DNA of 47,980 nucleotides from a virus (taxonomy: Duplodnaviria; Heunggongvirae; Uroviricota; Caudoviricetes). This document shows positions 1 through 47,980 of the stretch, in pieces. The notes beneath the pieces are model-generated. The model saw only the letters and a list, made by a program, of their open reading frames with translations, did no database searches and was not told where the DNA came from. Positions within the stretch are counted from its first letter, which is position 1. The number at the start of each line of letters is the position of its first letter. The DNA lies in the IMG/VR virus record IMGVR_UViG_2565956724_000008, positions 1-47,980 of that record. The stretch is one strand, 5' to 3'. Made by a program: the position numbers and the translations under genes.

Positions 1-318
1 ATGAAAAAGATAGCTGCTATATCATTAATTAGTATTTTTATTATGTCTGGTTGTGCTGTGCATAATGATGAGACAAGTATCGGTAAATTTGGTCTTGCAT
101 ATAAAAGTAATATTCAGCGTAAACTCGATAACCAATACTACACCGAAGCCGAAGCTTCTTTAGCCAGGGGTAGAATATCTGGTGCAGAAAATATAGTAAA
201 AAATGATGCAACTCATTTCTGTGTTACTCAGGGCAAAAAAATGCAAATAGTTGAGCTGAAGACAGAAGGTGTAGGATTACATGGTGTCGCTCGTCTGACA
301 TTCAAATGTGGAGAGTGA
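1..318 (+). CDS. putative small lipoprotein; host flank outside the prophage att core
   Basis: ORF from ATG at window start; N-terminal signal peptide with lipobox-like MSGC; AT-rich; lies outside the att core at 478..504. Family not recognised. Confidence 0.5.
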   Translation: MKKIAAISLISIFIMSGCAVHNDETSIGKFGLAYKSNIQRKLDNQYYTEAEASLARGRISGAENIVKNDATHFCVTQGKKMQIVELKTEGVGLHGVARLTFKCGE

Positions 319-380
319 GAATATTTTTTGGTAAGCGTCAAATATGCGCGTTCTGGCTGTGCGTAGCCGGAACCTGTGGG

Positions 381-413
381 AGCACGATGCCGATAAGTGA
401 AAGGCATCGTGCT
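381..413. repeat. perfect 11-bp stem / 11-nt loop inverted repeat (agcacgatgcc...ggcatcgtgct)
   Basis: Read directly from sequence; no T-run on either side, so not a classic intrinsic terminator. Confidence 0.4.
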
Positions 414-477
414 ATGAAGGAGGATTCTATCGATGTGGTCAATGGAAGACGGTTACCAGAGATAGGGCTTATGCATA

Positions 478-504
478 AAAAAATAAGCCCGTGTAAGGGA
501 GATT
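478..504. other. P2-type attachment site core (prophage/host junction)
   Basis: Sequence aaaaaataagcccgtgtaagggagatt matches the phage P2 att core as I recall it; located about 80 bp beyond the int stop, as expected for a P2 prophage end. Confidence 0.5.
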
Positions 505-583
505 TAGGGTGTCACCAGTAGGGGCTTTCAACGGTACAATGCGGGTTTGAGCGGCATAAATTACCACTGAAAGCCCTTAAACG

Positions 584-1597
584 TTACTCTACTGTGGACA
601 CTGTGTGGACACTCTCGGCCTCAGTACCACCTCTTAGCGGATTAAGAGAAATGGCGTCCTGAAGGTACTCTGGCGCAAAATGAGCGTAAACCATAGTTTG
701 CTCAATCCGCGTGTGACCTAGTATCCGTTGTAGCGTGATAATACTTCCTCCATTAATCATGAAATGAGTGGCAAAGCTGTGCCTTAGTGCATGTGTGGCT
801 TGCCCCATTGGCAAATCCGGTTTTATTGCTTTCATTGTTCGTCTGAAGCGAGGGTAATCAGCATCAGGGAATAAAAAACCTCGTTTGTTATCCGCGATCA
901 TTTTGGCAACAGCCTCTGAGATCGGGACGGTGCGTGGTTTGTTTGTTTTCGTTTTAACAAACGTGACGCGGTTATGGATGATATTTTCTGCTTTCAAACG
1001 AGCTGCTTCTCCCCAACGTGCTCCAGTACTCAGGCAAAGAATCGCAATCTTTTTGTTGTCGCCGTCAAGAGCAGCAAGCAGTAAGGCAATTTCTTCCTGC
1101 GTGAGATAGCCTGTGTCTGGTTTTTCCTCCTTAAGCCTTTTTGTCCCTCTGATAGGGTGCTCACCAAAGAATAACTCCGCTTCAATCAGGGCTGTAAACA
1201 TGCCGCTAATACATGTTAAATCACGATTGATACTCGAAGGTTTAATACCCTGACTTCTTCGGGTGGCGCAGTACTGGCTGATAAGCGATTTCGTAATTTG
1301 AAATGCGCATGGGTCATTCGTTATTTTTGTGAAGATTTCAATTTTTCCAAGATTAGATTTCCCATGCTCTTCGTGTTTACCCTTTAAATCCCACCAGATC
1401 TGTGTCAGCTCCGACAGACGTCGCTTGTCTGTTGGTTTTGATAGCCATTCTTTATTGTGGTGGTTGTACAACGTGTATTTCTCGAAAGCGACAGCTTCGC
1501 TTTTCTTATCAAACTTCCTACGGATGCGTTTTCCATTACGTCCAGTAGGGCGGATGTCCACTTCATATCGACCATCATCGAGTTTTTTGATTGCCAT
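584..1597 (-). CDS. int: tyrosine integrase (P2 Int-like)
   Basis: 337 aa, the same length as P2 Int; C-terminal HxLRHxxAT...Y catalytic region (ATHALRHSFATHF...VYAHF); adjacent to att core. Confidence 0.9.
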   Translation of the reverse strand: MAIKKLDDGRYEVDIRPTGRNGKRIRRKFDKKSEAVAFEKYTLYNHHNKEWLSKPTDKRRLSELTQIWWDLKGKHEEHGKSNLGKIEIFTKITNDPCAFQITKSLISQYCATRRSQGIKPSSINRDLTCISGMFTALIEAELFFGEHPIRGTKRLKEEKPDTGYLTQEEIALLLAALDGDNKKIAILCLSTGARWGEAARLKAENIIHNRVTFVKTKTNKPRTVPISEAVAKMIADNKRGFLFPDADYPRFRRTMKAIKPDLPMGQATHALRHSFATHFMINGGSIITLQRILGHTRIEQTMVYAHFAPEYLQDAISLNPLRGGTEAESVHTVSTVE

Positions 1598-1712
1598 CAG
1601 AAAACCCTCCGAGTGGTGTGTTTTTTTGCGACTACTAATCGCTTTTTTCGTGGTGGCTGAAATTTAGCCACCAATAGTAGGCACTTGTGATGAATATATT
1701 CACGATGAATTG

Positions 1713-2012
1713 TTAACCAGTCTTTTGACCGGAGTGGGGCGACGTTGTTTCGTTTTGCCCAAAGTGTGCGAGAGCGGGCGCAATTTGCCCGGACTCAGGA
1801 GCGATCTGATTGGTCATGAACCATAAAGTGTATTTGGTGAATTGTGGGGTCTGCAGGATGTTCATCATGACATCTGTTGGAGGTGTTGAACGACCACTTT
1901 CATAGTAACTCAGCGTGCCATACGGAACCCCTGTTAAATCAGCAAGTTGTTGTCTGCTCAAATACTCTGATTTTCGCATTAAGACTATCTTCTCGCTTAT
2001 CGTGTTTGACAT
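1713..2012 (-). CDS. C: immunity repressor C (P2 C-like, HTH)
   Basis: 99 aa as in P2 C; HTH-like segment (LSRQQLADLTGVPYGTLSYYE); divergent from cox across an operator-bearing intergenic region. Confidence 0.85.
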   Translation of the reverse strand: MSNTISEKIVLMRKSEYLSRQQLADLTGVPYGTLSYYESGRSTPPTDVMMNILQTPQFTKYTLWFMTNQIAPESGQIAPALAHFGQNETTSPHSGQKTG

Positions 2013-2015
2013 GGT

Positions 2016-2045
2016 GTTTAGATCTCAATAGTATTTAGTTTAGAT
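2016..2045. promoter_or_regulatory. C-repressor operator-like direct repeats (two GTTTAGAT copies spaced 22 bp) in the Pe/Pc switch region
   Basis: GTTTAGAT at 2016..2023 and 2038..2045 read from sequence, with an A/T-rich -10-like stretch between; matches the known P2 architecture of two 8-bp direct-repeat operators flanking the Pe -10. Confidence 0.5.
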
Positions 2046-2126
2046 GTAGATTGTTTAGTGCTTGGATGTGGGCACTAAAAGGCATTATAAGACATTAAAC
2101 GCAATTCATGAGGGCTAGAGGACGAC

Positions 2127-2402
2127 ATGAGCAAGCAAGTAACACTCATGACTGATGCGATTCCTTATCAGGAGTTCGCAAAACTAATAGGAAAATCGAC
2201 AGGAGCGGTTCGTCGGATGATCGATAAAGGAAAGCTGCCTGTAATTGATATGACCGATCCACAATCAGCTTCAGGTCGTGCTGGTGAATATTGGGTATAC
2301 CTTCCGGCATGGAATAACGGACTAAAACTGGCTTATGAAAGCCGACCTAAAGAGATTCGTGACGGCTGGTTGATGTGGTTAGGTCTCGGTGAACCACGTT
2401 AA
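2127..2402 (+). CDS. cox: Cox excisionase / transcriptional repressor of Pc
   Basis: 91 aa as in P2 Cox; first gene of the early rightward operon, opposite C. Confidence 0.85.
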   Translation: MSKQVTLMTDAIPYQEFAKLIGKSTGAVRRMIDKGKLPVIDMTDPQSASGRAGEYWVYLPAWNNGLKLAYESRPKEIRDGWLMWLGLGEPR

Positions 2403-2583
2403 GGAGAACCGTATGAATGAGCCTCGTTGTATTGCTCAGTTACTGCGTAACGAAAGCCCCAGGGCGATTGACTTCACCATCACCCACGGTAAGGGGCGTA
2501 AGGGAATCATTATCCGCACCAAAAAACAGAGTCCGTTAAAAAAGGCTCTGACCTTTCTGAAAAGCCGGAGGGTATGGAAATGA
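2389..2583 (+). CDS. hypothetical early protein (P2 orf78 position)
   Basis: Small basic ORF between cox and B, overlapping both gene ends; true start may be the internal MNEPRC. Confidence 0.45.
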   Translation: MNHVKENRMNEPRCIAQLLRNESPRAIDFTITHGKGRKGIIIRTKKQSPLKKALTFLKSRRVWK

Positions 2584-3080
2584 CAGTGATGACGCTCAAT
2601 CTCGTTGAAAAACAGCCAGCAGCTATGCGCCGGATAATTGGTAAGCATCTTGCCGTTCCTCGCTGGCAAGATACATGTGATTATTATAATCAGATGATGG
2701 AGCGCGAACGGCTAACAGTTTGCTTTCATGCGCAGTTAAAACAGCGTCACGCAACGATGCGTTTTGAAGAAATGAACGACGTCGAACGTGAACGACTGGT
2801 ATGTGCAATTGATGAATTGCGTGGGGCATTCTCAAAACGTCGTCAGGTCGGTGCAAGTGAGTATGCATATATTAGTTTTTTAACAGTCAGTCAGCGTCGT
2901 ACTTTATTTATGCATGCCGGATTGACTGAAAAAGAATTTAACCAGCCATACTGGCGAATTAATGAAGAGTCATGTTACTGGCGTGATGCTTTATTCCGTG
3001 CATTACGTGAATTATTCAGCCTGTTTGAGTATGCACCGACAATTCTGACGTCGGTAAAACCAGAGCAATATCTGCATTAA
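2574..3080 (+). CDS. B: replication protein B (P2 B-like, helicase-loader function)
   Basis: 168 aa versus P2 B of about 166 aa; position between cox and A. Confidence 0.75.
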   Translation: MEMTVMTLNLVEKQPAAMRRIIGKHLAVPRWQDTCDYYNQMMERERLTVCFHAQLKQRHATMRFEEMNDVERERLVCAIDELRGAFSKRRQVGASEYAYISFLTVSQRRTLFMHAGLTEKEFNQPYWRINEESCYWRDALFRALRELFSLFEYAPTILTSVKPEQYLH

Positions 3081-3143
3081 GTAATTAACCAGAGTTTTTA
3101 ACGCACTTAATCGTGCGGGGCTTCTTTTTGCCTGGAGAAAGTT

Positions 3144-3368
3144 ATGCATACAGTTTCTGAAAATCAGTGCGGTAAATACGCATTACTGCTGCAACAGGCC
3201 AGAACCGAAGCACAGGCCGACGCTGCGACGCGCTTTTCTTCTCATCTTGATGCCATGATTCGCCACATCACAAAGGCGGAGTTATCCCGCGTGGAGATAG
3301 TCGAGCTGCTCAGTCAGGAGTCGGAAAAATTTCACAATATCGGATTGTCTCGCGGGGAGGTGCTTTGA
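3144..3368 (+). CDS. hypothetical early protein (P2 orf80 position)
   Basis: 74-aa ORF in the B-to-A early operon, good coding context. Confidence 0.55.
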
Positions 3369-3670
3369 TGTCCTGTTCTCGTTCAGTTGTATTACTGAAT
3401 AACGCCTTAAAAATCGCCGTTATGAAAAATGGCGATTTGTCTCTTATTCAACTTGGTCTTGATAAAGAAAAACGCGAAATAACTGAGTCTGTTATCGCGA
3501 TTTATCAGAACGAATTAAACCTCCTGTCTGATGTGGTCAATTTGCTTGTTAAACGCGCTGTGTTTCACAAGCAAATCTCCTCCGTGGATGAACTGACGAA
3601 ATTAACGACAGAAATCGCCAGCTATTGCGCTGATGAATTTAAAAACCTTAACGACAAAAGGAACTGGTAA
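3365..3670 (+). CDS. hypothetical early protein (P2 orf81 position)
   Basis: 101-aa ORF; start overlaps the previous stop (ATGA), suggesting translational coupling. Confidence 0.55.
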
Positions 3671-3894
3671 TGCCGGACAACGTAGATTTTATTCAGGCAC
3701 AACAGGCTGAATTACTGGAGCGCCAGATTAACGCGGCAAGGGTAAAACATTGCGGTGCTTCTGCGATGGTTTGCGAAGAGTGTGACGCGCCAATACCTGC
3801 TGCCCGTCGTGCGGCTTATCCGTCAGCCACGCGTTGTGTTTCCTGTCAGTCAGTTTTTGAAGCAAAAAACAAACATTACCGGAGAACGGCATGA
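3670..3894 (+). CDS. TraR/DksA-family C4 zinc-finger protein (P2 orf82 position)
   Basis: 74 aa with CEEC...(17 aa)...CVSC four-cysteine motif typical of the TraR/DksA family. Confidence 0.65.
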   Translation: MPDNVDFIQAQQAELLERQINAARVKHCGASAMVCEECDAPIPAARRAAYPSATRCVSCQSVFEAKNKHYRRTA

Positions 3895-4166
3895 GTATTC
3901 GTATTGAAATTGGCGAACGTTATGTCGTTACCAGTGACAGCTTTCAGTTTATTCTCCACGAGAAAAAGAGAGCTGAAAGCGGTAAAAACGCCGGTCAGGA
4001 ATGGCTGGCGGTGGTTGGTTATTACCCGAAATTAAGCCAGCTCGTTTCCGGCCTGATGCATCACGATATTCTGACCGGAAGCGCAAAGTCTTTTGCTGAT
4101 TTAAACGCGCAGGTTGAGCAAATCAGCAAGCGTTGTTCAGAGGCTTTTGGCTCATATGGCCGTTAA
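3891..4166 (+). CDS. hypothetical early protein (P2 orf83 position)
   Basis: 91-aa ORF immediately upstream of and overlapping the A start. Confidence 0.55.
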   Translation: MSIRIEIGERYVVTSDSFQFILHEKKRAESGKNAGQEWLAVVGYYPKLSQLVSGLMHHDILTGSAKSFADLNAQVEQISKRCSEAFGSYGR

Positions 4167-6429
4167 AGCCTCCGGGCGTTTTGTCCCTCCGTCAGCATTT
4201 GCCGCAGGCACCGGTAAGACGTTTACCGGTGCTTATGCATGGAACGCGCCACGCGAGGCCGTCGGGCGCGAAAGACCCCTTACACGTGACGAGATGCGTC
4301 AGGTGCAAGGTGTTTTATCCACGATTAACCGCCTGCCTTACTTTTTGCGCTCGCTGTTTACTTCACGCTATGACTACATCCGGCGCAATAAAAGCCCGGT
4401 GCACGGGTTTTATTTCCTCACATCCACTTTTCAGCGTCGTTTATGGCCGCGCATTGAGCGTGTGAATCAGCGCCATGAAATGAACACCGACGCGTCGTTG
4501 CTGTTTCTGGCAGAGCGTGATCACTATGCGCGCCTGCCGGGAATGAATGACAAGGAGCTGAAAAAGTTTGCCGCCCGTATCTCATCGCAGCTTTTCATGA
4601 TGTATGAGGAACTCAGCGATGCCTGGGTGGATGCGCATGGCGAAAAAGAATCACTGTTTACGGATGAGGCTCAGGATCACCTGTATGGTCATGTTGCTGG
4701 CGCTGCACGAGCTTTCAATATTTCCCCTCTCTACTGGAAAAAATACCGTAAAAGACAGATGACCACGAGGCAGGCATATTCTGCCATTGCCCGTCTGTTT
4801 AACGATGAGTGGTGGACTCATCAGCTTAAAGGCCAGCGTATGCGCTGGCATGAAGCGTTACTGATAGCTGTCGGGGAGGTCAATAAAGACCGTTCTCCTT
4901 ATGCCAGTAAACACGCCATTCGTGATGTGCGTGCGCGCCGCCAGGCAAATCTGGAATTTCTTAAATCGTGTGACCTTGAAAACAGGGAAACCGGCGAGCG
5001 CATCGACCTTATCAGTAAGGTGATGGGCAGTATTTCTAATCCTGAAATTCGCCGGATGGAGCTGATGAACACCATTGCCGGTATTGAGCGTTACGCCGCT
5101 GCAGAGGGTGATGTGGGGATGTTTATCACGCTGACCGCGCCGTCAAAGTATCACCCGACACGTCAGGTAGGAAAAGGCGAAAGTAAAACCGTGCAGCTTA
5201 ATCACGGCTGGAACGATGAGGCATTTAATCCAAAGGATGCGCAGCGTTATCTCTGCCGTATCTGGAGCCTGATGCGCACGGCATTCAAGGATAATGATTT
5301 ACAGGTCTACGGTTTGCGTGTCGTCGAGCCACACCACGACGGAACGCCGCACTGGCATATGATGCTTTTTTGTAATTCACGCCAGCGTAACCAGATTATC
5401 GAAATCATGCGTCGCTATGCGCTCAAAGAGGATGGCGACGAAAGAGGAGCCGCGCGAAACCGTTTTCAGGCAAAACACCTTAACCGGGGCGGTGCTGCGG
5501 GATATATCGCGAAATACATTTCAAAAAACATCGACGGCTATGCACTGGATGGTCAGCTCGATAACGACACCGGCAGGCCGCTGAAAGACACTGCAGCGGC
5601 TGTTACCGCATGGGCGTCAACGTGGCGCATCCCGCAATTTAAAACGGTTGGCCTGCCGACAATGGGGGCTTACCGTGAACTACGCAAATTGCCGCGCGGC
5701 GTCAGCATTGCTGATGAGTTTGACGAGCGCGTCGAGGCTGCACGCGCCGCCGCAGACAGTGGTGATTTTGCGTTGTATATCAGCGCGCAGGGTGGGGCAA
5801 ATGTCCCGCGCGATTGTCAGACTGTCAGAGTCGCCCGTAGCCCGTCGGATGAAGTTAACGAGTACGAGGAAGAAGTCGAGAGAGTGGTCGGCATTTACGC
5901 GCCGCATCTCGGCGCGCGTCATATTCATATCACCAGAACGACGGACTGGCGCATTGTGCCGAAAGTTCCGGTCGTTGAGCCTTTGACTTTAAAAAGCGGC
6001 ATCGCCGCGCCTCGGAGTCCTGTCAATAACTGTGGAAAGCTCACTGGTGGTGATACTTCGTTACCGGCTCCCACACCTTCTGAGCACGCCGCAGCAGTGC
6101 TTAATCTGGTAGATGACGGTGTTATCGAATGGAATGACCCGGAGGTCGTGAGAGCGCTCAGAAGTGCATTAAAACACGGCCTGAGAAGACCAAACCGTCA
6201 GCAAAGAAACGGAAGCCCGTTAAAACCGCATGAAATAGCGCCATCGGCCAGACTGACCCGGTCGGAACGAATGCAAATTACCCGTATCCGCGTTGACCTT
6301 ACTCAGAACGGTATCAGGCCTCAGCGATGGGAGCTTGAGGCGCTGGCGCGTGGGGCAACTGTAAATTATGACGGGAAAAAATTCACGTATCCGGTTGCTG
6401 ATGAGTGGTCGGGATTTTCCTCAAACTAA
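4156..6429 (+). CDS. A: rolling-circle replication initiator endonuclease A
   Basis: Long ORF; I place the start at in-frame ATG 4156 (MAVKASGRF..., as in P2 A) rather than ORF-track 4114; P2 A is about 761 aa. Contains HxH-type (PHWHMM) and YIAKYISK motifs of rolling-circle Rep proteins. Confidence 0.9.
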   Translation: MAVKASGRFVPPSAFAAGTGKTFTGAYAWNAPREAVGRERPLTRDEMRQVQGVLSTINRLPYFLRSLFTSRYDYIRRNKSPVHGFYFLTSTFQRRLWPRIERVNQRHEMNTDASLLFLAERDHYARLPGMNDKELKKFAARISSQLFMMYEELSDAWVDAHGEKESLFTDEAQDHLYGHVAGAARAFNISPLYWKKYRKRQMTTRQAYSAIARLFNDEWWTHQLKGQRMRWHEALLIAVGEVNKDRSPYASKHAIRDVRARRQANLEFLKSCDLENRETGERIDLISKVMGSISNPEIRRMELMNTIAGIERYAAAEGDVGMFITLTAPSKYHPTRQVGKGESKTVQLNHGWNDEAFNPKDAQRYLCRIWSLMRTAFKDNDLQVYGLRVVEPHHDGTPHWHMMLFCNSRQRNQIIEIMRRYALKEDGDERGAARNRFQAKHLNRGGAAGYIAKYISKNIDGYALDGQLDNDTGRPLKDTAAAVTAWASTWRIPQFKTVGLPTMGAYRELRKLPRGVSIADEFDERVEAARAAADSGDFALYISAQGGANVPRDCQTVRVARSPSDEVNEYEEEVERVVGIYAPHLGARHIHITRTTDWRIVPKVPVVEPLTLKSGIAAPRSPVNNCGKLTGGDTSLPAPTPSEHAAAVLNLVDDGVIEWNDPEVVRALRSALKHGLRRPNRQQRNGSPLKPHEIAPSARLTRSERMQITRIRVDLTQNGIRPQRWELEALARGATVNYDGKKFTYPVADEWSGFSSN

Positions 6430-6601
6430 TAATGGTGTTTGACAAAGAGATGTTGATGAGACTAAGAATTTTATTTATCTGTATAACCATTCGGTTAGAG
6501 TACAATAGTTTCGAGTGATATGAATAAAAATAACGGCTAAGTTTTCAACATGCGATTGTTATGGGTTGGATTAAGGATAAGTAACTATATGAAATAATAT
6601 A

Positions 6602-6634
6602 GGGCAAGAAGGTGTTCTTGCCCTTTGTTTATTT
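6602..6634. terminator. bidirectional rho-independent terminator between convergent A and SIR2 genes
   Basis: gggcaagaa-ggtg-ttcttgccc hairpin followed by tttgtttattt on + and by a T-rich run on -; read directly. Confidence 0.6.
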
Positions 6635-9227
6635 AAGCGGCAATTTCCATATTGCTTTTATATTTTAAGAGAGCGTTTTGGGGAACTGCTGGCCAAGCTA
6701 AGAATCTATAATAGTTCATATAATCTTTTTCTATCAGGTTTTTTAGTTGTTTGTTTGCTTTAAATTCATCGTCAAGTAAAAAGAATGCACACATGGCTGC
6801 ATCACCTTTTGAATTGTTATGTGCTAAAACTGAATTTATGTCGTTTTCTTTAATGTCTTGATTGTCTTTTTTCTTGGCAACTTCTCTGTTTATTATTAAG
6901 ACATCTCTCTCTCTGTAGTCTTTAATTTTGTCAAGGTTTTCATTGACTATATTAATTGTTTCTTTATAGTTTCCTGCAAGCAGGTTGGTATAAGCTTTGC
7001 CTAAAATATAATTACTGAATCCATAACCTTTATCATAAGCTTCATCAAGAAGTTCTATCGCTTTTTTGAAATCACTGTTTAAAGATGCAATATCGGATTT
7101 TAATTTCAGAATGGTAATTTCTGATTTGTTTCTTGGCAGGCTGTCAATAAACTCTTCTGCCAGTTTGATGTTGTTTTTATTAATTAATAATATGTCCACA
7201 ATACTATCCGCATGATTACTCTTCCACGGATGATTCATGGCTTCTTTAGCTAATTCAATGCCTGCATTAATGTCTCTGTTGCAGCCTATCTCATATCGAG
7301 CTTTAAATATAATGAAAGGAGCAATTCTTGCAATGTCGCCCTCTTCTTCATATTTATCAATGAAGCCTTTCATTAAACTGGGAGTGTTTTCATCGAAGTC
7401 TGTTTCAAATAAAGACAGGTGTAGTTTTGTTAAATATCTTAATATGTTTCTCTTTTTGTTTTTCGATGACGTTTTGTAAATGTTGGATAATGTTTCTATG
7501 CACAATAATGTTTTTTCTTTTTTTTGTAATGCACAAGTAAAATCAGTGTATAACGACAAATATGTATCGTGGGTAGGGTTGATTTCATTTATTTGGTCGA
7601 GCATTTCTTGTATTAAATTATTACAATCTTTCTTATCATAGCTTGATTGATGTTTTATCATTATTGCGTCATATTTTATTCTCCAAGCGATATTGTCTAG
7701 ATCGCTACTTTGGAGTAAGCTCTTATCAATTAGGTTATGTATTTCATCAAAGGTTATTAATCCCTCGTCATGATTTTCCAGATGAAGAATAGCAATTCTG
7801 CTTAAATGATTCTTAAGGTTTATGCTATATGGGAATTTTTCTAGCAATCCCTTAAGGTAATGTATTTTTTCCTTTAGATCTGTGAATATGTTTGTTCTTG
7901 ATAGGGCGTAATTTATATTAAACTCATCAAGAGCGATAAGTTTATCACTGATTTCTAATGCAGACTTTGTATCTTTTTGTTCTTCTTTTATTTCAATTAG
8001 CCTGCGCAGGTATTTGGATTTTATATTGTCATTATCAGCGTTATCGATTAATTCCTTTAGTTTTGTCTCAGCGCTTAAATATTTTTTGTTTCTAATGAGG
8101 TTGTCAATGTATAACAAATTCTTGAAATTTTCTTCAGGGATCTTTTGATCGTCTAAGTCATTTTGGGATAACTCATTTATTAATGATGATATGTCATGTG
8201 TTAGAGTGTATCTTTTTAATTTTGAAAGATCGGATTTGATAATGTCATTTTTAGATAATTTGTACTCATCAGTTATAAAATTTTGGATCATCATCTCTCT
8301 TTTTGTGGATTTTTGATTCCCTCCAAAAGAGAGTGCGCAACCTAATTCAAGGGCTAGTTCTGCCATTAACTCATCAAAGCCTTCTATTTCTACCCAATAA
8401 ACTTTCTCTTGACCTAGAAGCCTAATTAGTTCTGGTGGGATGGCGTCATTTTGTCTTACGCACCAATATACCCCATTCCGTAGGTAATCGTCCTGTTTTA
8501 ATAAATGTTTTAAAACATCCATGATAGAGCTGTCATTGCCAGCATAACCAACAAAAATAATCCCGTATTCTTTAGTGAATTCAGTTAGTTTTTCACGAGT
8601 GTTACCTTCTAATGACTCGGTTTCTTTTAAAGAGCTTTTTATGCTATCAAATAGATAATCACCATGTAATTTTATTATTTTGGGTCTTGAAGAAGTAATT
8701 GAGACGCCTTTAATTGATGAGTCATGTGCGCATAATAATGGTCTGTCAGAAGAAAATTGATAAAATGCTTCATTTATTAAATCGTCAAAATTTGTTGTGA
8801 AGACAGTATCAAAAAACTTTGATTCAAATAGTTCAACGAGATAAGCATATCCAATTGAAGGTAATTTTTTGTCTACTTGAAGCTCAACAAATCTTCTGCG
8901 TTGAGATGGGAGATCAAATTTCTTTTCAAAAAGAGAGGAGTATTCATTGTTTGGGTCGTACCAGACTGGATGGTTTTTGGATAGCCATTTTTTAGCTTCT
9001 TCGGCATCGATATATTCTTCATTGGATAGTCTTGTGTATATCTCTTCTCTCCATTTTGCAACTAACTCTTGACCAGTTTTTATTCCTGATGTAACGGATG
9101 CACCAGCACCAAGAAAGAGTGAATAGTTAGGTGATGTACCTGATTTGATTTTTATATAATCAGCTAAATCTTTAACTGTTCTTTTTTTGGCAACCAGTTG
9201 TTCCTTGGTAGTATCACGATCAGACAT
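6633..9227 (-). CDS. SIR2-domain protein with long C-terminal helical-repeat region; candidate anti-phage NADase (DSR-like) in the P2 tin/old slot
   Basis: 864 aa; N-terminal motifs FLGAGASVTSG, TTNFDDL and KLHGDY match the sirtuin-like Rossmann NAD-binding fold; C-terminal ~550 aa is K/N/I/L/E-rich with TPR-like appearance; gene visibly AT-rich compared with flanking phage genes; GGAGGG Shine-Dalgarno before the ATG. Confidence 0.7.
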   Translation of the reverse strand: MSDRDTTKEQLVAKKRTVKDLADYIKIKSGTSPNYSLFLGAGASVTSGIKTGQELVAKWREEIYTRLSNEEYIDAEEAKKWLSKNHPVWYDPNNEYSSLFEKKFDLPSQRRRFVELQVDKKLPSIGYAYLVELFESKFFDTVFTTNFDDLINEAFYQFSSDRPLLCAHDSSIKGVSITSSRPKIIKLHGDYLFDSIKSSLKETESLEGNTREKLTEFTKEYGIIFVGYAGNDSSIMDVLKHLLKQDDYLRNGVYWCVRQNDAIPPELIRLLGQEKVYWVEIEGFDELMAELALELGCALSFGGNQKSTKREMMIQNFITDEYKLSKNDIIKSDLSKLKRYTLTHDISSLINELSQNDLDDQKIPEENFKNLLYIDNLIRNKKYLSAETKLKELIDNADNDNIKSKYLRRLIEIKEEQKDTKSALEISDKLIALDEFNINYALSRTNIFTDLKEKIHYLKGLLEKFPYSINLKNHLSRIAILHLENHDEGLITFDEIHNLIDKSLLQSSDLDNIAWRIKYDAIMIKHQSSYDKKDCNNLIQEMLDQINEINPTHDTYLSLYTDFTCALQKKEKTLLCIETLSNIYKTSSKNKKRNILRYLTKLHLSLFETDFDENTPSLMKGFIDKYEEEGDIARIAPFIIFKARYEIGCNRDINAGIELAKEAMNHPWKSNHADSIVDILLINKNNIKLAEEFIDSLPRNKSEITILKLKSDIASLNSDFKKAIELLDEAYDKGYGFSNYILGKAYTNLLAGNYKETINIVNENLDKIKDYRERDVLIINREVAKKKDNQDIKENDINSVLAHNNSKGDAAMCAFFLLDDEFKANKQLKNLIEKDYMNYYRFLAWPAVPQNALLKYKSNMEIAA

Positions 9228-9532
9228 TTTCCCTCCATAAATTATGCTGTGTGAAGTAAGAATAATCCTAGGTATGGCTATTTTTACATGAAATTCAATG
9301 GGTTTTCGTTTTTCTTATTTGCATTTTGTGACTGAGATCAAGCTATGAGGGAGAAATACTTTTTTATTGTTCGCTAGAGGCTAATTAGCTTGTACTAATA
9401 GTTTATGATGTACCATAGCGTTGAATGATTTTGCATGCATTTGTCAGATGCTTACTAATGTTGTTATGTCAGAGCTGGTGCGCTTTAGGTTATTTCATGC
9501 AACTGCATTAAAACCGTCTCATGAAGCGGGCG

Positions 9533-9551
9533 GGCGAGGCGGGGAAAGCAC
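9533..9551. other. cos cohesive-end site (P2-type 19 nt)
   Basis: ggcgaggcggggaaagcac matches the P2 cohesive-end sequence as I recall it; lies between the cargo gene and Q, as in P2. Confidence 0.55.
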
Positions 9552-9720
9552 TGCGCGCTGGCGGTGGTGCTGATTTTATTTTTTCAGCGTCTGAGCGCGT
9601 CGTGATGGCGTTTAGATTGTTCGCCGGGGCGTTGGTGTGTCTGTGGGATGTTTTGTGCGGTGGTGAGCGTGTGAGGGCGTGATGGCGGGTTGTAAAAAAG
9701 CCGCCCGCAGGCGGCGATGT

Positions 9721-10755
9721 TCAGCCGTTGTCAGTGTCCAGTGAGTAGTTTTTAAAGCGGATGACCTCCTGACCGAGCCAGCCGTTTATCTCGCGGATCC
9801 TGTCCTGTAGCGGGATAAGTTCATTGCGGACAAAGACCTTTGCCACTTTCTCAATATCACCCAGCGACCCGACGTTCTCCGGCTTGCCGCCCATCAACTG
9901 AAAGGGGATGCGGTGCGCGTCCAGCAGGTCAGCGGCGCTGGCTTTTTTGATATTAAAAAAATCGTCCTTCGTTGCCACTTCACTGAGCGGGATAATTTTA
10001 ATGCCGTCGGCTTTCCCCTGCGGGGCATAGAGAAACAGATTTTTAAAGTTGTTGCGGCCTTTCGACTTGACCATGTTTTCGCGAAGCATTTCGATATCGT
10101 TGCGATCCTGCACGGCATCAGTGACGTACATGATGTATCCGGCATGTGCGCCATTTTCGTAATACTTGCGGCGGAACAGCGTGGCCGACTCATTCAGCCA
10201 GGCAGAGTTAAGGGCGCTGAGATATTCCGGCAGGCCGTACAGCTCCTGATTAATATCCGGCTCCAGCAGGTGAAACACGGAGCCGGGCGCGAAGGCTGTC
10301 GGCTCGTTGAAGGACGGCACCCACCAGTAAACATCCTCTTCCACACCACGGCGGGTATATTTTGCCGGTGAGGTTTCCAGCCTGATAACTTTACCGGTGG
10401 TGCTGTAACGCTTTTCCAGAAATGCATTACCAAATACCAGAAAATCCAGCACAAAGCGGCTGAAATCCTGCTGGGAAAGCCATGGATGCGGGATAAATGT
10501 CGAGGCCAGAATATTACGTTTGACGTAAATCGGTGAGCTGTGATGCACGGCAGCACGCAGGCTTTTTGCCAGACCGGTAAAGCTGACCGGCGGCTCATAC
10601 CATCTGCCGTTACTGATGCATTCGACGTAATCCAGAATGTCACGGCGGTCGAGCACCGGCACCGGCTCACCAAAGGTGAATGCCTCCATTTTCGGGGCGC
10701 TGGCAGTCATTTTTTTTGCCGCAGGTTGCGGTGTTTTCCCTTTTTTCTTGCTCAT
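9721..10755 (-). CDS. Q: portal protein Q
   Basis: 344 aa as in P2 Q; N-terminus MSKKKGKTPQPAAKK; first gene after cos. Confidence 0.9.
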   Translation of the reverse strand: MSKKKGKTPQPAAKKMTASAPKMEAFTFGEPVPVLDRRDILDYVECISNGRWYEPPVSFTGLAKSLRAAVHHSSPIYVKRNILASTFIPHPWLSQQDFSRFVLDFLVFGNAFLEKRYSTTGKVIRLETSPAKYTRRGVEEDVYWWVPSFNEPTAFAPGSVFHLLEPDINQELYGLPEYLSALNSAWLNESATLFRRKYYENGAHAGYIMYVTDAVQDRNDIEMLRENMVKSKGRNNFKNLFLYAPQGKADGIKIIPLSEVATKDDFFNIKKASAADLLDAHRIPFQLMGGKPENVGSLGDIEKVAKVFVRNELIPLQDRIREINGWLGQEVIRFKNYSLDTDNG

Positions 10756-12527
10756 CAGTAAAACTCCAGAATGGTGGATGTCAGCGGGGTGCTGATACCG
10801 GCGGTGAGTGGCTCATTTAACAGAGCGTGCATGGTCGCCCAGGCGAGGTCGGCGTGGCTGGCTTCCTCGCTGCGGCTGGCCTCATAGGTGGCGCTGCGTC
10901 CGCTGCTGGTCATGGTCTTGCGGATAGCCATAAACGAGCTGGTGATGTCGGTGGCGCTGACGTCATATTCCAGACAGCCACGGCGAATAACGTCTTTTGC
11001 CTTGAGCACCATTGCGGTTTTCATTTCCGGCGTGTAGCGGATGTCGCGCGCGGCGGGATAGAACGAGCGCACGAGCTGGAACACGCCGACACCGAGGCCG
11101 GTGGCATCAATACCGATGTATTCGACGTTGTATTTTTCGGTGAGTTTGCGGATGGATTCCGCCTGGGTGGCAAAGTCCATGCCTTTCCACTGGTGACGCT
11201 CAAGTATTCTGAATTTGCCACCGGCCACCACCGGTGGTGCCAGCACCACGCATCCGGCGCTGTCGCCACGGTGTGACGGGTCGTAACCAATCCATACTGG
11301 GCGGGAGCCGAACGGATTCGCGGCAAACGGCGCATAGTCTTCCCATTCTTCCAGCGTGTCGACCATGCAGCGTTGCAGCTCCTCGAACGGGAACACCGAC
11401 GCCTTGTCGTCAACAAATTCACACATGAACAGGTTTTTAAAATCGTCGGCGCTGTTTTCACGTTTGAGCTGCTCAATGTCGAACAGCGTGCAGCCACCTT
11501 TCAGGGCGTCCTCAATGGTGACAATCTGCCGCCACTGGCCGTCCGCACAGAGAAGCCCACCGGCAAGGGCGTTATGACTGACGTCGATTTCCACGCGTTC
11601 GGCGGCGCTGGCGCGTCCCCGGTTGAACAGTTCACCTGACCAGAACGGGTAGGCGTCGTGCGCCAGCGTGGACGGGGTGGAGAAATAGGTCGAGCGCAGG
11701 TGACTCTGTGAGGCCATACCTGATGCCACCTTACGCAGTACCTGAAAATTCGGGATCCAGAAAATCTCGTCGACGTACAGGTCGCCGTTATGGCTCTGCG
11801 CGGTGTTGGAGTTGGTGCCGAGAAAAATCAGTTTTGCGCCGTTATTGCCCAGGACAATCGGGTCACCGGTCAGGTCAACGTCAACCAGACGGGCAAAGGC
11901 GATGATGTATTCGCGGAACACATACGCCTGCGTTTTACTGGCCGACAGAAAAATCTGGTTATGGCCGGTTTTCAGGGCGCGCAGCAGTGCCTCGCGGGAA
12001 AAATAAAACGTCGCGCCAATCTGGCGGGATTTCAGGATATCGCGGATGCGGTGCTCAAGCCCGGCGCGATACCAGTGCAACTGATAGTCGAAAGACTGCT
12101 CAAAGAAAATCTGCTCCAGCTTTTCGATGGCCTCGTCACTGAAAAAATTCTTTTTCGGTTTGCGACGCCCGCCTTTGTTGCGGTTAGCGACGTTCGGATT
12201 AAGGTCTGCCTCGTTGCCGGTCTGACTGTAACGGTTGACCCGTGCCAGTCGTTCAATCTGGCGTCCGAGCAGATCAATTTCCTTGAAGTCACCGCCGGTT
12301 TTCTGCGGTTTGATGATGAGCTGGGTCAGCCGCGCTTCCAGACTCATTTCGACACGGCTGATGGGGGCAACGCTGTCCCAGCCGTCGCGCTGTTTCCAGC
12401 TCTGCACCGTCGGGCGTTTCATCTGCAACATGGCGGCAATCTGCGGCACGGAAAACCCCTGCCAGTACAGCAGCGCCGCCTGACGACGCGGGTCGTGTAA
12501 AAGAGTGGTGTCTGTGGTGATGGTCAT
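10755..12527 (-). CDS. P: terminase large (ATPase) subunit P
   Basis: Start placed at in-frame ATG (MTITTDTT...), giving 590 aa as in P2 P; the ORF track extends it 10 codons upstream to 12557. Confidence 0.85.
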   Translation of the reverse strand: MTITTDTTLLHDPRRQAALLYWQGFSVPQIAAMLQMKRPTVQSWKQRDGWDSVAPISRVEMSLEARLTQLIIKPQKTGGDFKEIDLLGRQIERLARVNRYSQTGNEADLNPNVANRNKGGRRKPKKNFFSDEAIEKLEQIFFEQSFDYQLHWYRAGLEHRIRDILKSRQIGATFYFSREALLRALKTGHNQIFLSASKTQAYVFREYIIAFARLVDVDLTGDPIVLGNNGAKLIFLGTNSNTAQSHNGDLYVDEIFWIPNFQVLRKVASGMASQSHLRSTYFSTPSTLAHDAYPFWSGELFNRGRASAAERVEIDVSHNALAGGLLCADGQWRQIVTIEDALKGGCTLFDIEQLKRENSADDFKNLFMCEFVDDKASVFPFEELQRCMVDTLEEWEDYAPFAANPFGSRPVWIGYDPSHRGDSAGCVVLAPPVVAGGKFRILERHQWKGMDFATQAESIRKLTEKYNVEYIGIDATGLGVGVFQLVRSFYPAARDIRYTPEMKTAMVLKAKDVIRRGCLEYDVSATDITSSFMAIRKTMTSSGRSATYEASRSEEASHADLAWATMHALLNEPLTAGISTPLTSTILEFY

Positions 12528-12700
12528 GAATACCTCGCCGTGATGAATACACGGCAAGGCTACTGAGTCGCGCCCCGCGATTCGCTAAGGTGCTGTTGTG
12601 TCAGTGATAAGCCATCCGGGACTGATGGCGGAGGATGCGCATCGTCGGGAAACTGATGCCGACATGTGACTCCTCTAATCACTATTCAGGACTCCTGACA

Positions 12701-13555
12701 ATGGCAAAAAAAGTCTCAAAATTCTTTCGTATCGGCGTTGAGGGTGACACCTGTGACGGGCGTGTCATCAGTGCGCAGGATATTCAGGAAATGGCCGAAA
12801 CCTTTGACCCGCGTGTCTATGGTTGCCGCATTAACCTGGAACATCTGCGCGGCATCCTGCCTGACGGTATTTTTAAGCGTTATGGCGATGTGACCGAACT
12901 GAAGGCCGAAAAGATTGACGATGATTCGGCGCTGAAAGGCAAATGGGCGCTGTTTGCGAAAATCACCCCGACCGATGACCTTATCGCGATGAACAAGGCC
13001 GCGCAGAAGGTCTATACCTCAATGGAAATTCAGCCGAACTTTGCCAATACCGGCAAATGTTATCTGGTGGGTCTGGCCGTCACCGATGACCCGGCAAGCC
13101 TCGGCACGGAATACCTGGAATTCTGCCGCACGGCAAAACACAACCCCCTGAACCGCTTCAAATTAAGCCCTGAAAACCTGATTTCAGTGGCAACGCCCGT
13201 TGAGCTGGAATTTGAAGACCTGCCTGAAACCGTGTTCACCGCCCTGACCGAAAAGGTGAAGTCCATTTTTGGCCGCAAACAGGCCAGCGATGACGCCCGT
13301 CTGAATGACGTGCATGAAGCGGTGACCGCTGTTGCTGAACATGTGCAGGAAAAACTGAGCGCCACTGAGCAGCGCCTCGCTGAGATGGAAACCGCTTTTT
13401 CCGCACTTAAGCAGGATGTGACTGACAGGGCGGATGAAACCAGCCAGGCATTCACCCGCCTGAAAAACAGTCTCGACCACACCGAAAGTCTGACCCAGCA
13501 GCGCCGCAGCAAGGCCACCGGTGGTGGCGGTGACGCCCTGATGACGAACTGCTGA
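12701..13555 (+). CDS. O: capsid scaffolding protein O
   Basis: Start placed at MAKKVSKFF (ATG 12701), giving 284 aa as in P2 O; the ORF track starts at 12635. Confidence 0.85.
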   Translation: MAKKVSKFFRIGVEGDTCDGRVISAQDIQEMAETFDPRVYGCRINLEHLRGILPDGIFKRYGDVTELKAEKIDDDSALKGKWALFAKITPTDDLIAMNKAAQKVYTSMEIQPNFANTGKCYLVGLAVTDDPASLGTEYLEFCRTAKHNPLNRFKLSPENLISVATPVELEFEDLPETVFTALTEKVKSIFGRKQASDDARLNDVHEAVTAVAEHVQEKLSATEQRLAEMETAFSALKQDVTDRADETSQAFTRLKNSLDHTESLTQQRRSKATGGGGDALMTNC

Positions 13556-13613
13556 CCGGCGTCAGTCAGTCCGGGAAAACCTTCACGATTAACCCTTAAT
13601 TTCAGGAAAAACT

Positions 13614-14687
13614 ATGCGCCAGGAAACCCGCTTTAAATTTAATGCCTACCTGTCCCGTGTTGCCGAACTGAACGGCATCGACGCCGGTGATGTGTCGAAA
13701 AAATTCACCGTTGAACCGTCGGTCACCCAGACCCTGATGAACACCATGCAGGAGTCCTCTGACTTTCTGACCCGCATCAACATTGTGCCGGTCAGCGAAA
13801 TGAAAGGGGAAAAAATTGGCATCGGTGTCACCGGCTCCATCGCCAGCACCACCGACACCGCCGGTGGCACCGAGCGTCAGCCGAAGGACTTCTCGAAGCT
13901 GGCGTCAAACAAGTACGAATGCGACCAGATTAACTTCGATTTTTATATCCGCTACAAAACGCTGGACCTGTGGGCGCGTTATCAGGATTTCCAGCTCCGT
14001 GTCCGTAACGCCATTATCAAACGCCAGTCCCTTGATTTAATCATGGCCGGTTTTAACGGCGTGAGGCGTGCCGAAACCTCTGACCGCAGCAGCAATCCGA
14101 TGCTGCAGGATGTGGCGGTCGGCTGGCTGCAGAAATACCGCAATGAAGCCCCGGCGCGCGTGATGAGCAAGGTCACTGACGAGGAAGGGCACACCACCTC
14201 TGAGGTTATCCGCGTGGGTAAGGGCGGTGATTATGCCAGCCTTGACGCACTGGTGATGGATGCGACCAACAACCTGATTGAGCCGTGGTATCAGGAAGAC
14301 CCTGACCTTGTGGTGGTTGTGGGACGTCAGCTACTGGCGGACAAGTATTTTCCCATCGTCAACAAGGAGCAGGACAACAGCGAAATGCTGGCCGCTGACG
14401 TCATCATCAGCCAGAAACGCATCGGTAACCTGCCGGCGGTACGCGTCCCGTACTTTCCGGCGGATGCGATGCTCATCACAAAGCTGGAAAACCTGTCCAT
14501 CTACTACATGGATGACAGCCATCGCCGCGTGATTGAGGAAAACCCGAAACTCGACCGCGTGGAGAACTACGAGTCAATGAACATTGATTACGTGGTGGAA
14601 GACTACGCCGCCGGTTGTCTGGTGGAAAAAATTAAGGTCGGTGATTTCTCCACACTGGCTAAAGCGACCGCAGAGCCGGGAGCGTAA
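13614..14687 (+). CDS. N: major capsid protein N
   Basis: 357 aa as in P2 N; follows the scaffold gene. Confidence 0.9.
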   Translation: MRQETRFKFNAYLSRVAELNGIDAGDVSKKFTVEPSVTQTLMNTMQESSDFLTRINIVPVSEMKGEKIGIGVTGSIASTTDTAGGTERQPKDFSKLASNKYECDQINFDFYIRYKTLDLWARYQDFQLRVRNAIIKRQSLDLIMAGFNGVRRAETSDRSSNPMLQDVAVGWLQKYRNEAPARVMSKVTDEEGHTTSEVIRVGKGGDYASLDALVMDATNNLIEPWYQEDPDLVVVVGRQLLADKYFPIVNKEQDNSEMLAADVIISQKRIGNLPAVRVPYFPADAMLITKLENLSIYYMDDSHRRVIEENPKLDRVENYESMNIDYVVEDYAAGCLVEKIKVGDFSTLAKATAEPGA

Positions 14688-14690
14688 CCG

Positions 14691-15434
14691 ATGACGAGTC
14701 CCGCACAGCGCCACATGATGCGGGTCTCGGCAGCGATGACCGCGCAGCGGGAAGCCGCCCCGCTGCGACATGCAACTGTCTATGAGCAGATGCTGGTTAA
14801 GCTCGCCGCAGACCAGCGCACACTGAAAGCGATTTATTCAAAAGAGCTGAAGGCCGCGAAAAAACGCGAACTGCTGCCGTTCTGGTTGCCGTGGGTGAAC
14901 GGCGTGCTGGAGCAGGGCAAAGGTGCACAGGATGACATTCTGATGACGGTCATGCTGTGGCGTCTGGATACCGGCGATATTGCCGGTGCGCTGGAGATTG
15001 CCCGTTATGCCCTGAAGTACGGTCTGACCATGCCGGGTAAACACCGCCGTACCCCGCCGTACATGTTCACCGAGGAGGTAGCGCTCGCGGCCATGCGCGC
15101 TCACGCTGCCGGTGAGTCTGTGGATACCCGCCTGCTGACGGAGACCCTTGAACTGACCGCCACGGCTGACATGCCTGATGAAGTGCGCGCAAAGCTGCAC
15201 AAAATCACCGGTCTGTTTCTGCGTGACGGTGGTGATGCCGCCGGTGCGCTGGCTCACCTGCAACGTGCGACACAGCTCGACTGTCAGGCAGGCGTCAAAA
15301 AAGAGATTGAACGACTGGAGCGGGAGCTGAAACCGAAGCCGGAGCCGCAGCCCAAAGCGGCCACCCGCGCCCCGCGTAAGATCCGGAGCGTGACACCGGC
15401 AAAACGTGGACGCCCGAAAAAGAAAGCCAGTTAA
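14691..15434 (+). CDS. M: terminase small (endonuclease) subunit M
   Basis: 247 aa as in P2 M; basic C-terminal tail. Confidence 0.85.
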   Translation: MTSPAQRHMMRVSAAMTAQREAAPLRHATVYEQMLVKLAADQRTLKAIYSKELKAAKKRELLPFWLPWVNGVLEQGKGAQDDILMTVMLWRLDTGDIAGALEIARYALKYGLTMPGKHRRTPPYMFTEEVALAAMRAHAAGESVDTRLLTETLELTATADMPDEVRAKLHKITGLFLRDGGDAAGALAHLQRATQLDCQAGVKKEIERLERELKPKPEPQPKAATRAPRKIRSVTPAKRGRPKKKAS

Positions 15435-15533
15435 CAACCGAATGCGCCCCGCGCCAGGGCGGCACGCCGGTCAGTGAGGGTGAATCACCTGACACTGCAC
15501 CGGCGTCCACCGCCCGACTTTTCAGAGGTAGTC

Positions 15534-16043
15534 ATGATGACGCTGATTATTCCGCGAAAGGAGGCTCCCGTGTCCGGTGAGGGTACGGTGGTCATCCCGC
15601 AACCGGCAGGCGACGAGCCGGTGATTAAAAACACGTTCTTTTTTCCCGATATCGACCCGAAGCGCGTCCGGGAACGTATGCGCCTTGAGCAGACCGTCGC
15701 CCCCGCCCGTCTGCGTGAGGCCATCAAGTCAGGCATGGCGGAGACGAATGCGGAGCTGTACGAGTACCGCGAACAGAAAATTGCCGCCGGTTTTACGCGT
15801 CTGGCGGACGTCCCGGCGGACGACATCGACGGTGAAAGCATCAAAGTTTTTTACTACGAGCGCGCCGTGTGTGCGATGGCGACCGCGTCGCTTTATGAAC
15901 GTTATCGCGGTGTGGATGCCAGTGCAAAAGGCGACAAGAAGGCCGACAGCATTGACAGCACCATTGATGAGCTGTGGCGGGATATGCGCTGGGCAGTGGC
16001 GCGCATCCAGGGCAAGCCGCGCTGCATCGTGAGTCAAATCTGA
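15534..16043 (+). CDS. L: head completion/stabilisation protein L
   Basis: Start placed at MMTLIIPRKE (ATG 15534), giving 169 aa as in P2 L. Confidence 0.8.
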   Translation: MMTLIIPRKEAPVSGEGTVVIPQPAGDEPVIKNTFFFPDIDPKRVRERMRLEQTVAPARLREAIKSGMAETNAELYEYREQKIAAGFTRLADVPADDIDGESIKVFYYERAVCAMATASLYERYRGVDASAKGDKKADSIDSTIDELWRDMRWAVARIQGKPRCIVSQI

Positions 16044-16246
16044 TGAAGACCTTTGCGCTACAGGGCGACACGCTCGACGCCATTTGTGTCCGGTATTACG
16101 GGCGCACTGAGGGCGTGGTTGAGACCGTGCTCGCCGCAAATCCGGGACTGGCTGAACTGGGTGCGGTGTTGCCGCACGGCACCGCCGTCGAACTGCCCGA
16201 CGTTCAGACCGCGCCCGTGGCTGAAACTGTCAATCTGTGGGAGTAA
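16043..16246 (+). CDS. X: tail protein X
   Basis: Start placed at MKTFALQGD (ATG 16043, overlapping the L stop), giving 67 aa as in P2 X. Confidence 0.8.
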   Translation: MKTFALQGDTLDAICVRYYGRTEGVVETVLAANPGLAELGAVLPHGTAVELPDVQTAPVAETVNLWE

Positions 16247-16249
16247 CGC

Positions 16250-16531
16250 ATGACAGCAGAAGAAAAAAGCGTCCTGTCGCTTTTCATGATTGGGGTGCTG
16301 ATTGTTGTCGGCAAGGTGCTTGCCGGTGGTGAACCCATCACCCCGCGTCTGTTTATCGGGCGCATGTTGCTCGGTGGTTTTGTCTCGATGGTTGCCGGTG
16401 TTGTTCTGGTGCAGTTTCCTGACCTGTCACTGCCTGCGGTGTGCGGTATCGGCTCCATGCTGGGTATCGCCGGTTATCAGGTGATTGAGATTGCCATTCA
16501 GCGCCGTTTTAAGGGCAGGGGGAAACAGTAA
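16250..16531 (+). CDS. Y: holin Y
   Basis: 93 aa; hydrophobic transmembrane segments; first gene of the lysis cassette as in P2. Confidence 0.8.
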   Translation: MTAEEKSVLSLFMIGVLIVVGKVLAGGEPITPRLFIGRMLLGGFVSMVAGVVLVQFPDLSLPAVCGIGSMLGIAGYQVIEIAIQRRFKGRGKQ

Positions 16532-17028
16532 TGCCGGTAATTAACACGCATCAGAATATCGCGGCCTTTCTCGACATGCTGGCCGTGTCCGAAGGGACGG
16601 CGAATCATCCGCTGACGAAAAACCGGGGCTATGACGTGATAGTCACCGGACTGGACGGGAAGCCGGAAATTTTCACTGACTACAGTGACCACCCGTTCGC
16701 GCATGGCCGACCGGCGAAGGTGTTTAACCGTCGCGGTGAAAAATCCACGGCCTCCGGTCGCTATCAGCAGCTTTACCTGTTCTGGCCGCACTACCGCAAA
16801 CAGCTTGCCCTGCCGGATTTCAGTCCGTTGTCACAGGACAGGCTCGCCATTCAGTTGATCCGCGAACGCGGTGCACTGGATGACATCCGGGCGGGACGCA
16901 TTGAGCGCGCTATTTCACGCTGTCGCAATATCTGGGCGTCCCTGCCGGGTGCCGGTTACGGTCAGCGTGAGCATTCACTGGAAAAACTGGTCACCGTCTG
17001 GCGTACCGCCGGCGGTGTACCAGCTTAA
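16531..17028 (+). CDS. K: endolysin K
   Basis: 165 aa as in P2 K; follows the holin. Confidence 0.8.
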   Translation: MPVINTHQNIAAFLDMLAVSEGTANHPLTKNRGYDVIVTGLDGKPEIFTDYSDHPFAHGRPAKVFNRRGEKSTASGRYQQLYLFWPHYRKQLALPDFSPLSQDRLAIQLIRERGALDDIRAGRIERAISRCRNIWASLPGAGYGQREHSLEKLVTVWRTAGGVPA

Positions 17029-17042
17029 ACGGAGTAAACACC

Positions 17043-17468
17043 ATGAAGAAATTATCCCTTTCACTGATGCTGAATGTGTCGCTGGCGCTGATGCTGGCAC
17101 TGTCCCTGATTTACCCGCAGAGCGTGGCCGTCAATTTTGTCGCCGCCTGGGCGATTCTGGCGACGGTTATCTGTGTGGTTGCCGGTGGTGTCGGCGTGTA
17201 TGCCACTGAGTATGTGCTGGAACGCTACGGGCGGGAGCTGCCACCGGAATCGCTGGCCGTGAAGATTGTCACGTCGCTGTTTTTGCAGCCGGTGCCGTGG
17301 CGCAGGCGGGCGGCGGCTCTGGTAGTGATGGTGGCGACGTTTATCTCGCTGGTCGCTGCCGGGTGGATTTTTACCGCGCTGATTTATCTTGTGGCGTCGC
17401 TGTTTTTCCGGCTGATACGTAAAGCCTGTCGTCAGCGTCTTGAGGGGCGGGAACTATGTCAAAGCTGA
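17043..17468 (+). CDS. lysA: lysis-timing membrane protein LysA
   Basis: 141 aa, multiple hydrophobic helices; P2 lysA position. Confidence 0.75.
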   Translation: MKKLSLSLMLNVSLALMLALSLIYPQSVAVNFVAAWAILATVICVVAGGVGVYATEYVLERYGRELPPESLAVKIVTSLFLQPVPWRRRAAALVVMVATFISLVAAGWIFTALIYLVASLFFRLIRKACRQRLEGRELCQS

Positions 17469-17881
17469 TGATTGTGCTGGTCGTGTTGTTATCGCTGGCG
17501 GTGACCGGTCTGTTTCTGGTGAAACACAAAAATGCCAGCCTGCGCGCCTCGCTGGACAGGGCGAATAACGTCGCCAGTGAACAGCAGACGACCATCACCA
17601 TGCTGAAAAATCAGCTTCATGTTGCCATCACCAGGGCAGACAAAAACGAGCTGGCGCAGGTGGCACTGCGTCAGGAACTGGAGAACGCGGCGAAGCGTGA
17701 AGCACAGCGCGAGAAAACCATCACGAGGTTACTGAATGAAAACGAAGATTTTCGCCGCTGGTACGGCGCTGGCCTGCCTGATGCTGTGCGCCGGTTGCAC
17801 CAGCGCCCGGCCTGCACCGACGCCAGTGATTGTCGCCAACGCCTGCCCGAAAGTGAGCCTTTGCCCGATGCCGGGCAGTGA
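17456..17881 (+). CDS. lysB: i-spanin (Rz-like) LysB
   Basis: 141 aa; N-terminal transmembrane helix followed by a charged coiled-coil-like region. Confidence 0.75.
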   Translation: MSKLMIVLVVLLSLAVTGLFLVKHKNASLRASLDRANNVASEQQTTITMLKNQLHVAITRADKNELAQVALRQELENAAKREAQREKTITRLLNENEDFRRWYGAGLPDAVRRLHQRPACTDASDCRQRLPESEPLPDAGQ

Positions 17882-18026
17882 CCCGGAGACGAACGGCGAT
17901 TTAAGTGCCGATATCCGACAGCTTGAGAACGCGCTGGCACGCTGTGCCAGCCAGGTAAAAATGATTAAACACTGTCAGGACGAAAACGATGCTCAAACCC
18001 GACAGCCTGCGCAGGGCGCTGACTGA
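17736..18026 (+). CDS. lysC: o-spanin (Rz1-like lipoprotein) LysC, embedded in/overlapping lysB
   Basis: 96 aa; signal peptide with lipobox LCAGC, proline-rich; sits in the +1 frame over the lysB 3' end. Confidence 0.7.
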   Translation: MKTKIFAAGTALACLMLCAGCTSARPAPTPVIVANACPKVSLCPMPGSDPETNGDLSADIRQLENALARCASQVKMIKHCQDENDAQTRQPAQGAD

Positions 18027-18456
18027 TGCCGTCACGGTGCTGAAAACCAGTCCCGAGATGCTGCGGATATTCGTGGATAACGGGAGTATTGCCTCCACGC
18101 TGGCGACGTCGTTGTCATTCGAAAAGCGTTACACGCTCAATGTGATTGTGACCGACTTTACCGGTGATTTTGACCTGCTCATCGTGCCGGTGCTGGCGTG
18201 GCTGCGGGAAAATCAGCCCGACATCATGACCACCGATGAAGGCCAGAAAAAGGGCTTCACGTTTTATGCGGACATCAACAATGACAGCAGCTTTGATATC
18301 AGCATCAGCCTGATGCTGACCGAGCGCACGCTGGTCAGTGAGGTGGACGGCGCGCTGCATGTGAAGAATATCCCGGAACCTCCGCCGCCGGAGCCGGTCA
18401 CCCGCCCGGTGGAGCTGTATATCAATGGCGAACTGGTGAGCAAGTGGGATGAATGA
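17989..18456 (+). CDS. R: tail completion protein R
   Basis: 155 aa as in P2 R. Confidence 0.8.
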   Translation: MLKPDSLRRALTDAVTVLKTSPEMLRIFVDNGSIASTLATSLSFEKRYTLNVIVTDFTGDFDLLIVPVLAWLRENQPDIMTTDEGQKKGFTFYADINNDSSFDISISLMLTERTLVSEVDGALHVKNIPEPPPPEPVTRPVELYINGELVSKWDE

Positions 18457-18907
18457 GTTTAAGCGTTTTGAAGACCGGCTGACCGGACTGATTGAGTCGC
18501 TGTCACCGTCAGGGCGTCGGCGACTGGCGGTAGATATTGCGAAGAAGCTGCGCCAGCGCCAGCAGCAGCGAATTAAATTACAAAAAGCCCCGGATGGTAC
18601 GCCGTATGTACCGAGAAAAAACCAACCAGTACGAAATAAGAAAGGCCGGATAAAGCGGGAAATGTTTGTGAAATTACGCACTAACCGGTTTATGAAAGCA
18701 ACAGGTAGCGAGAGTGCGGCGGTGGTGGCGTTTGCCAGCGGAGTACAACGAATTGCGCGAGTACATCAATTAGGGCTTAGGGATAAGCCGGGGCGTAATA
18801 GTGCTGTGGTGGAATATCCTGTTCGTGAGTTATTTGGTTTTGACAAGGAATCTATACAATTGATAGAAAGGGAGTTATTAGTGATTCTATCGAAAGATGT
18901 TATATGA
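18449..18907 (+). CDS. S: tail completion protein S
   Basis: 152 aa (P2 S about 150 aa); precedes the cargo slot and V. Confidence 0.8.
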   Translation: MNEFKRFEDRLTGLIESLSPSGRRRLAVDIAKKLRQRQQQRIKLQKAPDGTPYVPRKNQPVRNKKGRIKREMFVKLRTNRFMKATGSESAAVVAFASGVQRIARVHQLGLRDKPGRNSAVVEYPVRELFGFDKESIQLIERELLVILSKDVI

Positions 18908-19659
18908 GACGGGTGTTTGTGGATAAAAAGTTTTCCATTTTGAGAAAAAGAGTAAAGCATTCTCAAAAGAAAGTTATGGATTGTATTATTGCTGACCATA
19001 ATGCTGATATATGTGTGTTATGCGGGAGTTCTGACGATATTACTCGTGAGCACATTATTCCTCAGTGGGCCTTTGAGTCAAATGCTGAAAAATCTTTAAT
19101 TAATAAAAAGAATAATCAGTCAACTCATTACATTAAAGCCACTGTACCAGCATGCAGAGTGTGCAATTCTGATTTGCTGGGAGTGTTTGAGTATAACCTG
19201 AAGAAATTTCTTACGGAAAAGAGAGGGGAGGAGTTAACAGATTATGAGTATGATTGCATCATATGGTGGTTGCAATACATGGGTTTTAAGTTGCAATTAA
19301 TGGATTTGCGGAACCGCTTTCTCAGGTATAAAGGTGGTGATTATATCCCGTTTCTTGCAAACTTCCCGGTTGCAATGTTTTGGGGGAATGTCGATACGAC
19401 GCCGGGGGATGTCTTCAGGATTATACGAAAATCGCGACGCAATCTGATGTCGAAATGGAAGGATAAAAAACATAATTCTTTGATGGTTTTTGAAACATCA
19501 AACAAGAGTTTTCATTTCTTTCATAAGGTTGATGAATTTATTTTTATTGAAATTCCTCAGGTTAAGAAGGCGTTTTTCTTCTTTTTTAATAAAGAATTTG
19601 ACAGCCATGATTTAGCTCATGAGGAGTGTATGAAGATTATAGAGAAGTGCTACAACTAA
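18904..19659 (+). CDS. HNH-motif protein, AT-rich cargo gene in the S-V slot (P2 orf30 position)
   Basis: 251 aa; CVLCG...REHIIPQW...CRVCN fits a CxxC/H/N/CxxC HNH nuclease motif; visibly AT-rich against GC-rich neighbours; start overlaps the S stop. Confidence 0.6.
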   Translation: MRRVFVDKKFSILRKRVKHSQKKVMDCIIADHNADICVLCGSSDDITREHIIPQWAFESNAEKSLINKKNNQSTHYIKATVPACRVCNSDLLGVFEYNLKKFLTEKRGEELTDYEYDCIIWWLQYMGFKLQLMDLRNRFLRYKGGDYIPFLANFPVAMFWGNVDTTPGDVFRIIRKSRRNLMSKWKDKKHNSLMVFETSNKSFHFFHKVDEFIFIEIPQVKKAFFFFFNKEFDSHDLAHEECMKIIEKCYN

Positions 19660-19736
19660 TATTTGTTATGTTGTGTCACAGCTGACAGAACCCTCCATGA
19701 TTGCTGCTGGTATCGTCCAGCGGCATCCTTCCCGTT

Positions 19737-20372
19737 ATGAACACTCTCGCAAATATTCAGGAACTCGCGCGCGCACTGCGCAATATGATTCGCACCGGCG
19801 TTATCGTCGAAACCGACCTTAACGCCGGTCGCTGCCGTGTGCAGACCGGCGGCATGTGCACCGACTGGCTTCAGTGGTTGACCCATCGTGCCGGGCGTTC
19901 GCGTACATGGTGGGCACCTTCCGTGGGGGAACAGGTGCTGATTCTGGCCGTGGGCGGTGAACTTGACACGGCGTTTGTTCTGCCGGGGATTTATTCCGGT
20001 GATAACCCCGCGCCGTCTGCGTCGGCGGATGCCCTGTATATCCGTTTCCCTGACGGGGCGGTGATTGAGTATGAACCCGAAACCAGTGCACTCATGGTAA
20101 GCGGAATTAAAACGGCCAGCGTGACGGCTTCTGATTCTGTTACTGCCACGGTGCCGGTGGTCATGGTGAAAGCATCAACCCGCATCACCATGGACGCACC
20201 GGAGGTGGTCTGCACCAACAGGCTGATTACCGACACGCTGGAAGTGCAGAAGGGCGGGACGATGCGCGGCAACATTGAACACACCGGCGGTGAACTCTCA
20301 TCAAACGGTAAGGTACTGCATACCCATAAACACCCCGGCGACAGCGGCGGCACAACCGGGAGTCCTCTATGA
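19737..20372 (+). CDS. V: baseplate spike/assembly protein V
   Basis: Start placed at MNTLANIQEL (ATG 19737), giving 211 aa as in P2 V. Confidence 0.85.
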   Translation: MNTLANIQELARALRNMIRTGVIVETDLNAGRCRVQTGGMCTDWLQWLTHRAGRSRTWWAPSVGEQVLILAVGGELDTAFVLPGIYSGDNPAPSASADALYIRFPDGAVIEYEPETSALMVSGIKTASVTASDSVTATVPVVMVKASTRITMDAPEVVCTNRLITDTLEVQKGGTMRGNIEHTGGELSSNGKVLHTHKHPGDSGGTTGSPL

Positions 20373-20716
20373 CAGCGCGTTATCTCGGAATGAATCGCAG
20401 TGATGGCCTGACTGTCACTGACCTTGAGCATATCAGCCAGAGTATCGGCGATATCCTGCGCACACCGGTCGGCTCACGGGTGATGCGTCGTGATTACGGC
20501 TCGTTGCTGGCGTCAATGATTGACCAGCCGCAGACCCCGGCGCTTGAGTTGCAGATTAAGGTCGCCTGTTACATGGCCGTGCTGAAATGGGAACCCCGCG
20601 TCACCCTGTCATCCGTCACCACGGCGCGCAGTTTTGACGGGCGAATGACGGTCACGTTAACCGGCCAGCACAACGACACCGGCCAGCCACTTTCGTTAAC
20701 CATCCCTGTGAGTTGA
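20369..20716 (+). CDS. W: baseplate protein W (gp25-like)
   Basis: 115 aa as in P2 W. Confidence 0.85.
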   Translation: MTARYLGMNRSDGLTVTDLEHISQSIGDILRTPVGSRVMRRDYGSLLASMIDQPQTPALELQIKVACYMAVLKWEPRVTLSSVTTARSFDGRMTVTLTGQHNDTGQPLSLTIPVS

Positions 20717-20720
20717 AACC

Positions 20721-21629
20721 ATGCCGATTATCGACCTGAACCAGCTACCCGCACCGGATGTGGTCGAGGAGCTGGACTTTGAAACCATTCTTGCCGAACG
20801 CAAGGCGACACTGATTTCCCTTTACCCGGAAGACCAGCAGGAGGCGGTCGCCCGTACCCTGACGCTGGAATCTGAGCCTCTCGTCAAACTGCTGGAGGAA
20901 AATGCTTATCGTGAGCTTATCTGGCGTCAGCGTGTGAATGAGGCTGCACGGGCGGTGATGCTGGCCTGTGCCGCCGGTAATGACCTTGATGTGATTGGTG
21001 CCAATTACAACACCACACGCCTGATTATCACCCCGGCAGATGATTCGACCCTCCCGCCGACACCGGCCGTGATGGAATCTGACACCGATTATCGTCTGCG
21101 TATTCAGCAGGCGTTTGAAGGTTTAAGCGTCGCCGGGTCGGTGGGGGCCTATCAGTATCATGGTCGAAGTGCCGACGGGCGTGTCGCAGATATCTCTGTC
21201 ACCAGTCCTTCTCCGGCCTGCGTCACCATCTCTGTGCTGTCACGTGAAAATAACGGTGTGGCATCCGAAGACCTGCTGGCGGTGGTGCGCAACGCCCTTA
21301 ATGGTGAGGACGTCAGACCGGTGGCCGACCGTGTGACCGTGCAGTCTGCCGTCATCGTTGAATACCAGATAAATGCCACGCTTTACCTTTACCCTGGCCC
21401 CGAAAGCGAACCCATTCGCGCTGCCGCCGTGAAAAAACTGGAAGCGTATATCACGGCACAGCACCGGCTGGGGCGCGACATCCGACTGTCTGCCATTTAT
21501 GCCGCTTTGCATGTGGAAGGCGTGCAGCGTGTCGAACTGGCTGCACCGCTGGCCGACATCGTGCTCAACAATACGCAGGCGTCTTTCTGTACCGAATACA
21601 GCGTCGTGACCGGAGGCTCGGATGAGTGA
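20721..21629 (+). CDS. J: baseplate protein J
   Basis: 302 aa as in P2 J. Confidence 0.85.
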   Translation: MPIIDLNQLPAPDVVEELDFETILAERKATLISLYPEDQQEAVARTLTLESEPLVKLLEENAYRELIWRQRVNEAARAVMLACAAGNDLDVIGANYNTTRLIITPADDSTLPPTPAVMESDTDYRLRIQQAFEGLSVAGSVGAYQYHGRSADGRVADISVTSPSPACVTISVLSRENNGVASEDLLAVVRNALNGEDVRPVADRVTVQSAVIVEYQINATLYLYPGPESEPIRAAAVKKLEAYITAQHRLGRDIRLSAIYAALHVEGVQRVELAAPLADIVLNNTQASFCTEYSVVTGGSDE

Positions 21630-22233
21630 TTCGCGACTGCTGCCGACCGGCTCATCACCGCTTGAAGTCGCTGCCGCAAAAGCCTGTGCGGAAATTGAAA
21701 AAACGCCGGTCAGTATTCGTGAGCTGTGGAACCCGGACACCTGCCCGGCAAATCTGCTGCCGTGGCTGGCGTGGTCATTTTCGGTTGACCGCTGGGATGA
21801 TAAGTGGCCGGAAGCGACAAAACGCGCTGTTATCCGCGATGCGTATTTCATTCACTGCCATAAGGGCACTATAGGCGCAATCCGGCGTGTGGTGGAGCCG
21901 CTCGGCTATCTGATTGAGGTGAGGGAGTGGTGGCAGCTCAACGAGGAGCCGGGGACGTTCCGCATCGTTGTTGGCGTGCTTGAGCAGGGTATTACCGAGG
22001 AAATGTATCAGGAGCTGGAGCGCCTCGTTGCTGATGCAAAACCGGCAAGCCGCCATCTGACGGGACTGGCTATCAGTTTAAGTACAACCGGCAACATTTT
22101 TGCCGGTGCGGGATGCTATCACGGTGACGCCCTGACGGTTTATCCCTACACCCCGGAGGCCATTATTGTCGGAGGGGATTATTTCCCGGCCTCGGCCATT
22201 CATTTAATTGATAACCTGAGAGTAAACGCATGA
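21622..22233 (+). CDS. I: baseplate/tail protein I
   Basis: 203 aa in the P2 I position immediately upstream of the tail fibre gene (P2 I is shorter). Confidence 0.75.
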   Translation: MSDSRLLPTGSSPLEVAAAKACAEIEKTPVSIRELWNPDTCPANLLPWLAWSFSVDRWDDKWPEATKRAVIRDAYFIHCHKGTIGAIRRVVEPLGYLIEVREWWQLNEEPGTFRIVVGVLEQGITEEMYQELERLVADAKPASRHLTGLAISLSTTGNIFAGAGCYHGDALTVYPYTPEAIIVGGDYFPASAIHLIDNLRVNA

Positions 22234-23537
22234 CAGTGAAATACTACGCCATTCTGACTAATCAGGGCGCAGCACGGCTGGCTAACGCGACGATGCTCGG
22301 CAGTAAGCTGAATCTGACGCAAATGGCCGTTGGTGATGCGAATGGTGTCTTGCCGACACCAGACCCGGCACAGACAAAACTGATTAACCAGAAACGCATC
22401 GCGCCGCTGAATCTTCTGAGTGTTGACCCGAACAACCAGAGCCAGATTATTGCGGAGCAAATCATCCCTGAGAACGAGGGCGGATTCTGGATCCGTGAGA
22501 TTGGGCTTTATGATGATGAAGGCGTACTCATTGCGGTGGCGAACTGCCCGGAAACGTACAAACCGCAGTTGCAGGAAGGCAGTGGTCGTACCCAGACTAT
22601 CCGCATGATTCTGGTTGTCACGAATACCGAAGCTATTACGCTGAAAATCGACCCGTCGGTGGTACTGGCGACCCGTAAATACGTGGATGATGAAGTCCTG
22701 GAATTAAGGCTGTATGTGGATGACCAGATGAGAAACCACATTGCCGCACAGGATCCTCATACCCAGTATGCACAGAAATATAATCCGACATTTACCGGAG
22801 AACCAAAAGCGCCGACGCCTGCCGCAGGGAATAACACCACGCGGATTGCGACCACTGAGTTTGTTCAGGCCGCTATTACCGCTCTGATTAACGGTGCGCC
22901 AGCCACGCTGGACACACTGAAAGAAATTGCCGCAGCCATTAACAATGACCCGAAATTCAGTACCACCATTAACAATGCGCTGTCAGGTAAGCAGCCACTG
23001 GATGAGACGCTGACTCATTTGAGTGGAAAGGATGTTGCCGGTCTTCTCGCATACCTTGGTTTGGGAGAAGGCTCTGCATTACCTGTTGGTGTGCCTGTTC
23101 CATGGCCTTCAGCCACACCGCCAACAGGCTGGCTGAAATGCAACGGTGCGGCTTTTTCTGCTGAAGAATACCCGGAACTGGCAAAGGCTTATCCGACAAA
23201 TAAATTGCCTGATTTACGTGGTGAGTTTATTCGTGGCTGGGATGACGGGCGCGGTATTGATGCAGGACGTGTTTTATTGAGCATTCAGACAGGGATGCTG
23301 GAAAAACACCGCCATATTGTTGTTGCCAATGATGGTTACGACACAAAAGATGAATGGGAACTGGCTACGATTTTCAAAAAGACATACACACAAGGACGGG
23401 GACTTGATGCCGCAAATACAGGAGGGAGTCTGATCCCATCACCGACACTTCATTCACGAGGGAGTATCGGTAATACTGGCGGGAGTGAAACCCGTCCACG
23501 AAATATTGCATTTAACTATATCGTGAGGGCTGCATAA
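22230..23537 (+). CDS. H: tail fibre protein H (constant N-terminal part plus variable tip Sv)
   Basis: 435 aa; N-terminal region resembles P2 H (MAVGD..., ELGLYDD...LIAVAN); C-terminal ~155 aa has a Mu/P1 S-like tail-collar pattern (PVPWPSATPPTGWLKCNGAAFS...). The constant/variable boundary falls at the hix-like site. Confidence 0.85.
   Translation: MTVKYYAILTNQGAARLANATMLGSKLNLTQMAVGDANGVLPTPDPAQTKLINQKRIAPLNLLSVDPNNQSQIIAEQIIPENEGGFWIREIGLYDDEGVLIAVANCPETYKPQLQEGSGRTQTIRMILVVTNTEAITLKIDPSVVLATRKYVDDEVLELRLYVDDQMRNHIAAQDPHTQYAQKYNPTFTGEPKAPTPAAGNNTTRIATTEFVQAAITALINGAPATLDTLKEIAAAINNDPKFSTTINNALSGKQPLDETLTHLSGKDVAGLLAYLGLGEGSALPVGVPVPWPSATPPTGWLKCNGAAFSAEEYPELAKAYPTNKLPDLRGEFIRGWDDGRGIDAGRVLLSIQTGMLEKHRHIVVANDGYDTKDEWELATIFKKTYTQGRGLDAANTGGSLIPSPTLHSRGSIGNTGGSETRPRNIAFNYIVRAA
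23044..23069. other. hix/gix-like 26-bp invertase crossover site (left)
   Basis: TTCTCGCATACC-TT-GGTTTGGGAGAA: two 12-bp imperfectly palindromic half-sites around a 2-bp core, close to Hin hixL (TTCTTGAAAACCAAGGTTTTTGATAA, recalled); arm symmetry ends 1 bp after it. Confidence 0.6.
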
Positions 23538-24139
23538 TGGATAACGCCGTATTAAATAGCGAGCTTATTGCCACGAAGGCGGGGAATATTACCGTCTATA
23601 ACTATGATGGTAAAACTCGGGAATATATTTCTACTTCAAATGAATATCTTGCCATTGGTGTCGGTATCCCTGCATATTCCTGTCTGGATGAACCTGGTAT
23701 ACATAAGGCGGGTTATGCTATCTGCCGTTCGATGGATTTAAACTCATGGGAATATGTGCCAGACCATCGCGGTGAAATCGTCTATAACACCGAAACGGGA
23801 GACGCCAAAGAAATCACAGCTCCGGGTGATTATCCTGAAAATACAACCACTATCGCCCCGTTAACGCCATTCGATAAATGGGATGGTAAGAAATGGGTGA
23901 CCGATACTGAGGCACAGCATAGCGCCGCAGTAGACGCGGCAGAAGCACTGCGTCAGTCACTGATTGATACTGCAATGGCTTCCATCAGTCTGATTCAACT
24001 GAAATTGCAGGCCGGGCGGAAGCTGACGCAGGCAGAAACCACCCGACTTAACGCTGTGCTGGATTACATTGACGCGGTGACGGCAACAGATACGAGCACC
24101 GCGCCGGATGTCATCTGGCCTGAACTGCCGGAGGCGTAG
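23537..24139 (+). CDS. G: tail fibre assembly protein (P2 G / Mu U-like)
   Basis: 200 aa immediately downstream of H; C-terminus ...APDVIWPELPEA is typical of tail-fibre-assembly chaperones. Confidence 0.75.
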   Translation: MDNAVLNSELIATKAGNITVYNYDGKTREYISTSNEYLAIGVGIPAYSCLDEPGIHKAGYAICRSMDLNSWEYVPDHRGEIVYNTETGDAKEITAPGDYPENTTTIAPLTPFDKWDGKKWVTDTEAQHSAAVDAAEALRQSLIDTAMASISLIQLKLQAGRKLTQAETTRLNAVLDYIDAVTATDTSTAPDVIWPELPEA

Positions 24140-24551
24140 GCCATTCAATATCTGGCGCACCGGAAGTATCGACCAGTTCCAGTGCGTCCAGGTAATCCAG
24201 CCACAAATTATATTGCGCCAGTTCGTCACCTTTCAGACGACCAATAGCCGCTTTACCAGGCCATTGTTTACTGTTCATATAATCGTTGGCCTGATTAATC
24301 AATTGCTGCTTCTCCAGTTCGGCTGCAGCAATTTGTTCCTCATGTGTTGGTGGTGGAATTTCGGACCATGCAGGAAAACCATTTTCTCCAGCGATACGGA
24401 TTTTTCCTTTCGGCGGTAATCCGGAAAACTCAATATACACTTGCTCATCAACTTCAACAGCATCATCTGGCCATGAGTCAGCTTGAGTGTAATCCTCTTT
24501 CATCTCCAGCGGATAGAAAGAGTTTGTAGTCGCGGAATATATGTAATTCAT
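24111..24551 (-). CDS. alternative tail fibre assembly protein (Mu U'-like)
   Basis: 146 aa, convergent with G and overlapping its 3' end by 29 bp; C-terminus ...APDIEWPTPPA resembles that of G; GGAG ribosome-binding site upstream. Confidence 0.7.
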   Translation of the reverse strand: MNYIYSATTNSFYPLEMKEDYTQADSWPDDAVEVDEQVYIEFSGLPPKGKIRIAGENGFPAWSEIPPPTHEEQIAAAELEKQQLINQANDYMNSKQWPGKAAIGRLKGDELAQYNLWLDYLDALELVDTSGAPDIEWPTPPAVQAR

Positions 24552-24572
24552 TTTTCACTCCATATAGCTAAA

Positions 24573-25751
24573 TTAACAGCCTAACGCTAAAAATGAAGCG
24601 CCGAGGCCAGGATTACTGGCTCTGGATATAAATTTAACCGGGTCGGGACTAAAACCTGCACAGGCAATATAACCAACAGCCCCGCTATCTGGTGTATAGT
24701 CTTGTGAGACCAAAACACGCAGACATCTGTTTGGAAATGCAATTGGGAAATGGGTTACTACATCCTGTGCAATGCCTGGAGCGCCGATTGAGCCCCACTG
24801 AAGAATAAAACCTGATGGTAATTTTTGATATCCAGTACCTGAAACAGAAAGCGTGAAGCTACCCATATCAGGTATCTGATTCGCCCCTGTCCCTACATTC
24901 CTTTTAGCCGCTTCTCCCAAACCAAGGTATGCGAGAAGACCGGCAACATCCTTTCCACTCAAATGAGTCAGCGTCTCATCCAGTGGCTGCTTACCTGACA
25001 GCGCATTGTTAATGGTGGTACTGAATTTCGGGTCATTGTTAATGGCTGCGGCAATTTCTTTCAGTGTGTCCAGCGTGGCTGGCGCACCGTTAATCAGAGC
25101 GGTAATAGCGGCCTGAACAAACTCAGTGGTCGCAATCCGCGTGGTGTTATTCCCTGCGGCAGGCGTCGGCGCTTTTGGTTCTCCGGTAAATGTCGGATTA
25201 TATTTCTGTGCATACTGGGTATGAGGATCCTGTGCGGCAATGTGGTTTCTCATCTGGTCATCCACATACAGCCTTAATTCCAGGACTTCATCATCCACGT
25301 ATTTACGGGTCGCCAGTACCACCGACGGGTCGATTTTCAGCGTAATAGCTTCGGTATTCGTGACAACCAGAATCATGCGGATAGTCTGGGTACGACCACT
25401 GCCTTCCTGCAACTGCGGTTTGTACGTTTCCGGGCAGTTCGCCACCGCAATGAGTACGCCTTCATCATCATAAAGCCCAATCTCACGGATCCAGAATCCG
25501 CCCTCGTTCTCAGGGATGATTTGCTCCGCAATAATCTGGCTCTGGTTGTTCGGGTCAACACTCAGAAGATTCAGCGGCGCGATGCGTTTCTGGTTAATCA
25601 GTTTTGTCTGTGCCGGGTCTGGTGTCGGCAAGACACCATTCGCATCACCAACGGCCATTTGCGTCAGATTCAGCTTACTGCCGAGCATCGTCGCGTTAGC
25701 CAGCCGTGCTGCGCCCTGATTAGTCAGAATGGCGTAGTATTTCACTGTCAT
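24573..25751 (-). CDS. H: tail fibre protein H with alternative variable tip (Sv')
   Basis: 392 aa; N-terminal ~280 aa identical to the left-arm H, C-terminal ~112 aa unrelated to Sv; the switch occurs exactly at the right hix-like site. Confidence 0.8.
24912..24937. other. hix/gix-like 26-bp invertase crossover site (right, inverted)
   Basis: Reverse complement of the site at 23044..23069. Confidence 0.6.
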
Positions 25752-26359
25752 GCGTTTACTCTCAGGTTATCAATTAAATGAATGGCCGAGGCCGGGAAAT
25801 AATCCCCTCCGACAATAATGGCCTCCGGGGTGTAGGGATAAACCGTCAGGGCGTCACCGTGATAGCATCCCGCACCGGCAAAAATGTTGCCGGTTGTACT
25901 TAAACTGATAGCCAGTCCCGTCAGATGGCGGCTTGCCGGTTTTGCATCAGCAACGAGGCGCTCCAGCTCCTGATACATTTCCTCGGTAATACCCTGCTCA
26001 AGCACGCCAACAACGATGCGGAACGTCCCCGGCTCCTCGTTGAGCTGCCACCACTCCCTCACCTCAATCAGATAGCCGAGCGGCTCCACCACACGCCGGA
26101 TTGCGCCTATAGTGCCCTTATGGCAGTGAATGAAATACGCATCGCGGATAACAGCGCGTTTTGTCGCTTCCGGCCACTTATCATCCCAGCGGTCAACCGA
26201 AAATGACCACGCCAGCCACGGCAGCAGATTTGCCGGGCAGGTGTCCGGGTTCCACAGCTCACGAATACTGACCGGCGTTTTTTCAATTTCCGCACAGGCT
26301 TTTGCGGCAGCGACTTCAAGCGGTGATGAGCCGGTCGGCAGCAGTCGCGAATCACTCAT
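25748..26359 (-). CDS. I: baseplate/tail protein I (mirror copy)
   Basis: Mirror of 21622..22233; identical translation. Confidence 0.75.
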
Positions 26360-27260
26360 CCGAGCCTCCGGTCACGACGCTGTATTCGGTACAGAAAGAC
26401 GCCTGCGTATTGTTGAGCACGATGTCGGCCAGCGGTGCAGCCAGTTCGACACGCTGCACGCCTTCCACATGCAAAGCGGCATAAATGGCAGACAGTCGGA
26501 TGTCGCGCCCCAGCCGGTGCTGTGCCGTGATATACGCTTCCAGTTTTTTCACGGCGGCAGCGCGAATGGGTTCGCTTTCGGGGCCAGGGTAAAGGTAAAG
26601 CGTGGCATTTATCTGGTATTCAACGATGACGGCAGACTGCACGGTCACACGGTCGGCCACCGGTCTGACGTCCTCACCATTAAGGGCGTTGCGCACCACC
26701 GCCAGCAGGTCTTCGGATGCCACACCGTTATTTTCACGTGACAGCACAGAGATGGTGACGCAGGCCGGAGAAGGACTGGTGACAGAGATATCTGCGACAC
26801 GCCCGTCGGCACTTCGACCATGATACTGATAGGCCCCCACCGACCCGGCGACGCTTAAACCTTCAAACGCCTGCTGAATACGCAGACGATAATCGGTGTC
26901 AGATTCCATCACGGCCGGTGTCGGCGGGAGGGTCGAATCATCTGCCGGGGTGATAATCAGGCGTGTGGTGTTGTAATTGGCACCAATCACATCAAGGTCA
27001 TTACCGGCGGCACAGGCCAGCATCACCGCCCGTGCAGCCTCATTCACACGCTGACGCCAGATAAGCTCACGATAAGCATTTTCCTCCAGCAGTTTGACGA
27101 GAGGCTCAGATTCCAGCGTCAGGGTACGGGCGACCGCCTCCTGCTGGTCTTCCGGGTAAAGGGAAATCAGTGTCGCCTTGCGTTCGGCAAGAATGGTTTC
27201 AAAGTCCAGCTCCTCGACCACATCCGGTGCGGGTAGCTGGTTCAGGTCGATAATCGGCAT
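26352..27260 (-). CDS. J: baseplate protein J (mirror copy)
   Basis: Mirror of 20721..21629; identical translation. Confidence 0.85.
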   Translation of the reverse strand: MPIIDLNQLPAPDVVEELDFETILAERKATLISLYPEDQQEAVARTLTLESEPLVKLLEENAYRELIWRQRVNEAARAVMLACAAGNDLDVIGANYNTTRLIITPADDSTLPPTPAVMESDTDYRLRIQQAFEGLSVAGSVGAYQYHGRSADGRVADISVTSPSPACVTISVLSRENNGVASEDLLAVVRNALNGEDVRPVADRVTVQSAVIVEYQINATLYLYPGPESEPIRAAAVKKLEAYITAQHRLGRDIRLSAIYAALHVEGVQRVELAAPLADIVLNNTQASFCTEYSVVTGGSDE

Positions 27261-27264
27261 GGTT

Positions 27265-27612
27265 TCAACTCACAGGGATGGTTAACGAAAGTGGCTGGCC
27301 GGTGTCGTTGTGCTGGCCGGTTAACGTGACCGTCATTCGCCCGTCAAAACTGCGCGCCGTGGTGACGGATGACAGGGTGACGCGGGGTTCCCATTTCAGC
27401 ACGGCCATGTAACAGGCGACCTTAATCTGCAACTCAAGCGCCGGGGTCTGCGGCTGGTCAATCATTGACGCCAGCAACGAGCCGTAATCACGACGCATCA
27501 CCCGTGAGCCGACCGGTGTGCGCAGGATATCGCCGATACTCTGGCTGATATGCTCAAGGTCAGTGACAGTCAGGCCATCACTGCGATTCATTCCGAGATA
27601 ACGCGCTGTCAT
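27265..27612 (-). CDS. W: baseplate protein W (mirror copy)
   Basis: Mirror of 20369..20716; identical translation. Confidence 0.85.
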   Translation of the reverse strand: MTARYLGMNRSDGLTVTDLEHISQSIGDILRTPVGSRVMRRDYGSLLASMIDQPQTPALELQIKVACYMAVLKWEPRVTLSSVTTARSFDGRMTVTLTGQHNDTGQPLSLTIPVS

Positions 27613-28244
27613 AGAGGACTCCCGGTTGTGCCGCCGCTGTCGCCGGGGTGTTTATGGGTATGCAGTACCTTACCGTTTGATGAGAGTTCACCGCCGGTGT
27701 GTTCAATGTTGCCGCGCATCGTCCCGCCCTTCTGCACTTCCAGCGTGTCGGTAATCAGCCTGTTGGTGCAGACCACCTCCGGTGCGTCCATGGTGATGCG
27801 GGTTGATGCTTTCACCATGACCACCGGCACCGTGGCAGTAACAGAATCAGAAGCCGTCACGCTGGCCGTTTTAATTCCGCTTACCATGAGTGCACTGGTT
27901 TCGGGTTCATACTCAATCACCGCCCCGTCAGGGAAACGGATATACAGGGCATCCGCCGACGCAGACGGCGCGGGGTTATCACCGGAATAAATCCCCGGCA
28001 GAACAAACGCCGTGTCAAGTTCACCGCCCACGGCCAGAATCAGCACCTGTTCCCCCACGGAAGGTGCCCACCATGTACGCGAACGCCCGGCACGATGGGT
28101 CAACCACTGAAGCCAGTCGGTGCACATGCCGCCGGTCTGCACACGGCAGCGACCGGCGTTAAGGTCGGTTTCGACGATAACGCCGGTGCGAATCATATTG
28201 CGCAGTGCGCGCGCGAGTTCCTGAATATTTGCGAGAGTGTTCAT
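27609..28244 (-). CDS. V: baseplate spike/assembly protein V (mirror copy)
   Basis: Mirror of 19737..20372. Confidence 0.85.
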   Translation of the reverse strand: MNTLANIQELARALRNMIRTGVIVETDLNAGRCRVQTGGMCTDWLQWLTHRAGRSRTWWAPSVGEQVLILAVGGELDTAFVLPGIYSGDNPAPSASADALYIRFPDGAVIEYEPETSALMVSGIKTASVTASDSVTATVPVVMVKASTRITMDAPEVVCTNRLITDTLEVQKGGTMRGNIEHTGGELSSNGKVLHTHKHPGDSGGTTGSPL

Positions 28245-28321
28245 AACGGGAAGGATGCCGCTGGACGATACCAGCAGCAATCATGGAGGGTTCTGTCAGC
28301 TGTGACACAACATAACAAATA

Positions 28322-29077
28322 TTAGTTGTAGCACTTCTCTATAATCTTCATACACTCCTCATGAGCTAAATCATGGCTGTCAAATTCTTTATTAAAAAAG
28401 AAGAAAAACGCCTTCTTAACCTGAGGAATTTCAATAAAAATAAATTCATCAACCTTATGAAAGAAATGAAAACTCTTGTTTGATGTTTCAAAAACCATCA
28501 AAGAATTATGTTTTTTATCCTTCCATTTCGACATCAGATTGCGTCGCGATTTTCGTATAATCCTGAAGACATCCCCCGGCGTCGTATCGACATTCCCCCA
28601 AAACATTGCAACCGGGAAGTTTGCAAGAAACGGGATATAATCACCACCTTTATACCTGAGAAAGCGGTTCCGCAAATCCATTAATTGCAACTTAAAACCC
28701 ATGTATTGCAACCACCATATGATGCAATCATACTCATAATCTGTTAACTCCTCCCCTCTCTTTTCCGTAAGAAATTTCTTCAGGTTATACTCAAACACTC
28801 CCAGCAAATCAGAATTGCACACTCTGCATGCTGGTACAGTGGCTTTAATGTAATGAGTTGACTGATTATTCTTTTTATTAATTAAAGATTTTTCAGCATT
28901 TGACTCAAAGGCCCACTGAGGAATAATGTGCTCACGAGTAATATCGTCAGAACTCCCGCATAACACACATATATCAGCATTATGGTCAGCAATAATACAA
29001 TCCATAACTTTCTTTTGAGAATGCTTTACTCTTTTTCTCAAAATGGAAAACTTTTTATCCACAAACACCCGTCTCAT
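28322..29077 (-). CDS. HNH-motif AT-rich cargo protein (mirror copy)
   Basis: Mirror of 18904..19659; identical translation. Confidence 0.6.
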   Translation of the reverse strand: MRRVFVDKKFSILRKRVKHSQKKVMDCIIADHNADICVLCGSSDDITREHIIPQWAFESNAEKSLINKKNNQSTHYIKATVPACRVCNSDLLGVFEYNLKKFLTEKRGEELTDYEYDCIIWWLQYMGFKLQLMDLRNRFLRYKGGDYIPFLANFPVAMFWGNVDTTPGDVFRIIRKSRRNLMSKWKDKKHNSLMVFETSNKSFHFFHKVDEFIFIEIPQVKKAFFFFFNKEFDSHDLAHEECMKIIEKCYN

Positions 29078-29532
29078 ATAACATCTTTCGATAGAATCAC
29101 TAATAACTCCCTTTCTATCAATTGTATAGATTCCTTGTCAAAACCAAATAACTCACGAACAGGATATTCCACCACAGCACTATTACGCCCCGGCTTATCC
29201 CTAAGCCCTAATTGATGTACTCGCGCAATTCGTTGTACTCCGCTGGCAAACGCCACCACCGCCGCACTCTCGCTACCTGTTGCTTTCATAAACCGGTTAG
29301 TGCGTAATTTCACAAACATTTCCCGCTTTATCCGGCCTTTCTTATTTCGTACTGGTTGGTTTTTTCTCGGTACATACGGCGTACCATCCGGGGCTTTTTG
29401 TAATTTAATTCGCTGCTGCTGGCGCTGGCGCAGCTTCTTCGCAATATCTACCGCCAGTCGCCGACGCCCTGACGGTGACAGCGACTCAATCAGTCCGGTC
29501 AGCCGGTCTTCAAAACGCTTAAACTCATTCAT
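29074..29532 (-). CDS. S: tail completion protein S (mirror copy)
   Basis: Mirror of 18449..18907. Confidence 0.8.
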   Translation of the reverse strand: MNEFKRFEDRLTGLIESLSPSGRRRLAVDIAKKLRQRQQQRIKLQKAPDGTPYVPRKNQPVRNKKGRIKREMFVKLRTNRFMKATGSESAAVVAFASGVQRIARVHQLGLRDKPGRNSAVVEYPVRELFGFDKESIQLIERELLVILSKDVI

Positions 29533-29992
29533 CCCACTTGCTCACCAGTTCGCCATTGATATACAGCTCCACCGGGCGGGTGACCGGCTCCGGCGGCGGA
29601 GGTTCCGGGATATTCTTCACATGCAGCGCGCCGTCCACCTCACTGACCAGCGTGCGCTCGGTCAGCATCAGGCTGATGCTGATATCAAAGCTGCTGTCAT
29701 TGTTGATGTCCGCATAAAACGTGAAGCCCTTTTTCTGGCCTTCATCGGTGGTCATGATGTCGGGCTGATTTTCCCGCAGCCACGCCAGCACCGGCACGAT
29801 GAGCAGGTCAAAATCACCGGTAAAGTCGGTCACAATCACATTGAGCGTGTAACGCTTTTCGAATGACAACGACGTCGCCAGCGTGGAGGCAATACTCCCG
29901 TTATCCACGAATATCCGCAGCATCTCGGGACTGGTTTTCAGCACCGTGACGGCATCAGTCAGCGCCCTGCGCAGGCTGTCGGGTTTGAGCAT
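29525..29992 (-). CDS. R: tail completion protein R (mirror copy)
   Basis: Mirror of 17989..18456. Confidence 0.8.
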   Translation of the reverse strand: MLKPDSLRRALTDAVTVLKTSPEMLRIFVDNGSIASTLATSLSFEKRYTLNVIVTDFTGDFDLLIVPVLAWLRENQPDIMTTDEGQKKGFTFYADINNDSSFDISISLMLTERTLVSEVDGALHVKNIPEPPPPEPVTRPVELYINGELVSKWDE

Positions 29993-30245
29993 CGTTTTCG
30001 TCCTGACAGTGTTTAATCATTTTTACCTGGCTGGCACAGCGTGCCAGCGCGTTCTCAAGCTGTCGGATATCGGCACTTAAATCGCCGTTCGTCTCCGGGT
30101 CACTGCCCGGCATCGGGCAAAGGCTCACTTTCGGGCAGGCGTTGGCGACAATCACTGGCGTCGGTGCAGGCCGGGCGCTGGTGCAACCGGCGCACAGCAT
30201 CAGGCAGGCCAGCGCCGTACCAGCGGCGAAAATCTTCGTTTTCAT
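29955..30245 (-). CDS. lysC: o-spanin LysC (mirror copy)
   Basis: Mirror of 17736..18026. Confidence 0.7.
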   Translation of the reverse strand: MKTKIFAAGTALACLMLCAGCTSARPAPTPVIVANACPKVSLCPMPGSDPETNGDLSADIRQLENALARCASQVKMIKHCQDENDAQTRQPAQGAD

Positions 30246-30525
30246 TCAGTAACCTCGTGATGGTTTTCTCGCGCTGTGCTTCACGCTTCGCCGCGTTCTC
30301 CAGTTCCTGACGCAGTGCCACCTGCGCCAGCTCGTTTTTGTCTGCCCTGGTGATGGCAACATGAAGCTGATTTTTCAGCATGGTGATGGTCGTCTGCTGT
30401 TCACTGGCGACGTTATTCGCCCTGTCCAGCGAGGCGCGCAGGCTGGCATTTTTGTGTTTCACCAGAAACAGACCGGTCACCGCCAGCGATAACAACACGA
30501 CCAGCACAATCATCAGCTTTGACAT
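30100..30525 (-). CDS. lysB: i-spanin LysB (mirror copy)
   Basis: Mirror of 17456..17881. Confidence 0.75.
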   Translation of the reverse strand: MSKLMIVLVVLLSLAVTGLFLVKHKNASLRASLDRANNVASEQQTTITMLKNQLHVAITRADKNELAQVALRQELENAAKREAQREKTITRLLNENEDFRRWYGAGLPDAVRRLHQRPACTDASDCRQRLPESEPLPDAGQ

Positions 30526-30938
30526 AGTTCCCGCCCCTCAAGACGCTGACGACAGGCTTTACGTATCAGCCGGAAAAACAGCGACGCCACAAGATAAATC
30601 AGCGCGGTAAAAATCCACCCGGCAGCGACCAGCGAGATAAACGTCGCCACCATCACTACCAGAGCCGCCGCCCGCCTGCGCCACGGCACCGGCTGCAAAA
30701 ACAGCGACGTGACAATCTTCACGGCCAGCGATTCCGGTGGCAGCTCCCGCCCGTAGCGTTCCAGCACATACTCAGTGGCATACACGCCGACACCACCGGC
30801 AACCACACAGATAACCGTCGCCAGAATCGCCCAGGCGGCGACAAAATTGACGGCCACGCTCTGCGGGTAAATCAGGGACAGTGCCAGCATCAGCGCCAGC
30901 GACACATTCAGCATCAGTGAAAGGGATAATTTCTTCAT
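30513..30938 (-). CDS. lysA: LysA membrane protein (mirror copy)
   Basis: Mirror of 17043..17468. Confidence 0.75.
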   Translation of the reverse strand: MKKLSLSLMLNVSLALMLALSLIYPQSVAVNFVAAWAILATVICVVAGGVGVYATEYVLERYGRELPPESLAVKIVTSLFLQPVPWRRRAAALVVMVATFISLVAAGWIFTALIYLVASLFFRLIRKACRQRLEGRELCQS

Positions 30939-30952
30939 GGTGTTTACTCCGT

Positions 30953-31450
30953 TTAAGCTGGTACACCGCCGGCGGTACGCCAGACGGTGACCAGTTTTTC
31001 CAGTGAATGCTCACGCTGACCGTAACCGGCACCCGGCAGGGACGCCCAGATATTGCGACAGCGTGAAATAGCGCGCTCAATGCGTCCCGCCCGGATGTCA
31101 TCCAGTGCACCGCGTTCGCGGATCAACTGAATGGCGAGCCTGTCCTGTGACAACGGACTGAAATCCGGCAGGGCAAGCTGTTTGCGGTAGTGCGGCCAGA
31201 ACAGGTAAAGCTGCTGATAGCGACCGGAGGCCGTGGATTTTTCACCGCGACGGTTAAACACCTTCGCCGGTCGGCCATGCGCGAACGGGTGGTCACTGTA
31301 GTCAGTGAAAATTTCCGGCTTCCCGTCCAGTCCGGTGACTATCACGTCATAGCCCCGGTTTTTCGTCAGCGGATGATTCGCCGTCCCTTCGGACACGGCC
31401 AGCATGTCGAGAAAGGCCGCGATATTCTGATGCGTGTTAATTACCGGCAT
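30953..31450 (-). CDS. K: endolysin K (mirror copy)
   Basis: Mirror of 16531..17028. Confidence 0.8.
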   Translation of the reverse strand: MPVINTHQNIAAFLDMLAVSEGTANHPLTKNRGYDVIVTGLDGKPEIFTDYSDHPFAHGRPAKVFNRRGEKSTASGRYQQLYLFWPHYRKQLALPDFSPLSQDRLAIQLIRERGALDDIRAGRIERAISRCRNIWASLPGAGYGQREHSLEKLVTVWRTAGGVPA

Positions 31451-31731
31451 TACTGTTTCCCCCTGCCCTTAAAACGGCGCTGAATGGCAATCTCAATCAC
31501 CTGATAACCGGCGATACCCAGCATGGAGCCGATACCGCACACCGCAGGCAGTGACAGGTCAGGAAACTGCACCAGAACAACACCGGCAACCATCGAGACA
31601 AAACCACCGAGCAACATGCGCCCGATAAACAGACGCGGGGTGATGGGTTCACCACCGGCAAGCACCTTGCCGACAACAATCAGCACCCCAATCATGAAAA
31701 GCGACAGGACGCTTTTTTCTTCTGCTGTCAT
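31450..31731 (-). CDS. Y: holin Y (mirror copy)
   Basis: Mirror of 16250..16531. Confidence 0.8.
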   Translation of the reverse strand: MTAEEKSVLSLFMIGVLIVVGKVLAGGEPITPRLFIGRMLLGGFVSMVAGVVLVQFPDLSLPAVCGIGSMLGIAGYQVIEIAIQRRFKGRGKQ

Positions 31732-31734
31732 GCG

Positions 31735-31938
31735 TTACTCCCACAGATTGACAGTTTCAGCCACGGGCGCGGTCTGAACGTCGGGCAGTTCGACGGCGGT
31801 GCCGTGCGGCAACACCGCACCCAGTTCAGCCAGTCCCGGATTTGCGGCGAGCACGGTCTCAACCACGCCCTCAGTGCGCCCGTAATACCGGACACAAATG
31901 GCGTCGAGCGTGTCGCCCTGTAGCGCAAAGGTCTTCAT
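31735..31938 (-). CDS. X: tail protein X (mirror copy)
   Basis: Mirror of 16043..16246. Confidence 0.8.
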   Translation of the reverse strand: MKTFALQGDTLDAICVRYYGRTEGVVETVLAANPGLAELGAVLPHGTAVELPDVQTAPVAETVNLWE

Positions 31939-32447
31939 CAGATTTGACTCACGATGCAGCGCGGCTTGCCCTGGATGCGCGCCACTGCCCAGCGCATATC
32001 CCGCCACAGCTCATCAATGGTGCTGTCAATGCTGTCGGCCTTCTTGTCGCCTTTTGCACTGGCATCCACACCGCGATAACGTTCATAAAGCGACGCGGTC
32101 GCCATCGCACACACGGCGCGCTCGTAGTAAAAAACTTTGATGCTTTCACCGTCGATGTCGTCCGCCGGGACGTCCGCCAGACGCGTAAAACCGGCGGCAA
32201 TTTTCTGTTCGCGGTACTCGTACAGCTCCGCATTCGTCTCCGCCATGCCTGACTTGATGGCCTCACGCAGACGGGCGGGGGCGACGGTCTGCTCAAGGCG
32301 CATACGTTCCCGGACGCGCTTCGGGTCGATATCGGGAAAAAAGAACGTGTTTTTAATCACCGGCTCGTCGCCTGCCGGTTGCGGGATGACCACCGTACCC
32401 TCACCGGACACGGGAGCCTCCTTTCGCGGAATAATCAGCGTCATCAT
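31938..32447 (-). CDS. L: head completion protein L (mirror copy)
   Basis: Mirror of 15534..16043. Confidence 0.8.
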   Translation of the reverse strand: MMTLIIPRKEAPVSGEGTVVIPQPAGDEPVIKNTFFFPDIDPKRVRERMRLEQTVAPARLREAIKSGMAETNAELYEYREQKIAAGFTRLADVPADDIDGESIKVFYYERAVCAMATASLYERYRGVDASAKGDKKADSIDSTIDELWRDMRWAVARIQGKPRCIVSQI

Positions 32448-32546
32448 GACTACCTCTGAAAAGTCGGGCGGTGGACGCCGGTGCAGTGTCAGGTGATTCA
32501 CCCTCACTGACCGGCGTGCCGCCCTGGCGCGGGGCGCATTCGGTTG

Positions 32547-33290
32547 TTAACTGGCTTTCTTTTTCGGGCGTCCACGTTTTGCCGGTGTCACGCTCCGGAT
32601 CTTACGCGGGGCGCGGGTGGCCGCTTTGGGCTGCGGCTCCGGCTTCGGTTTCAGCTCCCGCTCCAGTCGTTCAATCTCTTTTTTGACGCCTGCCTGACAG
32701 TCGAGCTGTGTCGCACGTTGCAGGTGAGCCAGCGCACCGGCGGCATCACCACCGTCACGCAGAAACAGACCGGTGATTTTGTGCAGCTTTGCGCGCACTT
32801 CATCAGGCATGTCAGCCGTGGCGGTCAGTTCAAGGGTCTCCGTCAGCAGGCGGGTATCCACAGACTCACCGGCAGCGTGAGCGCGCATGGCCGCGAGCGC
32901 TACCTCCTCGGTGAACATGTACGGCGGGGTACGGCGGTGTTTACCCGGCATGGTCAGACCGTACTTCAGGGCATAACGGGCAATCTCCAGCGCACCGGCA
33001 ATATCGCCGGTATCCAGACGCCACAGCATGACCGTCATCAGAATGTCATCCTGTGCACCTTTGCCCTGCTCCAGCACGCCGTTCACCCACGGCAACCAGA
33101 ACGGCAGCAGTTCGCGTTTTTTCGCGGCCTTCAGCTCTTTTGAATAAATCGCTTTCAGTGTGCGCTGGTCTGCGGCGAGCTTAACCAGCATCTGCTCATA
33201 GACAGTTGCATGTCGCAGCGGGGCGGCTTCCCGCTGCGCGGTCATCGCTGCCGAGACCCGCATCATGTGGCGCTGTGCGGGACTCGTCAT
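32547..33290 (-). CDS. M: terminase small subunit M (mirror copy)
   Basis: Mirror of 14691..15434. Confidence 0.85.
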   Translation of the reverse strand: MTSPAQRHMMRVSAAMTAQREAAPLRHATVYEQMLVKLAADQRTLKAIYSKELKAAKKRELLPFWLPWVNGVLEQGKGAQDDILMTVMLWRLDTGDIAGALEIARYALKYGLTMPGKHRRTPPYMFTEEVALAAMRAHAAGESVDTRLLTETLELTATADMPDEVRAKLHKITGLFLRDGGDAAGALAHLQRATQLDCQAGVKKEIERLERELKPKPEPQPKAATRAPRKIRSVTPAKRGRPKKKAS

Positions 33291-33293
33291 CGG

Positions 33294-34367
33294 TTACGCT
33301 CCCGGCTCTGCGGTCGCTTTAGCCAGTGTGGAGAAATCACCGACCTTAATTTTTTCCACCAGACAACCGGCGGCGTAGTCTTCCACCACGTAATCAATGT
33401 TCATTGACTCGTAGTTCTCCACGCGGTCGAGTTTCGGGTTTTCCTCAATCACGCGGCGATGGCTGTCATCCATGTAGTAGATGGACAGGTTTTCCAGCTT
33501 TGTGATGAGCATCGCATCCGCCGGAAAGTACGGGACGCGTACCGCCGGCAGGTTACCGATGCGTTTCTGGCTGATGATGACGTCAGCGGCCAGCATTTCG
33601 CTGTTGTCCTGCTCCTTGTTGACGATGGGAAAATACTTGTCCGCCAGTAGCTGACGTCCCACAACCACCACAAGGTCAGGGTCTTCCTGATACCACGGCT
33701 CAATCAGGTTGTTGGTCGCATCCATCACCAGTGCGTCAAGGCTGGCATAATCACCGCCCTTACCCACGCGGATAACCTCAGAGGTGGTGTGCCCTTCCTC
33801 GTCAGTGACCTTGCTCATCACGCGCGCCGGGGCTTCATTGCGGTATTTCTGCAGCCAGCCGACCGCCACATCCTGCAGCATCGGATTGCTGCTGCGGTCA
33901 GAGGTTTCGGCACGCCTCACGCCGTTAAAACCGGCCATGATTAAATCAAGGGACTGGCGTTTGATAATGGCGTTACGGACACGGAGCTGGAAATCCTGAT
34001 AACGCGCCCACAGGTCCAGCGTTTTGTAGCGGATATAAAAATCGAAGTTAATCTGGTCGCATTCGTACTTGTTTGACGCCAGCTTCGAGAAGTCCTTCGG
34101 CTGACGCTCGGTGCCACCGGCGGTGTCGGTGGTGCTGGCGATGGAGCCGGTGACACCGATGCCAATTTTTTCCCCTTTCATTTCGCTGACCGGCACAATG
34201 TTGATGCGGGTCAGAAAGTCAGAGGACTCCTGCATGGTGTTCATCAGGGTCTGGGTGACCGACGGTTCAACGGTGAATTTTTTCGACACATCACCGGCGT
34301 CGATGCCGTTCAGTTCGGCAACACGGGACAGGTAGGCATTAAATTTAAAGCGGGTTTCCTGGCGCAT
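33294..34367 (-). CDS. N: major capsid protein N (mirror copy)
   Basis: Mirror of 13614..14687. Confidence 0.9.
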   Translation of the reverse strand: MRQETRFKFNAYLSRVAELNGIDAGDVSKKFTVEPSVTQTLMNTMQESSDFLTRINIVPVSEMKGEKIGIGVTGSIASTTDTAGGTERQPKDFSKLASNKYECDQINFDFYIRYKTLDLWARYQDFQLRVRNAIIKRQSLDLIMAGFNGVRRAETSDRSSNPMLQDVAVGWLQKYRNEAPARVMSKVTDEEGHTTSEVIRVGKGGDYASLDALVMDATNNLIEPWYQEDPDLVVVVGRQLLADKYFPIVNKEQDNSEMLAADVIISQKRIGNLPAVRVPYFPADAMLITKLENLSIYYMDDSHRRVIEENPKLDRVENYESMNIDYVVEDYAAGCLVEKIKVGDFSTLAKATAEPGA

Positions 34368-34425
34368 AGTTTTTCCTGAAATTAAGGGTTAATCGTGAAG
34401 GTTTTCCCGGACTGACTGACGCCGG

Positions 34426-35280
34426 TCAGCAGTTCGTCATCAGGGCGTCACCGCCACCACCGGTGGCCTTGCTGCGGCGCTGCTGGGTCAGACTTTCGGT
34501 GTGGTCGAGACTGTTTTTCAGGCGGGTGAATGCCTGGCTGGTTTCATCCGCCCTGTCAGTCACATCCTGCTTAAGTGCGGAAAAAGCGGTTTCCATCTCA
34601 GCGAGGCGCTGCTCAGTGGCGCTCAGTTTTTCCTGCACATGTTCAGCAACAGCGGTCACCGCTTCATGCACGTCATTCAGACGGGCGTCATCGCTGGCCT
34701 GTTTGCGGCCAAAAATGGACTTCACCTTTTCGGTCAGGGCGGTGAACACGGTTTCAGGCAGGTCTTCAAATTCCAGCTCAACGGGCGTTGCCACTGAAAT
34801 CAGGTTTTCAGGGCTTAATTTGAAGCGGTTCAGGGGGTTGTGTTTTGCCGTGCGGCAGAATTCCAGGTATTCCGTGCCGAGGCTTGCCGGGTCATCGGTG
34901 ACGGCCAGACCCACCAGATAACATTTGCCGGTATTGGCAAAGTTCGGCTGAATTTCCATTGAGGTATAGACCTTCTGCGCGGCCTTGTTCATCGCGATAA
35001 GGTCATCGGTCGGGGTGATTTTCGCAAACAGCGCCCATTTGCCTTTCAGCGCCGAATCATCGTCAATCTTTTCGGCCTTCAGTTCGGTCACATCGCCATA
35101 ACGCTTAAAAATACCGTCAGGCAGGATGCCGCGCAGATGTTCCAGGTTAATGCGGCAACCATAGACACGCGGGTCAAAGGTTTCGGCCATTTCCTGAATA
35201 TCCTGCGCACTGATGACACGCCCGTCACAGGTGTCACCCTCAACGCCGATACGAAAGAATTTTGAGACTTTTTTTGCCAT
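34426..35280 (-). CDS. O: capsid scaffolding protein O (mirror copy)
   Basis: Mirror of 12701..13555. Confidence 0.85.
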   Translation of the reverse strand: MAKKVSKFFRIGVEGDTCDGRVISAQDIQEMAETFDPRVYGCRINLEHLRGILPDGIFKRYGDVTELKAEKIDDDSALKGKWALFAKITPTDDLIAMNKAAQKVYTSMEIQPNFANTGKCYLVGLAVTDDPASLGTEYLEFCRTAKHNPLNRFKLSPENLISVATPVELEFEDLPETVFTALTEKVKSIFGRKQASDDARLNDVHEAVTAVAEHVQEKLSATEQRLAEMETAFSALKQDVTDRADETSQAFTRLKNSLDHTESLTQQRRSKATGGGGDALMTNC

Positions 35281-35453
35281 TGTCAGGAGTCCTGAATAGT
35301 GATTAGAGGAGTCACATGTCGGCATCAGTTTCCCGACGATGCGCATCCTCCGCCATCAGTCCCGGATGGCTTATCACTGACACAACAGCACCTTAGCGAA
35401 TCGCGGGGCGCGACTCAGTAGCCTTGCCGTGTATTCATCACGGCGAGGTATTC

Positions 35454-37226
35454 ATGACCATCACCACAGACACCACTCTTTTACACGACCCGCGTCGTCA
35501 GGCGGCGCTGCTGTACTGGCAGGGGTTTTCCGTGCCGCAGATTGCCGCCATGTTGCAGATGAAACGCCCGACGGTGCAGAGCTGGAAACAGCGCGACGGC
35601 TGGGACAGCGTTGCCCCCATCAGCCGTGTCGAAATGAGTCTGGAAGCGCGGCTGACCCAGCTCATCATCAAACCGCAGAAAACCGGCGGTGACTTCAAGG
35701 AAATTGATCTGCTCGGACGCCAGATTGAACGACTGGCACGGGTCAACCGTTACAGTCAGACCGGCAACGAGGCAGACCTTAATCCGAACGTCGCTAACCG
35801 CAACAAAGGCGGGCGTCGCAAACCGAAAAAGAATTTTTTCAGTGACGAGGCCATCGAAAAGCTGGAGCAGATTTTCTTTGAGCAGTCTTTCGACTATCAG
35901 TTGCACTGGTATCGCGCCGGGCTTGAGCACCGCATCCGCGATATCCTGAAATCCCGCCAGATTGGCGCGACGTTTTATTTTTCCCGCGAGGCACTGCTGC
36001 GCGCCCTGAAAACCGGCCATAACCAGATTTTTCTGTCGGCCAGTAAAACGCAGGCGTATGTGTTCCGCGAATACATCATCGCCTTTGCCCGTCTGGTTGA
36101 CGTTGACCTGACCGGTGACCCGATTGTCCTGGGCAATAACGGCGCAAAACTGATTTTTCTCGGCACCAACTCCAACACCGCGCAGAGCCATAACGGCGAC
36201 CTGTACGTCGACGAGATTTTCTGGATCCCGAATTTTCAGGTACTGCGTAAGGTGGCATCAGGTATGGCCTCACAGAGTCACCTGCGCTCGACCTATTTCT
36301 CCACCCCGTCCACGCTGGCGCACGACGCCTACCCGTTCTGGTCAGGTGAACTGTTCAACCGGGGACGCGCCAGCGCCGCCGAACGCGTGGAAATCGACGT
36401 CAGTCATAACGCCCTTGCCGGTGGGCTTCTCTGTGCGGACGGCCAGTGGCGGCAGATTGTCACCATTGAGGACGCCCTGAAAGGTGGCTGCACGCTGTTC
36501 GACATTGAGCAGCTCAAACGTGAAAACAGCGCCGACGATTTTAAAAACCTGTTCATGTGTGAATTTGTTGACGACAAGGCGTCGGTGTTCCCGTTCGAGG
36601 AGCTGCAACGCTGCATGGTCGACACGCTGGAAGAATGGGAAGACTATGCGCCGTTTGCCGCGAATCCGTTCGGCTCCCGCCCAGTATGGATTGGTTACGA
36701 CCCGTCACACCGTGGCGACAGCGCCGGATGCGTGGTGCTGGCACCACCGGTGGTGGCCGGTGGCAAATTCAGAATACTTGAGCGTCACCAGTGGAAAGGC
36801 ATGGACTTTGCCACCCAGGCGGAATCCATCCGCAAACTCACCGAAAAATACAACGTCGAATACATCGGTATTGATGCCACCGGCCTCGGTGTCGGCGTGT
36901 TCCAGCTCGTGCGCTCGTTCTATCCCGCCGCGCGCGACATCCGCTACACGCCGGAAATGAAAACCGCAATGGTGCTCAAGGCAAAAGACGTTATTCGCCG
37001 TGGCTGTCTGGAATATGACGTCAGCGCCACCGACATCACCAGCTCGTTTATGGCTATCCGCAAGACCATGACCAGCAGCGGACGCAGCGCCACCTATGAG
37101 GCCAGCCGCAGCGAGGAAGCCAGCCACGCCGACCTCGCCTGGGCGACCATGCACGCTCTGTTAAATGAGCCACTCACCGCCGGTATCAGCACCCCGCTGA
37201 CATCCACCATTCTGGAGTTTTACTGA
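35454..37226 (+). CDS. P: terminase large subunit P (mirror copy)
   Basis: Mirror of 10755..12527; ATG at 35454 checked in sequence. Confidence 0.85.
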   Translation: MTITTDTTLLHDPRRQAALLYWQGFSVPQIAAMLQMKRPTVQSWKQRDGWDSVAPISRVEMSLEARLTQLIIKPQKTGGDFKEIDLLGRQIERLARVNRYSQTGNEADLNPNVANRNKGGRRKPKKNFFSDEAIEKLEQIFFEQSFDYQLHWYRAGLEHRIRDILKSRQIGATFYFSREALLRALKTGHNQIFLSASKTQAYVFREYIIAFARLVDVDLTGDPIVLGNNGAKLIFLGTNSNTAQSHNGDLYVDEIFWIPNFQVLRKVASGMASQSHLRSTYFSTPSTLAHDAYPFWSGELFNRGRASAAERVEIDVSHNALAGGLLCADGQWRQIVTIEDALKGGCTLFDIEQLKRENSADDFKNLFMCEFVDDKASVFPFEELQRCMVDTLEEWEDYAPFAANPFGSRPVWIGYDPSHRGDSAGCVVLAPPVVAGGKFRILERHQWKGMDFATQAESIRKLTEKYNVEYIGIDATGLGVGVFQLVRSFYPAARDIRYTPEMKTAMVLKAKDVIRRGCLEYDVSATDITSSFMAIRKTMTSSGRSATYEASRSEEASHADLAWATMHALLNEPLTAGISTPLTSTILEFY

Positions 37227-38260
37227 TGAGCAAGAAAAAAGGGAAAACACCGCAACCTGCGGCAAAAAAAATGACTGCCAGCGCCCCGAAAATGGAGGCA
37301 TTCACCTTTGGTGAGCCGGTGCCGGTGCTCGACCGCCGTGACATTCTGGATTACGTCGAATGCATCAGTAACGGCAGATGGTATGAGCCGCCGGTCAGCT
37401 TTACCGGTCTGGCAAAAAGCCTGCGTGCTGCCGTGCATCACAGCTCACCGATTTACGTCAAACGTAATATTCTGGCCTCGACATTTATCCCGCATCCATG
37501 GCTTTCCCAGCAGGATTTCAGCCGCTTTGTGCTGGATTTTCTGGTATTTGGTAATGCATTTCTGGAAAAGCGTTACAGCACCACCGGTAAAGTTATCAGG
37601 CTGGAAACCTCACCGGCAAAATATACCCGCCGTGGTGTGGAAGAGGATGTTTACTGGTGGGTGCCGTCCTTCAACGAGCCGACAGCCTTCGCGCCCGGCT
37701 CCGTGTTTCACCTGCTGGAGCCGGATATTAATCAGGAGCTGTACGGCCTGCCGGAATATCTCAGCGCCCTTAACTCTGCCTGGCTGAATGAGTCGGCCAC
37801 GCTGTTCCGCCGCAAGTATTACGAAAATGGCGCACATGCCGGATACATCATGTACGTCACTGATGCCGTGCAGGATCGCAACGATATCGAAATGCTTCGC
37901 GAAAACATGGTCAAGTCGAAAGGCCGCAACAACTTTAAAAATCTGTTTCTCTATGCCCCGCAGGGGAAAGCCGACGGCATTAAAATTATCCCGCTCAGTG
38001 AAGTGGCAACGAAGGACGATTTTTTTAATATCAAAAAAGCCAGCGCCGCTGACCTGCTGGACGCGCACCGCATCCCCTTTCAGTTGATGGGCGGCAAGCC
38101 GGAGAACGTCGGGTCGCTGGGTGATATTGAGAAAGTGGCAAAGGTCTTTGTCCGCAATGAACTTATCCCGCTACAGGACAGGATCCGCGAGATAAACGGC
38201 TGGCTCGGTCAGGAGGTCATCCGCTTTAAAAACTACTCACTGGACACTGACAACGGCTGA
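37226..38260 (+). CDS. Q: portal protein Q (mirror copy)
   Basis: Mirror of 9721..10755. Confidence 0.9.
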   Translation: MSKKKGKTPQPAAKKMTASAPKMEAFTFGEPVPVLDRRDILDYVECISNGRWYEPPVSFTGLAKSLRAAVHHSSPIYVKRNILASTFIPHPWLSQQDFSRFVLDFLVFGNAFLEKRYSTTGKVIRLETSPAKYTRRGVEEDVYWWVPSFNEPTAFAPGSVFHLLEPDINQELYGLPEYLSALNSAWLNESATLFRRKYYENGAHAGYIMYVTDAVQDRNDIEMLRENMVKSKGRNNFKNLFLYAPQGKADGIKIIPLSEVATKDDFFNIKKASAADLLDAHRIPFQLMGGKPENVGSLGDIEKVAKVFVRNELIPLQDRIREINGWLGQEVIRFKNYSLDTDNG

Positions 38261-38429
38261 ACATCGCCGCCTGCGGGCGGCTTTTTTACAACCCGCCATC
38301 ACGCCCTCACACGCTCACCACCGCACAAAACATCCCACAGACACACCAACGCCCCGGCGAACAATCTAAACGCCATCACGACGCGCTCAGACGCTGAAAA
38401 AATAAAATCAGCACCACCGCCAGCGCGCA

Positions 38430-38448
38430 GTGCTTTCCCCGCCTCGCC
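38430..38448. other. cos cohesive-end site (mirror copy)
   Basis: gtgctttccccgcctcgcc, the reverse complement of the left-arm cos; checked in sequence. Confidence 0.55.
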
Positions 38449-38753
38449 CGCCCGCTTCATGAGACGGTTTTAATGCAGTTGCATGAAATAACCTAAAGCG
38501 CACCAGCTCTGACATAACAACATTAGTAAGCATCTGACAAATGCATGCAAAATCATTCAACGCTATGGTACATCATAAACTATTAGTACAAGCTAATTAG
38601 CCTCTAGCGAACAATAAAAAAGTATTTCTCCCTCATAGCTTGATCTCAGTCACAAAATGCAAATAAGAAAAACGAAAACCCATTGAATTTCATGTAAAAA
38701 TAGCCATACCTAGGATTATTCTTACTTCACACAGCATAATTTATGGAGGGAAA

Positions 38754-41348
38754 ATGTCTGATCGTGATACTACCAAGGAACAACTGGTTGCCAAAAAAAG
38801 AACAGTTAAAGATTTAGCTGATTATATAAAAATCAAATCAGGTACATCACCTAACTATTCACTCTTTCTTGGTGCTGGTGCATCCGTTACATCAGGAATA
38901 AAAACTGGTCAAGAGTTAGTTGCAAAATGGAGAGAAGAGATATACACAAGACTATCCAATGAAGAATATATCGATGCCGAAGAAGCTAAAAAATGGCTAT
39001 CCAAAAACCATCCAGTCTGGTACGACCCAAACAATGAATACTCCTCTCTTTTTGAAAAGAAATTTGATCTCCCATCTCAACGCAGAAGATTTGTTGAGCT
39101 TCAAGTAGACAAAAAATTACCTTCAATTGGATATGCTTATCTCGTTGAACTATTTGAATCAAAGTTTTTTGATACTGTCTTCACAACAAATTTTGACGAT
39201 TTAATAAATGAAGCATTTTATCAATTTTCTTCTGACAGACCATTATTATGCGCACATGACTCATCAATTAAAGGCGTCTCAATTACTTCTTCAAGACCCA
39301 AAATAATAAAATTACATGGTGATTATCTATTTGATAGCATAAAAAGCTCTTTAAAAGAAACCGAGTCATTAGAAGGTAACACTCGTGAAAAACTAACTGA
39401 ATTCACTAAAGAATACGGGATTATTTTTGTTGGTTATGCTGGCAATGACAGCTCTATCATGGATGTTTTAAAACATTTATTAAAACAGGACGATTACCTA
39501 CGGAATGGGGTATATTGGTGCGTAAGACAAAATGACGCCATCCCACCAGAACTAATTAGGCTTCTAGGTCAAGAGAAAGTTTATTGGGTAGAAATAGAAG
39601 GCTTTGATGAGTTAATGGCAGAACTAGCCCTTGAATTAGGTTGCGCACTCTCTTTTGGAGGGAATCAAAAATCCACAAAAAGAGAGATGATGATCCAAAA
39701 TTTTATAACTGATGAGTACAAATTATCTAAAAATGACATTATCAAATCCGATCTTTCAAAATTAAAAAGATACACTCTAACACATGACATATCATCATTA
39801 ATAAATGAGTTATCCCAAAATGACTTAGACGATCAAAAGATCCCTGAAGAAAATTTCAAGAATTTGTTATACATTGACAACCTCATTAGAAACAAAAAAT
39901 ATTTAAGCGCTGAGACAAAACTAAAGGAATTAATCGATAACGCTGATAATGACAATATAAAATCCAAATACCTGCGCAGGCTAATTGAAATAAAAGAAGA
40001 ACAAAAAGATACAAAGTCTGCATTAGAAATCAGTGATAAACTTATCGCTCTTGATGAGTTTAATATAAATTACGCCCTATCAAGAACAAACATATTCACA
40101 GATCTAAAGGAAAAAATACATTACCTTAAGGGATTGCTAGAAAAATTCCCATATAGCATAAACCTTAAGAATCATTTAAGCAGAATTGCTATTCTTCATC
40201 TGGAAAATCATGACGAGGGATTAATAACCTTTGATGAAATACATAACCTAATTGATAAGAGCTTACTCCAAAGTAGCGATCTAGACAATATCGCTTGGAG
40301 AATAAAATATGACGCAATAATGATAAAACATCAATCAAGCTATGATAAGAAAGATTGTAATAATTTAATACAAGAAATGCTCGACCAAATAAATGAAATC
40401 AACCCTACCCACGATACATATTTGTCGTTATACACTGATTTTACTTGTGCATTACAAAAAAAAGAAAAAACATTATTGTGCATAGAAACATTATCCAACA
40501 TTTACAAAACGTCATCGAAAAACAAAAAGAGAAACATATTAAGATATTTAACAAAACTACACCTGTCTTTATTTGAAACAGACTTCGATGAAAACACTCC
40601 CAGTTTAATGAAAGGCTTCATTGATAAATATGAAGAAGAGGGCGACATTGCAAGAATTGCTCCTTTCATTATATTTAAAGCTCGATATGAGATAGGCTGC
40701 AACAGAGACATTAATGCAGGCATTGAATTAGCTAAAGAAGCCATGAATCATCCGTGGAAGAGTAATCATGCGGATAGTATTGTGGACATATTATTAATTA
40801 ATAAAAACAACATCAAACTGGCAGAAGAGTTTATTGACAGCCTGCCAAGAAACAAATCAGAAATTACCATTCTGAAATTAAAATCCGATATTGCATCTTT
40901 AAACAGTGATTTCAAAAAAGCGATAGAACTTCTTGATGAAGCTTATGATAAAGGTTATGGATTCAGTAATTATATTTTAGGCAAAGCTTATACCAACCTG
41001 CTTGCAGGAAACTATAAAGAAACAATTAATATAGTCAATGAAAACCTTGACAAAATTAAAGACTACAGAGAGAGAGATGTCTTAATAATAAACAGAGAAG
41101 TTGCCAAGAAAAAAGACAATCAAGACATTAAAGAAAACGACATAAATTCAGTTTTAGCACATAACAATTCAAAAGGTGATGCAGCCATGTGTGCATTCTT
41201 TTTACTTGACGATGAATTTAAAGCAAACAAACAACTAAAAAACCTGATAGAAAAAGATTATATGAACTATTATAGATTCTTAGCTTGGCCAGCAGTTCCC
41301 CAAAACGCTCTCTTAAAATATAAAAGCAATATGGAAATTGCCGCTTAA
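38754..41348 (+). CDS. SIR2-domain candidate defence protein (mirror copy)
   Basis: Mirror of 6633..9227; identical 864-aa translation. Confidence 0.7.
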   Translation: MSDRDTTKEQLVAKKRTVKDLADYIKIKSGTSPNYSLFLGAGASVTSGIKTGQELVAKWREEIYTRLSNEEYIDAEEAKKWLSKNHPVWYDPNNEYSSLFEKKFDLPSQRRRFVELQVDKKLPSIGYAYLVELFESKFFDTVFTTNFDDLINEAFYQFSSDRPLLCAHDSSIKGVSITSSRPKIIKLHGDYLFDSIKSSLKETESLEGNTREKLTEFTKEYGIIFVGYAGNDSSIMDVLKHLLKQDDYLRNGVYWCVRQNDAIPPELIRLLGQEKVYWVEIEGFDELMAELALELGCALSFGGNQKSTKREMMIQNFITDEYKLSKNDIIKSDLSKLKRYTLTHDISSLINELSQNDLDDQKIPEENFKNLLYIDNLIRNKKYLSAETKLKELIDNADNDNIKSKYLRRLIEIKEEQKDTKSALEISDKLIALDEFNINYALSRTNIFTDLKEKIHYLKGLLEKFPYSINLKNHLSRIAILHLENHDEGLITFDEIHNLIDKSLLQSSDLDNIAWRIKYDAIMIKHQSSYDKKDCNNLIQEMLDQINEINPTHDTYLSLYTDFTCALQKKEKTLLCIETLSNIYKTSSKNKKRNILRYLTKLHLSLFETDFDENTPSLMKGFIDKYEEEGDIARIAPFIIFKARYEIGCNRDINAGIELAKEAMNHPWKSNHADSIVDILLINKNNIKLAEEFIDSLPRNKSEITILKLKSDIASLNSDFKKAIELLDEAYDKGYGFSNYILGKAYTNLLAGNYKETINIVNENLDKIKDYRERDVLIINREVAKKKDNQDIKENDINSVLAHNNSKGDAAMCAFFLLDDEFKANKQLKNLIEKDYMNYYRFLAWPAVPQNALLKYKSNMEIAA

Positions 41349-41379
41349 ATAAACAAAGGGCAAGAACACCTTCTTGCCC
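41347..41379. terminator. bidirectional terminator (mirror copy)
   Basis: Mirror of 6602..6634. Confidence 0.6.
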
Positions 41380-41551
41380 TATATTATTTCATATAGTTAC
41401 TTATCCTTAATCCAACCCATAACAATCGCATGTTGAAAACTTAGCCGTTATTTTTATTCATATCACTCGAAACTATTGTACTCTAACCGAATGGTTATAC
41501 AGATAAATAAAATTCTTAGTCTCATCAACATCTCTTTGTCAAACACCATTA

Positions 41552-43825
41552 TTAGTTTGAGGAAAATCCCGACCACTCATCAGCAACCGGATACGTGAAT
41601 TTTTTCCCGTCATAATTTACAGTTGCCCCACGCGCCAGCGCCTCAAGCTCCCATCGCTGAGGCCTGATACCGTTCTGAGTAAGGTCAACGCGGATACGGG
41701 TAATTTGCATTCGTTCCGACCGGGTCAGTCTGGCCGATGGCGCTATTTCATGCGGTTTTAACGGGCTTCCGTTTCTTTGCTGACGGTTTGGTCTTCTCAG
41801 GCCGTGTTTTAATGCACTTCTGAGCGCTCTCACGACCTCCGGGTCATTCCATTCGATAACACCGTCATCTACCAGATTAAGCACTGCTGCGGCGTGCTCA
41901 GAAGGTGTGGGAGCCGGTAACGAAGTATCACCACCAGTGAGCTTTCCACAGTTATTGACAGGACTCCGAGGCGCGGCGATGCCGCTTTTTAAAGTCAAAG
42001 GCTCAACGACCGGAACTTTCGGCACAATGCGCCAGTCCGTCGTTCTGGTGATATGAATATGACGCGCGCCGAGATGCGGCGCGTAAATGCCGACCACTCT
42101 CTCGACTTCTTCCTCGTACTCGTTAACTTCATCCGACGGGCTACGGGCGACTCTGACAGTCTGACAATCGCGCGGGACATTTGCCCCACCCTGCGCGCTG
42201 ATATACAACGCAAAATCACCACTGTCTGCGGCGGCGCGTGCAGCCTCGACGCGCTCGTCAAACTCATCAGCAATGCTGACGCCGCGCGGCAATTTGCGTA
42301 GTTCACGGTAAGCCCCCATTGTCGGCAGGCCAACCGTTTTAAATTGCGGGATGCGCCACGTTGACGCCCATGCGGTAACAGCCGCTGCAGTGTCTTTCAG
42401 CGGCCTGCCGGTGTCGTTATCGAGCTGACCATCCAGTGCATAGCCGTCGATGTTTTTTGAAATGTATTTCGCGATATATCCCGCAGCACCGCCCCGGTTA
42501 AGGTGTTTTGCCTGAAAACGGTTTCGCGCGGCTCCTCTTTCGTCGCCATCCTCTTTGAGCGCATAGCGACGCATGATTTCGATAATCTGGTTACGCTGGC
42601 GTGAATTACAAAAAAGCATCATATGCCAGTGCGGCGTTCCGTCGTGGTGTGGCTCGACGACACGCAAACCGTAGACCTGTAAATCATTATCCTTGAATGC
42701 CGTGCGCATCAGGCTCCAGATACGGCAGAGATAACGCTGCGCATCCTTTGGATTAAATGCCTCATCGTTCCAGCCGTGATTAAGCTGCACGGTTTTACTT
42801 TCGCCTTTTCCTACCTGACGTGTCGGGTGATACTTTGACGGCGCGGTCAGCGTGATAAACATCCCCACATCACCCTCTGCAGCGGCGTAACGCTCAATAC
42901 CGGCAATGGTGTTCATCAGCTCCATCCGGCGAATTTCAGGATTAGAAATACTGCCCATCACCTTACTGATAAGGTCGATGCGCTCGCCGGTTTCCCTGTT
43001 TTCAAGGTCACACGATTTAAGAAATTCCAGATTTGCCTGGCGGCGCGCACGCACATCACGAATGGCGTGTTTACTGGCATAAGGAGAACGGTCTTTATTG
43101 ACCTCCCCGACAGCTATCAGTAACGCTTCATGCCAGCGCATACGCTGGCCTTTAAGCTGATGAGTCCACCACTCATCGTTAAACAGACGGGCAATGGCAG
43201 AATATGCCTGCCTCGTGGTCATCTGTCTTTTACGGTATTTTTTCCAGTAGAGAGGGGAAATATTGAAAGCTCGTGCAGCGCCAGCAACATGACCATACAG
43301 GTGATCCTGAGCCTCATCCGTAAACAGTGATTCTTTTTCGCCATGCGCATCCACCCAGGCATCGCTGAGTTCCTCATACATCATGAAAAGCTGCGATGAG
43401 ATACGGGCGGCAAACTTTTTCAGCTCCTTGTCATTCATTCCCGGCAGGCGCGCATAGTGATCACGCTCTGCCAGAAACAGCAACGACGCGTCGGTGTTCA
43501 TTTCATGGCGCTGATTCACACGCTCAATGCGCGGCCATAAACGACGCTGAAAAGTGGATGTGAGGAAATAAAACCCGTGCACCGGGCTTTTATTGCGCCG
43601 GATGTAGTCATAGCGTGAAGTAAACAGCGAGCGCAAAAAGTAAGGCAGGCGGTTAATCGTGGATAAAACACCTTGCACCTGACGCATCTCGTCACGTGTA
43701 AGGGGTCTTTCGCGCCCGACGGCCTCGCGTGGCGCGTTCCATGCATAAGCACCGGTAAACGTCTTACCGGTGCCTGCGGCAAATGCTGACGGAGGGACAA
43801 AACGCCCGGAGGCTTTAACGGCCAT
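41552..43825 (-). CDS. A: replication initiator A (mirror copy)
   Basis: Mirror of 4156..6429. Confidence 0.9.
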   Translation of the reverse strand: MAVKASGRFVPPSAFAAGTGKTFTGAYAWNAPREAVGRERPLTRDEMRQVQGVLSTINRLPYFLRSLFTSRYDYIRRNKSPVHGFYFLTSTFQRRLWPRIERVNQRHEMNTDASLLFLAERDHYARLPGMNDKELKKFAARISSQLFMMYEELSDAWVDAHGEKESLFTDEAQDHLYGHVAGAARAFNISPLYWKKYRKRQMTTRQAYSAIARLFNDEWWTHQLKGQRMRWHEALLIAVGEVNKDRSPYASKHAIRDVRARRQANLEFLKSCDLENRETGERIDLISKVMGSISNPEIRRMELMNTIAGIERYAAAEGDVGMFITLTAPSKYHPTRQVGKGESKTVQLNHGWNDEAFNPKDAQRYLCRIWSLMRTAFKDNDLQVYGLRVVEPHHDGTPHWHMMLFCNSRQRNQIIEIMRRYALKEDGDERGAARNRFQAKHLNRGGAAGYIAKYISKNIDGYALDGQLDNDTGRPLKDTAAAVTAWASTWRIPQFKTVGLPTMGAYRELRKLPRGVSIADEFDERVEAARAAADSGDFALYISAQGGANVPRDCQTVRVARSPSDEVNEYEEEVERVVGIYAPHLGARHIHITRTTDWRIVPKVPVVEPLTLKSGIAAPRSPVNNCGKLTGGDTSLPAPTPSEHAAAVLNLVDDGVIEWNDPEVVRALRSALKHGLRRPNRQQRNGSPLKPHEIAPSARLTRSERMQITRIRVDLTQNGIRPQRWELEALARGATVNYDGKKFTYPVADEWSGFSSN

Positions 43826-44090
43826 ATGAGCCAAAAGCCTCTGAACAACGCTTGCTGATTTGCTCAACCTGCGCGTTTAAATCAGCAAAAGACTTTGCGC
43901 TTCCGGTCAGAATATCGTGATGCATCAGGCCGGAAACGAGCTGGCTTAATTTCGGGTAATAACCAACCACCGCCAGCCATTCCTGACCGGCGTTTTTACC
44001 GCTTTCAGCTCTCTTTTTCTCGTGGAGAATAAACTGAAAGCTGTCACTGGTAACGACATAACGTTCGCCAATTTCAATACGAATACTCAT
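43815..44090 (-). CDS. hypothetical early protein, orf83 position (mirror copy)
   Basis: Mirror of 3891..4166. Confidence 0.55.
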   Translation of the reverse strand: MSIRIEIGERYVVTSDSFQFILHEKKRAESGKNAGQEWLAVVGYYPKLSQLVSGLMHHDILTGSAKSFADLNAQVEQISKRCSEAFGSYGR

Positions 44091-44311
44091 GCCGTTCTCC
44101 GGTAATGTTTGTTTTTTGCTTCAAAAACTGACTGACAGGAAACACAACGCGTGGCTGACGGATAAGCCGCACGACGGGCAGCAGGTATTGGCGCGTCACA
44201 CTCTTCGCAAACCATCGCAGAAGCACCGCAATGTTTTACCCTTGCCGCGTTAATCTGGCGCTCCAGTAATTCAGCCTGTTGTGCCTGAATAAAATCTACG
44301 TTGTCCGGCAT
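44087..44311 (-). CDS. TraR/DksA-family zinc-finger protein (mirror copy)
   Basis: Mirror of 3670..3894. Confidence 0.65.
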   Translation of the reverse strand: MPDNVDFIQAQQAELLERQINAARVKHCGASAMVCEECDAPIPAARRAAYPSATRCVSCQSVFEAKNKHYRRTA

Positions 44312-44616
44312 TACCAGTTCCTTTTGTCGTTAAGGTTTTTAAATTCATCAGCGCAATAGCTGGCGATTTCTGTCGTTAATTTCGTCAGTTCATCCACGGA
44401 GGAGATTTGCTTGTGAAACACAGCGCGTTTAACAAGCAAATTGACCACATCAGACAGGAGGTTTAATTCGTTCTGATAAATCGCGATAACAGACTCAGTT
44501 ATTTCGCGTTTTTCTTTATCAAGACCAAGTTGAATAAGAGACAAATCGCCATTTTTCATAACGGCGATTTTTAAGGCGTTATTCAGTAATACAACTGAAC
44601 GAGAACAGGACATCAA
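44311..44616 (-). CDS. hypothetical early protein, orf81 position (mirror copy)
   Basis: Mirror of 3365..3670. Confidence 0.55.
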
Positions 44617-44837
44617 AGCACCTCCCCGCGAGACAATCCGATATTGTGAAATTTTTCCGACTCCTGACTGAGCAGCTCGACTATCTCCACGCGGGATAAC
44701 TCCGCCTTTGTGATGTGGCGAATCATGGCATCAAGATGAGAAGAAAAGCGCGTCGCAGCGTCGGCCTGTGCTTCGGTTCTGGCCTGTTGCAGCAGTAATG
44801 CGTATTTACCGCACTGATTTTCAGAAACTGTATGCAT
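44613..44837 (-). CDS. hypothetical early protein, orf80 position (mirror copy)
   Basis: Mirror of 3144..3368. Confidence 0.55.
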
Positions 44838-44900
44838 AACTTTCTCCAGGCAAAAAGAAGCCCCGCACGATTAAGTGCGTTAAAAACTCTGGTTAATTAC

Positions 44901-45407
44901 TTAATGCAGATATTGCTCTGGTTTTACCGACGTCAGAATTGTCGGTGCATACTCAAACAGGCTGAATAATTCACGTAATGCACGGAATAAAGCATCACGC
45001 CAGTAACATGACTCTTCATTAATTCGCCAGTATGGCTGGTTAAATTCTTTTTCAGTCAATCCGGCATGCATAAATAAAGTACGACGCTGACTGACTGTTA
45101 AAAAACTAATATATGCATACTCACTTGCACCGACCTGACGACGTTTTGAGAATGCCCCACGCAATTCATCAATTGCACATACCAGTCGTTCACGTTCGAC
45201 GTCGTTCATTTCTTCAAAACGCATCGTTGCGTGACGCTGTTTTAACTGCGCATGAAAGCAAACTGTTAGCCGTTCGCGCTCCATCATCTGATTATAATAA
45301 TCACATGTATCTTGCCAGCGAGGAACGGCAAGATGCTTACCAATTATCCGGCGCATAGCTGCTGGCTGTTTTTCAACGAGATTGAGCGTCATCACTGTCA
45401 TTTCCAT
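44901..45407 (-). CDS. B: replication protein B (mirror copy)
   Basis: Mirror of 2574..3080. Confidence 0.75.
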   Translation of the reverse strand: MEMTVMTLNLVEKQPAAMRRIIGKHLAVPRWQDTCDYYNQMMERERLTVCFHAQLKQRHATMRFEEMNDVERERLVCAIDELRGAFSKRRQVGASEYAYISFLTVSQRRTLFMHAGLTEKEFNQPYWRINEESCYWRDALFRALRELFSLFEYAPTILTSVKPEQYLH

Positions 45408-45592
45408 ACCCTCCGGCTTTTCAGAAAGGTCAGAGCCTTTTTTAACGGACTCTGTTTTTTGGTGCGGATAATGATTCCCTTACGCCCCTTACCGTGGGTG
45501 ATGGTGAAGTCAATCGCCCTGGGGCTTTCGTTACGCAGTAACTGAGCAATACAACGAGGCTCATTCATACGGTTCTCCTTAACGTGGTTCAC
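45398..45592 (-). CDS. hypothetical early protein, orf78 position (mirror copy)
   Basis: Mirror of 2389..2583. Confidence 0.45.
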   Translation of the reverse strand: MNHVKENRMNEPRCIAQLLRNESPRAIDFTITHGKGRKGIIIRTKKQSPLKKALTFLKSRRVWK

Positions 45593-45854
45593 CGAGACCT
45601 AACCACATCAACCAGCCGTCACGAATCTCTTTAGGTCGGCTTTCATAAGCCAGTTTTAGTCCGTTATTCCATGCCGGAAGGTATACCCAATATTCACCAG
45701 CACGACCTGAAGCTGATTGTGGATCGGTCATATCAATTACAGGCAGCTTTCCTTTATCGATCATCCGACGAACCGCTCCTGTCGATTTTCCTATTAGTTT
45801 TGCGAACTCCTGATAAGGAATCGCATCAGTCATGAGTGTTACTTGCTTGCTCAT
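45579..45854 (-). CDS. cox: Cox (mirror copy)
   Basis: Mirror of 2127..2402. Confidence 0.85.
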   Translation of the reverse strand: MSKQVTLMTDAIPYQEFAKLIGKSTGAVRRMIDKGKLPVIDMTDPQSASGRAGEYWVYLPAWNNGLKLAYESRPKEIRDGWLMWLGLGEPR

Positions 45855-45935
45855 GTCGTCCTCTAGCCCTCATGAATTGCGTTTAATGTCTTATAATGCC
45901 TTTTAGTGCCCACATCCAAGCACTAAACAATCTAC

Positions 45936-45965
45936 ATCTAAACTAAATACTATTGAGATCTAAAC
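45936..45965. promoter_or_regulatory. C-operator-like direct repeats in Pe/Pc region (mirror copy)
   Basis: Mirror of 2016..2045. Confidence 0.5.
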
Positions 45966-45968
45966 ACC

Positions 45969-46268
45969 ATGTCAAACACGATAAGCGAGAAGATAGTCTT
46001 AATGCGAAAATCAGAGTATTTGAGCAGACAACAACTTGCTGATTTAACAGGGGTTCCGTATGGCACGCTGAGTTACTATGAAAGTGGTCGTTCAACACCT
46101 CCAACAGATGTCATGATGAACATCCTGCAGACCCCACAATTCACCAAATACACTTTATGGTTCATGACCAATCAGATCGCTCCTGAGTCCGGGCAAATTG
46201 CGCCCGCTCTCGCACACTTTGGGCAAAACGAAACAACGTCGCCCCACTCCGGTCAAAAGACTGGTTAA
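45969..46268 (+). CDS. C: immunity repressor C (mirror copy)
   Basis: Mirror of 1713..2012. Confidence 0.85.
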   Translation: MSNTISEKIVLMRKSEYLSRQQLADLTGVPYGTLSYYESGRSTPPTDVMMNILQTPQFTKYTLWFMTNQIAPESGQIAPALAHFGQNETTSPHSGQKTG

Positions 46269-46383
46269 CAATTCATCGTGAATATATTCATCACAAGTGC
46301 CTACTATTGGTGGCTAAATTTCAGCCACCACGAAAAAAGCGATTAGTAGTCGCAAAAAAACACACCACTCGGAGGGTTTTCTG

Positions 46384-47397
46384 ATGGCAATCAAAAAACT
46401 CGATGATGGTCGATATGAAGTGGACATCCGCCCTACTGGACGTAATGGAAAACGCATCCGTAGGAAGTTTGATAAGAAAAGCGAAGCTGTCGCTTTCGAG
46501 AAATACACGTTGTACAACCACCACAATAAAGAATGGCTATCAAAACCAACAGACAAGCGACGTCTGTCGGAGCTGACACAGATCTGGTGGGATTTAAAGG
46601 GTAAACACGAAGAGCATGGGAAATCTAATCTTGGAAAAATTGAAATCTTCACAAAAATAACGAATGACCCATGCGCATTTCAAATTACGAAATCGCTTAT
46701 CAGCCAGTACTGCGCCACCCGAAGAAGTCAGGGTATTAAACCTTCGAGTATCAATCGTGATTTAACATGTATTAGCGGCATGTTTACAGCCCTGATTGAA
46801 GCGGAGTTATTCTTTGGTGAGCACCCTATCAGAGGGACAAAAAGGCTTAAGGAGGAAAAACCAGACACAGGCTATCTCACGCAGGAAGAAATTGCCTTAC
46901 TGCTTGCTGCTCTTGACGGCGACAACAAAAAGATTGCGATTCTTTGCCTGAGTACTGGAGCACGTTGGGGAGAAGCAGCTCGTTTGAAAGCAGAAAATAT
47001 CATCCATAACCGCGTCACGTTTGTTAAAACGAAAACAAACAAACCACGCACCGTCCCGATCTCAGAGGCTGTTGCCAAAATGATCGCGGATAACAAACGA
47101 GGTTTTTTATTCCCTGATGCTGATTACCCTCGCTTCAGACGAACAATGAAAGCAATAAAACCGGATTTGCCAATGGGGCAAGCCACACATGCACTAAGGC
47201 ACAGCTTTGCCACTCATTTCATGATTAATGGAGGAAGTATTATCACGCTACAACGGATACTAGGTCACACGCGGATTGAGCAAACTATGGTTTACGCTCA
47301 TTTTGCGCCAGAGTACCTTCAGGACGCCATTTCTCTTAATCCGCTAAGAGGTGGTACTGAGGCCGAGAGTGTCCACACAGTGTCCACAGTAGAGTAA
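46384..47397 (+). CDS. int: tyrosine integrase (mirror copy)
   Basis: Mirror of 584..1597. Confidence 0.9.
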   Translation: MAIKKLDDGRYEVDIRPTGRNGKRIRRKFDKKSEAVAFEKYTLYNHHNKEWLSKPTDKRRLSELTQIWWDLKGKHEEHGKSNLGKIEIFTKITNDPCAFQITKSLISQYCATRRSQGIKPSSINRDLTCISGMFTALIEAELFFGEHPIRGTKRLKEEKPDTGYLTQEEIALLLAALDGDNKKIAILCLSTGARWGEAARLKAENIIHNRVTFVKTKTNKPRTVPISEAVAKMIADNKRGFLFPDADYPRFRRTMKAIKPDLPMGQATHALRHSFATHFMINGGSIITLQRILGHTRIEQTMVYAHFAPEYLQDAISLNPLRGGTEAESVHTVSTVE

Positions 47398-47476
47398 CGT
47401 TTAAGGGCTTTCAGTGGTAATTTATGCCGCTCAAACCCGCATTGTACCGTTGAAAGCCCCTACTGGTGACACCCTA

Positions 47477-47503
47477 AATCTCCCTTACACGGGCTTATTT
47501 TTT
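47477..47503. other. P2-type att core (mirror copy)
   Basis: Mirror of 478..504. Confidence 0.5.
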
Positions 47504-47662
47504 TATGCATAAGCCCTATCTCTGGTAACCGTCTTCCATTGACCACATCGATAGAATCCTCCTTCATAGCACGATGCCTTTCACTTATCGGCATCGTGCT
47601 CCCACAGGTTCCGGCTACGCACAGCCAGAACGCGCATATTTGACGCTTACCAAAAAATATTC

Positions 47663-47980
47663 TCACTCTCCACATTTGAATGTCAGACGAGCGACACCAT
47701 GTAATCCTACACCTTCTGTCTTCAGCTCAACTATTTGCATTTTTTTGCCCTGAGTAACACAGAAATGAGTTGCATCATTTTTTACTATATTTTCTGCACC
47801 AGATATTCTACCCCTGGCTAAAGAAGCTTCGGCTTCGGTGTAGTATTGGTTATCGAGTTTACGCTGAATATTACTTTTATATGCAAGACCAAATTTACCG
47901 ATACTTGTCTCATCATTATGCACAGCACAACCAGACATAATAAAAATACTAATTAATGATATAGCAGCTATCTTTTTCAT
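47663..47980 (-). CDS. putative host lipoprotein (mirror copy)
   Basis: Mirror of 1..318; the last 20 nt of the window are the exact reverse complement of the first 20 nt. Confidence 0.5.
   Translation of the reverse strand: MKKIAAISLISIFIMSGCAVHNDETSIGKFGLAYKSNIQRKLDNQYYTEAEASLARGRISGAENIVKNDATHFCVTQGKKMQIVELKTEGVGLHGVARLTFKCGE

What the first reader, a model, noticed from the sequence alone, without database searches (positions are those of the whole stretch)
1..47980. Whole window is a ~48 kb near-perfect palindrome: two inverted copies of a 23 kb host-flank plus prophage arm joined at a 1.84 kb unique centre
Every left-arm ORF has a mirror ORF with identical translation at 47981-x, and the first and last 20 nt, the cos site and the centre boundaries are exact reverse complements; symmetry breaks only at 23071/24910. 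A genuine 23-kb inverted duplication would be highly unstable and unusual. Because the fold point coincides with an invertase-type inverted repeat, the likelier explanation is an assembly or chimeric-read artefact (an assembler walking through the invertible cassette and back down the same arm, or a foldback read). Other candidates are a real head-to-head inverted dimer or a deliberately constructed sequence. I did not verify identity at every base.
Basis: seen in the sequence. Interest (0 to 1): 0.85.

Follow-up and report, generated by a model that had tools for sequence, protein, structure and literature searches.

The report
Fold-back misassembly at invertible tail-fibre cassette
The 48-kb perfect palindrome is real in the deposited sequence, but it is almost certainly an assembly error: the assembler entered a phage's flip-flop tail-fibre switch in one orientation, left it in the other, and ran back down the same DNA.

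Summary
Window 1-23070 is the exact reverse complement of 24911-47980, with 0 mismatches, around a 1,840-bp asymmetric centre.

The window is positions 8877-56856 of GenBank scaffold KI538795.1 (E. coli draft GCA_000495075.1). Each arm holds host yegR, attL and the left two-thirds of a P2-type prophage, from int to the constant part of tail-fibre gene H.

The centre is a Pin/Gin-type invertible cassette (Hv-G / G'-Hv') bounded by 26-bp pix-like crossover sites. Two public assemblies differ only by an exact flip of this same 1,840-bp segment.

Both junctions in the window occur naturally. The left one is the (+) state and the right one is the reverse complement of the (-) state, and each is found at 99.8-100% identity in closed genomes. 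The combination is found nowhere else: not in any of 5,426 closed E. coli genomes, nor in the other contigs read that carry the same fibre alleles. All of those continue into pixR, invertase, FI, FII, E, T, U, D, ogr, attR and trhP, which the window lacks.

The best explanation (about 0.93) is that a culture mixed for cassette orientation was mis-phased across 1.84 kb by a short-read assembler. The biology underneath is well known.

The parts
1..318 (+). Host gene yegR (105 aa). The window starts exactly at its ATG. Mirror copy at 47663-47980 (-).
   Evidence: Annotated yegR in closed genomes; Pfam YegR in gene calls.
478..504 (+). attL core AAAAAATAAGCCCGTGTAAGGGAGATT, the host/prophage boundary. 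Mirror copy at 47477-47503. No attR anywhere in the window.
   Evidence: Identity to the empty yegR-trhP site ends at 504. The same 27-mer recurs at attR between ogr and trhP in complete relatives.
584..6429 (.). P2-type early region: int (584-1597 -), C repressor (1713-2012 -), cox (2127-2402 +), small ORFs, replication protein A (4156-6429 +).
   Evidence: Gene calls and Pfam for the same record; clean translations.
6633..9227 (-). Low-GC cargo gene in the A/Q hotspot encoding an 864-aa SIR2-domain protein, a likely anti-phage defence gene. Mirror copy at 38754-41348 (+).
   Evidence: Pfam SIR2_2; PADLOC SIR2 models match the N-terminal domain only; GC about 0.32-0.36.
9533..9551 (+). P2 cos 19-mer. 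Mirror copy at 38430-38448.
   Evidence: Exact match. That this 19-mer is the P2 cos sequence is from memory.
9721..22233 (.). P2 late genes Q, P (-) and O, N, M, L, X, Y, K, lysA, lysB, R, S, orf251, V, W, J, I (+).
   Evidence: Pfam in gene calls of the same record; 96-97.5% identity to P2-type phages.
22230..23070 (+). Constant 5' part of tail-fibre gene H (280 codons shared by both fibre variants).
   Evidence: H435 and H392 are identical for 280 N-terminal residues; Pfam Phage_tail_fib 1-150.
23044..23069 (+). Left 26-bp crossover site TTCTCGCATACC TT GGTTTGGGAGAA (pixL-like).
   Evidence: Din-family site table in PMC3241671.
23071..24910 (.). Invertible segment S (1,840 bp): Hv(Collar)-G200 on +, G146-Hv'(Gp53-like_C) on -. 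Full genes as read here: H435 22230-23537 (+), G200 23537-24139 (+), G146 24111-24551 (-), H392 24573-25751 (-).
   Evidence: Only asymmetric part of the window; Pfam; the same 1,840 bp is exactly inverted between L018 and L050.
24912..24937 (-). Second copy of the LEFT-type site, the exact reverse complement of 23044-23069. A genuine prophage has the pixR-type site TTCTCCCAAACCAACGTTTATGAAAA here. This is the chimeric signature.
   Evidence: two left-type sites and no right-type site in the window.
24911..47980 (-). Mirror arm: the same 23,070 bp traversed a second time in reverse complement. Most likely not a separate piece of DNA.
   Evidence: 0 mismatches. In closed genomes homology to the window stops at 24925-24928 and continues into the invertase gene.

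Best explanation
The palindrome is a fold-back misassembly in draft scaffold KI538795.1. The strain carries an ordinary P2-type prophage at the yegR/trhP att site. Its tail-fibre gene H ends in a Pin/Gin-type invertible cassette S of 1,840 bp. S is flanked by 26-bp crossover sites and, in the real genome, is followed by a serine invertase gene and the remaining tail genes (region B). The invertase flips S, so the sequenced culture held both A-S(+)-B and A-S(-)-B molecules. Reads therefore supported A joined to either end of S. S is longer than a short read, so the assembler could not tell which end was attached to A in the same molecule. It chose the path A -> S -> reverse-complement(A) and wrote the same 23 kb twice. 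Shown: exact symmetry; the identity of the centre with the naturally inverting segment; both junctions occurring naturally in separate states; absence of region B; uniqueness of the fold-back. Inferred: the mixed population in this particular read set, and the graph path the assembler took.
For: (1) The arms are identical at 23,070 of 23,070 positions, as expected if the same graph nodes were emitted twice.
(2) The window equals KI538795.1:8877-56856, part of a scaffold-level draft.
(3) L018 and L050 are contigs of identical length (223,855 bp) from two assemblies. Over 11.3 kb they differ only by an exact inversion of a 1,840-bp segment with the same boundaries as the window's centre. The segment therefore flips in nature.
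(4) The left junction matches closed genomes in the (+) state at 99.8% (PE144). The right junction matches closed genomes in the (-) state at 100% over 1,601 bp (ECE313). Among closed genomes, 26 carry the (+) state and 23 the (-) state.
(5) True prophages have different outer half-sites: left TTCTCGCATACC and right TTTTCATAAACG. Only 15 bp are shared exactly. The window has the left outer half-site at both ends and no right-type site. That is what A-S(+) fused to rc(A-S(-)) predicts.
(6) None of 5,426 closed E. coli genomes aligns across both junctions. The best coverage is 89%, ending at window 24925-24928.
(7) Of the 24 contigs read for each exact fibre allele, only KI538795.1 folds back. 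Every other place that reaches beyond the cassette continues into a 197-aa Resolvase+HTH_7 invertase and then sheath, tube, E, T, U, D, ogr, attR and trhP.
(8) L052 is 99.75% identical to the arm and begins the normal layout: a truncated Collar fragment rather than a full-length H435.
(9) The palindrome includes host DNA (yegR, attL). It therefore cannot be a phage replication intermediate.
(10) Literature: single E. coli cultures contain both orientations of prophage tail-fibre cassettes, and these produce alternate contigs and a risk of 'artefactual duplications in phage regions' (PMC4134206). Whole-contig palindromes are a recognised short-read assembly error (PMC9455707; bioRxiv 10.1101/2023.06.06.543983).
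Against: No reads, coverage or assembly graph were available, so the artefact is inferred and not observed. The first 8,876 bp of the scaffold, left of the window, could not be fetched. I therefore could not confirm that the mirror runs to the scaffold end, nor rule out a second novel junction. I could not show that the invertase-to-ogr half of the prophage lies on another scaffold of the same assembly. The assembler and library types used for GCA_000495075.1 are not known to me from tool output. If mate-pair libraries were used, they should have argued against an A-to-A' link.
Confidence: 0.93

Rival explanations
1. A real head-to-head structure. Homologous recombination within S between two sister chromosomes (or chromosome copies) carrying S in opposite orientations would fuse them into an inverted dimer containing A-S-A' and, reciprocally, B'-S-B.
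For: Both orientation states exist, so 1.84 kb of inverted homology between sister molecules is available. Such an exchange gives exactly the observed junctions, including left-type sites at both ends. Nothing in the sequence alone distinguishes it from the artefact.
Against: Such a dimer is a whole-chromosome inverted fusion. It would be rare, transient and hard to segregate, and would not be the consensus of a culture. It is absent from 5,426 closed genomes and from all other contigs read with these alleles. The structure lacks the invertase, eight late genes and attR, which all relatives keep. The zero divergence between arms shows no evolutionary age.
Confidence: 0.04
2. A library or read-level chimera rather than a graph mis-traversal. 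In this reading, a fold-back or template-switch molecule formed in vitro within S between (+) and (-) state templates and was then used by the assembler.
For: In-vitro template switching between molecules sharing 1.84 kb in opposite contexts would give the same product. Hairpin artefacts at contig ends are a known concern (PMC4134206).
Against: Ordinary fold-back reads break at arbitrary points and have no unique spacer. Here the spacer is precisely the invertible segment with both natural junctions intact. A 23-kb arm cannot come from one short read, so the assembler must still have extended both arms from normal reads. The outcome is an artefact either way.
Confidence: 0.03
3. Two separate prophages inserted in opposite orientation, or a deliberately constructed sequence.
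For: None beyond the overall appearance.
Against: There are 0 mismatches over 23 kb, and the duplicated part includes host yegR and attL. There is no attR, and only one cassette sits between the two copies. The sequence is verbatim in a public GenBank scaffold.
Confidence: 0

Closest known systems
e14 P region / Pin; also Mu G segment / Gin and P1 C segment / Cin (Din-family invertible tail-fibre switches)
   Same: A constant 5' fibre part lies outside the segment. Two alternative 3' fibre parts, each with its own Caudo_TAP chaperone, lie in mirror arrangement inside a segment of about 1.8 kb. The segment is bounded by 26-bp sites with a central AA/TT. In the complete relatives the right site is identical to e14 pixR, and the adjacent 197-aa invertase matches Mu Gin (PDB 3UJ3) at E = 6e-94.
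   Different: The host element is a P2-type prophage. In the window itself the invertase gene and the pixR-type site are missing and replaced by a second left-type site plus the mirrored arm. That is not a configuration of any described switch.
[quoted passage not shown]
   Same: Invertible 2-3 kb tail-fibre segments with 26-bp crossover sites. Both orientations are present in one DNA preparation and disturb the assembly (alternate contigs). The authors warn of artefactual duplications.
   Different: In EC958 the long reads kept the alternate alleles as separate small contigs. Here they were merged into one fold-back contig.
Palindromic contigs produced by short-read assemblers (PMC9455707; bioRxiv 10.1101/2023.06.06.543983)
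   Same: [quoted passage not shown] Those authors judged them to be assembly errors.
   Different: Those reports do not identify the pivot. Here the pivot is an identified site-specific inversion cassette, which explains why the graph allows the U-turn.
Bacteriophage P2 and P2-type peduoviruses (for example KC618326, R18C, pro483)
   Same: Gene order int-C-cox-...-A-[hotspot]-cos-Q-P-O-N-M-L-X-Y-K-lysA-lysB-R-S-V-W-J-I-H, 96-97.5% DNA identity over the late region, with the 27-bp att core and the cos 19-mer.
   Different: An invertible H/G cassette with invertase in the relatives, and SIR2 cargo in the A/Q hotspot. From memory, P2 itself has a fixed H-G and tin/old in the hotspot.

Membership tests
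Din-family (Pin/Gin/Cin/Hin) invertible tail-fibre segment | Two 26-bp crossover sites in inverted orientation matching the dix pattern TTC---AAAC- -A -GTTT---GAA | tested here: met
   Sites at 23044-23069 and 24912-24937. They differ from pixL at 3 of 26 positions. Caveat: both are copies of the left site.
Din-family (Pin/Gin/Cin/Hin) invertible tail-fibre segment | Adjacent serine DNA-invertase gene (Resolvase + HTH_7) | tested here: not met
   Absent from the window. Present immediately after the cassette in every normal relative that extends past it. Gin-like at E = 6e-94.
Din-family (Pin/Gin/Cin/Hin) invertible tail-fibre segment | Constant fibre 5' part outside the segment; alternative 3' parts plus chaperones mirrored inside | tested here: met
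   280 shared N-terminal residues. The alternative C-termini are Collar and Gp53-like_C, and there are two Caudo_TAP genes.
Din-family (Pin/Gin/Cin/Hin) invertible tail-fibre segment | Segment actually inverts | tested here: met
   L018 and L050 differ only by an exact 1,840-bp inversion. Among closed genomes, 26 are in the (+) state and 23 in the (-) state.
Din-family (Pin/Gin/Cin/Hin) invertible tail-fibre segment | Fis-dependent recombinational enhancer within the invertase gene | not tested
   The invertase gene is not in the window, and the enhancer was not searched for in relatives.
Fold-back (palindromic) contig assembly artefact | Arms identical base for base | tested here: met
   0 mismatches in 23,070 bp.
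Fold-back (palindromic) contig assembly artefact | Pivot is a sequence with two alternative, individually real neighbours (a graph branch) | tested here: met
   Each junction is found separately in closed genomes in the two states. The half-site pattern agrees.
Fold-back (palindromic) contig assembly artefact | Structure not reproduced in independent or closed assemblies of the same element | tested here: met
   None of 5,426 closed genomes has it. KI538795.1 is the only fold-back among the contigs read for both fibre alleles.
Fold-back (palindromic) contig assembly artefact | No read or read pair spans the pivot into both arms; arm coverage is 1x | not testable with these tools
   No access to reads or coverage.
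P2-type (Peduovirus) prophage | Complete genome from attL to attR with P2 gene order | tested here: not met
   The left part (int to H) is present and 96-97.5% identical to P2-type phages. Invertase, FI, FII, E, E', T, U, D, ogr and attR are absent from the window but present in relatives.
Genuine chromosomal inverted duplication | A second novel junction where the duplicated arm ends | not testable with these tools
   KI538795.1:1-8876 could not be fetched. Indirect evidence comes: 25 places were reported on 24 contigs, neither copy on this scaffold was listed separately, and the merging rule is strict. This suggests the left flank carries the same host genes as the right flank, so the mirror continues.

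The most novel reading that the evidence does not exclude
The fold-back is physically real. In this reading, an inverted chromosome dimer, or a large inverted duplication, arose by homologous exchange within the invertible cassette between sister chromosomes that had switched to opposite orientations. It was abundant enough in the culture to be assembled. That would make site-specific inversion switches a source of gross palindromic rearrangement in bacteria.
Probability: 0.04. Interest if true: 0.55.

Novelty: not a real feature. Interest (0 to 1): 0.08.

Why it matters
As biology it does not matter. The prophage, its Pin-type fibre switch and its SIR2 cargo are all of known kinds.

It matters as data hygiene. 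A public GenBank scaffold carries at least 23 kb of spurious inverted duplication. Prophage callers will read this as a 48-kb 'phage' with every gene doubled, two attL, no attR and no tail sheath. Pangenome and copy-number analyses will count the genes twice.

The case also gives a clean rule for spotting this class of error. The pivot equals a known invertible segment, the same outer half-site appears at both ends, and the invertase is missing.

The chimera itself implies that both orientations were present in the sequenced culture, so the switch was active in that lysogen.

Tried and rejected
- Source in IMG/VR: a scan with the 61-nt right junction gave one hit on a short contig, so the window is not from that collection.
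- Left 8.9 kb of KI538795.1: look-ups with replication protein A and yegR did not return it. The yegR variant occurs in 49,245 index blocks, and the two copies of A on the scaffold were merged with similar places. Only indirect evidence was obtained.
- End of the independent Logan contig SRR958580_4: it is identical to window 1-16429 and to the host flank. A capsid look-up did not read it. By coordinate arithmetic it ends at about window 23111, roughly 41 bp into the cassette. That fits a graph branch or repeat there but is not diagnostic, and I do not lean on it.
- A suspected second fold-back contig ('similar place' next to L020): the wider-flank look-up showed it to be L070, a contig that merely ends inside the cassette.
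- Walk-back through the inverted repeat itself: rejected. The true left and right sites share only 15 exact bp, too short for the k-mer sizes in common use (from memory). Mis-phasing across S explains the structure at any k.
- Invertase acting on left site x left site: rejected. It would not leave S between the arms. In addition, from established knowledge of serine invertases, the asymmetric AA/TT core blocks antiparallel exchange.
- Finding the invertase half of the prophage elsewhere in the same assembly: not attempted. The look-up tool only accepts window proteins or 90%-cluster representatives, so the chance of hitting the strain's exact allele was too low to justify the cost of a homology search.


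Full report
**1. Observation**

Comparing the window with its own reverse complement position by position shows that 1-23070 and 24911-47980 are exact reverse complements, with 0 mismatches in 23,070 bp. All 1,430 positional mismatches lie in 23071-24910, so the centre is 1,840 bp.

**2. Provenance**

Exact-protein look-ups found the fold-back gene order on GenBank scaffold KI538795.1 (1,326,264 bp, draft assembly GCA_000495075.1). That order has both full-length fibre genes with I, J, W and V mirrored. Loci L012, L020 and L057 from that record match the window with 0 mismatches. They place the window at positions 8877-56856 in the same orientation.

The sequence is therefore a public deposit and not a construct. 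To the right, the record runs on normally into yegS and other host genes. The window starts exactly at the ATG of host gene yegR and ends at its mirror image, so it was cut at gene boundaries. The ends are not natural contig ends.

**3. What the arms are**

Each arm holds the following:
- host yegR (1-318);
- the 27-bp att core (478-504), where identity to the empty yegR-trhP site stops;
- the left two-thirds of a P2-type prophage: int, C, cox, A; an 864-aa low-GC SIR2-domain cargo gene in the A/Q hotspot; the cos 19-mer (9533-9551); then Q, P, O, N, M, L, X, Y, K, lysA, lysB, R, S, orf251, V, W, J, I and the first 280 codons of tail-fibre gene H.

The late region is 96-97.5% identical to P2-type phages. 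In complete relatives the same att core recurs at attR, between ogr and trhP. The window has two attL copies and no attR.

**4. What the centre is**

The 1,840-bp centre encodes four elements:
- on the + strand, the Collar-type C-terminus of H (H435) and a 200-aa Caudo_TAP chaperone;
- on the - strand, a 146-aa Caudo_TAP chaperone and a Gp53-like_C-type fibre C-terminus, which forms H392 with the constant part taken from the mirrored arm.

It is bounded by 26-bp sites: TTCTCGCATACC TT GGTTTGGGAGAA at 23044-23069 and its exact reverse complement at 24912-24937. This is the architecture of the Mu G, P1 C and e14 P invertible segments.

In complete relatives the cassette is followed by a 197-aa Resolvase+HTH_7 protein. 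That protein matches Mu Gin (PDB 3UJ3) at E = 6e-94 over its full length. Their right-hand site, TTCTCCCAAACC AA CGTTTATGAAAA, is identical to e14 pixR as tabulated in PMC3241671.

**5. The segment flips in nature, with exactly these boundaries**

L018 and L050 come from two assemblies whose contigs have the same length, 223,855 bp. Over 11,308 bp they differ only by an exact inversion of a 1,840-bp segment, with 0 mismatches after reverse-complementing. This produces 1,430 positional mismatches, the same number as the window's self-comparison. Among closed E. coli genomes, 26 carry this cassette in the (+) state and 23 in the (-) state.

**6. Why the window is a chimera of the two states**

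In real prophages the two sites share only the inner half-site plus the central dinucleotide, 15 exact bp. The outer half-sites differ: left TTCTCGCATACC, right TTTTCATAAACG. The window has the left outer half-site at both ends and no right-type site.

Call the left arm A, the segment S and the right region B. The (+) state is A-S-B. The (-) state is A-rc(S)-B, which read on the other strand is rc(B)-S-rc(A). The window's left junction, A|S, is therefore the (+) junction; it is 99.8% identical to strain PE144. Its right junction, S|rc(A), is the (-) junction; it is 100% identical over 1,601 bp to strain ECE313.

Both junctions are real. Their co-occurrence on one molecule is not seen anywhere else:
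- In closed genomes, homology to the window stops at 24925-24928, inside the right site. It then continues into invertase, sheath, tube, E, T, U, D, ogr, attR and trhP.
- None of 5,426 closed genomes aligns across both junctions.
- Among the contigs read that carry the exact H392 or H435 alleles, only KI538795.1 folds back.
- L052, which is 99.75% identical to the arm, has a truncated Collar fragment in place of a full-length H435, which is the normal layout.

**7. Mechanism (inferred)**

A culture of this lysogen holds both orientations. This is documented for E. coli prophage fibre cassettes in PMC4134206, where the alternate alleles came out as extra contigs. Those authors warn that integrating such contigs causes 'artefactual duplications in phage regions'.

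Each end of S then has two valid neighbours, which allows four traversals: A-S-B, rc(B)-S-rc(A), A-S-rc(A) and rc(B)-S-B. Unless reads or pairs phase the two ends of S across 1.84 kb, an assembler can emit A-S-rc(A). Every k-mer of that path is supported at any k, and its arms are necessarily identical.

Whole-contig palindromes of this kind are reported as short-read assembly errors in PMC9455707 (81 contigs) and in bioRxiv 10.1101/2023.06.06.543983.

**8. Why a real structure is unlikely**

- The palindrome includes chromosomal DNA (yegR, attL), so it is not a phage replicative form.
- A real A-S-rc(A) in a circular chromosome needs either a second novel junction or a whole-chromosome inverted dimer. 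Such a dimer could arise by homologous exchange within S between sisters in opposite states, but it would be rare and unstable.
- The structure lacks the invertase, eight late genes and attR, all of which every relative retains.
- The arms show no divergence at all.

I give the real-structure reading about 0.04.

**9. What I could not do**

I had no reads, coverage or assembly graph. I could not fetch KI538795.1:1-8876.

There is an indirect hint about that region. The look-up for protein A reported 25 places on 24 contigs, which is consistent with two copies on this scaffold, yet neither copy was listed separately. The merging rule is strict: L028 shares 19 of 22 neighbour proteins with L023 and was still listed separately. 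This suggests the unseen left flank carries the same host genes as the right flank, so the mirror continues beyond the window. A gene-poor flank could produce the same outcome, so this remains weak evidence.

The Logan contig SRR958580_4 is identical to window 1-16429 and to the host flank. By arithmetic it ends about 41 bp into the cassette. L070 is another assembly whose contig ends inside the cassette. Both suggest that assemblers tend to break here, but neither is diagnostic.

**10. Verdict**

The feature is not real biology; it is a fold-back misassembly pivoting on a well-known type of invertible tail-fibre switch. Interest is low. The value lies in flagging the GenBank record and in the diagnostic rule: the pivot equals an invertible segment, the same outer half-site sits at both ends, and the invertase is missing.

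Noticed in passing
L018:1001-12308 vs L050:1-11308 (segment at L050 5842-7681): Two NCBI assemblies (GCA_053778755.1 and GCA_051334165.1) have contigs of identical length, 223,855 bp. Over the compared 11.3 kb they differ only by an exact flip of the 1,840-bp cassette. This looks like one clone captured in both switch states.
   Followed up: yes
window 6633-9227 (-), mirrored 38754-41348 (+): An 864-aa low-GC SIR2-domain protein sits in the P2 A/Q hotspot. PADLOC and Pfam match only the N-terminal SIR2 domain (pAgo-associated SIR2 and PDC-S65 models), and roughly 500 C-terminal residues are unassigned. The exact protein is widespread (607 index blocks).
   Followed up: partly
window 18904-19659 (+), mirrored 28322-29077 (-): A 251-aa ORF lies between tail genes S and V. 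It has no Pfam or PADLOC hit and is annotated as hypothetical in closed genomes.
   Followed up: partly
L001:23913-23938; window 24912-24937: The right crossover site of the complete relatives is identical over all 26 bases to e14 pixR. The window's site differs from e14 pixL at 3 of 26 positions. The P2-type prophage cassette and the e14 P region therefore appear to share a recombination system.
   Followed up: partly
window 1 and 47980: The window begins exactly at the yegR start codon and ends at its mirror image. The window boundaries were therefore set at gene edges, and the palindrome probably extends beyond the window on the left of scaffold KI538795.1.
   Followed up: partly
Hotspot between A and Q in relatives: L001 7389-8318; L002 34356-35900; L055 1645-2652; L056 4454-5776: The same hotspot holds different cargo in near-identical prophages: SIR2, a 514-aa reverse transcriptase, a DUF4238 protein, a PAPS-reductase-like gene, or an unannotated 440-aa ORF.
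   Followed up: no
L070 (GCA_026888975.1 contig end at locus 12667); Logan SRR958580_4 (end inferred at about window 23111): Other assemblies break their contigs a few tens of bases inside the Collar-encoding end of the cassette. The cassette is therefore a recurrent assembly trouble spot.
   Followed up: partly
L007 (GCA_050996075.1) 3344-15501; L004 (CP123966.1) 8974-13437: The SIR2 gene also occurs in degraded contexts. In L007 a prophage remnant joins the portal gene directly to tail genes. In L004 a fragment with a truncated portal sits among unrelated genes.
   Followed up: no

Follow-up and report, generated by a model that had tools for sequence, protein, structure and literature searches.

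The invertible segments Mu G, P1 C and e14 P, together with those of P2-like prophages of EPEC, are bounded by inverted, imperfectly palindromic 26-bp sites that have the same central dinucleotide, and the sites of the segment described here are of this kind. Invertases of the Gin and Hin type need an intramolecular synapse that depends on an enhancer and Fis, and intermolecular exchange is strongly disfavoured. We know of no invertible tail-fibre segment in canonical P2. The chromosomal site at which the prophage described here resides, yegR/cyaR-yegQ, is the one occupied by the cryptic ogrK remnant in K-12. We also take it to be the preferred P2 site, 'locI' (Barreiro & Haggard-Ljungquist 1992). 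The arm-type sites of P2-type Int follow the consensus tgTGGaCa (PMC3448106). For tail-fibre segments of P2-like prophages, the presence of both orientations within clonal E. coli cultures has been reported (PMC4272514).

The DNA analysed, called the window throughout, is a stretch of 47,980 nucleotides that makes up positions 1 to 47,980 of the IMG/VR virus record IMGVR_UViG_2565956724_000008. The repeat search returned a single inverted repeat, with arms at 1-23070 and 24911-47980 (23,070 nt each, 100% complementary) and 1840 nt between them. When the window was compared base by base with its own reverse complement, the first mismatch was at 23071 and the last one at 24910, and there were zero Ns. 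Since 2 x 23070 + 1840 = 47980, the whole window is a palindrome. A sequence-only reading made beforehand had described mirrored arms that reach past the att core into a lipoprotein gene and a hairpin, and this description was confirmed by an exact inverted copy of bases 1-504 at 47477-47980. A perfect inverted match of 504 nt, or of 23 kb, cannot have arisen by chance. The window starts and ends exactly at the yegR start codon, and these ends look like a cut placed at a gene boundary by whatever made the window, not like a biological end. The coordinates of the features are collected in Table 1.

Table 1. Features of the window. Strand is as given for the window; a dot stands for features assigned to neither strand.
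Feature	Position	Strand	Basis
yegR, small putative lipoprotein, E. coli core-genome gene, host flank	1..318	+	translation, RefSeq annotation
Stable hairpin, yegR-att intergenic, host DNA	381..413	+	fold: 11-bp stem, -24.3 kcal/mol, z = -5.9
27-bp P2 att core, attL copy: AAAAAATAAGCCCGTGTAAGGGAGATT	478..504	+	P2 identity, four-way alignment
Phage arm of attL and P2-type tyrosine integrase gene (584-1597)	505..1597	-	100% to P2 attP/int; Pfam Int_N and Phage_integrase
Int arm-type repeats TGTGGACA	593-600, 604-611		match to P2-type arm consensus tgTGGaCa
Left two-thirds of P2-like prophage, in the order C, cox, B, A, SIR2 accessory gene, Q, P, O, N, M, L, X, lysis genes, R, S, V, W, J, I	1598..22229	.	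ORFs; Pfam domains and order of genes in loci that are identical or nearly so
Tail-fibre gene H, G(+) state; constant part to 23070, then variable C-terminus 1 (Collar)	22230..23537	+	Pfam Phage_tail_fib and Collar
Left crossover site, 26 bp: TTCTCGCATACC TT GGTTTGGGAGAA; palindrome arm ends at 23070	23044..23069	+	site comparison
Unique centre, invertible tail-fibre segment (G)	23071..24910	.	repeat search, ORFs, Pfam
Contents of G, plus strand: H C-terminus 1; tail-fibre assembly gene	assembly gene 23537-24139	+	
Contents of G, minus strand: tail-fibre assembly gene; alternative H C-terminus 2	assembly gene 24111-24551; C-terminus 2 from 24573	-	
Right site as in the window: TTCTCCCAAACC AA GGTATGCGAGAA	24912..24937	+	exact reverse complement of left site
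Second arm (reverse complement of 1-23070), very probably artefactual	24911..47980	-	repeat search, self-comparison
Second arm, H'	24573-25751	-	
Second arm, mirrored int	46384-47397	+	
Second arm, mirrored att core	47477-47503		
Second arm, mirrored yegR	47663-47980	-	

Bases 1-477 are E. coli chromosome, consisting of yegR and the intergenic hairpin. The first open reading frame encodes 105 amino acids with a lipoprotein-type signal (MKKIAAISLISIFIMSGC..., ...IFIMSGC), the RefSeq label under its 100% matches is 'protein YegR', and PF27694:YegR was called in related loci. The query 1-504 was found in 5418 of the 5426 complete E. coli genomes, with coverage of 80% or more in 5397 of them, and it occupied a median of 1 and a maximum of 2 places per genome. 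ATCC 8739, a genome with an empty site, matches this query at 100%, so that the hairpin at 381-413 is also present where there is no prophage. A weaker hairpin at 464-490 (GGGCTTAT...ATAAGCCC; -11.8 kcal/mol, z = -2.0, statistically weak) pairs host DNA left of the core with the first bases of the core, and the empty site has the same hairpin.

The same 477 bases were absent from P2 and the other Peduovirus genomes compared. The sequence-only reading had named the lipoprotein gene inside P2-like phage genomes as the find that would speak against its att assignment, and only two 'phage' records matched bases 1-477. One of them, AY639599, is a 2.4-kb junction fragment. The other, ON470606.1 (Escherichia phage vB_EcoM-720R8, 'partial genome'), has the host genes gatR, yegS and yegR beyond attL (7-2493), which indicates a prophage cut out with its host flank and not a packaged genome. 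With these host genes, the record could lead astray any search meant to establish if a gene is encoded by phages. The check proposed in the same reading, to locate the gene in a closed genome of the host species, was carried out in UTME-13, where yegR is single-copy and has yegS on one side and a P2-like prophage on the other; the far end of this prophage adjoins cyaR/yegQ. Past yegS, the flank of the source strain carries genes for a HAD hydrolase, an MFS transporter, an FGGY kinase and a mannitol dehydrogenase, in the place of which most other loci have the gat (galactitol) operon; the stretches compared were L023 19633-22581 and L024 1-5440 against L001 1-12095.

The att core was found once per strand in the window, at 478-504 (+) and 47477-47503 (-), with 0 occurrences expected by chance. 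Identity to P2 (AF063097/NC_001895) and other Peduovirus genomes begins exactly at 478 and remains at 100% to at least 760, and the matched P2 stretch carries the annotated attP, Int, IHF and Cox sites. A four-way alignment was made of the window attL, the empty site of ATCC 8739 (yegS-yegR-yegQ, no prophage), and the attL and attR of the closed lysogen UTME-13. These four sequences have no block in common other than the 27-bp core. The window follows the empty site through 504 and continues as phage, and attR is phage through the core and continues as the empty site. The att assignment made from the sequence was right, as shown by the start of P2 identity at 478 and by the core being the sole block that attL, attR and attB have in common, and so was the assignment of the flank to the host.

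At the empty site the order is yegR-core-cyaR-yegQ. Read on the opposite strand, the core corresponds to the 3' half of the cyaR terminator. The CyaR_RyeE family (RF00112) scored 100.7 bits at this site on the minus strand, with the terminator within the core, and the UTME-13 lysogen has a complete CyaR (97.1 bits) at attR, between ogrK and yegQ and overlapping the core. The att core is the terminator of cyaR, an sRNA gene, and forms its 3' end. Integration of P2 at this site resembles that of other phages into the 3' ends of tRNA genes, and cyaR is restored at attR. The body of cyaR is located at the far prophage end, attR, which the window does not contain; an Rfam scan of window 1-25000 gave no match because attL keeps only the terminator half of the gene. 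ARAGORN found no tRNA anywhere in the window. The earlier statement that no tRNA lies beside the core therefore stands, but the site is not anonymous intergenic DNA, given that Rfam and the alignment place the core in the cyaR terminator. The open-access literature offered no directly usable statement placing the P2 core in cyaR, so that the overlap is based on the Rfam and alignment results of this analysis.

In the closed UTME-13 lysogen the two att cores are direct repeats (locus positions 12978 and 43985). The cores of the window are inverted, and the third of the prophage on the ogr side is missing. Cores in inverted orientation cannot result from integration, and these two departures mark the second copy as non-biological.

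The body of the prophage has several features of its own. An 864-aa SIR2-domain protein is encoded at 6633-9227 (-), mirrored at 38754-41348 (+), between the replication gene A and the portal gene Q, an interval that is a variable accessory slot of P2-like phages. Matches to PADLOC SIR2 models (Aga_SIR2-PNTD, E = 5e-59) are confined to about the first 350 aa of the protein. The A-Q slot of UTME-13, the closest closed relative, holds an RNA-directed DNA polymerase of the retron type (L001 19420-20964). Between the tail genes S and V lies a 251-aa open reading frame, 18904-19659 (+), with no Pfam match on record and no PADLOC match, and most related prophages have a counterpart of 246-251 aa. 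Decayed or disrupted relatives of the prophage were present at the same site in three loci: L006 has lost the S-V genes and those from the tape measure to D, L018 retains only int-cox, SIR2, the portal gene and the tail end, and L012 has an IS66 element directly after the invertase gene.

The unique centre of the palindrome lies within the tail-fibre region. H encodes 435 aa (Collar) and H' 392 aa (Gp53-like_C), and the N-terminus is common to both. Normal contigs show both orientations of the segment, G(+) in L001, L034, L036 and others, and G(-) in L004-L009, L035 and L039. In all normal loci the natural right site is TTCTCCCAAACC AA CGTTTATGAAAA, with CGTTTATGAAAA as the outer half, and it is followed by the invertase gene. 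This gene encodes a 197-aa recombinase (Resolvase and HTH_7) that matches the Mu Gin structures 3UJ3/4M6F with E = 6e-94. After the invertase, the normal contigs continue with sheath, tube, tape measure, U, D, ogr, attR/cyaR and yegQ, and the right side of UTME-13 reads 'recombinase family protein', tail sheath, tube, tape measure, D, ogrK, cyaR and yegQ. Neither the invertase nor the tail genes from sheath to ogr, attR/cyaR or yegQ were among the contents of the window. An adjacent serine invertase, which the normal loci have, two inverted 26-bp sites and the same central dinucleotide in both identify G as a segment of the Gin/Cin/Pin/Hin type. The same cassette was also found in a Mu-like prophage with Mu Gp45/46/48 baseplate genes (L038, GCA_012824155.1 AATIPH010000002.1, 4898-7678), with an identical 200-aa assembly protein, a 146-aa partner, Collar and Gp53-like C-termini and an adjacent 184-aa invertase, which makes the switch module common to P2-like and Mu-like phages.

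The junctions on both sides of the segment were compared in a table of sites across loci, in which A is the left flank, G the segment and B the right flank. Normal G(+) loci read A|left site|ggctctgc... and ...ttagccgc|right site|B. Normal G(-) loci (L004, L005, L007, L009, L011 and L003) read A|left site|gcggctaaaagg... and ...gcagagcc|right site|B. The left junction of the window and of L010 (TTCTCGCATACC TT GGTTTGGGAGAA|ggctctgc) is the G(+) left junction of L001. Their right junction reads ...ttagccgc|TTCTCCCAAACC-AA-GGTATGCGAGAA|gaccggc, and that of the window is, base for base, the reverse complement of the G(-) left junction (...GGTTTGGGAGAA|gcggctaaaagg). It follows from these matches that the window has the structure A-G-rc(A), with A at both ends of G and B at neither. 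The left site and the natural right site have only 15 perfectly matching bases, and the right junction would for this reason most likely derive from genuine G(-) reads and not from the collapse of a repeat. A search of IMG/VR with the junction considered artefactual gave one match, L003 (IMGVR_UViG_2548876938_000002). This was rejected as the origin of the window, since the contig, 7.5 kb long, is in the normal flipped state and has the natural right site. In L003 a terminase piece (window 10930-11651) is joined directly to gene I/H (window 21903 onward), at L003 positions 1-722 and 717-2937, and either a large deletion within the contig or a further chimeric joining accounts for this.

The search of public records led to the draft E. 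coli scaffold KI538795.1 (GCA_000495075.1, 1.33 Mb), three stretches of which (L010, L023) are 100% identical to the window and gapless. The window is located at about 8877-56856 of this scaffold, which past yegR, on its long side, runs normally into yegS and the HAD and MFS genes from 56857 onward. On the short side (record 1-8876) the fold-back may extend into yegS, since look-ups with the SIR2 and A proteins grouped both copies with loci of identical gene neighbourhood. Of the contigs inspected, 24 for H' and 24 for the tail-fibre assembly protein, KI538795.1 is the only palindromic place; the other contigs, in either orientation, run on into the invertase and tail genes. A look-up with the assembly protein of the segment did not find a second scaffold of GCA_000495075.1 containing G-B. 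The Logan contig SRR958580_4 is 100% identical over window 1-16429 and has ~27 kb of host DNA on one side only. By coordinates it stops ~41 nt past the left crossover site and does not enter the second arm. Given this identity, SRR958580 may be a sequencing run of the GCA_000495075.1 BioSample. In 66 of 252 index blocks the longest contig with the assembly protein (23537-24139) was below 2 kb, close to the 1.84 kb of the segment itself. The frequency of such short contigs indicates that G often ends up as an orphan contig, which is the usual sign of a graph tangle here.

One other record, NZ_CP146689.1 (L032), has two places for the query and was considered as a second palindrome, but it was rejected as an ordinary chromosomal stretch. 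It is a 66,790-bp RefSeq entry, 'plasmid unnamed2, complete sequence', of E. coli MS 198-1, with the order yegI, mdtABCD, baeSR, yegQ, P2-like prophage, yegR, yegS, gatR, gatD. The replicon was probably misassigned or misassembled.

Judged from the sequences of the window and its relatives, we consider it very likely that the window stems from a misassembly, in which a draft E. coli scaffold was folded back on itself at the invertible segment to give a palindrome. The real locus would be yegS - yegR - attL - [int ... J I H - G - invertase - sheath ... D ogr] - attR/cyaR - yegQ, in which G (1.84 kb) would be flipped by a Gin/Pin-type serine invertase at two 26-bp sites with the same inner half-site and central dinucleotide. 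A culture with both orientations would give reads for the junction of A with the left end of G as well as for the junction of A with its right end, and in the assembly graph each end of G would be joined to A and also to B. A walk from A through G to the reverse complement of A would then use real junctions only, and the assembler appears to have emitted this walk. The outcome would be two 23,070-nt arms that are one DNA written twice, including yegR and the attL core, and the loss of the true right flank B with the invertase, the remaining third of the prophage, attR, cyaR and yegQ. The invertase gene would be missing from the window because the assembly turned back before reaching it. We infer that both orientations of G were present in the sequenced DNA; the coexistence of orientations reported in clonal cultures (PMC4272514) would supply the mixed junction reads needed for such a walk. 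The arms are base-identical and end at a feature that gives a two-way branch in the graph. Each junction is genuine in normal genomes, and their combination is unique to one draft record, in which the true continuation is missing.

The sequence-only reading had concluded that the palindrome is not intrinsic to the phage and that it is either chromosomal or artefactual. A palindrome made by the phage itself, as a replication dimer, a concatemer junction or hairpin telomeres, would account for the palindromic shape and nothing beyond it. The arms pass through attL into 477 nt of E. coli chromosome, the centre lies in a tail-fibre gene and not at cos or ori, and one third of the phage genome is missing. 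A replication dimer was rejected on account of the host flank, and we give almost no credence to a phage-made structure of any kind, in agreement with the earlier conclusion. Equally hard to credit is a chimera formed in the library or in a single read, by strand-switching, a fold-back read or amplification, without relation to G. Fold-back chimeras are a known source of palindromic sequence; such events would turn around at arbitrary points, and a 1.84-kb unique centre would not be expected. Here both arm ends fall to the base on two invertase crossover sites, and a read-level fold-back was rejected on this coincidence.

Of the two alternatives reported earlier, chromosomal or artefactual, the second is the one favoured by arms that end at crossover sites, by junctions that are both natural, and by their combination in one draft record. 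A real inverted duplication in the chromosome, in which the stretch from yegR to H was copied inverted beyond G and the right third of the prophage displaced or relocated, is improbable. Its presence in a deposited scaffold speaks for it, and the perfect identity of the arms would fit a very recent event. Such a duplication requires a second novel junction, and none was seen; the boundary observed is exactly what ordinary inversion junctions would give, and a duplication would leave the att cores inverted. The palindrome is in none of the other public contigs inspected, and yegR occurs a median of once and a maximum of twice in closed genomes. Moreover, a draft assembly cannot demonstrate a 23-kb perfect repeat, since one copy walked twice gives the same sequence and only long-range evidence would tell the two apart. 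A rare but real molecule, in which the invertase joined the left and right sites of sister chromosomes into a head-to-head dimer (A-G-rcA) frequent enough to be assembled, is less probable still. On paper this reaction gives exactly the observed junctions, as deduced from the sequences of the sites, and the neighbouring invertase is a close relative of Gin. The reaction is contrary to the intramolecular, enhancer-dependent mechanism of Gin and Hin, and the dimers would be rare and unstable. Their junctions would be indistinguishable from those of ordinary inversion, and no datum calls for a dimer.

On the fold-back misassembly reading, the mirrored structure is not a real feature, and the underlying biology is already known, namely a tail-fibre switch of the Gin/Pin type and the integration of P2 next to yegR, in the terminator of cyaR. 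KI538795.1 (GCA_000495075.1) appears to hold a spurious inverted copy of about 24 kb (arm 23,070 nt). In any provirus catalogue that extracts this locus, it will appear as a 48-kb 'phage' that has giant inverted ends, a host flank on each side and two integrases. The record should be halved and then completed with the missing part from the invertase to ogr. The presence of both junction types in one assembly suggests both orientations of G in the culture, and from this the prophage invertase was probably active in the sequenced lysogen. A perfect palindrome with arms that end at invertase crossover sites can serve as a diagnostic of a fold-back walk.

The locus can be compared with three known systems. 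Like the segments of the Gin/Cin/Pin/Hin type, this one has the constant N-terminus of the tail fibre outside and two C-termini and two opposed assembly genes inside. In the normal loci a Gin-like invertase adjoins the right site and both orientations are seen, as in known invertible segments, whereas the invertase gene that these segments have is absent in the window. With the P2 integration site the window has in common an identical 27-bp core, attP/int at 100% and the TGTGGACA arm repeats. After P2 integration the int end faces yegR and the ogr end faces cyaR/yegQ, and the core regenerates the cyaR terminator at attR. In contrast to a true P2 lysogen, which has attL and attR in direct orientation, the window holds only the attL side, twice and inverted. 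The literature consulted gave no directly usable description of palindromic contigs at invertible segments. Palindromic contigs that assemblers produce at inverted repeats or invertible segments have perfect arms, a unique centre, real local junctions and a missing continuation, as the window does. What is particular here, compared with such fold-back contigs in general, is that the inverted sites have just 15 perfectly matching bases.

Follow-up and report, generated by a model that had tools for sequence, protein, structure and literature searches.

The missing tail module of a P2-like prophage is most probably an assembly fold-back at an invertible tail-fibre cassette

In phage P2, the late genes run H, G, Z/fun, FI, FII, E, E', T, U, D and ogr up to attR. 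The viral record studied here, a stretch of 47,980 nt referred to as the window, follows a P2-like order as far as tail fibre H and then continues into its own reverse complement, which raises the question of whether the prophage is truncated or the record is wrong. An earlier note on this DNA had favoured an assembly artefact over a defective prophage. Our analysis supports this preference and assigns a probability of roughly 0.92 to the reading that the missing tail module results from an assembly fold-back at an invertible tail-fibre cassette, and is thus a database artefact, not biology. The window is gapless (0 Ns) and is 100% identical to positions 8877-56856 of GenBank scaffold KI538795.1 (GCA_000495075.1). 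The coordinates of its features are collected in Table 1.

Table 1. Features of the window, with strand and basis of assignment.
Feature	Position	Strand	Basis
Host gene yegR, chromosomal flank	1-318	+	Annotated yegR at matching E. coli D6 position; PF27694 YegR in related loci
attL core of P2-like prophage, 27 nt, AAAAAATAAGCCCGTGTAAGGGAGATT	478-504	+	Same 27-mer in relatives
P2-like prophage left arm, genuine and intact	584-23057		Colinearity with complete prophages; Pfam families
Tail-fibre H constant part (Hc), residues 1-276, Phage_tail_fib N-terminal domain	22230-23057	+	Shared ORF N-terminus; PF12571
H-side 26-bp Din-family crossover site, TTCTCGCATACC TT GGTTTGGGAGAA	23044-23069	+	Half-site comparison; dix consensus
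Invertible P-segment-type cassette, 1,866 nt (1.87 kb)	23058-24923		ORFs; Pfam; both orientations in public assemblies
Hv1, Collar domain	to 23537	+	ORF; Pfam
G1, Caudo_TAP	23537-24139	+	ORF; Pfam
G2, Caudo_TAP	24111-24551	-	ORF; Pfam
Hv2, Gp53-like_C	24573-24923	-	ORF; Pfam
Second crossover site as in the window, TTCTCCCAAACC AA GGTATGCGAGAA	24912-24937	+	PE144 alignment; blastn; site table
Mirror copy of 1-23055	24926-47980	-	Arm comparison; scaffold context

The left part of the window is an ordinary prophage arm. From int to H, its genes follow the P2 order and belong to P2 families, as seen by Pfam in two loci identical to the window (L011 and L032) and in the annotation of L001 and L002. 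The arm opens with int, C, cox, B, A, a SIR2 cargo gene, Q, P, O, N, M, L and X. These are followed by holin, lysozyme, LysA/B/C, R, S, a 251-aa orf, V, W, J and I, and last comes the N-terminal portion of H, which is constant. All of these genes are intact, judged by the Pfam families of the genes called in L011 and L032, and the arm is colinear at 98.5-99.3% with the complete prophages L001, L008 and L030. L011, the source scaffold, is 100% identical to the window across 20,603 nt, and L032 (record 37630-60224) is 100% identical to window 28754-47980 (19,227 nt) and carries yegS, HAD hydrolase and MFS genes beyond this match. The yegR gene at the outer end of the arm is mirrored at 47663-47980; the palindrome arms therefore include host DNA. 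The att core occurs once per arm (mirror copy at 47477-47503) and is found between ogr and yegQ in 7 complete relatives. A search of the window with this 27-nt P2 core revealed no attR. The fibre, assembly, SIR2 and 251-aa proteins matched no NCBIfam family above its curated cut-off. The prophage integrase is very widespread, being present in 21,233 blocks of the contig collection.

The module expected to the right of the cassette is absent from the window. With proteins of the E. coli PE144 prophage, whose cassette region is 99.8% identical, as tblastn queries, invertase, FI, FII, E, E', T, U, D and OgrK gave no window match better than E = 0.28 (the best match for the serine invertase had E = 2.2), while H and J of the same prophage, used as positive controls, were found at E = 0. 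The tblastn result and the single att core per arm thus confirm the earlier statement that FI, FII, E, T, U, D, ogr and attR are lacking from the window, a lack that we attribute to misassembly and not to the phage. In this regard, all 9 intact relatives, in either cassette orientation, carry a Gin-like invertase gene directly after the cassette, followed by FI-FII-E-E'-T-U-D-ogr (Resolvase+HTH_7, sheath, tube, TAC, GpE, tape measure, GpU, GpD and Ogr_Delta in Pfam terms). The relatives' invertase matches Mu Gin (PDB 3UJ3) with E = 1e-94, and it is the most telling of the missing genes. Two details of the earlier expectation need correction: a Pin/Gin-type invertase gene, not Z/fun, stands after the fibre genes in this lineage, and the absent piece is not about 10 kb long, as the distance from crossover site to attR is exactly 7,451 nt in 7/7 relatives with attR in view. 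The reported absence of Ogr holds for the window, but nothing suggests that it extends to the genome. The closest full-length comparator is the 4.87-Mb contig JABXTU010000001.1 (L008 and L030; 99.0-99.3% identical). Among RefSeq complete genomes none has the entire mosaic of arm and cassette, and the best covers 87%.

In place of the module, the window folds back on itself, as had been noticed earlier. By string comparison, the arms 1-23070 and 24911-47980, of 23,070 nt each, are 100% reverse-complementary with 0 mismatches, and they enclose a core of 1,840 nt. A perfect inverted repeat of 23 kb cannot arise by chance, and one of the two arm copies is spurious. Inspection of KI538795.1 indicates which: the right copy runs on into yegS and 1.27 Mb of chromosome, and therefore the copy at 1-23055 is the dangling fold-back. 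This second arm copy begins 8.9 kb from the start of the scaffold. Thus, the suggestion that a mirrored arm had replaced real sequence holds as to the artefact but not as to the replacement, since the arm was appended as a dangling duplicate near the scaffold start. The inner arm boundaries coincide with the 26-bp crossover sites. The interval singled out by the earlier note starts at 478, in the attL core, and ends at 23070, the final arm base, 1 base beyond the H-side site.

The arrangement of ORFs and domains identifies the core as a Pin/Gin-type invertible tail-fibre cassette (Hv1-G1 / G2'-Hv2'). Two alternative variable C-termini can be joined in frame to the constant part of H, and each is accompanied by an assembly-protein gene of its own, in mirrored arrangement; the resulting ORFs, 22230-23537 (435 aa) and 24573-25751 (392 aa, minus strand), have a common N-terminus through ...LAYLGLGE, with PF12571 present in both. 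The cassette is bounded by two inverted 26-bp sites that fit the dix consensus and have an AA/TT centre. The H-side site (compared with PMC3241671, Table 3), within which the left arm's inner end falls, has its central dinucleotide at 23056-23057, and its inner half is the reverse complement of TTCTCCCAAACC, the inner half of pixL/pixR. The inner half of the second site is likewise genuine, but its outer half is the H-side half repeated. At this position, genomes with the cassette in one of its two orientations (state A) carry the invertase-side half CGTTTATGAAAA, which is that of e14 pixR, and the window parts from these genomes after base 24925, in the PE144 alignment as well as by blastn, where the match ends at 24925. 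The H-side outer half-site is consequently found at both cassette ends in the window, an arrangement that cannot result from inversion. Many E. coli genomes contain cassette-like sequence in several copies, with a median of 2 places per genome and a maximum of 10, and the same G1/G2 cassette is found also in a Mu-like prophage (L007).

Comparison of the junctions with those of other loci leads to the same picture. For each locus, mismatches were counted against 100-mers spanning the left and right cassette junctions of the window. Five state-A loci match the left junction perfectly (0/100) but differ from the right one at 29/100 positions; in four loci with the opposite orientation (state B), the counts are 28/100 and 0/100, respectively. 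Both orientations thus exist in nature, with exchange at the central dinucleotide and reciprocal half-site combinations. The left window junction is that of state A and the right one that of state B. Each of the 9 other loci carries one, and only one, of these junction 100-mers, and none shows the palindrome (0/9); both junctions are matched at 0/100 only in the source scaffold, which combines mutually exclusive states. These mutually exclusive junctions, together with the module in 9/9 intact relatives and the identity with a draft scaffold, make an artefact far more likely than a defective remnant.

On the fold-back reading, the left side of the real prophage is most likely ordered yegS-yegR-attL-int...I-Hc, followed by a pix-like site, Hv1-G1-G2'-Hv2' and pixR. 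To the right of pixR, the most likely order is pin-type invertase-FI-FII-E-E'-T-U-D-ogr-attR-yegQ. By recombining the two 26-bp sites at their central dinucleotide, the serine invertase would invert the 1.87-kb cassette, and therefore the sequenced culture probably contained both orientations, with Hc joined to Hv1 in part of the molecules and to Hv2 in the rest. The assembly graph would then offer two ways from Hc into the cassette, one at each end. The assembler presumably walked from Hc through Hv1, G1, G2' and Hv2', left through the other Hc junction read backwards, and retraced the same 23 kb, probably further, as reverse complement, which would explain why a perfect palindrome stands close to the beginning of KI538795.1. 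The true continuation would be missed by this walk; in relatives it measures 7,451 nt from invertase to attR, and here it should form the end of a different scaffold, beside yegQ. We infer that the invertase-to-ogr module is present elsewhere in GCA_000495075.1. Such events have precedents. About 50% of the reads from prophage tail-fibre segments of E. coli EC958 were inverted and spurious contigs resulted, and the authors explicitly warn of artefactual duplications in phage regions (PMC4134206). Similarly, both orientations coexist for P2-like prophages in EPEC cultures (PMC4272514). Confusion of the assembler by the inverted repeat alone was considered and rejected, as the true sites share only 14 nt of perfect inverted identity, which is not enough to confuse a k-mer graph unless the orientations are mixed.

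Other assemblies also end near the arm boundary. The Logan contig SRR958580_4, part of an independent assembly probably of the same strain or clone as the source scaffold and 100% identical to the window and host flank, ends by coordinates at window ~23,111, 41 nt past the arm boundary and not exactly at the position predicted for a k = 31 graph branch. Two further draft contigs end at window ~23,047-23,048, and G1 is found solely on contigs < 2 kb in 66/252 collection blocks.

The alternatives differ in whether the junction is taken to exist in the cell. A defective remnant, in which the invertase-to-ogr segment was truly deleted from the strain's chromosome, would account for the module's absence from the window, and real degraded P2 remnants do occupy the same yegR/yegQ site in other strains (L015, L022 and L027). 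In these remnants, however, the deletion junctions connect parts of the prophage with one another or with the host chromosome, ogr is retained beside yegQ, and 0 fold-backs are seen. The window cassette is joined to a base-perfect mirror arm, not to host or foreign DNA, and its mirror junction is exactly the state-B junction; moreover, all left-arm genes are intact instead of decayed, and both junction states require a recently active invertase. With no deletion junction, this explanation was rejected as very improbable. An artefact of another kind, namely a hairpin or chimeric read (a missed adapter or an inverted chimera of the MDA type) or the collapse of two related prophages in one genome, is very unlikely. 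In its favour, contig ends are well known for hairpin artefacts (PMC4134206 discusses them), cassette-like sequence is often multi-copy, and the G1/G2 cassette occurs in the Mu-like prophage as well. A random hairpin chimera would not break exactly at the central dinucleotide of both crossover sites, on which ground it was rejected, nor would it match the natural state-B junction at 100/100. That junction could instead come from a second related prophage of the same genome in the opposite state, but this prophage would need an identical Hc, and the result would still be an artefact.

The remaining possibility is that the palindrome is genuine and that the chromosome contains an inverted duplication of 23 kb or more with the cassette at its centre. 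Invertase-mediated exchange between sister chromosomes could have formed it, as could replication template switching at inverted sites. The breakpoints at recombination sites and the gapless window are in keeping with this, and the 1.84-kb spacer would reduce hairpin instability. Against it, the arms show 0 mismatches across 23 kb and contain host DNA, one of them lies 8.9 kb from a scaffold end, and a circular chromosome would need a second, compensating junction. Furthermore, Din invertases require sites in cis on one supercoiled molecule and a Fis-bound enhancer. SRR958580_4, of identical sequence, appears by its coordinates to end near the boundary without the palindrome, which is absent from the 9 other cassette-bearing loci. 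We therefore regard a genuine palindrome as highly improbable, and its formation by a Pin-type invertase or template switching, with the invertase-to-ogr segment lost or displaced, as extremely so. If true, it would represent a site-specific-recombinase-driven palindromic rearrangement of a bacterial chromosome.

With the fold-back reading preferred, the missing-module feature is not real, and its value is practical, not biological; Pin/Gin-type invertible fibre cassettes for host-range switching in P2-like prophages are already well known. The deposited scaffold KI538795.1 (GCA_000495075.1) would carry a spurious inverted duplication of at least 23 kb that makes an apparently intact P2-like prophage appear truncated and Ogr-less, doubles ~35 genes, among them the defence-type gene SIR2, and gives rise to a "giant palindrome". 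It would mislead prophage-completeness callers and distort pangenome gene counts as well as scans for palindromes or defence islands. An identical outer half-site flanking both sides of a cassette offers a base-level diagnostic for contigs that chain two orientation states.

The locus was also compared with known systems. Gene order and Pfam domains of the window left arm are those of phage P2 and its family, attL and the relatives' attR have the att core 27-mer in common, and the relatives' FI-FII-E-E'-T-U-D-ogr stand in P2 order. It differs from P2 in having an invertible cassette and invertase instead of a single G and Z/fun, and a SIR2 cargo gene between A and Q. With the e14 P segment/Pin, the Mu G segment/Gin and the P1 C segment/Cin it shares a constant fibre N-terminus followed by mirrored Sv-U / U'-Sv', as well as 26-bp sites with an AA/TT centre, whereas the cassette here lies within a P2-like prophage, replacing Z/fun. 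The inner half-sites equal the pix inner half of e14 pixL/pixR, the relatives' invertase-side site is identical to e14 pixR and their invertase is close to Mu Gin, while the H-side outer half GGTATGCGAGAA differs from the pixL outer half GGTTTTCGAGAG (4/12 positions). In the Din family, the invertase gene contains a Fis-dependent recombinational enhancer towards its 5' end; here that gene lies outside the window. The nearest precedent for the artefact itself is EC958 (Forde et al. 2014, PMC4134206), likewise with a 2-3 kb E. coli prophage fibre cassette, 26-bp invertase crossover sites, both orientations in the sequenced culture (here only probable) and false extra sequence from the assembler. 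In the PacBio assembly of EC958 the alternative state appeared as separate small contigs, whereas in KI538795.1 the two states seem to be chained into a single path, and the resulting fold-back palindrome, 48 kb or longer, hides the true right arm.

The window is one perfect palindrome: in a string check, nucleotides 1–23070 and 24911–47980 were 100% reverse-complementary with 1,840 nt between them, and no Ns were found. This bears out the claim of the earlier note that the sequence folds back on itself, with the turn at 23070. Each arm carries a complete and intact P2-type left arm, from int through the first 276 codons of the tail-fibre gene H, in the order int, C, cox, B, A, SIR2-family cargo gene, Q, P, O, N, M, L, X, holin, lysozyme, LysA/B/C, R, S, 251-aa ORF, V, W, J, I and H. 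Gene identities were taken from the annotation of E. coli D6 and PE144, and from Pfam families of the genes called in L011 and L032, two loci of the source scaffold with 100% identity to the window. The unique core between the arms is the fibre cassette in mirror-image layout, and the N-terminus common to both H reading frames extends up to ...LAYLGLGE. Pin-type invertible fibre cassettes in P2-like prophages have been described before.

Features of the palindromic arms and the fibre cassette core
Feature	Position	Strand	Mirrored position or location
yegR, host gene	1-318		outermost in each arm
att core, 27 nt	478-504		after yegR in each arm
SIR2-family protein, 864 aa	6633-9227	-	38754-41348 (+)
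251-aa ORF between tail genes S and V	18904-19659	+	28322-29077 (-)
H-side crossover site, TTCTCGCATACC TT GGTTTGGGAGAA	23044-23069		end of left arm
Hv1 (variable C-terminus of H, Collar domain) and G1 (assembly gene)		+	core
G2 (assembly gene) and Hv2 (variable C-terminus of H, Gp53-like_C)		-	core
Second crossover site, reverse complement of the H-side site	24912-24937		start of right arm

Proteins encoded downstream of the cassette were searched against the window by tblastn, using the PE144 prophage, whose cassette region is 99.8% identical to that of the window. The invertase, FI, FII, E, E', T, U, D and OgrK gave a best match of only E = 0.28, whereas the positive controls H and J matched at E = 0. 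In addition, each arm has a single att core, and attR was not found in the window. The window thus lacks the module, as previously claimed. The missing stretch had been put at about 10 kb; each of the seven relatives with attR in view has 7,451 nt running from the crossover through the attR core, which gives 7.45 kb instead.

Exact look-up of the G1 protein gathered ten public loci. Four of these and PE144 hold the cassette in state A (constant part of H, Hc, joined to Hv1), and four hold it in state B (Hc joined to Hv2). In all nine intact loci (eight and PE144), the cassette is followed by a Resolvase+HTH_7 gene, sheath, tube and tail assembly chaperone, and then by GpE, tape measure, GpU, GpD and Ogr_Delta, ending at yegQ in seven and at the pfl locus in two. 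In intact relatives an invertase occupies the place after the fibre genes where Z/fun had been expected. One 100-mer across each window junction was compared with these loci. State A loci (five) showed 0 mismatches at the left junction and 29 at the right, and state B loci (four) showed 28 and 0, respectively; among the loci tested, only L011, from the source scaffold, matched both with 0 mismatches. The window therefore chains a state-A left junction to a state-B junction read backwards. Colinearity with PE144 holds through base 24925, in the central AA of the second site, and is lost from the next base, where PE144 proceeds to the recombinase gene and the window returns into H. Every real locus has the H-side outer half-site at one cassette end and the invertase-side outer half-site at the other; the window has the H-side outer half-site at both. 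The mirrored arm was appended, rather than substituted for genuine sequence as the earlier note had supposed.

L011, on GenBank scaffold KI538795.1 (1,326,264 nt; GCA_000495075.1), is 100% identical to window 13537–34139, and L032, also on this scaffold, matches window 28754–47980 at 100% before running on into yegS, a HAD hydrolase and an MFS gene; the window therefore corresponds to KI538795.1 positions 8877–56856. In that record, 1.27 Mb of chromosome follows the right arm without a break, and 8.9 kb separates the left arm from the scaffold start. Past yegS, the source-strain flank carries HAD hydrolase, MFS transporter, FGGY kinase and mannitol dehydrogenase genes (L032 19633–22581, L033 1–5440); in most other strains the gat (galactitol) operon occupies this place (L002, L013–L016). 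Logan contig SRR958580_4 (50,492 nt) is 100% identical to window 1–16429 and shares the unusual host flank over 19,797 nt with 0 mismatches, and the run was matched to the source strain because this host-side replacement beside the att site is common to both. By its coordinates, the contig ends at window ~23,111, about 40 nt beyond the arm boundary. Two further draft contigs with the same A protein end at ~23,047–23,048, inside the crossover site, and in 66 of 252 collection blocks G1 occurs solely on contigs shorter than 2 kb. Independent drafts of near-identical prophages (L033, L036, L037) have inferred contig ends within ~45 nt of the crossover site. Both cassette flanks are commonly assembler breakpoints, and culture heterogeneity at the cassette seems routinely to break or mislead assemblies.

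Din invertases would account for a template of mixed orientation. Given reads of both states, a graph path could enter the cassette from Hc and exit at the other end into Hc in reverse; the opposite state could alternatively be supplied by a second related prophage. The true sites share perfect inverted identity of just 14 nt, too little for the repeat by itself to mislead a k-mer assembler; a mix of orientations is required. For E. coli EC958, the alternative orientation of prophage tail-fibre segments bounded by 26-bp crossover sites was found in roughly half of the reads, and spurious contigs arose (PMC4134206). Both orientations have also been measured side by side for P2-like prophages in EPEC cultures (PMC4272514).

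The absence of the module is no real feature of the prophage, and the artefact preferred in the earlier note is supported once size, invertase and appended arm are corrected. A real defective remnant does not fit the mirror junction or the intact genes. In other strains, true remnants at this yegR/yegQ att site (L015, L022, L027) are quite unlike the window, showing internal deletions with ogr kept beside yegQ, and illustrate by contrast how a genuinely defective prophage appears; in one example portal–SIR2 is joined to E-T-U-D-ogr, and in another int-C-cox is joined with pieces of the sheath, tube, D and ogr genes. A real chromosomal palindrome is likewise contradicted, by the zero divergence between arms, their inclusion of host DNA, the position near a scaffold end and, probably, by the independent assembly SRR958580_4, which by its coordinates stops about at the boundary. 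It also conflicts with the cis requirement of Din-type enzymes, as Din invertases act in cis. A random hairpin read is rejected, since it would not break at both central dinucleotides. The mirror-image assembly warrants a flag on the public record and offers a diagnostic for such errors.

The arms also contain cargo. The SIR2-family gene, in a low-GC island (0.36–0.39), is flanked by replication gene A and portal gene Q; in its protein, matches were confined to the N-terminal ~300 residues, with the PADLOC Aga_SIR2 / pAgo-associated SIR2 models (E = 5e-59) and Pfam SIR2_2, and the C-terminal ~500 aa gave none. Relatives carry a reverse transcriptase, OLD-like ATPase, SIR2+DUF87, HNH, DprA-like gene or AAA ATPase at this position, which looks like the P2 anti-phage cargo hotspot. 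The 251-aa ORF lies where GC is lower (0.47) and gave no match in Pfam, NCBIfam or PADLOC; relatives have 246-, 248- or 251-aa variants, and it is missing from the otherwise near-identical D6 prophage (L002). Its position may be a second cargo slot.

D6 is the prophage nearest the window across its left 22 kb, at 99.5% for the first 10 kb. The similarity ends near the I/H border, and D6 (L002 41390–46000, against window 22055 onward) has a different fibre, with a 736-aa H, one assembly gene, and neither cassette nor invertase; the whole block of fibre genes and invertase is thus a unit of mosaic replacement. An identical G1 protein and the same G1/G2 cassette occur in L007 (GCA_012824155.1, AATIPH010000002.1; 8898–11678), a prophage called Mu-like on its Mu Gp45-48 baseplate genes, with an exact e14 pixL site and a 184-aa resolvase. 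The cassette is therefore a module exchanged among P2-like, Mu-like and e14-type prophages. For the invertase of the relatives, the match to Mu Gin (PDB 3UJ3) has E = 1e-94. Both boundary sites of the window are 26-bp Din-family crossover sites, and their inner half, TTCTCCCAAACC, is the same as that of e14 pixL/pixR. The far-side cassette site of the intact relatives, TTCTCCCAAACC AA CGTTTATGAAAA, is identical letter for letter to the published e14 pixR (Table 3 of PMC3241671).

Follow-up and report, generated by a model that had tools for sequence, protein, structure and literature searches.

A candidate single-gene SIR2-TPR anti-phage protein in the gpA-gpQ slot of a P2-like Escherichia coli prophage

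We identified an intact 864-aa ORF as the single cargo gene of a P2-like E. coli prophage, flanked by replication gene A on one side and by cos and portal gene Q on the other, in a window of 47,980 nucleotides (the whole stretch analyzed, positions 1 to 47,980 of IMG/VR record IMGVR_UViG_2565956724_000008). The protein, referred to here as SIR2-TPR, probably constitutes a self-contained prophage-borne candidate anti-phage system in which a sensor is fused to a SIR2 NADase. It most likely serves to deplete NAD+ when triggered by a phage, where we infer both the anti-phage and the NADase activity. That SIR2 proteins deplete NAD+ is firmly established, and the single-gene design is a familiar one that very probably involves no new biochemical principle. 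The ORF is identical to WP_021563763.1 ('SIR2 family protein') and is also found at 100% identity in E. coli NWU_1/3/4. The locus has the following features, in coordinates of the window:

4156..6429, plus strand: P2 gpA-type replication endonuclease (RefSeq annotation of the matching locus; the ORF listing starts A at 4114)
6430..9520: AT-rich cargo island between gene A and cos, GC 0.324
6601..6624, scored on both strands: terminator-like hairpin with a 10-bp stem and a 4-nt loop
6633..9227, minus strand: SIR2-TPR ORF, 864 aa, ATG start, stop codon at 6633-6635
9231..9236, minus strand: Shine-Dalgarno GGAGGG, 3 nt 5' of the ATG (ccctcc on the plus strand; read directly)
9533..9551, plus strand: P2-type cos sequence GGCGAGGCGGGGAAAGCAC, read in the sequence
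9721..10755, minus strand: P2 gpQ-type portal protein (ORF listing and RefSeq annotation)
38754..41348, plus strand: mirror-image occurrence of the SIR2-TPR ORF with identical sequence, arising from the fold-back palindrome of the window

GGCGAGGCGGGGAAAGCAC corresponds to the P2 cohesive end (cos), and because this sequence sits at 9533-9551 the SIR2-TPR gene is placed between A and cos, the slot given for an 864-aa SIR2 gene in a preliminary description of this DNA. The gene is convergent with A and codirectional with Q. Its GC content is 0.323 (GC3 0.283), as compared to 0.533 for A and 0.558 for Q and P, which gives the gene a foreign look, and the ribosome-binding site lies directly before its start, in agreement with the earlier picture of a convergent, AT-rich gene with its own translation signal. 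The hairpin is positioned 9 nt past the SIR2 stop and 172 nt past the A stop, and its scoring on both strands bears out the bidirectional terminator proposed between the gene and A. Terminator-like sites in the cargo region number 6, against 2.4 ± 1.7 in shuffles. No convincing ORFs were found in 6430-6632 or 9228-9720. A promoter scan of the cargo region gave nothing above shuffled expectation; since the prediction is no better than for shuffled sequence, no promoter is claimed. Reverse-complementing positions 24911-47980 of the window reproduces positions 1-23070 exactly. The gene is present twice because the window is a fold-back assembly palindrome, and the duplicate at 38754-41348 is an assembly product, not a second biological copy.

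The gpA-gpQ/cos region of P2-like prophages is a hotspot (Rousset et al. 2022, PMC9122126), as the preliminary description had recognized in calling the position a defense hotspot, and the SIR2-TPR gene is its sole cargo here. Roughly one in four P2 hotspot cargoes is non-defensive, for example partition systems and toxins (PMC9122126), and therefore location alone proves nothing. The earlier suggestion of an undescribed variant holds in part: we found no characterization in the literature on a named SIR2-TPR system, PDC-S65, or P2 hotspot SIR2 proteins, but the family corresponds to PHROG 14359 ('unknown function'), which matches the 864-aa protein over its full length, and WP_124831363, an 85% allele, is entered as 'SIR2_2' in Table S5A of Rousset et al., outside the tested systems (PMC9122126). 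WP_021563763 was not found among the entries listed from the tables of that study (PMC9122126). The only SIR2 construct tested there, pFR88, is a different, unrelated P4-hotspot protein (PMC9122126). The Sir2 homologue mentioned by Vassallo et al. appears to be that of PD-T7-2, which has a HerA-like partner, and would therefore be a different gene from SIR2-TPR.

The N-terminal part of the protein carries the predicted enzymatic features:

8328..9137, minus strand: SIR2 (sirtuin-like NADase) domain, residues ~31-300
9096..9110, minus strand: GAGAS, residues 40-44, NAD+-binding glycine loop; G40, G42, and S44 invariant
8781..8798, minus strand: TTNFDD, residues 144-149, including predicted catalytic Asn146; all six residues invariant and identical in GsSir2
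8658..8666, minus strand: HGD, residues 188-190, including predicted catalytic His188; invariant and aligned with the GsSir2 HGD
8532..8534, minus strand: Asp232, by alignment the counterpart of GsSir2 Asp230 (NAD+ binding); invariant

The N-terminus has a Rossmann-type SIR2 fold and matches Pfam SIR2_2 (PF13289) with a score of 54.9 bits (E 1.4e-14), above the gathering cut-off of 24.5. With SPARSA SIR2 chains as the top Foldseek matches, the profile and structure searches that had been proposed as a check of the fold came out in its favor. The three sirtuin-like motifs noted previously (GAGAS, TTNFDD, and HGD) each occur once in the protein and, together with D232, are invariant in 50 homologues of 37-91% identity. 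GAGxS is a sirtuin hallmark, and the role of TTNxD and the definitions of the SIR2 motifs have been given (PMC12931631). In GsSir2/Ago, both NAD+ binding and defense are lost in the D230A mutant (bioRxiv 10.1101/2021.12.14.472599). The alignments show a predicted NAD+ pocket in the N-terminal SIR2 domain that is complete and strictly conserved.

A SIR2 domain could also serve a non-defense accessory protein, such as a deacylase, an ADP-ribosyltransferase (as are SirTM-type sirtuins), or an addiction toxin, that alters host physiology or stabilizes the prophage. We consider this distinctly unlikely. The Pfam family assigned is SIR2_2 rather than the deacetylase family SIR2, the nearest sequence relatives by far are the SPARSA NADases, and inspection of the sequence and the model showed nothing like the Cys4 zinc ribbon that classical sirtuins have. 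A conserved enzyme joined to a variable repeat arm is moreover a typical immune-sensor pairing.

The best sequence matches of the 864-aa protein are the PADLOC Aga_SIR2 models (E 5e-59 to 1.5e-37). With the family profile, PDB chains 8in8 and 8jkz are matched at E 4e-29, and these are the top Foldseek matches as well. The closest SIR2 domain by sequence is thus that of SPARSA SIR2-APAZ (Geobacter sulfurreducens GsSir2/Ago; 8in8, 8jkz, 8y80), which has identical TTNFDD and HGD motifs and the same NAD+-binding Asp (D230 there, D232 here). On this sequence evidence the SIR2 module falls in the SIR2 clade of short-pAgo (SPARSA) systems rather than in that of the DSR proteins. The likeness ends with the SIR2 domain: the matches are confined to profile positions 6-282 of 558, so that the 864-aa protein lacks the APAZ domain of SPARSA, and where SPARSA has an adjacent short Argonaute the neighbors here are gpA and gpQ, with no further ORF between them. 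A TPR solenoid stands, as presumed sensor, where SPARSA has APAZ and Ago. Because both the APAZ domain and the Argonaute partner are absent, the nucleic-acid guide mechanism does not apply. SIR2-APAZ models and structures being the best sequence matches, and a Vibrio phage relative bearing the label 'pAgo__SIR2APAZ', the protein might be taken for an orphan or degenerate SIR2-APAZ subunit that partners with an Argonaute from another locus and detects nucleic acids. With an all-alpha TPR remainder in place of APAZ, and no Argonaute gene beside SIR2-TPR in any context examined (the window locus and the homologue loci), this is extremely improbable.

The remainder of the protein divides into two parts:

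8148..8327, minus strand: helical linker, residues 301-360, from AF2 secondary structure and pLDDT, with lower confidence at ~355-358
6636..8147, minus strand: TPR-like alpha-solenoid, residues 361-864, about 30 helices, putative sensor/oligomerization arm

The AF2 model of the C-terminal arm is a confident TPR solenoid, with residues 308-856 modeled as all-helical TPR. Lys, Asn, Ile, and Leu make up 44% of residues 301-864 as compared to 29% of the N-terminus, which fits the K/N/I/L-rich helical or TPR-like region described previously. NCBIfam models gave nothing of use beyond one sub-threshold LapB TPR match, and a fold search of BFVD viral models gave generic TPR proteins alone, none at E<=0.001. 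A phmmer search of 1.84 billion representative proteins with the C-terminus yielded 99 matches, comprising SIR2-TPR proteins of about 850-930 aa and shorter sequences; those checked against Pfam were SIR2+TPR proteins or fragments. No fusion of the arm to STAND or other effectors was found among the 1.84 billion representatives, the partner always being SIR2.

The two parts of the protein diverge at different rates. Among relatives, identity ranges from 23 to 87% in the TPR arm and from 64 to 98% in the SIR2 part, and the linker shows intermediate conservation. Between genera, arm identity falls to 23-28% with the SIR2 part still at 64-70%. The dN of the arm is about 3 times that of the SIR2 part. 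The four E. coli alleles each have 864 codons, without indels. Pairwise dN/dS of the arm is 0.10-0.12, indicating purifying selection. Positive selection is not evident from these pairwise values, with dS reaching saturation for the 77% allele, nor is an arms-race signature grossly visible in the arm, since mean dN/dS there is well below 1.

We propose that in a lysogen the AT-rich region upstream of the gene would drive constitutive production of the protein, which would be held inactive. Upon infection by another phage, the TPR arm would bind a phage-made protein or peptide, and binding would relieve autoinhibition, most likely via SIR2-SIR2 oligomerization. SPARSA is activated by oligomerization (tetramer), and DSR2 (tetramer), ThsA, and Avs5 (filaments) are oligomeric SIR2 NADases too. 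The SIR2 domain would then hydrolyze NAD+ to ADP-ribose and nicotinamide, and thereby protect the lysogens as a population along with their resident prophage. Sensing could instead be indirect, the arm acting as a guard that holds a host protein or peptide (e.g. a chaperone or a takeover target), with the NADase firing on its modification or displacement. This is unlikely, since the divergence of the arm between genera, set against that of the SIR2 part, exceeds what a conserved host ligand predicts, and the hosts and mobile elements from which the SIR2-TPR family would operate differ widely.

The expected working principle, NAD+ depletion upon trigger binding, is that of DSR2 of Bacillus subtilis, which likewise combines an N-terminal SIR2 NADase with a long alpha-solenoid, the phage-protein sensor in DSR2. 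DSR2 senses the phage tail tube protein and is inhibited by DSAD1. It is an NADase triggered by a phage protein (PMC10981675, PMC11087589). DSR2 chains occupy Foldseek PDB ranks 4-50 with full-length alignments, and the whole model aligns to them at E ~1e-8 but with a TM of only ~0.2 and 12-14% identity. The protein differs from DSR2 in length (864 aa, as compared to about 915-1,000 residues for DSR2 chains in the PDB), in a solenoid that scores as TPR, and in its SPARSA-type SIR2 module. The family profile left DSR2 chains among PDB sequences unmatched at E<=10. In PADLOC, a set that may or may not include DSR models, no DSR1 or DSR2 model was matched at E<=1 by the 864-aa protein, nor any DSR model at E<=0.001 by five relatives. 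The DSR-type resemblance proposed in the preliminary description is therefore borne out for the layout but not by profile or sequence matches to DSR1 or DSR2, and for this same reason its caution on family assignment was right.

DSR1 (E. coli Dsr1, WP_029488749.1) is also a single-gene SIR2 defense protein of E. coli. Its sensor has been reported as a bilobed Avs7-type domain that is common to STAND proteins and >20 effector types and recognizes major capsid proteins (bioRxiv 10.64898/2026.01.04.697583). The TPR arm, found among the 1.84 billion representatives with SIR2 alone and not with STAND or other effectors, is set apart by this published description from the multi-effector Dsr1 sensor. 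It is thus very unlikely that SIR2-TPR is a divergent DSR1 or DSR2 member, and hence already known, despite the N-terminal SIR2 domain and long helical C-terminus in one gene.

Membership in Avs5, ThsA, SIR2-HerA, and SPARSA systems is rejected because the defining partner domains or genes are absent. Avs5 (AVAST type 5) is a SIR2-STAND-TPR protein, whereas here a ~60-residue linker alone separates SIR2 from the TPR arm; no Walker A motif, NTPase Pfam match, or Avs PADLOC match indicative of a STAND/NOD ATPase was found in the 864-aa protein. For Thoeris, there was no PADLOC ThsA match and no neighboring TIR gene, and the C-terminus is TPR, not SLOG/Macro. For SIR2-HerA (Nezha), there is no adjacent HerA ATPase gene, the cargo being one gene.

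Relatives of ~860-930 aa occur across Gammaproteobacteria, as a single gene in every case. The same gpA-gpQ slot is occupied by E. coli alleles of 77-92% nucleotide identity and, in 12 IMG/VR P2-like contigs whose gpA proteins are 35-98% identical, by SIR2-TPR genes. In a Leclercia lambdoid prophage, SIR2-TPR lies in the accessory region between the replication genes and DinI/RusA; in the chromosomes of Aeromonas, Cedecea, Shewanella, and Vibrio it is solitary, and in a decayed prophage with a broken A gene and terminase gene it is still intact. In the GenBank phage collection, tblastn gave four matches, all limited to the SIR2 domain, and no relative over the full length. The same SIR2 domain type is present in the PADLOC candidate PDC-S65 (E 3e-27) and in PHROG 23427 (E 3.6e-92), each matched over the N-terminal ~340 residues. 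These two families, with viral SIR2 proteins of ~555-680 aa, are single genes on phages or prophages too, but all are shorter and their C-termini have no match to the TPR arm.

We tentatively put forward a broader proposal: SIR2-TPR may be a distinct, widespread third class of single-gene defense-associated sirtuins. Its carriers would be temperate phages of Gammaproteobacteria (P2-like, lambdoid, and others), and shorter cousins would occur in Vibrio tectivirus-like elements and in a haloarchaeal pleolipovirus. The SIR2 module would share recent common ancestry with the SPARSA effector, one NADase cassette having been paired in turn with a TPR arm that senses proteins and with an APAZ/Argonaute module that senses nucleic acids, and the TPR arm would recognize a conserved phage protein that is new as an immune trigger. 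Current defense finders would miss the class, since they take its SIR2 domain for part of a short-pAgo system that is incomplete.

If SIR2-TPR is active, a compact 2.6-kb single-gene NAD+-depletion system joins the arsenal of E. coli prophages, and the shared SIR2 module would form a link between the short-Argonaute SPARSA effector and sirtuin systems that sense proteins. Activity would also expose a blind spot in PADLOC/DefenseFinder-style annotation, where such proteins surface as orphan 'SIR2-APAZ' matches only. With one enzyme and one repeat arm the design is easily dissected, and the natural alleles in the same slot suit specificity-swap experiments. The related Vibrio phage protein annotated 'pAgo__SIR2APAZ' is itself encoded without an adjacent Argonaute.

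The preliminary description placed a single convergent, AT-rich gene with its own ribosome-binding site in the slot between replication gene A and cos, and these elements were borne out. The ORF lies at 6633–9227 on the minus strand, begins with ATG and encodes 864 aa, with GGAGGG positioned 3 nt 5' of the start codon. At a GC content of 0.323 (GC3 0.283), this SIR2-TPR gene lies far below gene A (0.533) and Q with P (0.558). It converges on gene A (plus strand, end at 6429) and is co-oriented with the portal gene Q (9721–10755, minus strand). The bidirectional terminator corresponds to a hairpin at 6601–6624 with a 10-bp stem, 9 nt past the SIR2 stop codon, that scores as terminator-like on both strands. 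The surroundings are a textbook P2-like early region (integrase, repressor, Cox, gpA) followed by late genes (gpQ, gpP, gpO, gpN). We take window positions 9533–9551 to be the P2 cohesive end, which leaves the SIR2-TPR gene as the sole cargo of the A-cos interval, where no companion small ORF looked plausible.

A Pfam HMM search assigned SIR2_2 with a score above the gathering threshold. The sirtuin-like motifs noticed in the N-terminus, GAGAS (40–44), TTNFDD (144–149) and HGD (188–190), occur in one copy each and are invariant in the 50-sequence family alignment. These motifs are sirtuin hallmarks that contact NAD+ (PMC12931631). Asp232 aligns in sequence opposite Asp230 of GsSir2, the Geobacter sulfurreducens SIR2 subunit of the short-Argonaute system SPARSA, and the D230A substitution in GsSir2 abolished both NAD+ binding and defence (bioRxiv 10.1101/2021.12.14.472599). 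Judged by sequence, the NAD+ pocket is intact and conserved, in a clade that has proven NADase members. An AlphaFold2 model built from the 50-sequence alignment (mean pLDDT 83.9) exhibits a Rossmann-type domain at residues ~31–300 and a helical linker, followed at residues 365–856 by an unbroken array of ~30 helices, as expected from the helical or TPR-like C-terminus first proposed. The family profile also matches consensus TPR proteins (E 3.5e-7). Neither a Walker A motif nor an NTPase domain was found in the protein by motif scan and Pfam search.

By sequence, the SIR2 module is nearest to the SIR2-APAZ subunit of SPARSA. The PADLOC profile for SIR2-APAZ matches it at E 5e-59, the PDB chains 8in8 and 8jkz match at E 6.5e-23 from the single sequence and 4e-29 from the family profile, and the same SPARSA chains rank top when the model is searched with Foldseek. 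The likeness stops where the SIR2 domain ends: SPARSA combines APAZ with a neighboring Argonaute gene, whereas the SIR2-TPR protein lacks APAZ and has no Argonaute gene nearby, and we consider it extremely improbable that the gene is an orphan SPARSA component. Membership in the defense-associated sirtuins (DSR) that had escaped notice is very unlikely. DSR2 chains occupy Foldseek ranks 4–50 in full-length alignments (E ~1e-8, identity 12–14%, TM ~0.2), but DSR2 chains among the PDB sequences are unmatched by the family profile; the modeled layout is thus DSR2-like, and the protein is a DSR2 homologue by no sequence test run. The PADLOC matches of the SIR2-TPR protein include no model for DSR, Avs or ThsA. 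Five relatives were scanned in the same way: a Haloferax protein gave weak ThsA matches, and the other four gave no match to these models.

A second class of SIR2 proteins (~555–680 aa, PHROG 23427) carries the same pAgo-type SIR2 domain at 33–51% identity with different, shorter C-termini, mostly unannotated and with TPR in the Haloferax virus Halfgib1. Members are found in viral contigs, in a Vibrio Vinavirales element adjoining the integrase, and in a haloarchaeal pleolipovirus (SIR2+TPR). The gene in Vibrio phage PQ189367 is labeled 'pAgo__SIR2APAZ', with no Argonaute gene annotated in the flanks examined.

Approximately 1,750 database proteins match the SIR2-TPR protein. The best 120 of these are mostly SIR2 proteins of 860–890 aa from Enterobacterales, Aeromonas, Shewanella, Psychromonas and Vibrio, and across the alignment identity to the window protein is 64–98% in the SIR2 part and 23–87% in the TPR arm. 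A search of 1.84 billion representative proteins with the C-terminal 565 residues alone gave just 99 matches, nearly all of ~850–930 aa with the alignment starting near residue 305; the matches of odd length that were examined by Pfam proved to be SIR2 or TPR fragments or to have no Pfam domain. The SIR2-TPR arm is in this respect unlike the Avs7/Dsr1 sensor, which is reported to be shuffled among different effectors (bioRxiv 10.64898/2026.01.04.697583).

The fused SIR2 domain and TPR solenoid form a single-gene cassette that moves autonomously in the accessory slots of phages. In 12 of 38 related IMG/VR loci the gene is flanked by homologues of gpQ/gpP and of gpA; some of these P2-like phages have a gpA of only 35% or ~77% identity. 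In Leclercia, a member with 43% identity (9001–11610 of its locus) belongs to a lambdoid prophage, with replication genes (DnaT/IstB-like, PerC) on one side and DinI/RusA on the other; the cassette has therefore entered accessory slots in temperate phages that are unrelated. In Aeromonas, Cedecea, Shewanella and Vibrio the members are solitary chromosomal insertions amid housekeeping genes. In E. coli EC3 (NZ_CP060979.1, 1711206–1724339) the prophage has decayed, with the integrase truncated beside an IS66 element, gpA frameshifted, and terminase and tail genes truncated; the 864-aa SIR2 allele is intact. A conserved partner gene is absent from the P2-like, lambdoid, chromosomal and decayed-prophage contexts examined. 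A sirtuin function outside defense is quite unlikely. A defensive role of some kind is rather likely, more so than the complete mechanism proposed next.

We propose that the TPR arm would bind a phage-derived protein, that binding would relieve autoinhibition through SIR2 oligomerization, and that NAD+ would then be hydrolyzed and infection aborted. Published accounts describe SPARSA as activated by oligomerization into tetramers (PMC11452484), Avs5 as activated by filament formation (PMC11897194), and the working form of DSR2 as a tetramer. The whole chain, from phage-protein binding through SIR2 oligomerization and NAD+ hydrolysis to abortive infection, is somewhat probable; guard-type sensing by the TPR arm, in place of this direct binding, is unlikely.

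The gpA-gpQ hotspot was defined by Rousset et al. 2022 (PMC9122126), who list a single-gene arrangement 'SIR2_2' there whose entry includes the 85% allele WP_124831363. The SIR2 construct tested in that study, pFR88, derives from the P4 hotspot and encodes a different protein. The suggestion that the gene may be an undescribed variant holds in part: our literature search found no paper characterizing or naming the family, and the family is already present in the Rousset 'SIR2_2' list and in PHROGs as phrog_14359 ('unknown function'). The effector and logic are familiar; the pairing of this SIR2 clade with this sensor was catalogued earlier and goes unrecognized by current defense annotation.

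The 3,291-nt cargo interval is 100% identical to that of three E. coli O155 genomes (NWU_1, NWU_3 and NWU_4), where the product is WP_021563763.1, annotated as 'SIR2 family protein'. A copy with at least 80% coverage occurs in only 19 of 5,426 complete E. coli genomes, and other strains carry alleles at 92%, 85% and 77% nucleotide identity in the same A-Q slot. The cassette (6430–9720) is 100% identical to the three NWU genomes and the prophage backbone (3513–17720) only 98.7%, and the integrase end (1–1068) has no megablast match in the NWU_3 prophage, which suggests that the cassette was recently exchanged between different P2-like backbones. The NWU_3 prophage lies between pflA and pflB. 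All four E. coli alleles have exactly 864 codons, with dN/dS of 0.03–0.05 in the SIR2 part and 0.10–0.12 in the TPR arm; the gene is functional and constrained, with the TPR arm evolving faster. For the closest pair, the window gene (6633–9227) and the GB089 allele, dS is 0.146 in the SIR2 part and 0.477 in the TPR part, an approximately 3-fold difference that hints at a recombination mosaic inside the gene.

Positions 1–23070 of the window are the exact reverse complement of 24911–47980 (0 mismatches) around a unique center of 1,840 nt (23071–24910), so each left-arm feature is present twice. The palindrome is almost certainly a fold-back assembly artifact: the assembler evidently passed through the hinge segment and returned along the other strand, thereby duplicating the SIR2 gene, and the SIR2-TPR finding is unaffected. 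The hinge (22230–25751) is an invertible tail-fiber segment with one constant tail-fiber N-terminus and two alternative C-termini. No invertase gene was identified in the parts of the window inspected.

Features of the palindrome and its hinge
38754–41348, plus strand: mirror copy of the SIR2-TPR gene, produced by the palindrome
22230–23537, plus strand: tail-fiber ORF, first alternative, 435 aa
24573–25751, minus strand: tail-fiber ORF, second alternative, 392 aa
23537–24139, plus strand: tail-fiber assembly gene inside the hinge, opposed to the second such gene
24111–24551, minus strand: tail-fiber assembly gene inside the hinge, opposed to the first such gene
23044–23069 and 24912–24937: 26-nt junction site TTCTCGCATACCTTGGTTTGGGAGAA, where the palindrome arms end, bounding the hinge

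The junction site TTCTCGCATACCTTGGTTTGGGAGAA resembles crossover sites of the Gin/Cin/Hin type.

Follow-up and report, generated by a model that had tools for sequence, protein, structure and literature searches.

What is encoded by the AT-rich ORF that lies between the tail gene S and the baseplate gene V of a P2-like E. coli prophage, and does it act for the phage, for the host or for itself? P2-like prophages have already yielded new anti-phage systems. Surveys of these prophages have reportedly focused on the old/tin and Z/fun hotspots, and both the S-V slot and the ORF within it have so far been left as "hypothetical". The slot is one of the three classic moron regions of P2 (PMC6823313, PMC3091744). 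Our search of the literature on HNH_5-based defense systems and on the S-V slot found only the description of phage R18C and general statements on the orf30 region.

The ORF and its source sequence

The window, that is, the whole stretch of 47,980 nucleotides that was analyzed, is a perfect palindrome in which positions 1 to 23070 are the exact reverse complement of positions 24911 to 47980, and it is an assembly foldback. Because the window is palindromic, an identical ORF appears at 28322–29077 on the minus strand, in keeping with the symmetric ORF list; this mirror copy is an assembly artefact and not an independent second gene.

The ORF occupies positions 18904–19659 on the plus strand (251 codons plus stop), and its ATG overlaps the stop codon of S (ATGA). 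The true coding sequence probably begins at the GTG at 18919 (18919–19659, plus strand; 246 aa, MDKKF...). This start was favored over the ATG at 18904 because MDKKF is where the R18C annotation and the homologues in other genera start, 11–19 nt past the S stop codon. As the original prediction had stated, the ORF is clearly richer in AT than its neighbors: its GC content is 0.35–0.40 (about 36% overall), compared with 57–60% for S and V and 0.55–0.61 for the flanks. The product is a basic protein (pI 9.1) of about 29–30 kDa, and it is intact and selectively maintained. It matched phrog_10503 over its full length (E = 1.6e-181) and was 98.4% identical to ORF16 of phage R18C. Copies of 99.9% identity are present in the natural lysogens E. 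coli S56 and ECE313. Judged by these matches, the ORF is the same gene as R18C ORF16 and phrog_10503, both of unknown function, and it occupies the same S-V position with no difference. In the R18C description, ORF16 is a 741-bp moron without an assigned function that takes the place of P2 orf30; neither a motif nor a function was reported for it, and the HNH signature and the wider family were not mentioned (PMC6823313).

The S-V slot and the late operon

The placement of the ORF between S and V was borne out on both sides. Upstream lies the tail-completion/virion-morphogenesis gene S (18449–18907, plus strand; Pfam Phage_tail_S, E = 2.5e-29). Downstream lies the baseplate spike gene V (19737–20372, plus strand), which carries Phage_base_V and Phage_spike and was aligned with its counterparts in P2 and HQ103; its ATG at 19737 agrees with the start of P2 gpV (MNTLANIQ). 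The same gap holds orf30 in the P2 annotation, again as predicted. P2 Orf30 itself proved to be unrelated to the ORF product (BLASTP E = 0.47, no similarity) and is encoded on the opposite strand.

The AT-rich tract already begins within the 3' part of S, and therefore the exchanged block comprises this part of S together with the ORF. From about codon 27 onward, S is a divergent, lower-GC allele of the 186/PSP3 type (S'), which is co-inherited with the ORF. The C-terminal half of S showed 34% identity to P2 S versus 50–67% to S of other phages that carry the gene. Among E. coli genomes, the S' allele was present in 79 and the ORF in 77. The S' class is also found in many phages without the ORF and is an ordinary allele of the 186/PSP3/Klebsiella type. 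The block of S allele and gene stays AT-rich throughout, and by its divergence it is old and not a recent insertion, because synonymous sites are saturated between genera.

Similarity to phages with an empty slot resumes at a conserved dyad, GTTGTGTCACAGCTGACA (19670–19687, plus strand; alignment A4). The P2 annotation places the activator-binding site for pV just upstream of V, and the dyad would be the counterpart in position of this late-promoter P_V activator-site region. A GC-rich 9-bp hairpin follows at 19702–19725 (plus strand), downstream of the ORF and just upstream of V. The predicted fold of the region 19660–19740 had an energy of -27.4 kcal/mol (z = -4.3), and an equivalent stem with one compensatory pair change was predicted in the empty-slot phage HQ103. 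This hairpin may be an operon-end hairpin or a V leader.

In 46 of 49 viral contigs the ORF has the orientation of S and follows it at a distance of 0–38 nt; about 81 nt and the hairpin separate it from V. A promoter and terminator scan around the ORF gave none between S and the ORF and nothing convincing upstream. Its co-orientation with S across so short a gap makes the ORF look like the final cistron of the late O operon, a position that speaks against plain constitutive expression in lysogens. The slot takes at least four unrelated cargos and is usually empty or occupied by other genes, one of which matched the PADLOC candidate PDC-S59. The ORF alone is co-oriented with S and joined to the late operon; every other filler, orf30 included, is encoded on the opposite strand, behind a terminator. 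The gene is carried by varied P2-type backbones, in which V is 92–99% identical.

A conserved HNH-type signature

The motifs named in the original prediction were located at ICVLCG (C37, C40), TREHIIPQW (E49, H50) and ACRVCN (C84, C87, N88). Together they form a zinc-finger HNH (ββα-metal) motif over residues 37–105 (19012–19218, plus strand), with the order C37xxC40, E49-H50, N70 and C84xxC87-N88. We compared the protein with 25 relatives of 27–71% identity (alignment A2) and with 60 superfamily members of identities down to 16% (alignment A6). In both alignments the four cysteines as well as E49, H50 and N88 were invariant, and N70 was conserved in at least 90% of the sequences. The pattern is no chance match, because these residues remain invariant down to 16–27% identity.

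Profile searches agreed with the HNH assignment at a distance. Pfam HNH_5 was matched by 23 of the 25 relatives (best E = 3.1e-5), all below threshold. The ORF product itself scored 16.2 bits against a cut-off of 27.5 and covered only profile positions 1–21, and therefore it is a divergent relative and not a curated HNH_5 member. Searches of Pfam, NCBIfam and PADLOC returned no family beyond sub-threshold HNH_5 and Endonuclease_1. A sequence search of the PDB gave no relevant match with the single protein or with the close-family profile. With the superfamily profile, the only match was a weak one to the HNH endonuclease 4H9D (E = 0.16), in which both motif halves were collinear and the E49/H50/N88 region aligned with DH ... 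CxxCNN. The structure model, a confident one (pLDDT 92.5), contained a strand at residues 46–50, strands at 64–67, 72–75 and 80–84, and then a helix at 85–105. Profile and structure searches thus provided the HNH_5 and 4H9D matches and the ββα order, but no solved whole-chain relative in the PDB. At the level of sequence, the protein carries a genuine, conserved HNH-type signature.

The finger is flanked on both sides. An N-terminal basic helical hairpin spans residues 8–30 (18925–18993, plus strand; model helices 8–19 and 21–30); residues 1–36 have a net charge of +6, and L13 and R14 are invariant within the close family. Residues 113–251 (19240–19656, plus strand) form a conserved non-catalytic scaffold, delimited by the structure model and by conservation. 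In the model it consists of long helices at 113–136 and 167–182, a four-stranded β-sheet at 193–227 and a terminal helix at 235–250, and W122 and K129 are invariant among the relatives in alignment A2. No relative of the scaffold was found in the PDB. The roughly 150 aa behind the motif had been called featureless, which held for matches in Pfam, NCBIfam, PADLOC and the PDB but not for conservation, as the ORF family and its sister family share a core over residues 23–225 (hhalign probability 99.7%).

The signature CxxC...(D/E)H...N...CxxC-N is the same as that of HNH_5 (PF14279) and the His-Me finger group 1 (classification in PMC5714182), which includes the Geobacter metallireducens protein 4H9D and the Cas9 HNH domain. 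The ORF product differs from these in its sub-threshold score, in the longer spacing between the catalytic His and the second CxxC, and in the N-terminal helical hairpin and helical/β scaffold that surround its finger. By analogy with Cas9-type and Gme-type HNH sites, Cys37, Cys40, Cys84 and Cys87 would hold a structural zinc, Glu49 and Asn88 would hold a catalytic divalent metal, His50 would activate the attacking water and Asn70 would brace the hairpin. The catalytic heart would then be a zinc-stabilized HNH (ββα-metal) nuclease, set in a helical-plus-β scaffold that has no solved relative. The scaffold is predicted to be the recognition or regulatory part. Substrate recognition or self-restraint is its most likely task, a role assigned to it since no partner, immunity or antitoxin gene accompanies the family. 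It is in this framework that we infer nuclease activity, and likewise the substrate, expression timing and biological role considered below.

Distribution and selection

The gene was present in 77 of 5,426 complete E. coli genomes, and thus in about 5% of the approximately 1,675 that have a P2-type region; in most of these the slot was empty. These counts support the original proposal of non-essential cargo: the gene is dispensable and accessory, and not a structural component found at this site in all P2-like phages. Of the phage copies, 50 of 52 (96%) were intact. The dN/dS ratio was 0.18 relative to R18C; between genera, dS was saturated and dN was 0.14–0.39. By these substitution patterns, the gene is functional and under purifying selection.

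The family contains about 35 clusters at 50% identity and, with its sister family, belongs to a superfamily of about 870; the public names of the sister-family proteins were all "hypothetical". Distant relatives (30–42% identity) are solitary genes in variable or defense islands of many phyla. Outside the P2 S/V context lay 77 of 80 species-level loci, most of them chromosomal. No conserved partner, immunity or antitoxin gene was found across the 80 loci, and no neighbor family occurred in more than five. For some relatives the contig was too short for its gene context to be read. The family forms a stand-alone module that moves horizontally. On the evidence of the alignments, it is an uncharacterized but widespread family of HNH nucleases, of which the ORF product is an intact, conserved member and a putative nuclease.

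Comparison with known systems

Like the P2 morons Orf30, Old, Tin and Fun(Z), the ORF is non-essential, AT-rich and horizontally exchanged, and it lies in a classic variable region (PMC6823313, PMC3091744). A working analogy is provided by McrA of prophage e14, which belongs to His-Me group 1 (PMC5714182). Both proteins are prophage-encoded, single-polypeptide HNH nucleases (putatively so for the ORF product) that lack a partner gene and have a recognition part outside the catalytic one. The two differ in domain order, however, with the HNH motif N-terminal in the ORF product, the similarity seen is confined to that motif, and a McrA-like dependence on DNA modification would be pure conjecture by analogy. 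The ORF also resembles T4 MobA-E and I-HmuI in having an HNH motif, in lying between conserved phage genes with apparent co-transcription, and in its variable presence. It differs from them in lacking NUMOD, IENR and AP2, in having relatives that are mostly chromosomal and solitary, in being under strong purifying selection and in being linked to an S allele that is common.

Among defense catalogues, PADLOC-DB v2 gave best E values of 0.033 (PDC-M01B) and 0.036 (Cas8c) for the ORF product, which are at noise level, and no NCBIfam defense protein matched it. The comparison with such catalogues therefore yielded no significant match to a known defense family. The alignment with PDC-M01B was short; a sister-family member matched the same candidate with E = 9.7e-6. 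PDC-M01 is a two-gene candidate system, whereas the ORF family has no partner.

HNH proteins of the HK97 gp74 type are small, are encoded beside the terminase and are needed for packaging. This identity was rejected for the ORF: the terminase genes P and M are about 6 kb away, the product has 246–251 aa, and about 95% of related prophages lack the gene.

Possible roles of the ORF product

A free-standing HNH homing endonuclease is distinctly unlikely, even though much of the local genetics resembles intronless homing. Such an enzyme would act late in co-infection and cut gene-less P2-like genomes at or near the S-V junction, and repair from the donor would copy the gene with flanking S. The HNH catalytic motif, the variable presence at a single precise intergenic site flanked by conserved genes, the co-orientation and apparent co-transcription with the late operon and the varied backbones with near-identical V all fit this scheme. 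So does the linkage to the divergent S 3' allele, which is perfect in E. coli (79 versus 77 genomes), and T4 Mob homing enzymes share His-Me group 1 with HNH_5 (PMC5714182). However, S' was rejected as a co-conversion or immunity tract, as this allele class is common in phages without the gene and is no private, cleavage-resistant allele. Also against homing, the slot accepts unrelated cargos, a member of the family occupies a different position in another P2-like phage, and 77 of the 80 species-level relatives are solitary chromosomal genes at sites other than S/V, some of them in defense islands. Strong purifying selection and 96% intact copies are unlike the decay typical of homing genes, and no NUMOD, IENR, AP2 or HTH module was detected with Pfam at E values up to 1. 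If the ORF did encode a homing enzyme, it would be a rare example among temperate P2-like phages.

The operon position would also suit an accessory nuclease that helps the phage in its own lytic cycle, by processing phage DNA, or by breaking down host or unpackaged DNA so as to salvage nucleotides or shut down the host; we consider this unlikely. Across 46 viral contigs the gene closes the late O operon, no promoter of its own was detected, the virulent phage R18C keeps it intact (PMC6823313), and one relative lies upstream of the terminase and portal genes of a non-P2 phage. In P2-like phages, on the other hand, the gene is not adjacent to the terminase, and most members are chromosomal and outside recognizable phage late operons, a setting in which a part in the phage life cycle would have no meaning. 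It is not needed for growth, because about 95% of E. coli P2-like prophages lack it, most of them with nothing in its place. To our knowledge, P2 does not degrade host DNA. Finally, the protein could be a structural adaptor or a regulator that binds DNA, its finger having no catalytic activity. The sub-threshold Pfam scores, a fold confirmed by no 3-D match and the basic, largely helical nature of the protein are compatible with this, but inactivated HNH domains usually lose their catalytic residues, whereas E49, H50, N70 and N88 are invariant or nearly so over very deep divergence, which makes an inert finger highly improbable.

We favor a self-contained conflict nuclease that acts in exclusion or defense by cutting competitor or foreign DNA, and we regard the case for it as evenly balanced. 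A role in superinfection exclusion or abortive infection, as originally proposed, is plausible, and the basis for it is genomic context. The exclusion roles of Old, Tin and Fun are known from experiment. If the ORF product is such a nuclease, it would be a compact single-gene system of about 250 aa in which a new regulatory scaffold surrounds a Cas9-like HNH site, and the system would span Enterobacteria to Bacteroidota and CPR bacteria. As part of a late structural operon, a defense or exclusion gene would be timed differently from the usual constitutive prophage morons. Synthesis of the product would follow the firing of the late promoters, during lytic growth of the phage itself or possibly in a lysogen to which an incoming P2-like phage or P4 satellite supplies a late activator. 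In its most specific form, the proposal would make the ORF the founding member of a widespread family of single-protein nucleases, which P2-like phages would employ as a tripwire on the late promoter. At the end of the O operon, which Ogr/delta activates, the gene would be silent in the lysogen and trans-activated by a superinfecting P2-like phage or P4 satellite, and its product would destroy the intruder or the cell. We assign this version a very low likelihood.

The neighborhoods of the relatives point in the same direction as the conflict-nuclease reading. Their immediate neighbors include genes for type IV restriction/Mrr, Schlafen-AlbA, PD-Lambda-3, bSEFIR, GajB, LmuA and BrxH. PADLOC models were matched by at least 15 of 140 immediate neighbors, a raw count that carries no background rate and stands beside many housekeeping neighbors. 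One member lies between an Rhs toxin and AbiEii, a type I R-M system and a CBASS cyclase, a clear defense island, and another adjoins HicAB. A 37%-identical member is cos-proximal, beside the portal gene of another P2-like phage, which is the position of the P2 old/tin hotspot.

Position and composition of the S-V ORF

The open reading frame at 18904..19659 (+ strand) comprised 251 codons and contained all three strings (ICVLCG, TREHIIPQW and ACRVCN) of the HNH-like Cys/His motifs originally predicted for it. Its placement between genes S and V of a P2-like prophage was borne out by Pfam searches: the ORF upstream (18449..18907) matched Phage_tail_S (E = 2.5e-29), the next one upstream matched P2 GpR, and the ORF downstream matched Phage_base_V and Phage_spike, as expected of tail-completion gene S and baseplate spike gene V. 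GC content was also lower than in the neighbours, as claimed, at 0.35–0.40 across the S-V ORF versus 0.55–0.61 in both flanks. Prophages of E. coli S56 and ECE313 matched the region at 99.9% identity. The ATG at 18904 overlaps the stop codon of S (ATGA). In the R18C annotation, as in homologues from other genera, the protein begins at MDKKF, which corresponds here to a GTG at 18919 and a 246-aa product; this GTG is the likelier start.

Conservation of the HNH signature

The S-V ORF protein alone scored 16.2 bits against Pfam HNH_5 (cut-off 27.5), weakly matched Endonuclease_1, another His-Me finger family (for the His-Me finger/HNH classification, see PMC5714182), and gave nothing significant in NCBIfam, PADLOC or PDB searches. 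Family-level evidence was much stronger. A word-indexed search returned 44 relatives, for the most part from Enterobacterales, and a profile run exhaustively against 1.84 billion representatives returned 35 clusters at E < 1e-30, with 868 when the limit was E < 1e-3. When 25 full-length relatives (27–71% identity) were aligned, C37, C40, E49, H50, P53, W55, N70, C84, C87, N88, L92, W122 and K129 were invariant, a set that includes the entire zinc-finger HNH/HNN signature. C37, C40, E49, H50, P53, W55, C84, C87, N88 and W122 were still invariant among 60 superfamily members with identity down to 16%, and the suggestion that the Cys/His/Asn pattern is typical of HNH nucleases was thereby strengthened. 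HNH_5 was matched by 23 of the 25 relatives (best E = 3.1e-5), but every score was below threshold. The superfamily profile retrieved only the Geobacter metallireducens HNH endonuclease 4H9D from the PDB within E = 10, at E = 0.16, which is not significant alone. The 4H9D alignment covered both motif halves in the same order, and this match is supportive of a probable HNH assignment.

AlphaFold run on the deeper alignment gave a confident model (pLDDT 92.5, pTM 0.91), with a predicted strand at residues 46–50 ending at His50, further strands at 64–67, 72–75 and 80–84, and a helix at 85–105 with C87 and N88 at its beginning. This predicted order of elements would fit a ββα-metal finger. The residue roles of Cas9-type and Gme-type HNH sites are established. 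By analogy with these, the four cysteines would bind a structural zinc, Glu49 and Asn88 may hold the catalytic metal, His50 would act as the general base, and Asn70 would be the structural asparagine.

The approximately 150 aa after the finger had been described as featureless, a description that did not hold. Comparison by hhalign of the family with 48 sister proteins of 300–360 aa matched residues 23–225 (probability 99.7%, E = 1e-26); a single conserved core therefore takes in the HNH finger together with the helices and the first part of the β-sheet. The helix at 113–136 bears the W122 and K129 that are invariant in the 25 relatives. Its pI of 9.1 makes the protein basic, and the positive charges map to the N-terminal hairpin and to the helices in the middle. 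All sampled relatives bore the public name "hypothetical".

Operon arrangement and history

In P2, two operons meet in the S-V gap, which holds the O-operon terminator, the antisense orf30 and an activator-binding site, and in which the V operon begins. Whereas P2 orf30 lies on the strand opposite to S, the S-V ORF lies on the same strand. At 46 of 49 IMG/VR loci (identity down to 45%), it started 0–38 nt past S and ended approximately 81 nt before V, and no promoter-like or terminator-like site was found in the interval from S to the S-V ORF. In the simplest reading, the late O operon would end with the S-V ORF as its final cistron. The alignment with empty-slot phages resumed exactly at a conserved dyad upstream of V. 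A 9-bp GC-rich hairpin at 19702..19725, after the S-V ORF and just 5' of the V start codon, was shared with the empty-slot phage HQ103 (about 1134..1157 in its locus, L009), with one pair differing on both sides (T-A against C-G). The fold of 19660–19740 had a z of -4.3. The hairpin may mark where the O operon stops, or it may belong to a leader of V.

The low-GC tract starts within S, and the S allele (S') differs from about codon 27 on; its C-terminal half showed 34% identity to P2 S and 50–67% to S of the other-genera phages with the S-V ORF. In E. coli the linkage was called perfect, with S' in 79 genomes and the S-V ORF in 77. The S' class is of the 186/PSP3/Klebsiella type and is frequent in phages without the S-V ORF. 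Because S' is an ordinary allele of this type, the E. coli block of S' and the S-V ORF looks like an import from another peduovirus lineage, presumably via homologous recombination. Between genera, dS of the S-V ORF was saturated with dN of 0.14–0.39, and the sole close pair gave a dN/dS of 0.18. Its GC content was 33–37% everywhere, in backbones of 57–61%, and it was intact in 50 of 52 phage copies. These comparisons indicate that the association of S' with the S-V ORF is old.

Cargo status and distribution

The S-V ORF belongs to phrog_10503, a family without assigned function, and is 98.4% identical to R18C ORF16, which was reported to be a moron of 741 bp, without known function, in place of P2 orf30 (PMC6823313). 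The same paper gives the size of orf30 as 261 bp, whereas the P2 record has 786 bp (261 aa). A P2-type region was matched in approximately 1,675 of 5,426 complete E. coli genomes and the S-V ORF in only 77, in agreement with the original prediction of non-structural cargo; all 77 copies were chromosomal, full-length and 96–100% identical. Slot states in E. coli were called from the match span, which was approximately 3,831 bp in the empty majority and 4,601 bp with the S-V ORF present. The other fillers were all antisense to the late operons, and the S-V ORF alone shared the orientation of S. They were the P2 orf30 type (261 aa; 1174..1959, - strand, in the P2 locus L008), a 414-aa ATPase in E. 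coli AH50 (L139 2000..3244, -; PADLOC PDC-S59, E = 2.8e-31), a 347-aa hypothetical protein (L140 2005..3048, -) and an extra 216-aa gene in Klebsiella (L005 6926..7576, -). No Pfam or PADLOC model matched orf30, the 347-aa protein or the Klebsiella gene.

Scanning a single genome for each species yielded 130 relatives, and the context of the best 80 was analyzed. Only three of these 80 (67–70% identity) occupied the P2 S-V slot; the other 77 (30–42%) had no S or V nearby, and came from Vibrionaceae, Shewanella, Halomonas, Acinetobacter, Desulfobulbaceae, many Bacteroidota, Gracilibacteria and others. No neighbour family recurred in more than five loci of the best 80, and therefore no partner, immunity or antitoxin gene emerged. 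Immediate neighbours were mixed, comprising housekeeping, relaxase and integrase genes and, as a visible minority, genes of defence (Mrr/type IV restriction, Schlafen-AlbA, NA-iREase1, PD-Lambda-3, bSEFIR, GajB, LmuA and BrxH); PADLOC models were matched by at least 15 of 140 as a raw count. In one compact defence island (L145 1039..20723), a distant family gene had a 2,797-aa Rhs/Ntox37 toxin on one side and, on the other, AbiEii, a type I R-M system into which an AAA_13 gene is embedded, and a CBASS cyclase (SMODS). HicAB adjoined another family member. In a 42%-GC P2-like viral contig (L135; 5971..6735 and 10794..11822), a 37%-identical member was cos-proximal rather than in the S-V slot, approximately 4 kb from portal gene Q at the P2 old/tin hotspot position, and its 162-aa downstream neighbour had weak homing-endonuclease and endonuclease PHROG matches. 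In a non-P2 phage, a relative lay between an anti-repressor and the terminase. Contigs labelled as a Sporobacter termitidis MAG and a Chryseobacterium sp. (L011 and L012) carried enterobacterial-type P2-like prophage segments, with S, V and J 63–82% identical to those of the window, suggesting contamination or mis-binning.

Possible role of the S-V ORF protein

We give about half of our confidence to a self-contained conflict nuclease acting in defence or exclusion, because an intact, conserved, partner-less HNH gene moves among variable islands and phage cargo slots. Its non-catalytic scaffold may serve recognition or self-restraint. Weak points are that no catalogued defence family in PADLOC was matched and that a place in the late operon is at odds with constitutive expression in the lysogen. 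Such a place suggests either use while the phage itself grows lytically or switching on once the late promoters are trans-activated by a P2-like phage or a P4 satellite that enters the cell. A lytic-cycle nuclease that benefits the phage itself would be consistent with the operon position and with R18C, but it is inconsistent with the chromosomal relatives and the dispensability of the S-V ORF, and we regard it as rather unlikely.

Homing is improbable for the S-V ORF: S' is an ordinary allele present in many phages without it, most of its relatives are chromosomal, purifying selection is strong and Pfam searches detected no DNA-binding module. That the protein is a catalytically inert zinc finger is very hard to reconcile with invariant catalytic residues. 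The S-V ORF itself was previously recorded as "hypothetical", and in the literature searched the major P2 hotspot studies leave out both it and the S-V slot; the HNH assignment, superfamily, distribution and odd operon coupling appear undescribed there.

Other features of the window

The window is a perfect palindrome: its arms, 1..23070 and 24911..47980, match exactly as reverse complements around a unique 1,840-bp centre (23071..24910), and the arm genes each appear twice. An assembly foldback, not biology, seems to account for this. Since the arms are exact reverse complements, the S-V ORF copy at 28322..29077 (-) is a mirror artefact. The arms end at a 26-bp site, TTCTCGCATACC-TT-GGTTTGGGAGAA (23044..23069; mirror 24912..24937), which is similar to the crossover sites of Cin/Gin/Hin invertases and is placed where the constant part of tail-fibre gene H meets the variable part. 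No invertase gene was found within the window. On the + strand, the centre encodes the C-terminus of H together with G (Caudo_TAP); the - strand has another Caudo_TAP and an alternative C-terminus for H; the predicted layout is that of an invertible tail-fibre segment.

An 864-aa ORF at 6633..9227 (-; mirror 38754..41348, +) occupies the interval from replication gene A to portal gene Q, which in P2 is the classic old/tin hotspot for defence genes. This ORF is a candidate SIR2-type defence gene because it has a SIR2_2 domain and matches PADLOC Aga_SIR2-PNTD (E = 5e-59) and PDC-S65.

Follow-up and report, generated by a model that had tools for sequence, protein, structure and literature searches.

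A P2-like prophage tail fibre whose tip is very probably exchanged by site-specific DNA inversion

The window, the whole 47,980-nucleotide stretch of viral DNA that was analysed, carries the tail fibre gene of an Escherichia coli prophage of the P2-like (Peduoviridae) type at the position of P2 gpH. It is very probable that the last 155 amino acids of this fibre are swapped by site-specific inversion of the Pin/Gin/Cin family and that the window itself is a fold-back contig. Under this model, two promoterless cassettes, each coding for a tip and its chaperone, lie between a pair of inverted 26-bp crossover sites. In the first orientation, transcription of the late V-W-J-I-H operon would give a 435-aa fibre with a collar tip of the gp37/gp12 type together with a TfaE-like chaperone, and after inversion the product would be a fibre of 392 aa whose tip is gp53-like (R-pyocin-foot-like), together with a TfaP-like chaperone. 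The flip would be driven by a serine invertase whose gene adjoins the segment on its right in real genomes, and the progeny particles would consequently be of two adsorption specificities. The biology of this locus is already known, and identical proteins are present in RefSeq. Indeed, both the mosaicism of tail fibres and the inversion of host-range segments entered the textbooks with the studies of Mu, P1, e14, p15B and P2 H.

The fibre gene and its constant part

The window holds a P2-like gene set (integrase, gpA, portal, terminase, P2 capsid, Baseplate_J, Tail_P2_I and PF12571), and positions 9495-23070 are collinear with, and 99.3% identical to, the complete prophage of strain ECE313. 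One ORF of this region, of 251 aa at 18904-19659, has a PHROG of unknown function as its sole match, and neither PADLOC nor Pfam returned anything for it. Two fibre reading frames share a common beginning, and the features on which they are built are as follows.

22230-23537, plus strand: Sc-Sv fibre ORF, ATG start, 435 aa
24573-25751, minus strand: Sc-Sv' fibre ORF, 392 aa
22230..23070, plus strand: Sc, the constant tail-fibre part, aa 1-280, the 280-aa prefix common to both fibre ORFs
22230..22679, plus strand: P2-H-type N-terminal baseplate-attachment domain, aa 1-150 (PF12571, E 1.4e-62)
22782..23027, plus strand: shaft repeat, aa 185-266, common to P1 S and P2 H

Pairwise BLASTP comparison of the two ORFs shows an identical N-terminus of 280 aa, after which they part at a precise point, ..AYLGLGE|GSALPV in the fibre with the Sv tip and ..AYLGLGE|AAKRNV in that with Sv'. 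The 435-aa ORF lies after the V, W, J and I baseplate genes, with Baseplate_J and Tail_P2_I genes upstream of it by ORF order and Pfam, and before a Caudo_TAP chaperone gene (PF02413); the RefSeq annotation of an identical locus agrees with this arrangement. It is thus the gpH-position tail fibre of the prophage, and its constant part would be co-transcribed with the V-W-J-I baseplate genes.

The earlier note on this DNA had likened the first ~280 aa to P2 H, and this is borne out. In addition to the PF12571 domain, residues 26-158 share 53% identity with P2 H 27-159 (E 8e-47), and residues 185-280 share 43% with P2 H 256-364. The shaft repeat within the latter region is nearer to P1 S than to P2 H, with 74% identity to P1 S 257-329 and 61% to P1 S 331-412, as against the 43% found with P2 H. 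It is also correct that both versions of the fibre, at 435 and 392 aa, fall far short of P2 H, which has 669 aa.

Crossover sites, invertase and the palindromic window

The exchangeable part of the locus is a segment of 1,840 bp (23071-24910) in which the Sv and U genes face the Sv' and U' genes.

23044..23069, plus strand: left 26-bp crossover site, TTCTCGCATACC-TT-GGTTTGGGAGAA, within the fibre ORF and coding for ..LAYLGLGE
23071..23537, plus strand: Sv tip, aa 281-435 (155 aa), with a PF07484 tail-collar domain
23537..24139, plus strand: U, tail-fibre assembly chaperone for Sv (PF02413)
24111..24551, minus strand: U', chaperone for Sv' (PF02413)
24573..24910, minus strand: Sv' tip, aa 281-392 of the alternative fibre (112 aa), with a gp53-like C-terminal domain (PF21882)
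24911..47980, minus strand: fold-back copy that reproduces 1-23070 exactly in reverse complement

The left site differs at 3 positions from the left site of e14, at 5 from cixR of P1 and at 9 from gix of Mu. The right site, which was read in real genomes, is identical to the right-hand site of e14 and shares the TT core and the inner half-site with the left one, so that in a real genome the two form a 27-nt inverted repeat. A third crossover site, as in the multi-state switch of an EPEC P2-like prophage, was sought in the window, and the search gave two mirror copies only. The gene order in real genomes is Sc, Sv, U, U', Sv', a 197-aa recombinase with Resolvase and HTH_7 domains, and the sheath gene; to the right of the segment the sequence accordingly runs from TTCTCCCAAACCAACGTTTATGAAAA into the recombinase and on into the tail sheath gene. 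This invertase shares 87% identity with PinE, 80% with Gin and 78% with Cin, and complete genomes in which the segment matches that of the window at 99.9-100% identity have it immediately to the right of the segment. As in other members of its family, inversion would be expected to depend on Fis and an enhancer in the 5' part of the invertase gene; by identity comparison alone, a candidate enhancer matches that of P1 cin at 56 of 72 nt (55 for gin and 57 for pinE).

Both orientations occur in nature. Among complete E. coli genomes, Sc is joined to Sv in 46 (counted as matches over at least 80% of the query) and to Sv' in 36, and 66 blocks of an assembly collection contain the identical 392-aa fusion protein, as encoded by genomes in the flipped state. 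One flipped locus (L006) shows exact reciprocal junctions at the left site. GPEC1209 and GPEC1210, chicken isolates from one series, are in opposite states at 99.8% identity.

These observations bear on whether the switch might be a fossil, the orientations in the databases being old fixed states of a segment that inverts no longer. Many invertible segments of prophages are located in defective prophages, and the window itself is without an invertase, both of which speak for such a view. It is nevertheless unlikely, given that both states are found among loci at 99.7-100% identity with precise reciprocal junctions, that the 197-aa invertase ORF is intact in real genomes, and that a fold-back contig implies both junctions in one sample. 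Furthermore, related loci of the P2-like and e14 types invert in culture: inversion has been measured directly in P2-like E. coli prophages, and the invertible loci of EPEC P2-like prophages and of K-12 e14 are phase-variable by sequencing and PCR (PMC4272514). An active switch in the present prophage is the reading that we retain.

The missing invertase is explained by the structure of the window, which is a perfect palindrome. Over 23,070 nt, positions 24911-47980 repeat 1-23070 in reverse complement with 0 mismatches, and this fold-back copy stands where the true right site, the gene for the invertase and the tail genes from FI to ogr should be. A full-length Sc-Sv' ORF is likewise present in the window only because the constant part repeats in mirror image. 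The palindrome is most likely a fold-back assembly artefact of a population containing both orientations, in which the assembler would have passed into the segment at the Sc|Sv junction of one orientation and out of it at the Sc|Sv' junction of the other. Such a contig therefore requires that both orientations were present in the sequenced sample, and the segment was presumably inverting there. A search of the literature on palindromic or fold-back contigs at invertible segments found nothing useful.

The same structure could in principle be real, a head-to-head inverted dimer of 48 kb formed when a Pin-type invertase joined the right and left sites of two prophage or phage copies. From the geometry of the sites, such a crossover would yield exactly the order seen in the window, Sc-Sv-U-U'-Sv'-Sc (reverse complement), and were it true, tail-fibre invertases would occasionally make large palindromic rearrangements in vivo. 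We regard this as very unlikely. Invertases of the Din family have a strong preference for intramolecular inversion. In all complete genomes examined, the right side carries the invertase and tail genes, and the two arms, which agree at every one of their 23,070 nt and end at mirror positions, are what is expected of an assembler walking one path twice. Under the artefact reading everything to the right of position 24910 is a mirror copy, which would mean that other findings in the window appear twice and that the invertase is reported missing.

Identity of the tips

In the Sv tip a tail-collar domain is followed by an HxH motif and a variable insert, and the chain ends in a returning C-terminal strand. 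PF07484 is recognised at aa 287-334 with an E-value of 4.5e-15 and 55.8 bits against a Pfam cut-off of 24. The closest solved structure is the tip of T4 gp37 (2XGF, E 5e-17), in an alignment that takes in the terminal NIAFNYIVR strand, and gp12 is matched as well; 1OCY and 5IV5 match at E 1e-5 to 1e-6. The tip is 100% identical to StfE of e14 over ~65 aa at its start and 14 aa at its end, the two having diverged between. By these comparisons Sv is a collar tip of the T4 gp37/gp12 type that is closest to e14 StfE. Of its 6,592 homologues, the best 120 each share at least 93% identity with it. The chaperone U is correspondingly 88% identical to e14 TfaE and barely similar to P2 gpG (E 0.04).

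The Sv' tip is shorter, at 112 aa as compared with 155 aa, and unrelated to Sv (E 0.1), both of which had been stated before. It carries PF21882 at aa 310-392 of the alternative fibre (E 5.6e-14, 52.9 bits against a Pfam cut-off of 24.9). Its PDB matches, to 4MTM and to the R-pyocin fibres 6CL6 and 6CT8, are weak (~1e-3). It is about 50% identical to the fibre tips of SfI, SfII, SfIV and SfV and only 32% identical to the C-terminus of StfP. By these similarities Sv' is a gp53-like domain of the R-pyocin-foot type with relatives on SfV fibres. The SfV fibre gene with the related tip, orf21, comes after homologues of Mu gp45-48, that is, on a Mu-like tail, so it is the tip called unrelated in the earlier note that has relatives of this kind. 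U' resembles e14 TfaP in its C-terminal half (61% identity) and U only in the last ~70 aa; the two chaperone genes are convergent, and their 3' ends overlap by 29 bp.

The expressed tip had been proposed to be a receptor-binding domain of the Mu S/P1 S type, gained from a Mu-like phage. The motifs on which this was based, PVPWP, GWLKCNGA and SETRPRNIAFNY, are indeed present in Sv, but they belong to PF07484 and not to Mu S or P1 S. The Gin/Cin-type switch machinery, the position of the crossover site in a motif homologous to ..NLGLQE of Mu and ..YLGLRE of P1, and the closeness of the shaft repeat to that of P1 S speak for an origin of the tip in Mu S or P1 S. Such an origin is nevertheless hardly tenable and was rejected on sequence comparison: when the two tips were compared by domain-wise BLASTP with Mu S, Mu Sv', P1 S and P1 Sv', E>2 resulted throughout, the domain is of the T4 gp37/gp12 type and the collar is identical to that of e14 StfE. 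What the locus has in common with Mu and P1 is instead the machinery of the switch and the P1 S-like shaft repeat in its constant part. BLASTP of both tips against P2 H likewise gave chance matches only (E>2).

Sv shares with T4 gp37 and gp12 the domain family, the HxH motif right after the collar and the returning NIAFNYIVR strand, and Sv' belongs by sequence to the same domain family as AP22 gp53 and the foot of R-pyocin fibres. Outside the collar identity is low, at ~25% for Sv against gp12 over the whole tip (tblastn), and both tips are much smaller than these proteins, from which receptor specificity is not transferable. By analogy with relatives of solved structure, both tips probably bind lipopolysaccharide or other surface sugars; homology gave no clue to a particular receptor, neither tip being close enough to any fibre whose receptor has been characterised.

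Related switches and the sharing of tips

The nearest counterpart of the locus is the P segment of e14 in K-12 (stfP/tfaP, tfaE/stfE, pinE), in which Sc, site, Sv and chaperone are likewise followed by the convergent chaperone, Sv', site and invertase. The two differ in the constant part, which in e14 is the ~100-aa StfP N-terminus of a lambdoid remnant, whereas here it is a 280-aa P2-H-type anchor and shaft on a P2 baseplate. P2 itself has gpH and gpG at the same gene position after V-W-J-I, with the same PF12571 domain, a related shaft repeat and a ..YLGLQE motif where the distal part of H starts, like ..LGLGE here. However, its 669-aa fibre is non-invertible and has a Mu/P1 S-like distal half that neither of the present tips matches, and P2 carries Z/fun at the position where real genomes of this locus have the invertase.

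The same two-state mechanism and invertase family operate in the G segment of Mu (S/U, S'/U', gin) and the C segment of P1 (cin), where the crossover site is also inside the fibre ORF. The present segment is smaller, at 1.84 kb compared with ~3 kb in Mu and 4.2 kb in P1, its core dinucleotide is TT as in P1 and not TC as in Mu, and the tips and N-terminal anchors of the Mu and P1 fibres are unrelated in sequence to those of the present fibre. P1-like plasmids with tandem cassettes, which we take to resemble the Min type of p15B, carry multiple cassettes and are presumably multi-state, whereas two sites and two states are found here. Cassettes of P1-like plasmids have 87-90% DNA identity to the Sv tip and another has 91% to the Sv' tip, and in one such plasmid five tandem promoterless tip cassettes lie beside a recombinase and a P1 S-like fibre gene.

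Tips are also shared among prophages. A 100%-identical Sv tip is joined to unrelated N-termini exactly at the ..LGLGE junction. One such stem is a 256-aa fibre of the e14 StfP type, with an N-terminus 96% identical to StfP. Another is found in a different type of prophage, as a 272-aa fibre with a matching cassette, in which the chaperones are of 200 and 147 aa and a Gp53-like_C ORF was called in one of the two loci. As to uniform similarity to a single fibre family, phrog_327 matches aa 1-434 of the 435-aa fibre, and therefore the whole architecture already exists among sequenced phages, while a further 66 PHROG families match as well, those listed being mostly segmental (for example aa 1-159, 164-271 and 283-435). 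The proposal of modular exchange of host-range determinants thus holds for a P2-H-type anchor bearing tips that are exchangeable across phage types, but not for its Mu component, as neither tip is homologous to the receptor-binding domains of Mu S or P1 S.

As a discovery the locus carries little weight, and its practical value is as a warning about fold-back contigs and as an illustration of the seam at which tips are joined. That seam, ..LGLGE, is coded by the crossover site itself, and across it identical tips are found on stems of the P2-like, the e14-like and a third prophage type. A seam of this kind serves as a design rule in re-engineering the host range of phages or tailocins.

A composite tail fibre on a P2-like prophage

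A P2-like prophage occupies the left 23 kb of the window and has genes for an integrase, the gpA replication protein, a portal, a large terminase and a P2-family capsid protein. The fibre locus and two further ORFs are laid out as follows.

Features of the fibre locus and the left arm
20721-21629, Baseplate_J gene, in the group directly upstream of the fibre ORF (domain search)
21622-22233, Tail_P2_I gene, between the Baseplate_J gene and the fibre ORF (domain search)
22230-23537, + strand, tail fibre ORF, ATG start, 435 aa (ORF call)
23537-24139, Caudo_TAP chaperone gene, after the fibre ORF (domain search)
24573-25751, - strand, alternative fibre ORF, 392 aa (ORF call)
6633-9227, - strand, 864-aa ORF between replication gene A and the portal gene
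18904-19659, + strand, 251-aa ORF between tail-completion gene S and baseplate gene V

The 435-aa ORF is a real gene and its host is E. coli. Complete E. coli genomes contain the entire fibre locus at 99-100% identity, the protein being annotated as 'phage tail-collar fiber domain-containing protein' (WP_000216992.1), and a complete prophage of E. coli ECE313 is collinear with 9495-23070 of the window at 99.3% identity.

The 435-aa and 392-aa ORFs share an identical first 280 aa, the constant part Sc, and diverge past ..AYLGLGE into the alternative tips Sv and Sv'. The earlier note had described this N-terminal part as P2 H-like, which holds for the anchor: aa 1-150 match PF12571 (E 1e-62) and aa 26-158 are 53% identical to P2 H 27-159 (E 8e-47). 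However, the shaft repeat at aa 185-266 is nearer to P1 S (74% identity to P1 S 257-329, 61% to 331-412) than to P2 H 256-364 (43%), so that the constant part is itself composite. As had also been pointed out, both proteins are far shorter than P2 H, which has 669 aa. Likeness along the full length to one family is found in part: phrog_327 spans aa 1-434, and the exact architecture is therefore already present among sequenced phages, whereas most of the others listed among the 67 PHROG families that match the fibre span a single segment.

Both further ORFs occupy sites familiar from P2. The 864-aa ORF sits in a low-GC island (31-33%, against ~55% around it) at the old/tin cargo position of P2; a SIR2-like domain (PF13289) makes up its N-terminus, and it is similar to the SIR2 modules found in PADLOC defence families (E 5e-59). 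At this place the related prophage of ECE313 encodes an RNA-directed DNA polymerase. The 251-aa ORF, at the position of P2 orf30, has a reduced GC content (~44%) and is retained in related prophages. It has a single match, PHROG 10503 (function unknown), and none in Pfam or PADLOC; the CxxC...EH...CxxC motifs of its product are reminiscent of an HNH nuclease.

Tip modules and their exchange

Sv (aa 281-435) carries a tail-collar domain (PF07484, aa 287-334, E 4.5e-15), and its best solved relatives are the receptor-binding tip of T4 gp37 (2XGF, E 5e-17), a phage short tail fibre (9CUY, E 3e-16) and T4 gp12. The 2XGF alignment takes in the HxH motif directly past the collar (KHRH in Sv, AHSH in gp37) as well as the terminal NIAFNYIVR strand. 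Relatives of Sv occur in 1,168 phage genome records and include T4-like gp12 (~25% identity across the full tip) and lambda Stf (collar only). Sv' (aa 281-392) is a Gp53-like_C domain (PF21882, E 5.6e-14) with weak matches to 4MTM and R-type pyocin fibre tips; fibre tips of Shigella phages SfI, SfII, SfIV and SfV are ~50% identical to it, and in SfV, homologues of Mu gp45-48 precede orf21.

Against Mu S, Mu Sv', P1 S, P1 Sv' and the P2 H distal half, neither tip gave a significant match (E>2 throughout). Given these values and the PF07484 and gp37 matches, the motif pattern that the earlier note had read as Mu S or P1 S is a collar/gp37 pattern; judged by sequence comparison, its assignment of the tip to either phage is wrong. 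The mosaic fibre itself is borne out, and that observation was largely correct: the anchor is of P2 H type, the shaft nearer to P1 S, and the tips, of which Sv' is the shorter, show no relationship to each other.

Host-range modules were further proposed to pass between P2-like and Mu-like phages. Tips are indeed swapped between fibre stems, but with other partners. A 100%-identical Sv tip is joined exactly at ..NLGLGE to a StfP-type N-terminus of e14, the E. coli K-12 element with the invertible P segment, in a fibre of 256 aa that shares 96% identity with StfP at its N-terminus. An identical tip also ends a 272-aa fibre from a further type of prophage (L016 and L017:7001-9269; Dit_like, Pam3_gp18, Sheath_initiator, Baseplate_J, Phage_Wedge1), where the cassette includes two tail-fibre chaperones (200 and 147 aa) and a Gp53-like_C ORF, the latter called in L017; no recombinase gene was called to its right in either locus (0/2). 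P1-like plasmids hold tip DNA at 87-91% identity. One of them, the 96-kb pCR-0005_2 (L013:5029-7375), has five tandem promoterless tail-fibre tip cassettes, one 90% DNA-identical to the Sv tip, adjoining a recombinase gene and a 972-aa P1 S-type fibre gene, in what looks like a multi-inversion (Min-like) system. K-12 strains also carry the Sv' tip (78% DNA identity).

A finer level of mosaicism appears to exist within the tip. Sv (23071-23537) and e14 StfE (L012:5120-5656) are identical in the collar (~65 aa) and the final 14 aa, the ~80 aa between having diverged, and this stretch is probably the receptor-contacting insert.

A Pin-type switch and the palindromic window

The system is a two-state tail-fibre switch of the Pin type, carried by a P2-like prophage. 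At the aa 280 seam lies a 26-bp left crossover site, TTCTCGCATACC-TT-GGTTTGGGAGAA (23044-23069), which differs in 26 nt from the e14 left site by 3 mismatches, from P1 cixR by 5 and from Mu gix by 9. It encodes ..YLGLGE, where Mu has ..NLGLQE, P1 ..YLGLRE and P2 H ..YLGLQE. The right-hand site in real genomes, TTTTCATAAACG-TT-GGTTTGGGAGAA on the opposite strand, is identical to that of the e14 P segment. As just two crossover sites were found, the switch has two states. The invertase that adjoins the segment in real genomes shares 87% identity with PinE of e14, 80% with Gin of Mu and 78% with Cin of P1; within the initial 90 nt of its gene, 56/72 nt match the cin enhancer, compared with 55/72 for gin, an identity count that carries no measure of Fis binding. 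The chaperones agree with the relatives of their tips: U, encoded beside Sv, shares 88% identity with TfaE, and U', encoded beside Sv', shares 61% with TfaP in its C-terminal half. The two proteins resemble each other only in their last ~70 aa (38% identity), and their convergent genes overlap by 29 bp at the 3' ends (24111-24139). Since sites, invertase and chaperones all resemble those of e14, its P segment is the closest characterised system, here coupled to a P2-type fibre stem.

The earlier note overlooked that the window folds back on itself: 24911-47980 is the exact reverse complement of 1-23070 (0 mismatches), leaving 23071-24910 (1,840 bp), at the centre of the palindrome, as the sole unique stretch, and each left-arm gene or feature is therefore listed twice. 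In real genomes this segment is followed by the second crossover site, a 197-aa Resolvase+HTH_7 recombinase and the sheath, tube, tape-measure, D and ogr tail genes; in the window, which lacks the invertase and the FI-to-ogr tail genes, the mirror copy stands in their place. This is most simply accounted for if the assembler walked into the segment by way of the Sc|Sv junction and out again by way of Sc|Sv', the junction belonging to the opposite orientation. A real inverted dimer from intermolecular recombination predicts the same sequence as such a fold-back assembly, and we consider it highly improbable. For a fold-back assembly to arise, both junctions, and so both orientations, would have had to be present in the sequenced population.

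Both states are also found in complete E. coli genomes, 46 with Sc-Sv (at a query coverage of 80% or more) and 36 with Sc-Sv', many at 99.7-100% identity to the window. GPEC1209 and GPEC1210, chicken isolates of one series, have opposite orientations; in a flipped-state genome the junctions are exactly reciprocal at the core, and the exact 392-aa fusion protein occurs in 66 blocks of a public assembly collection. Read-pair and PCR work has shown that loci of this sort are phase-variable in K-12 e14 and in two P2-like prophages of EPEC E2348/69 (PMC4272514). The switch belongs to a known kind of system, already demonstrated in close relatives.
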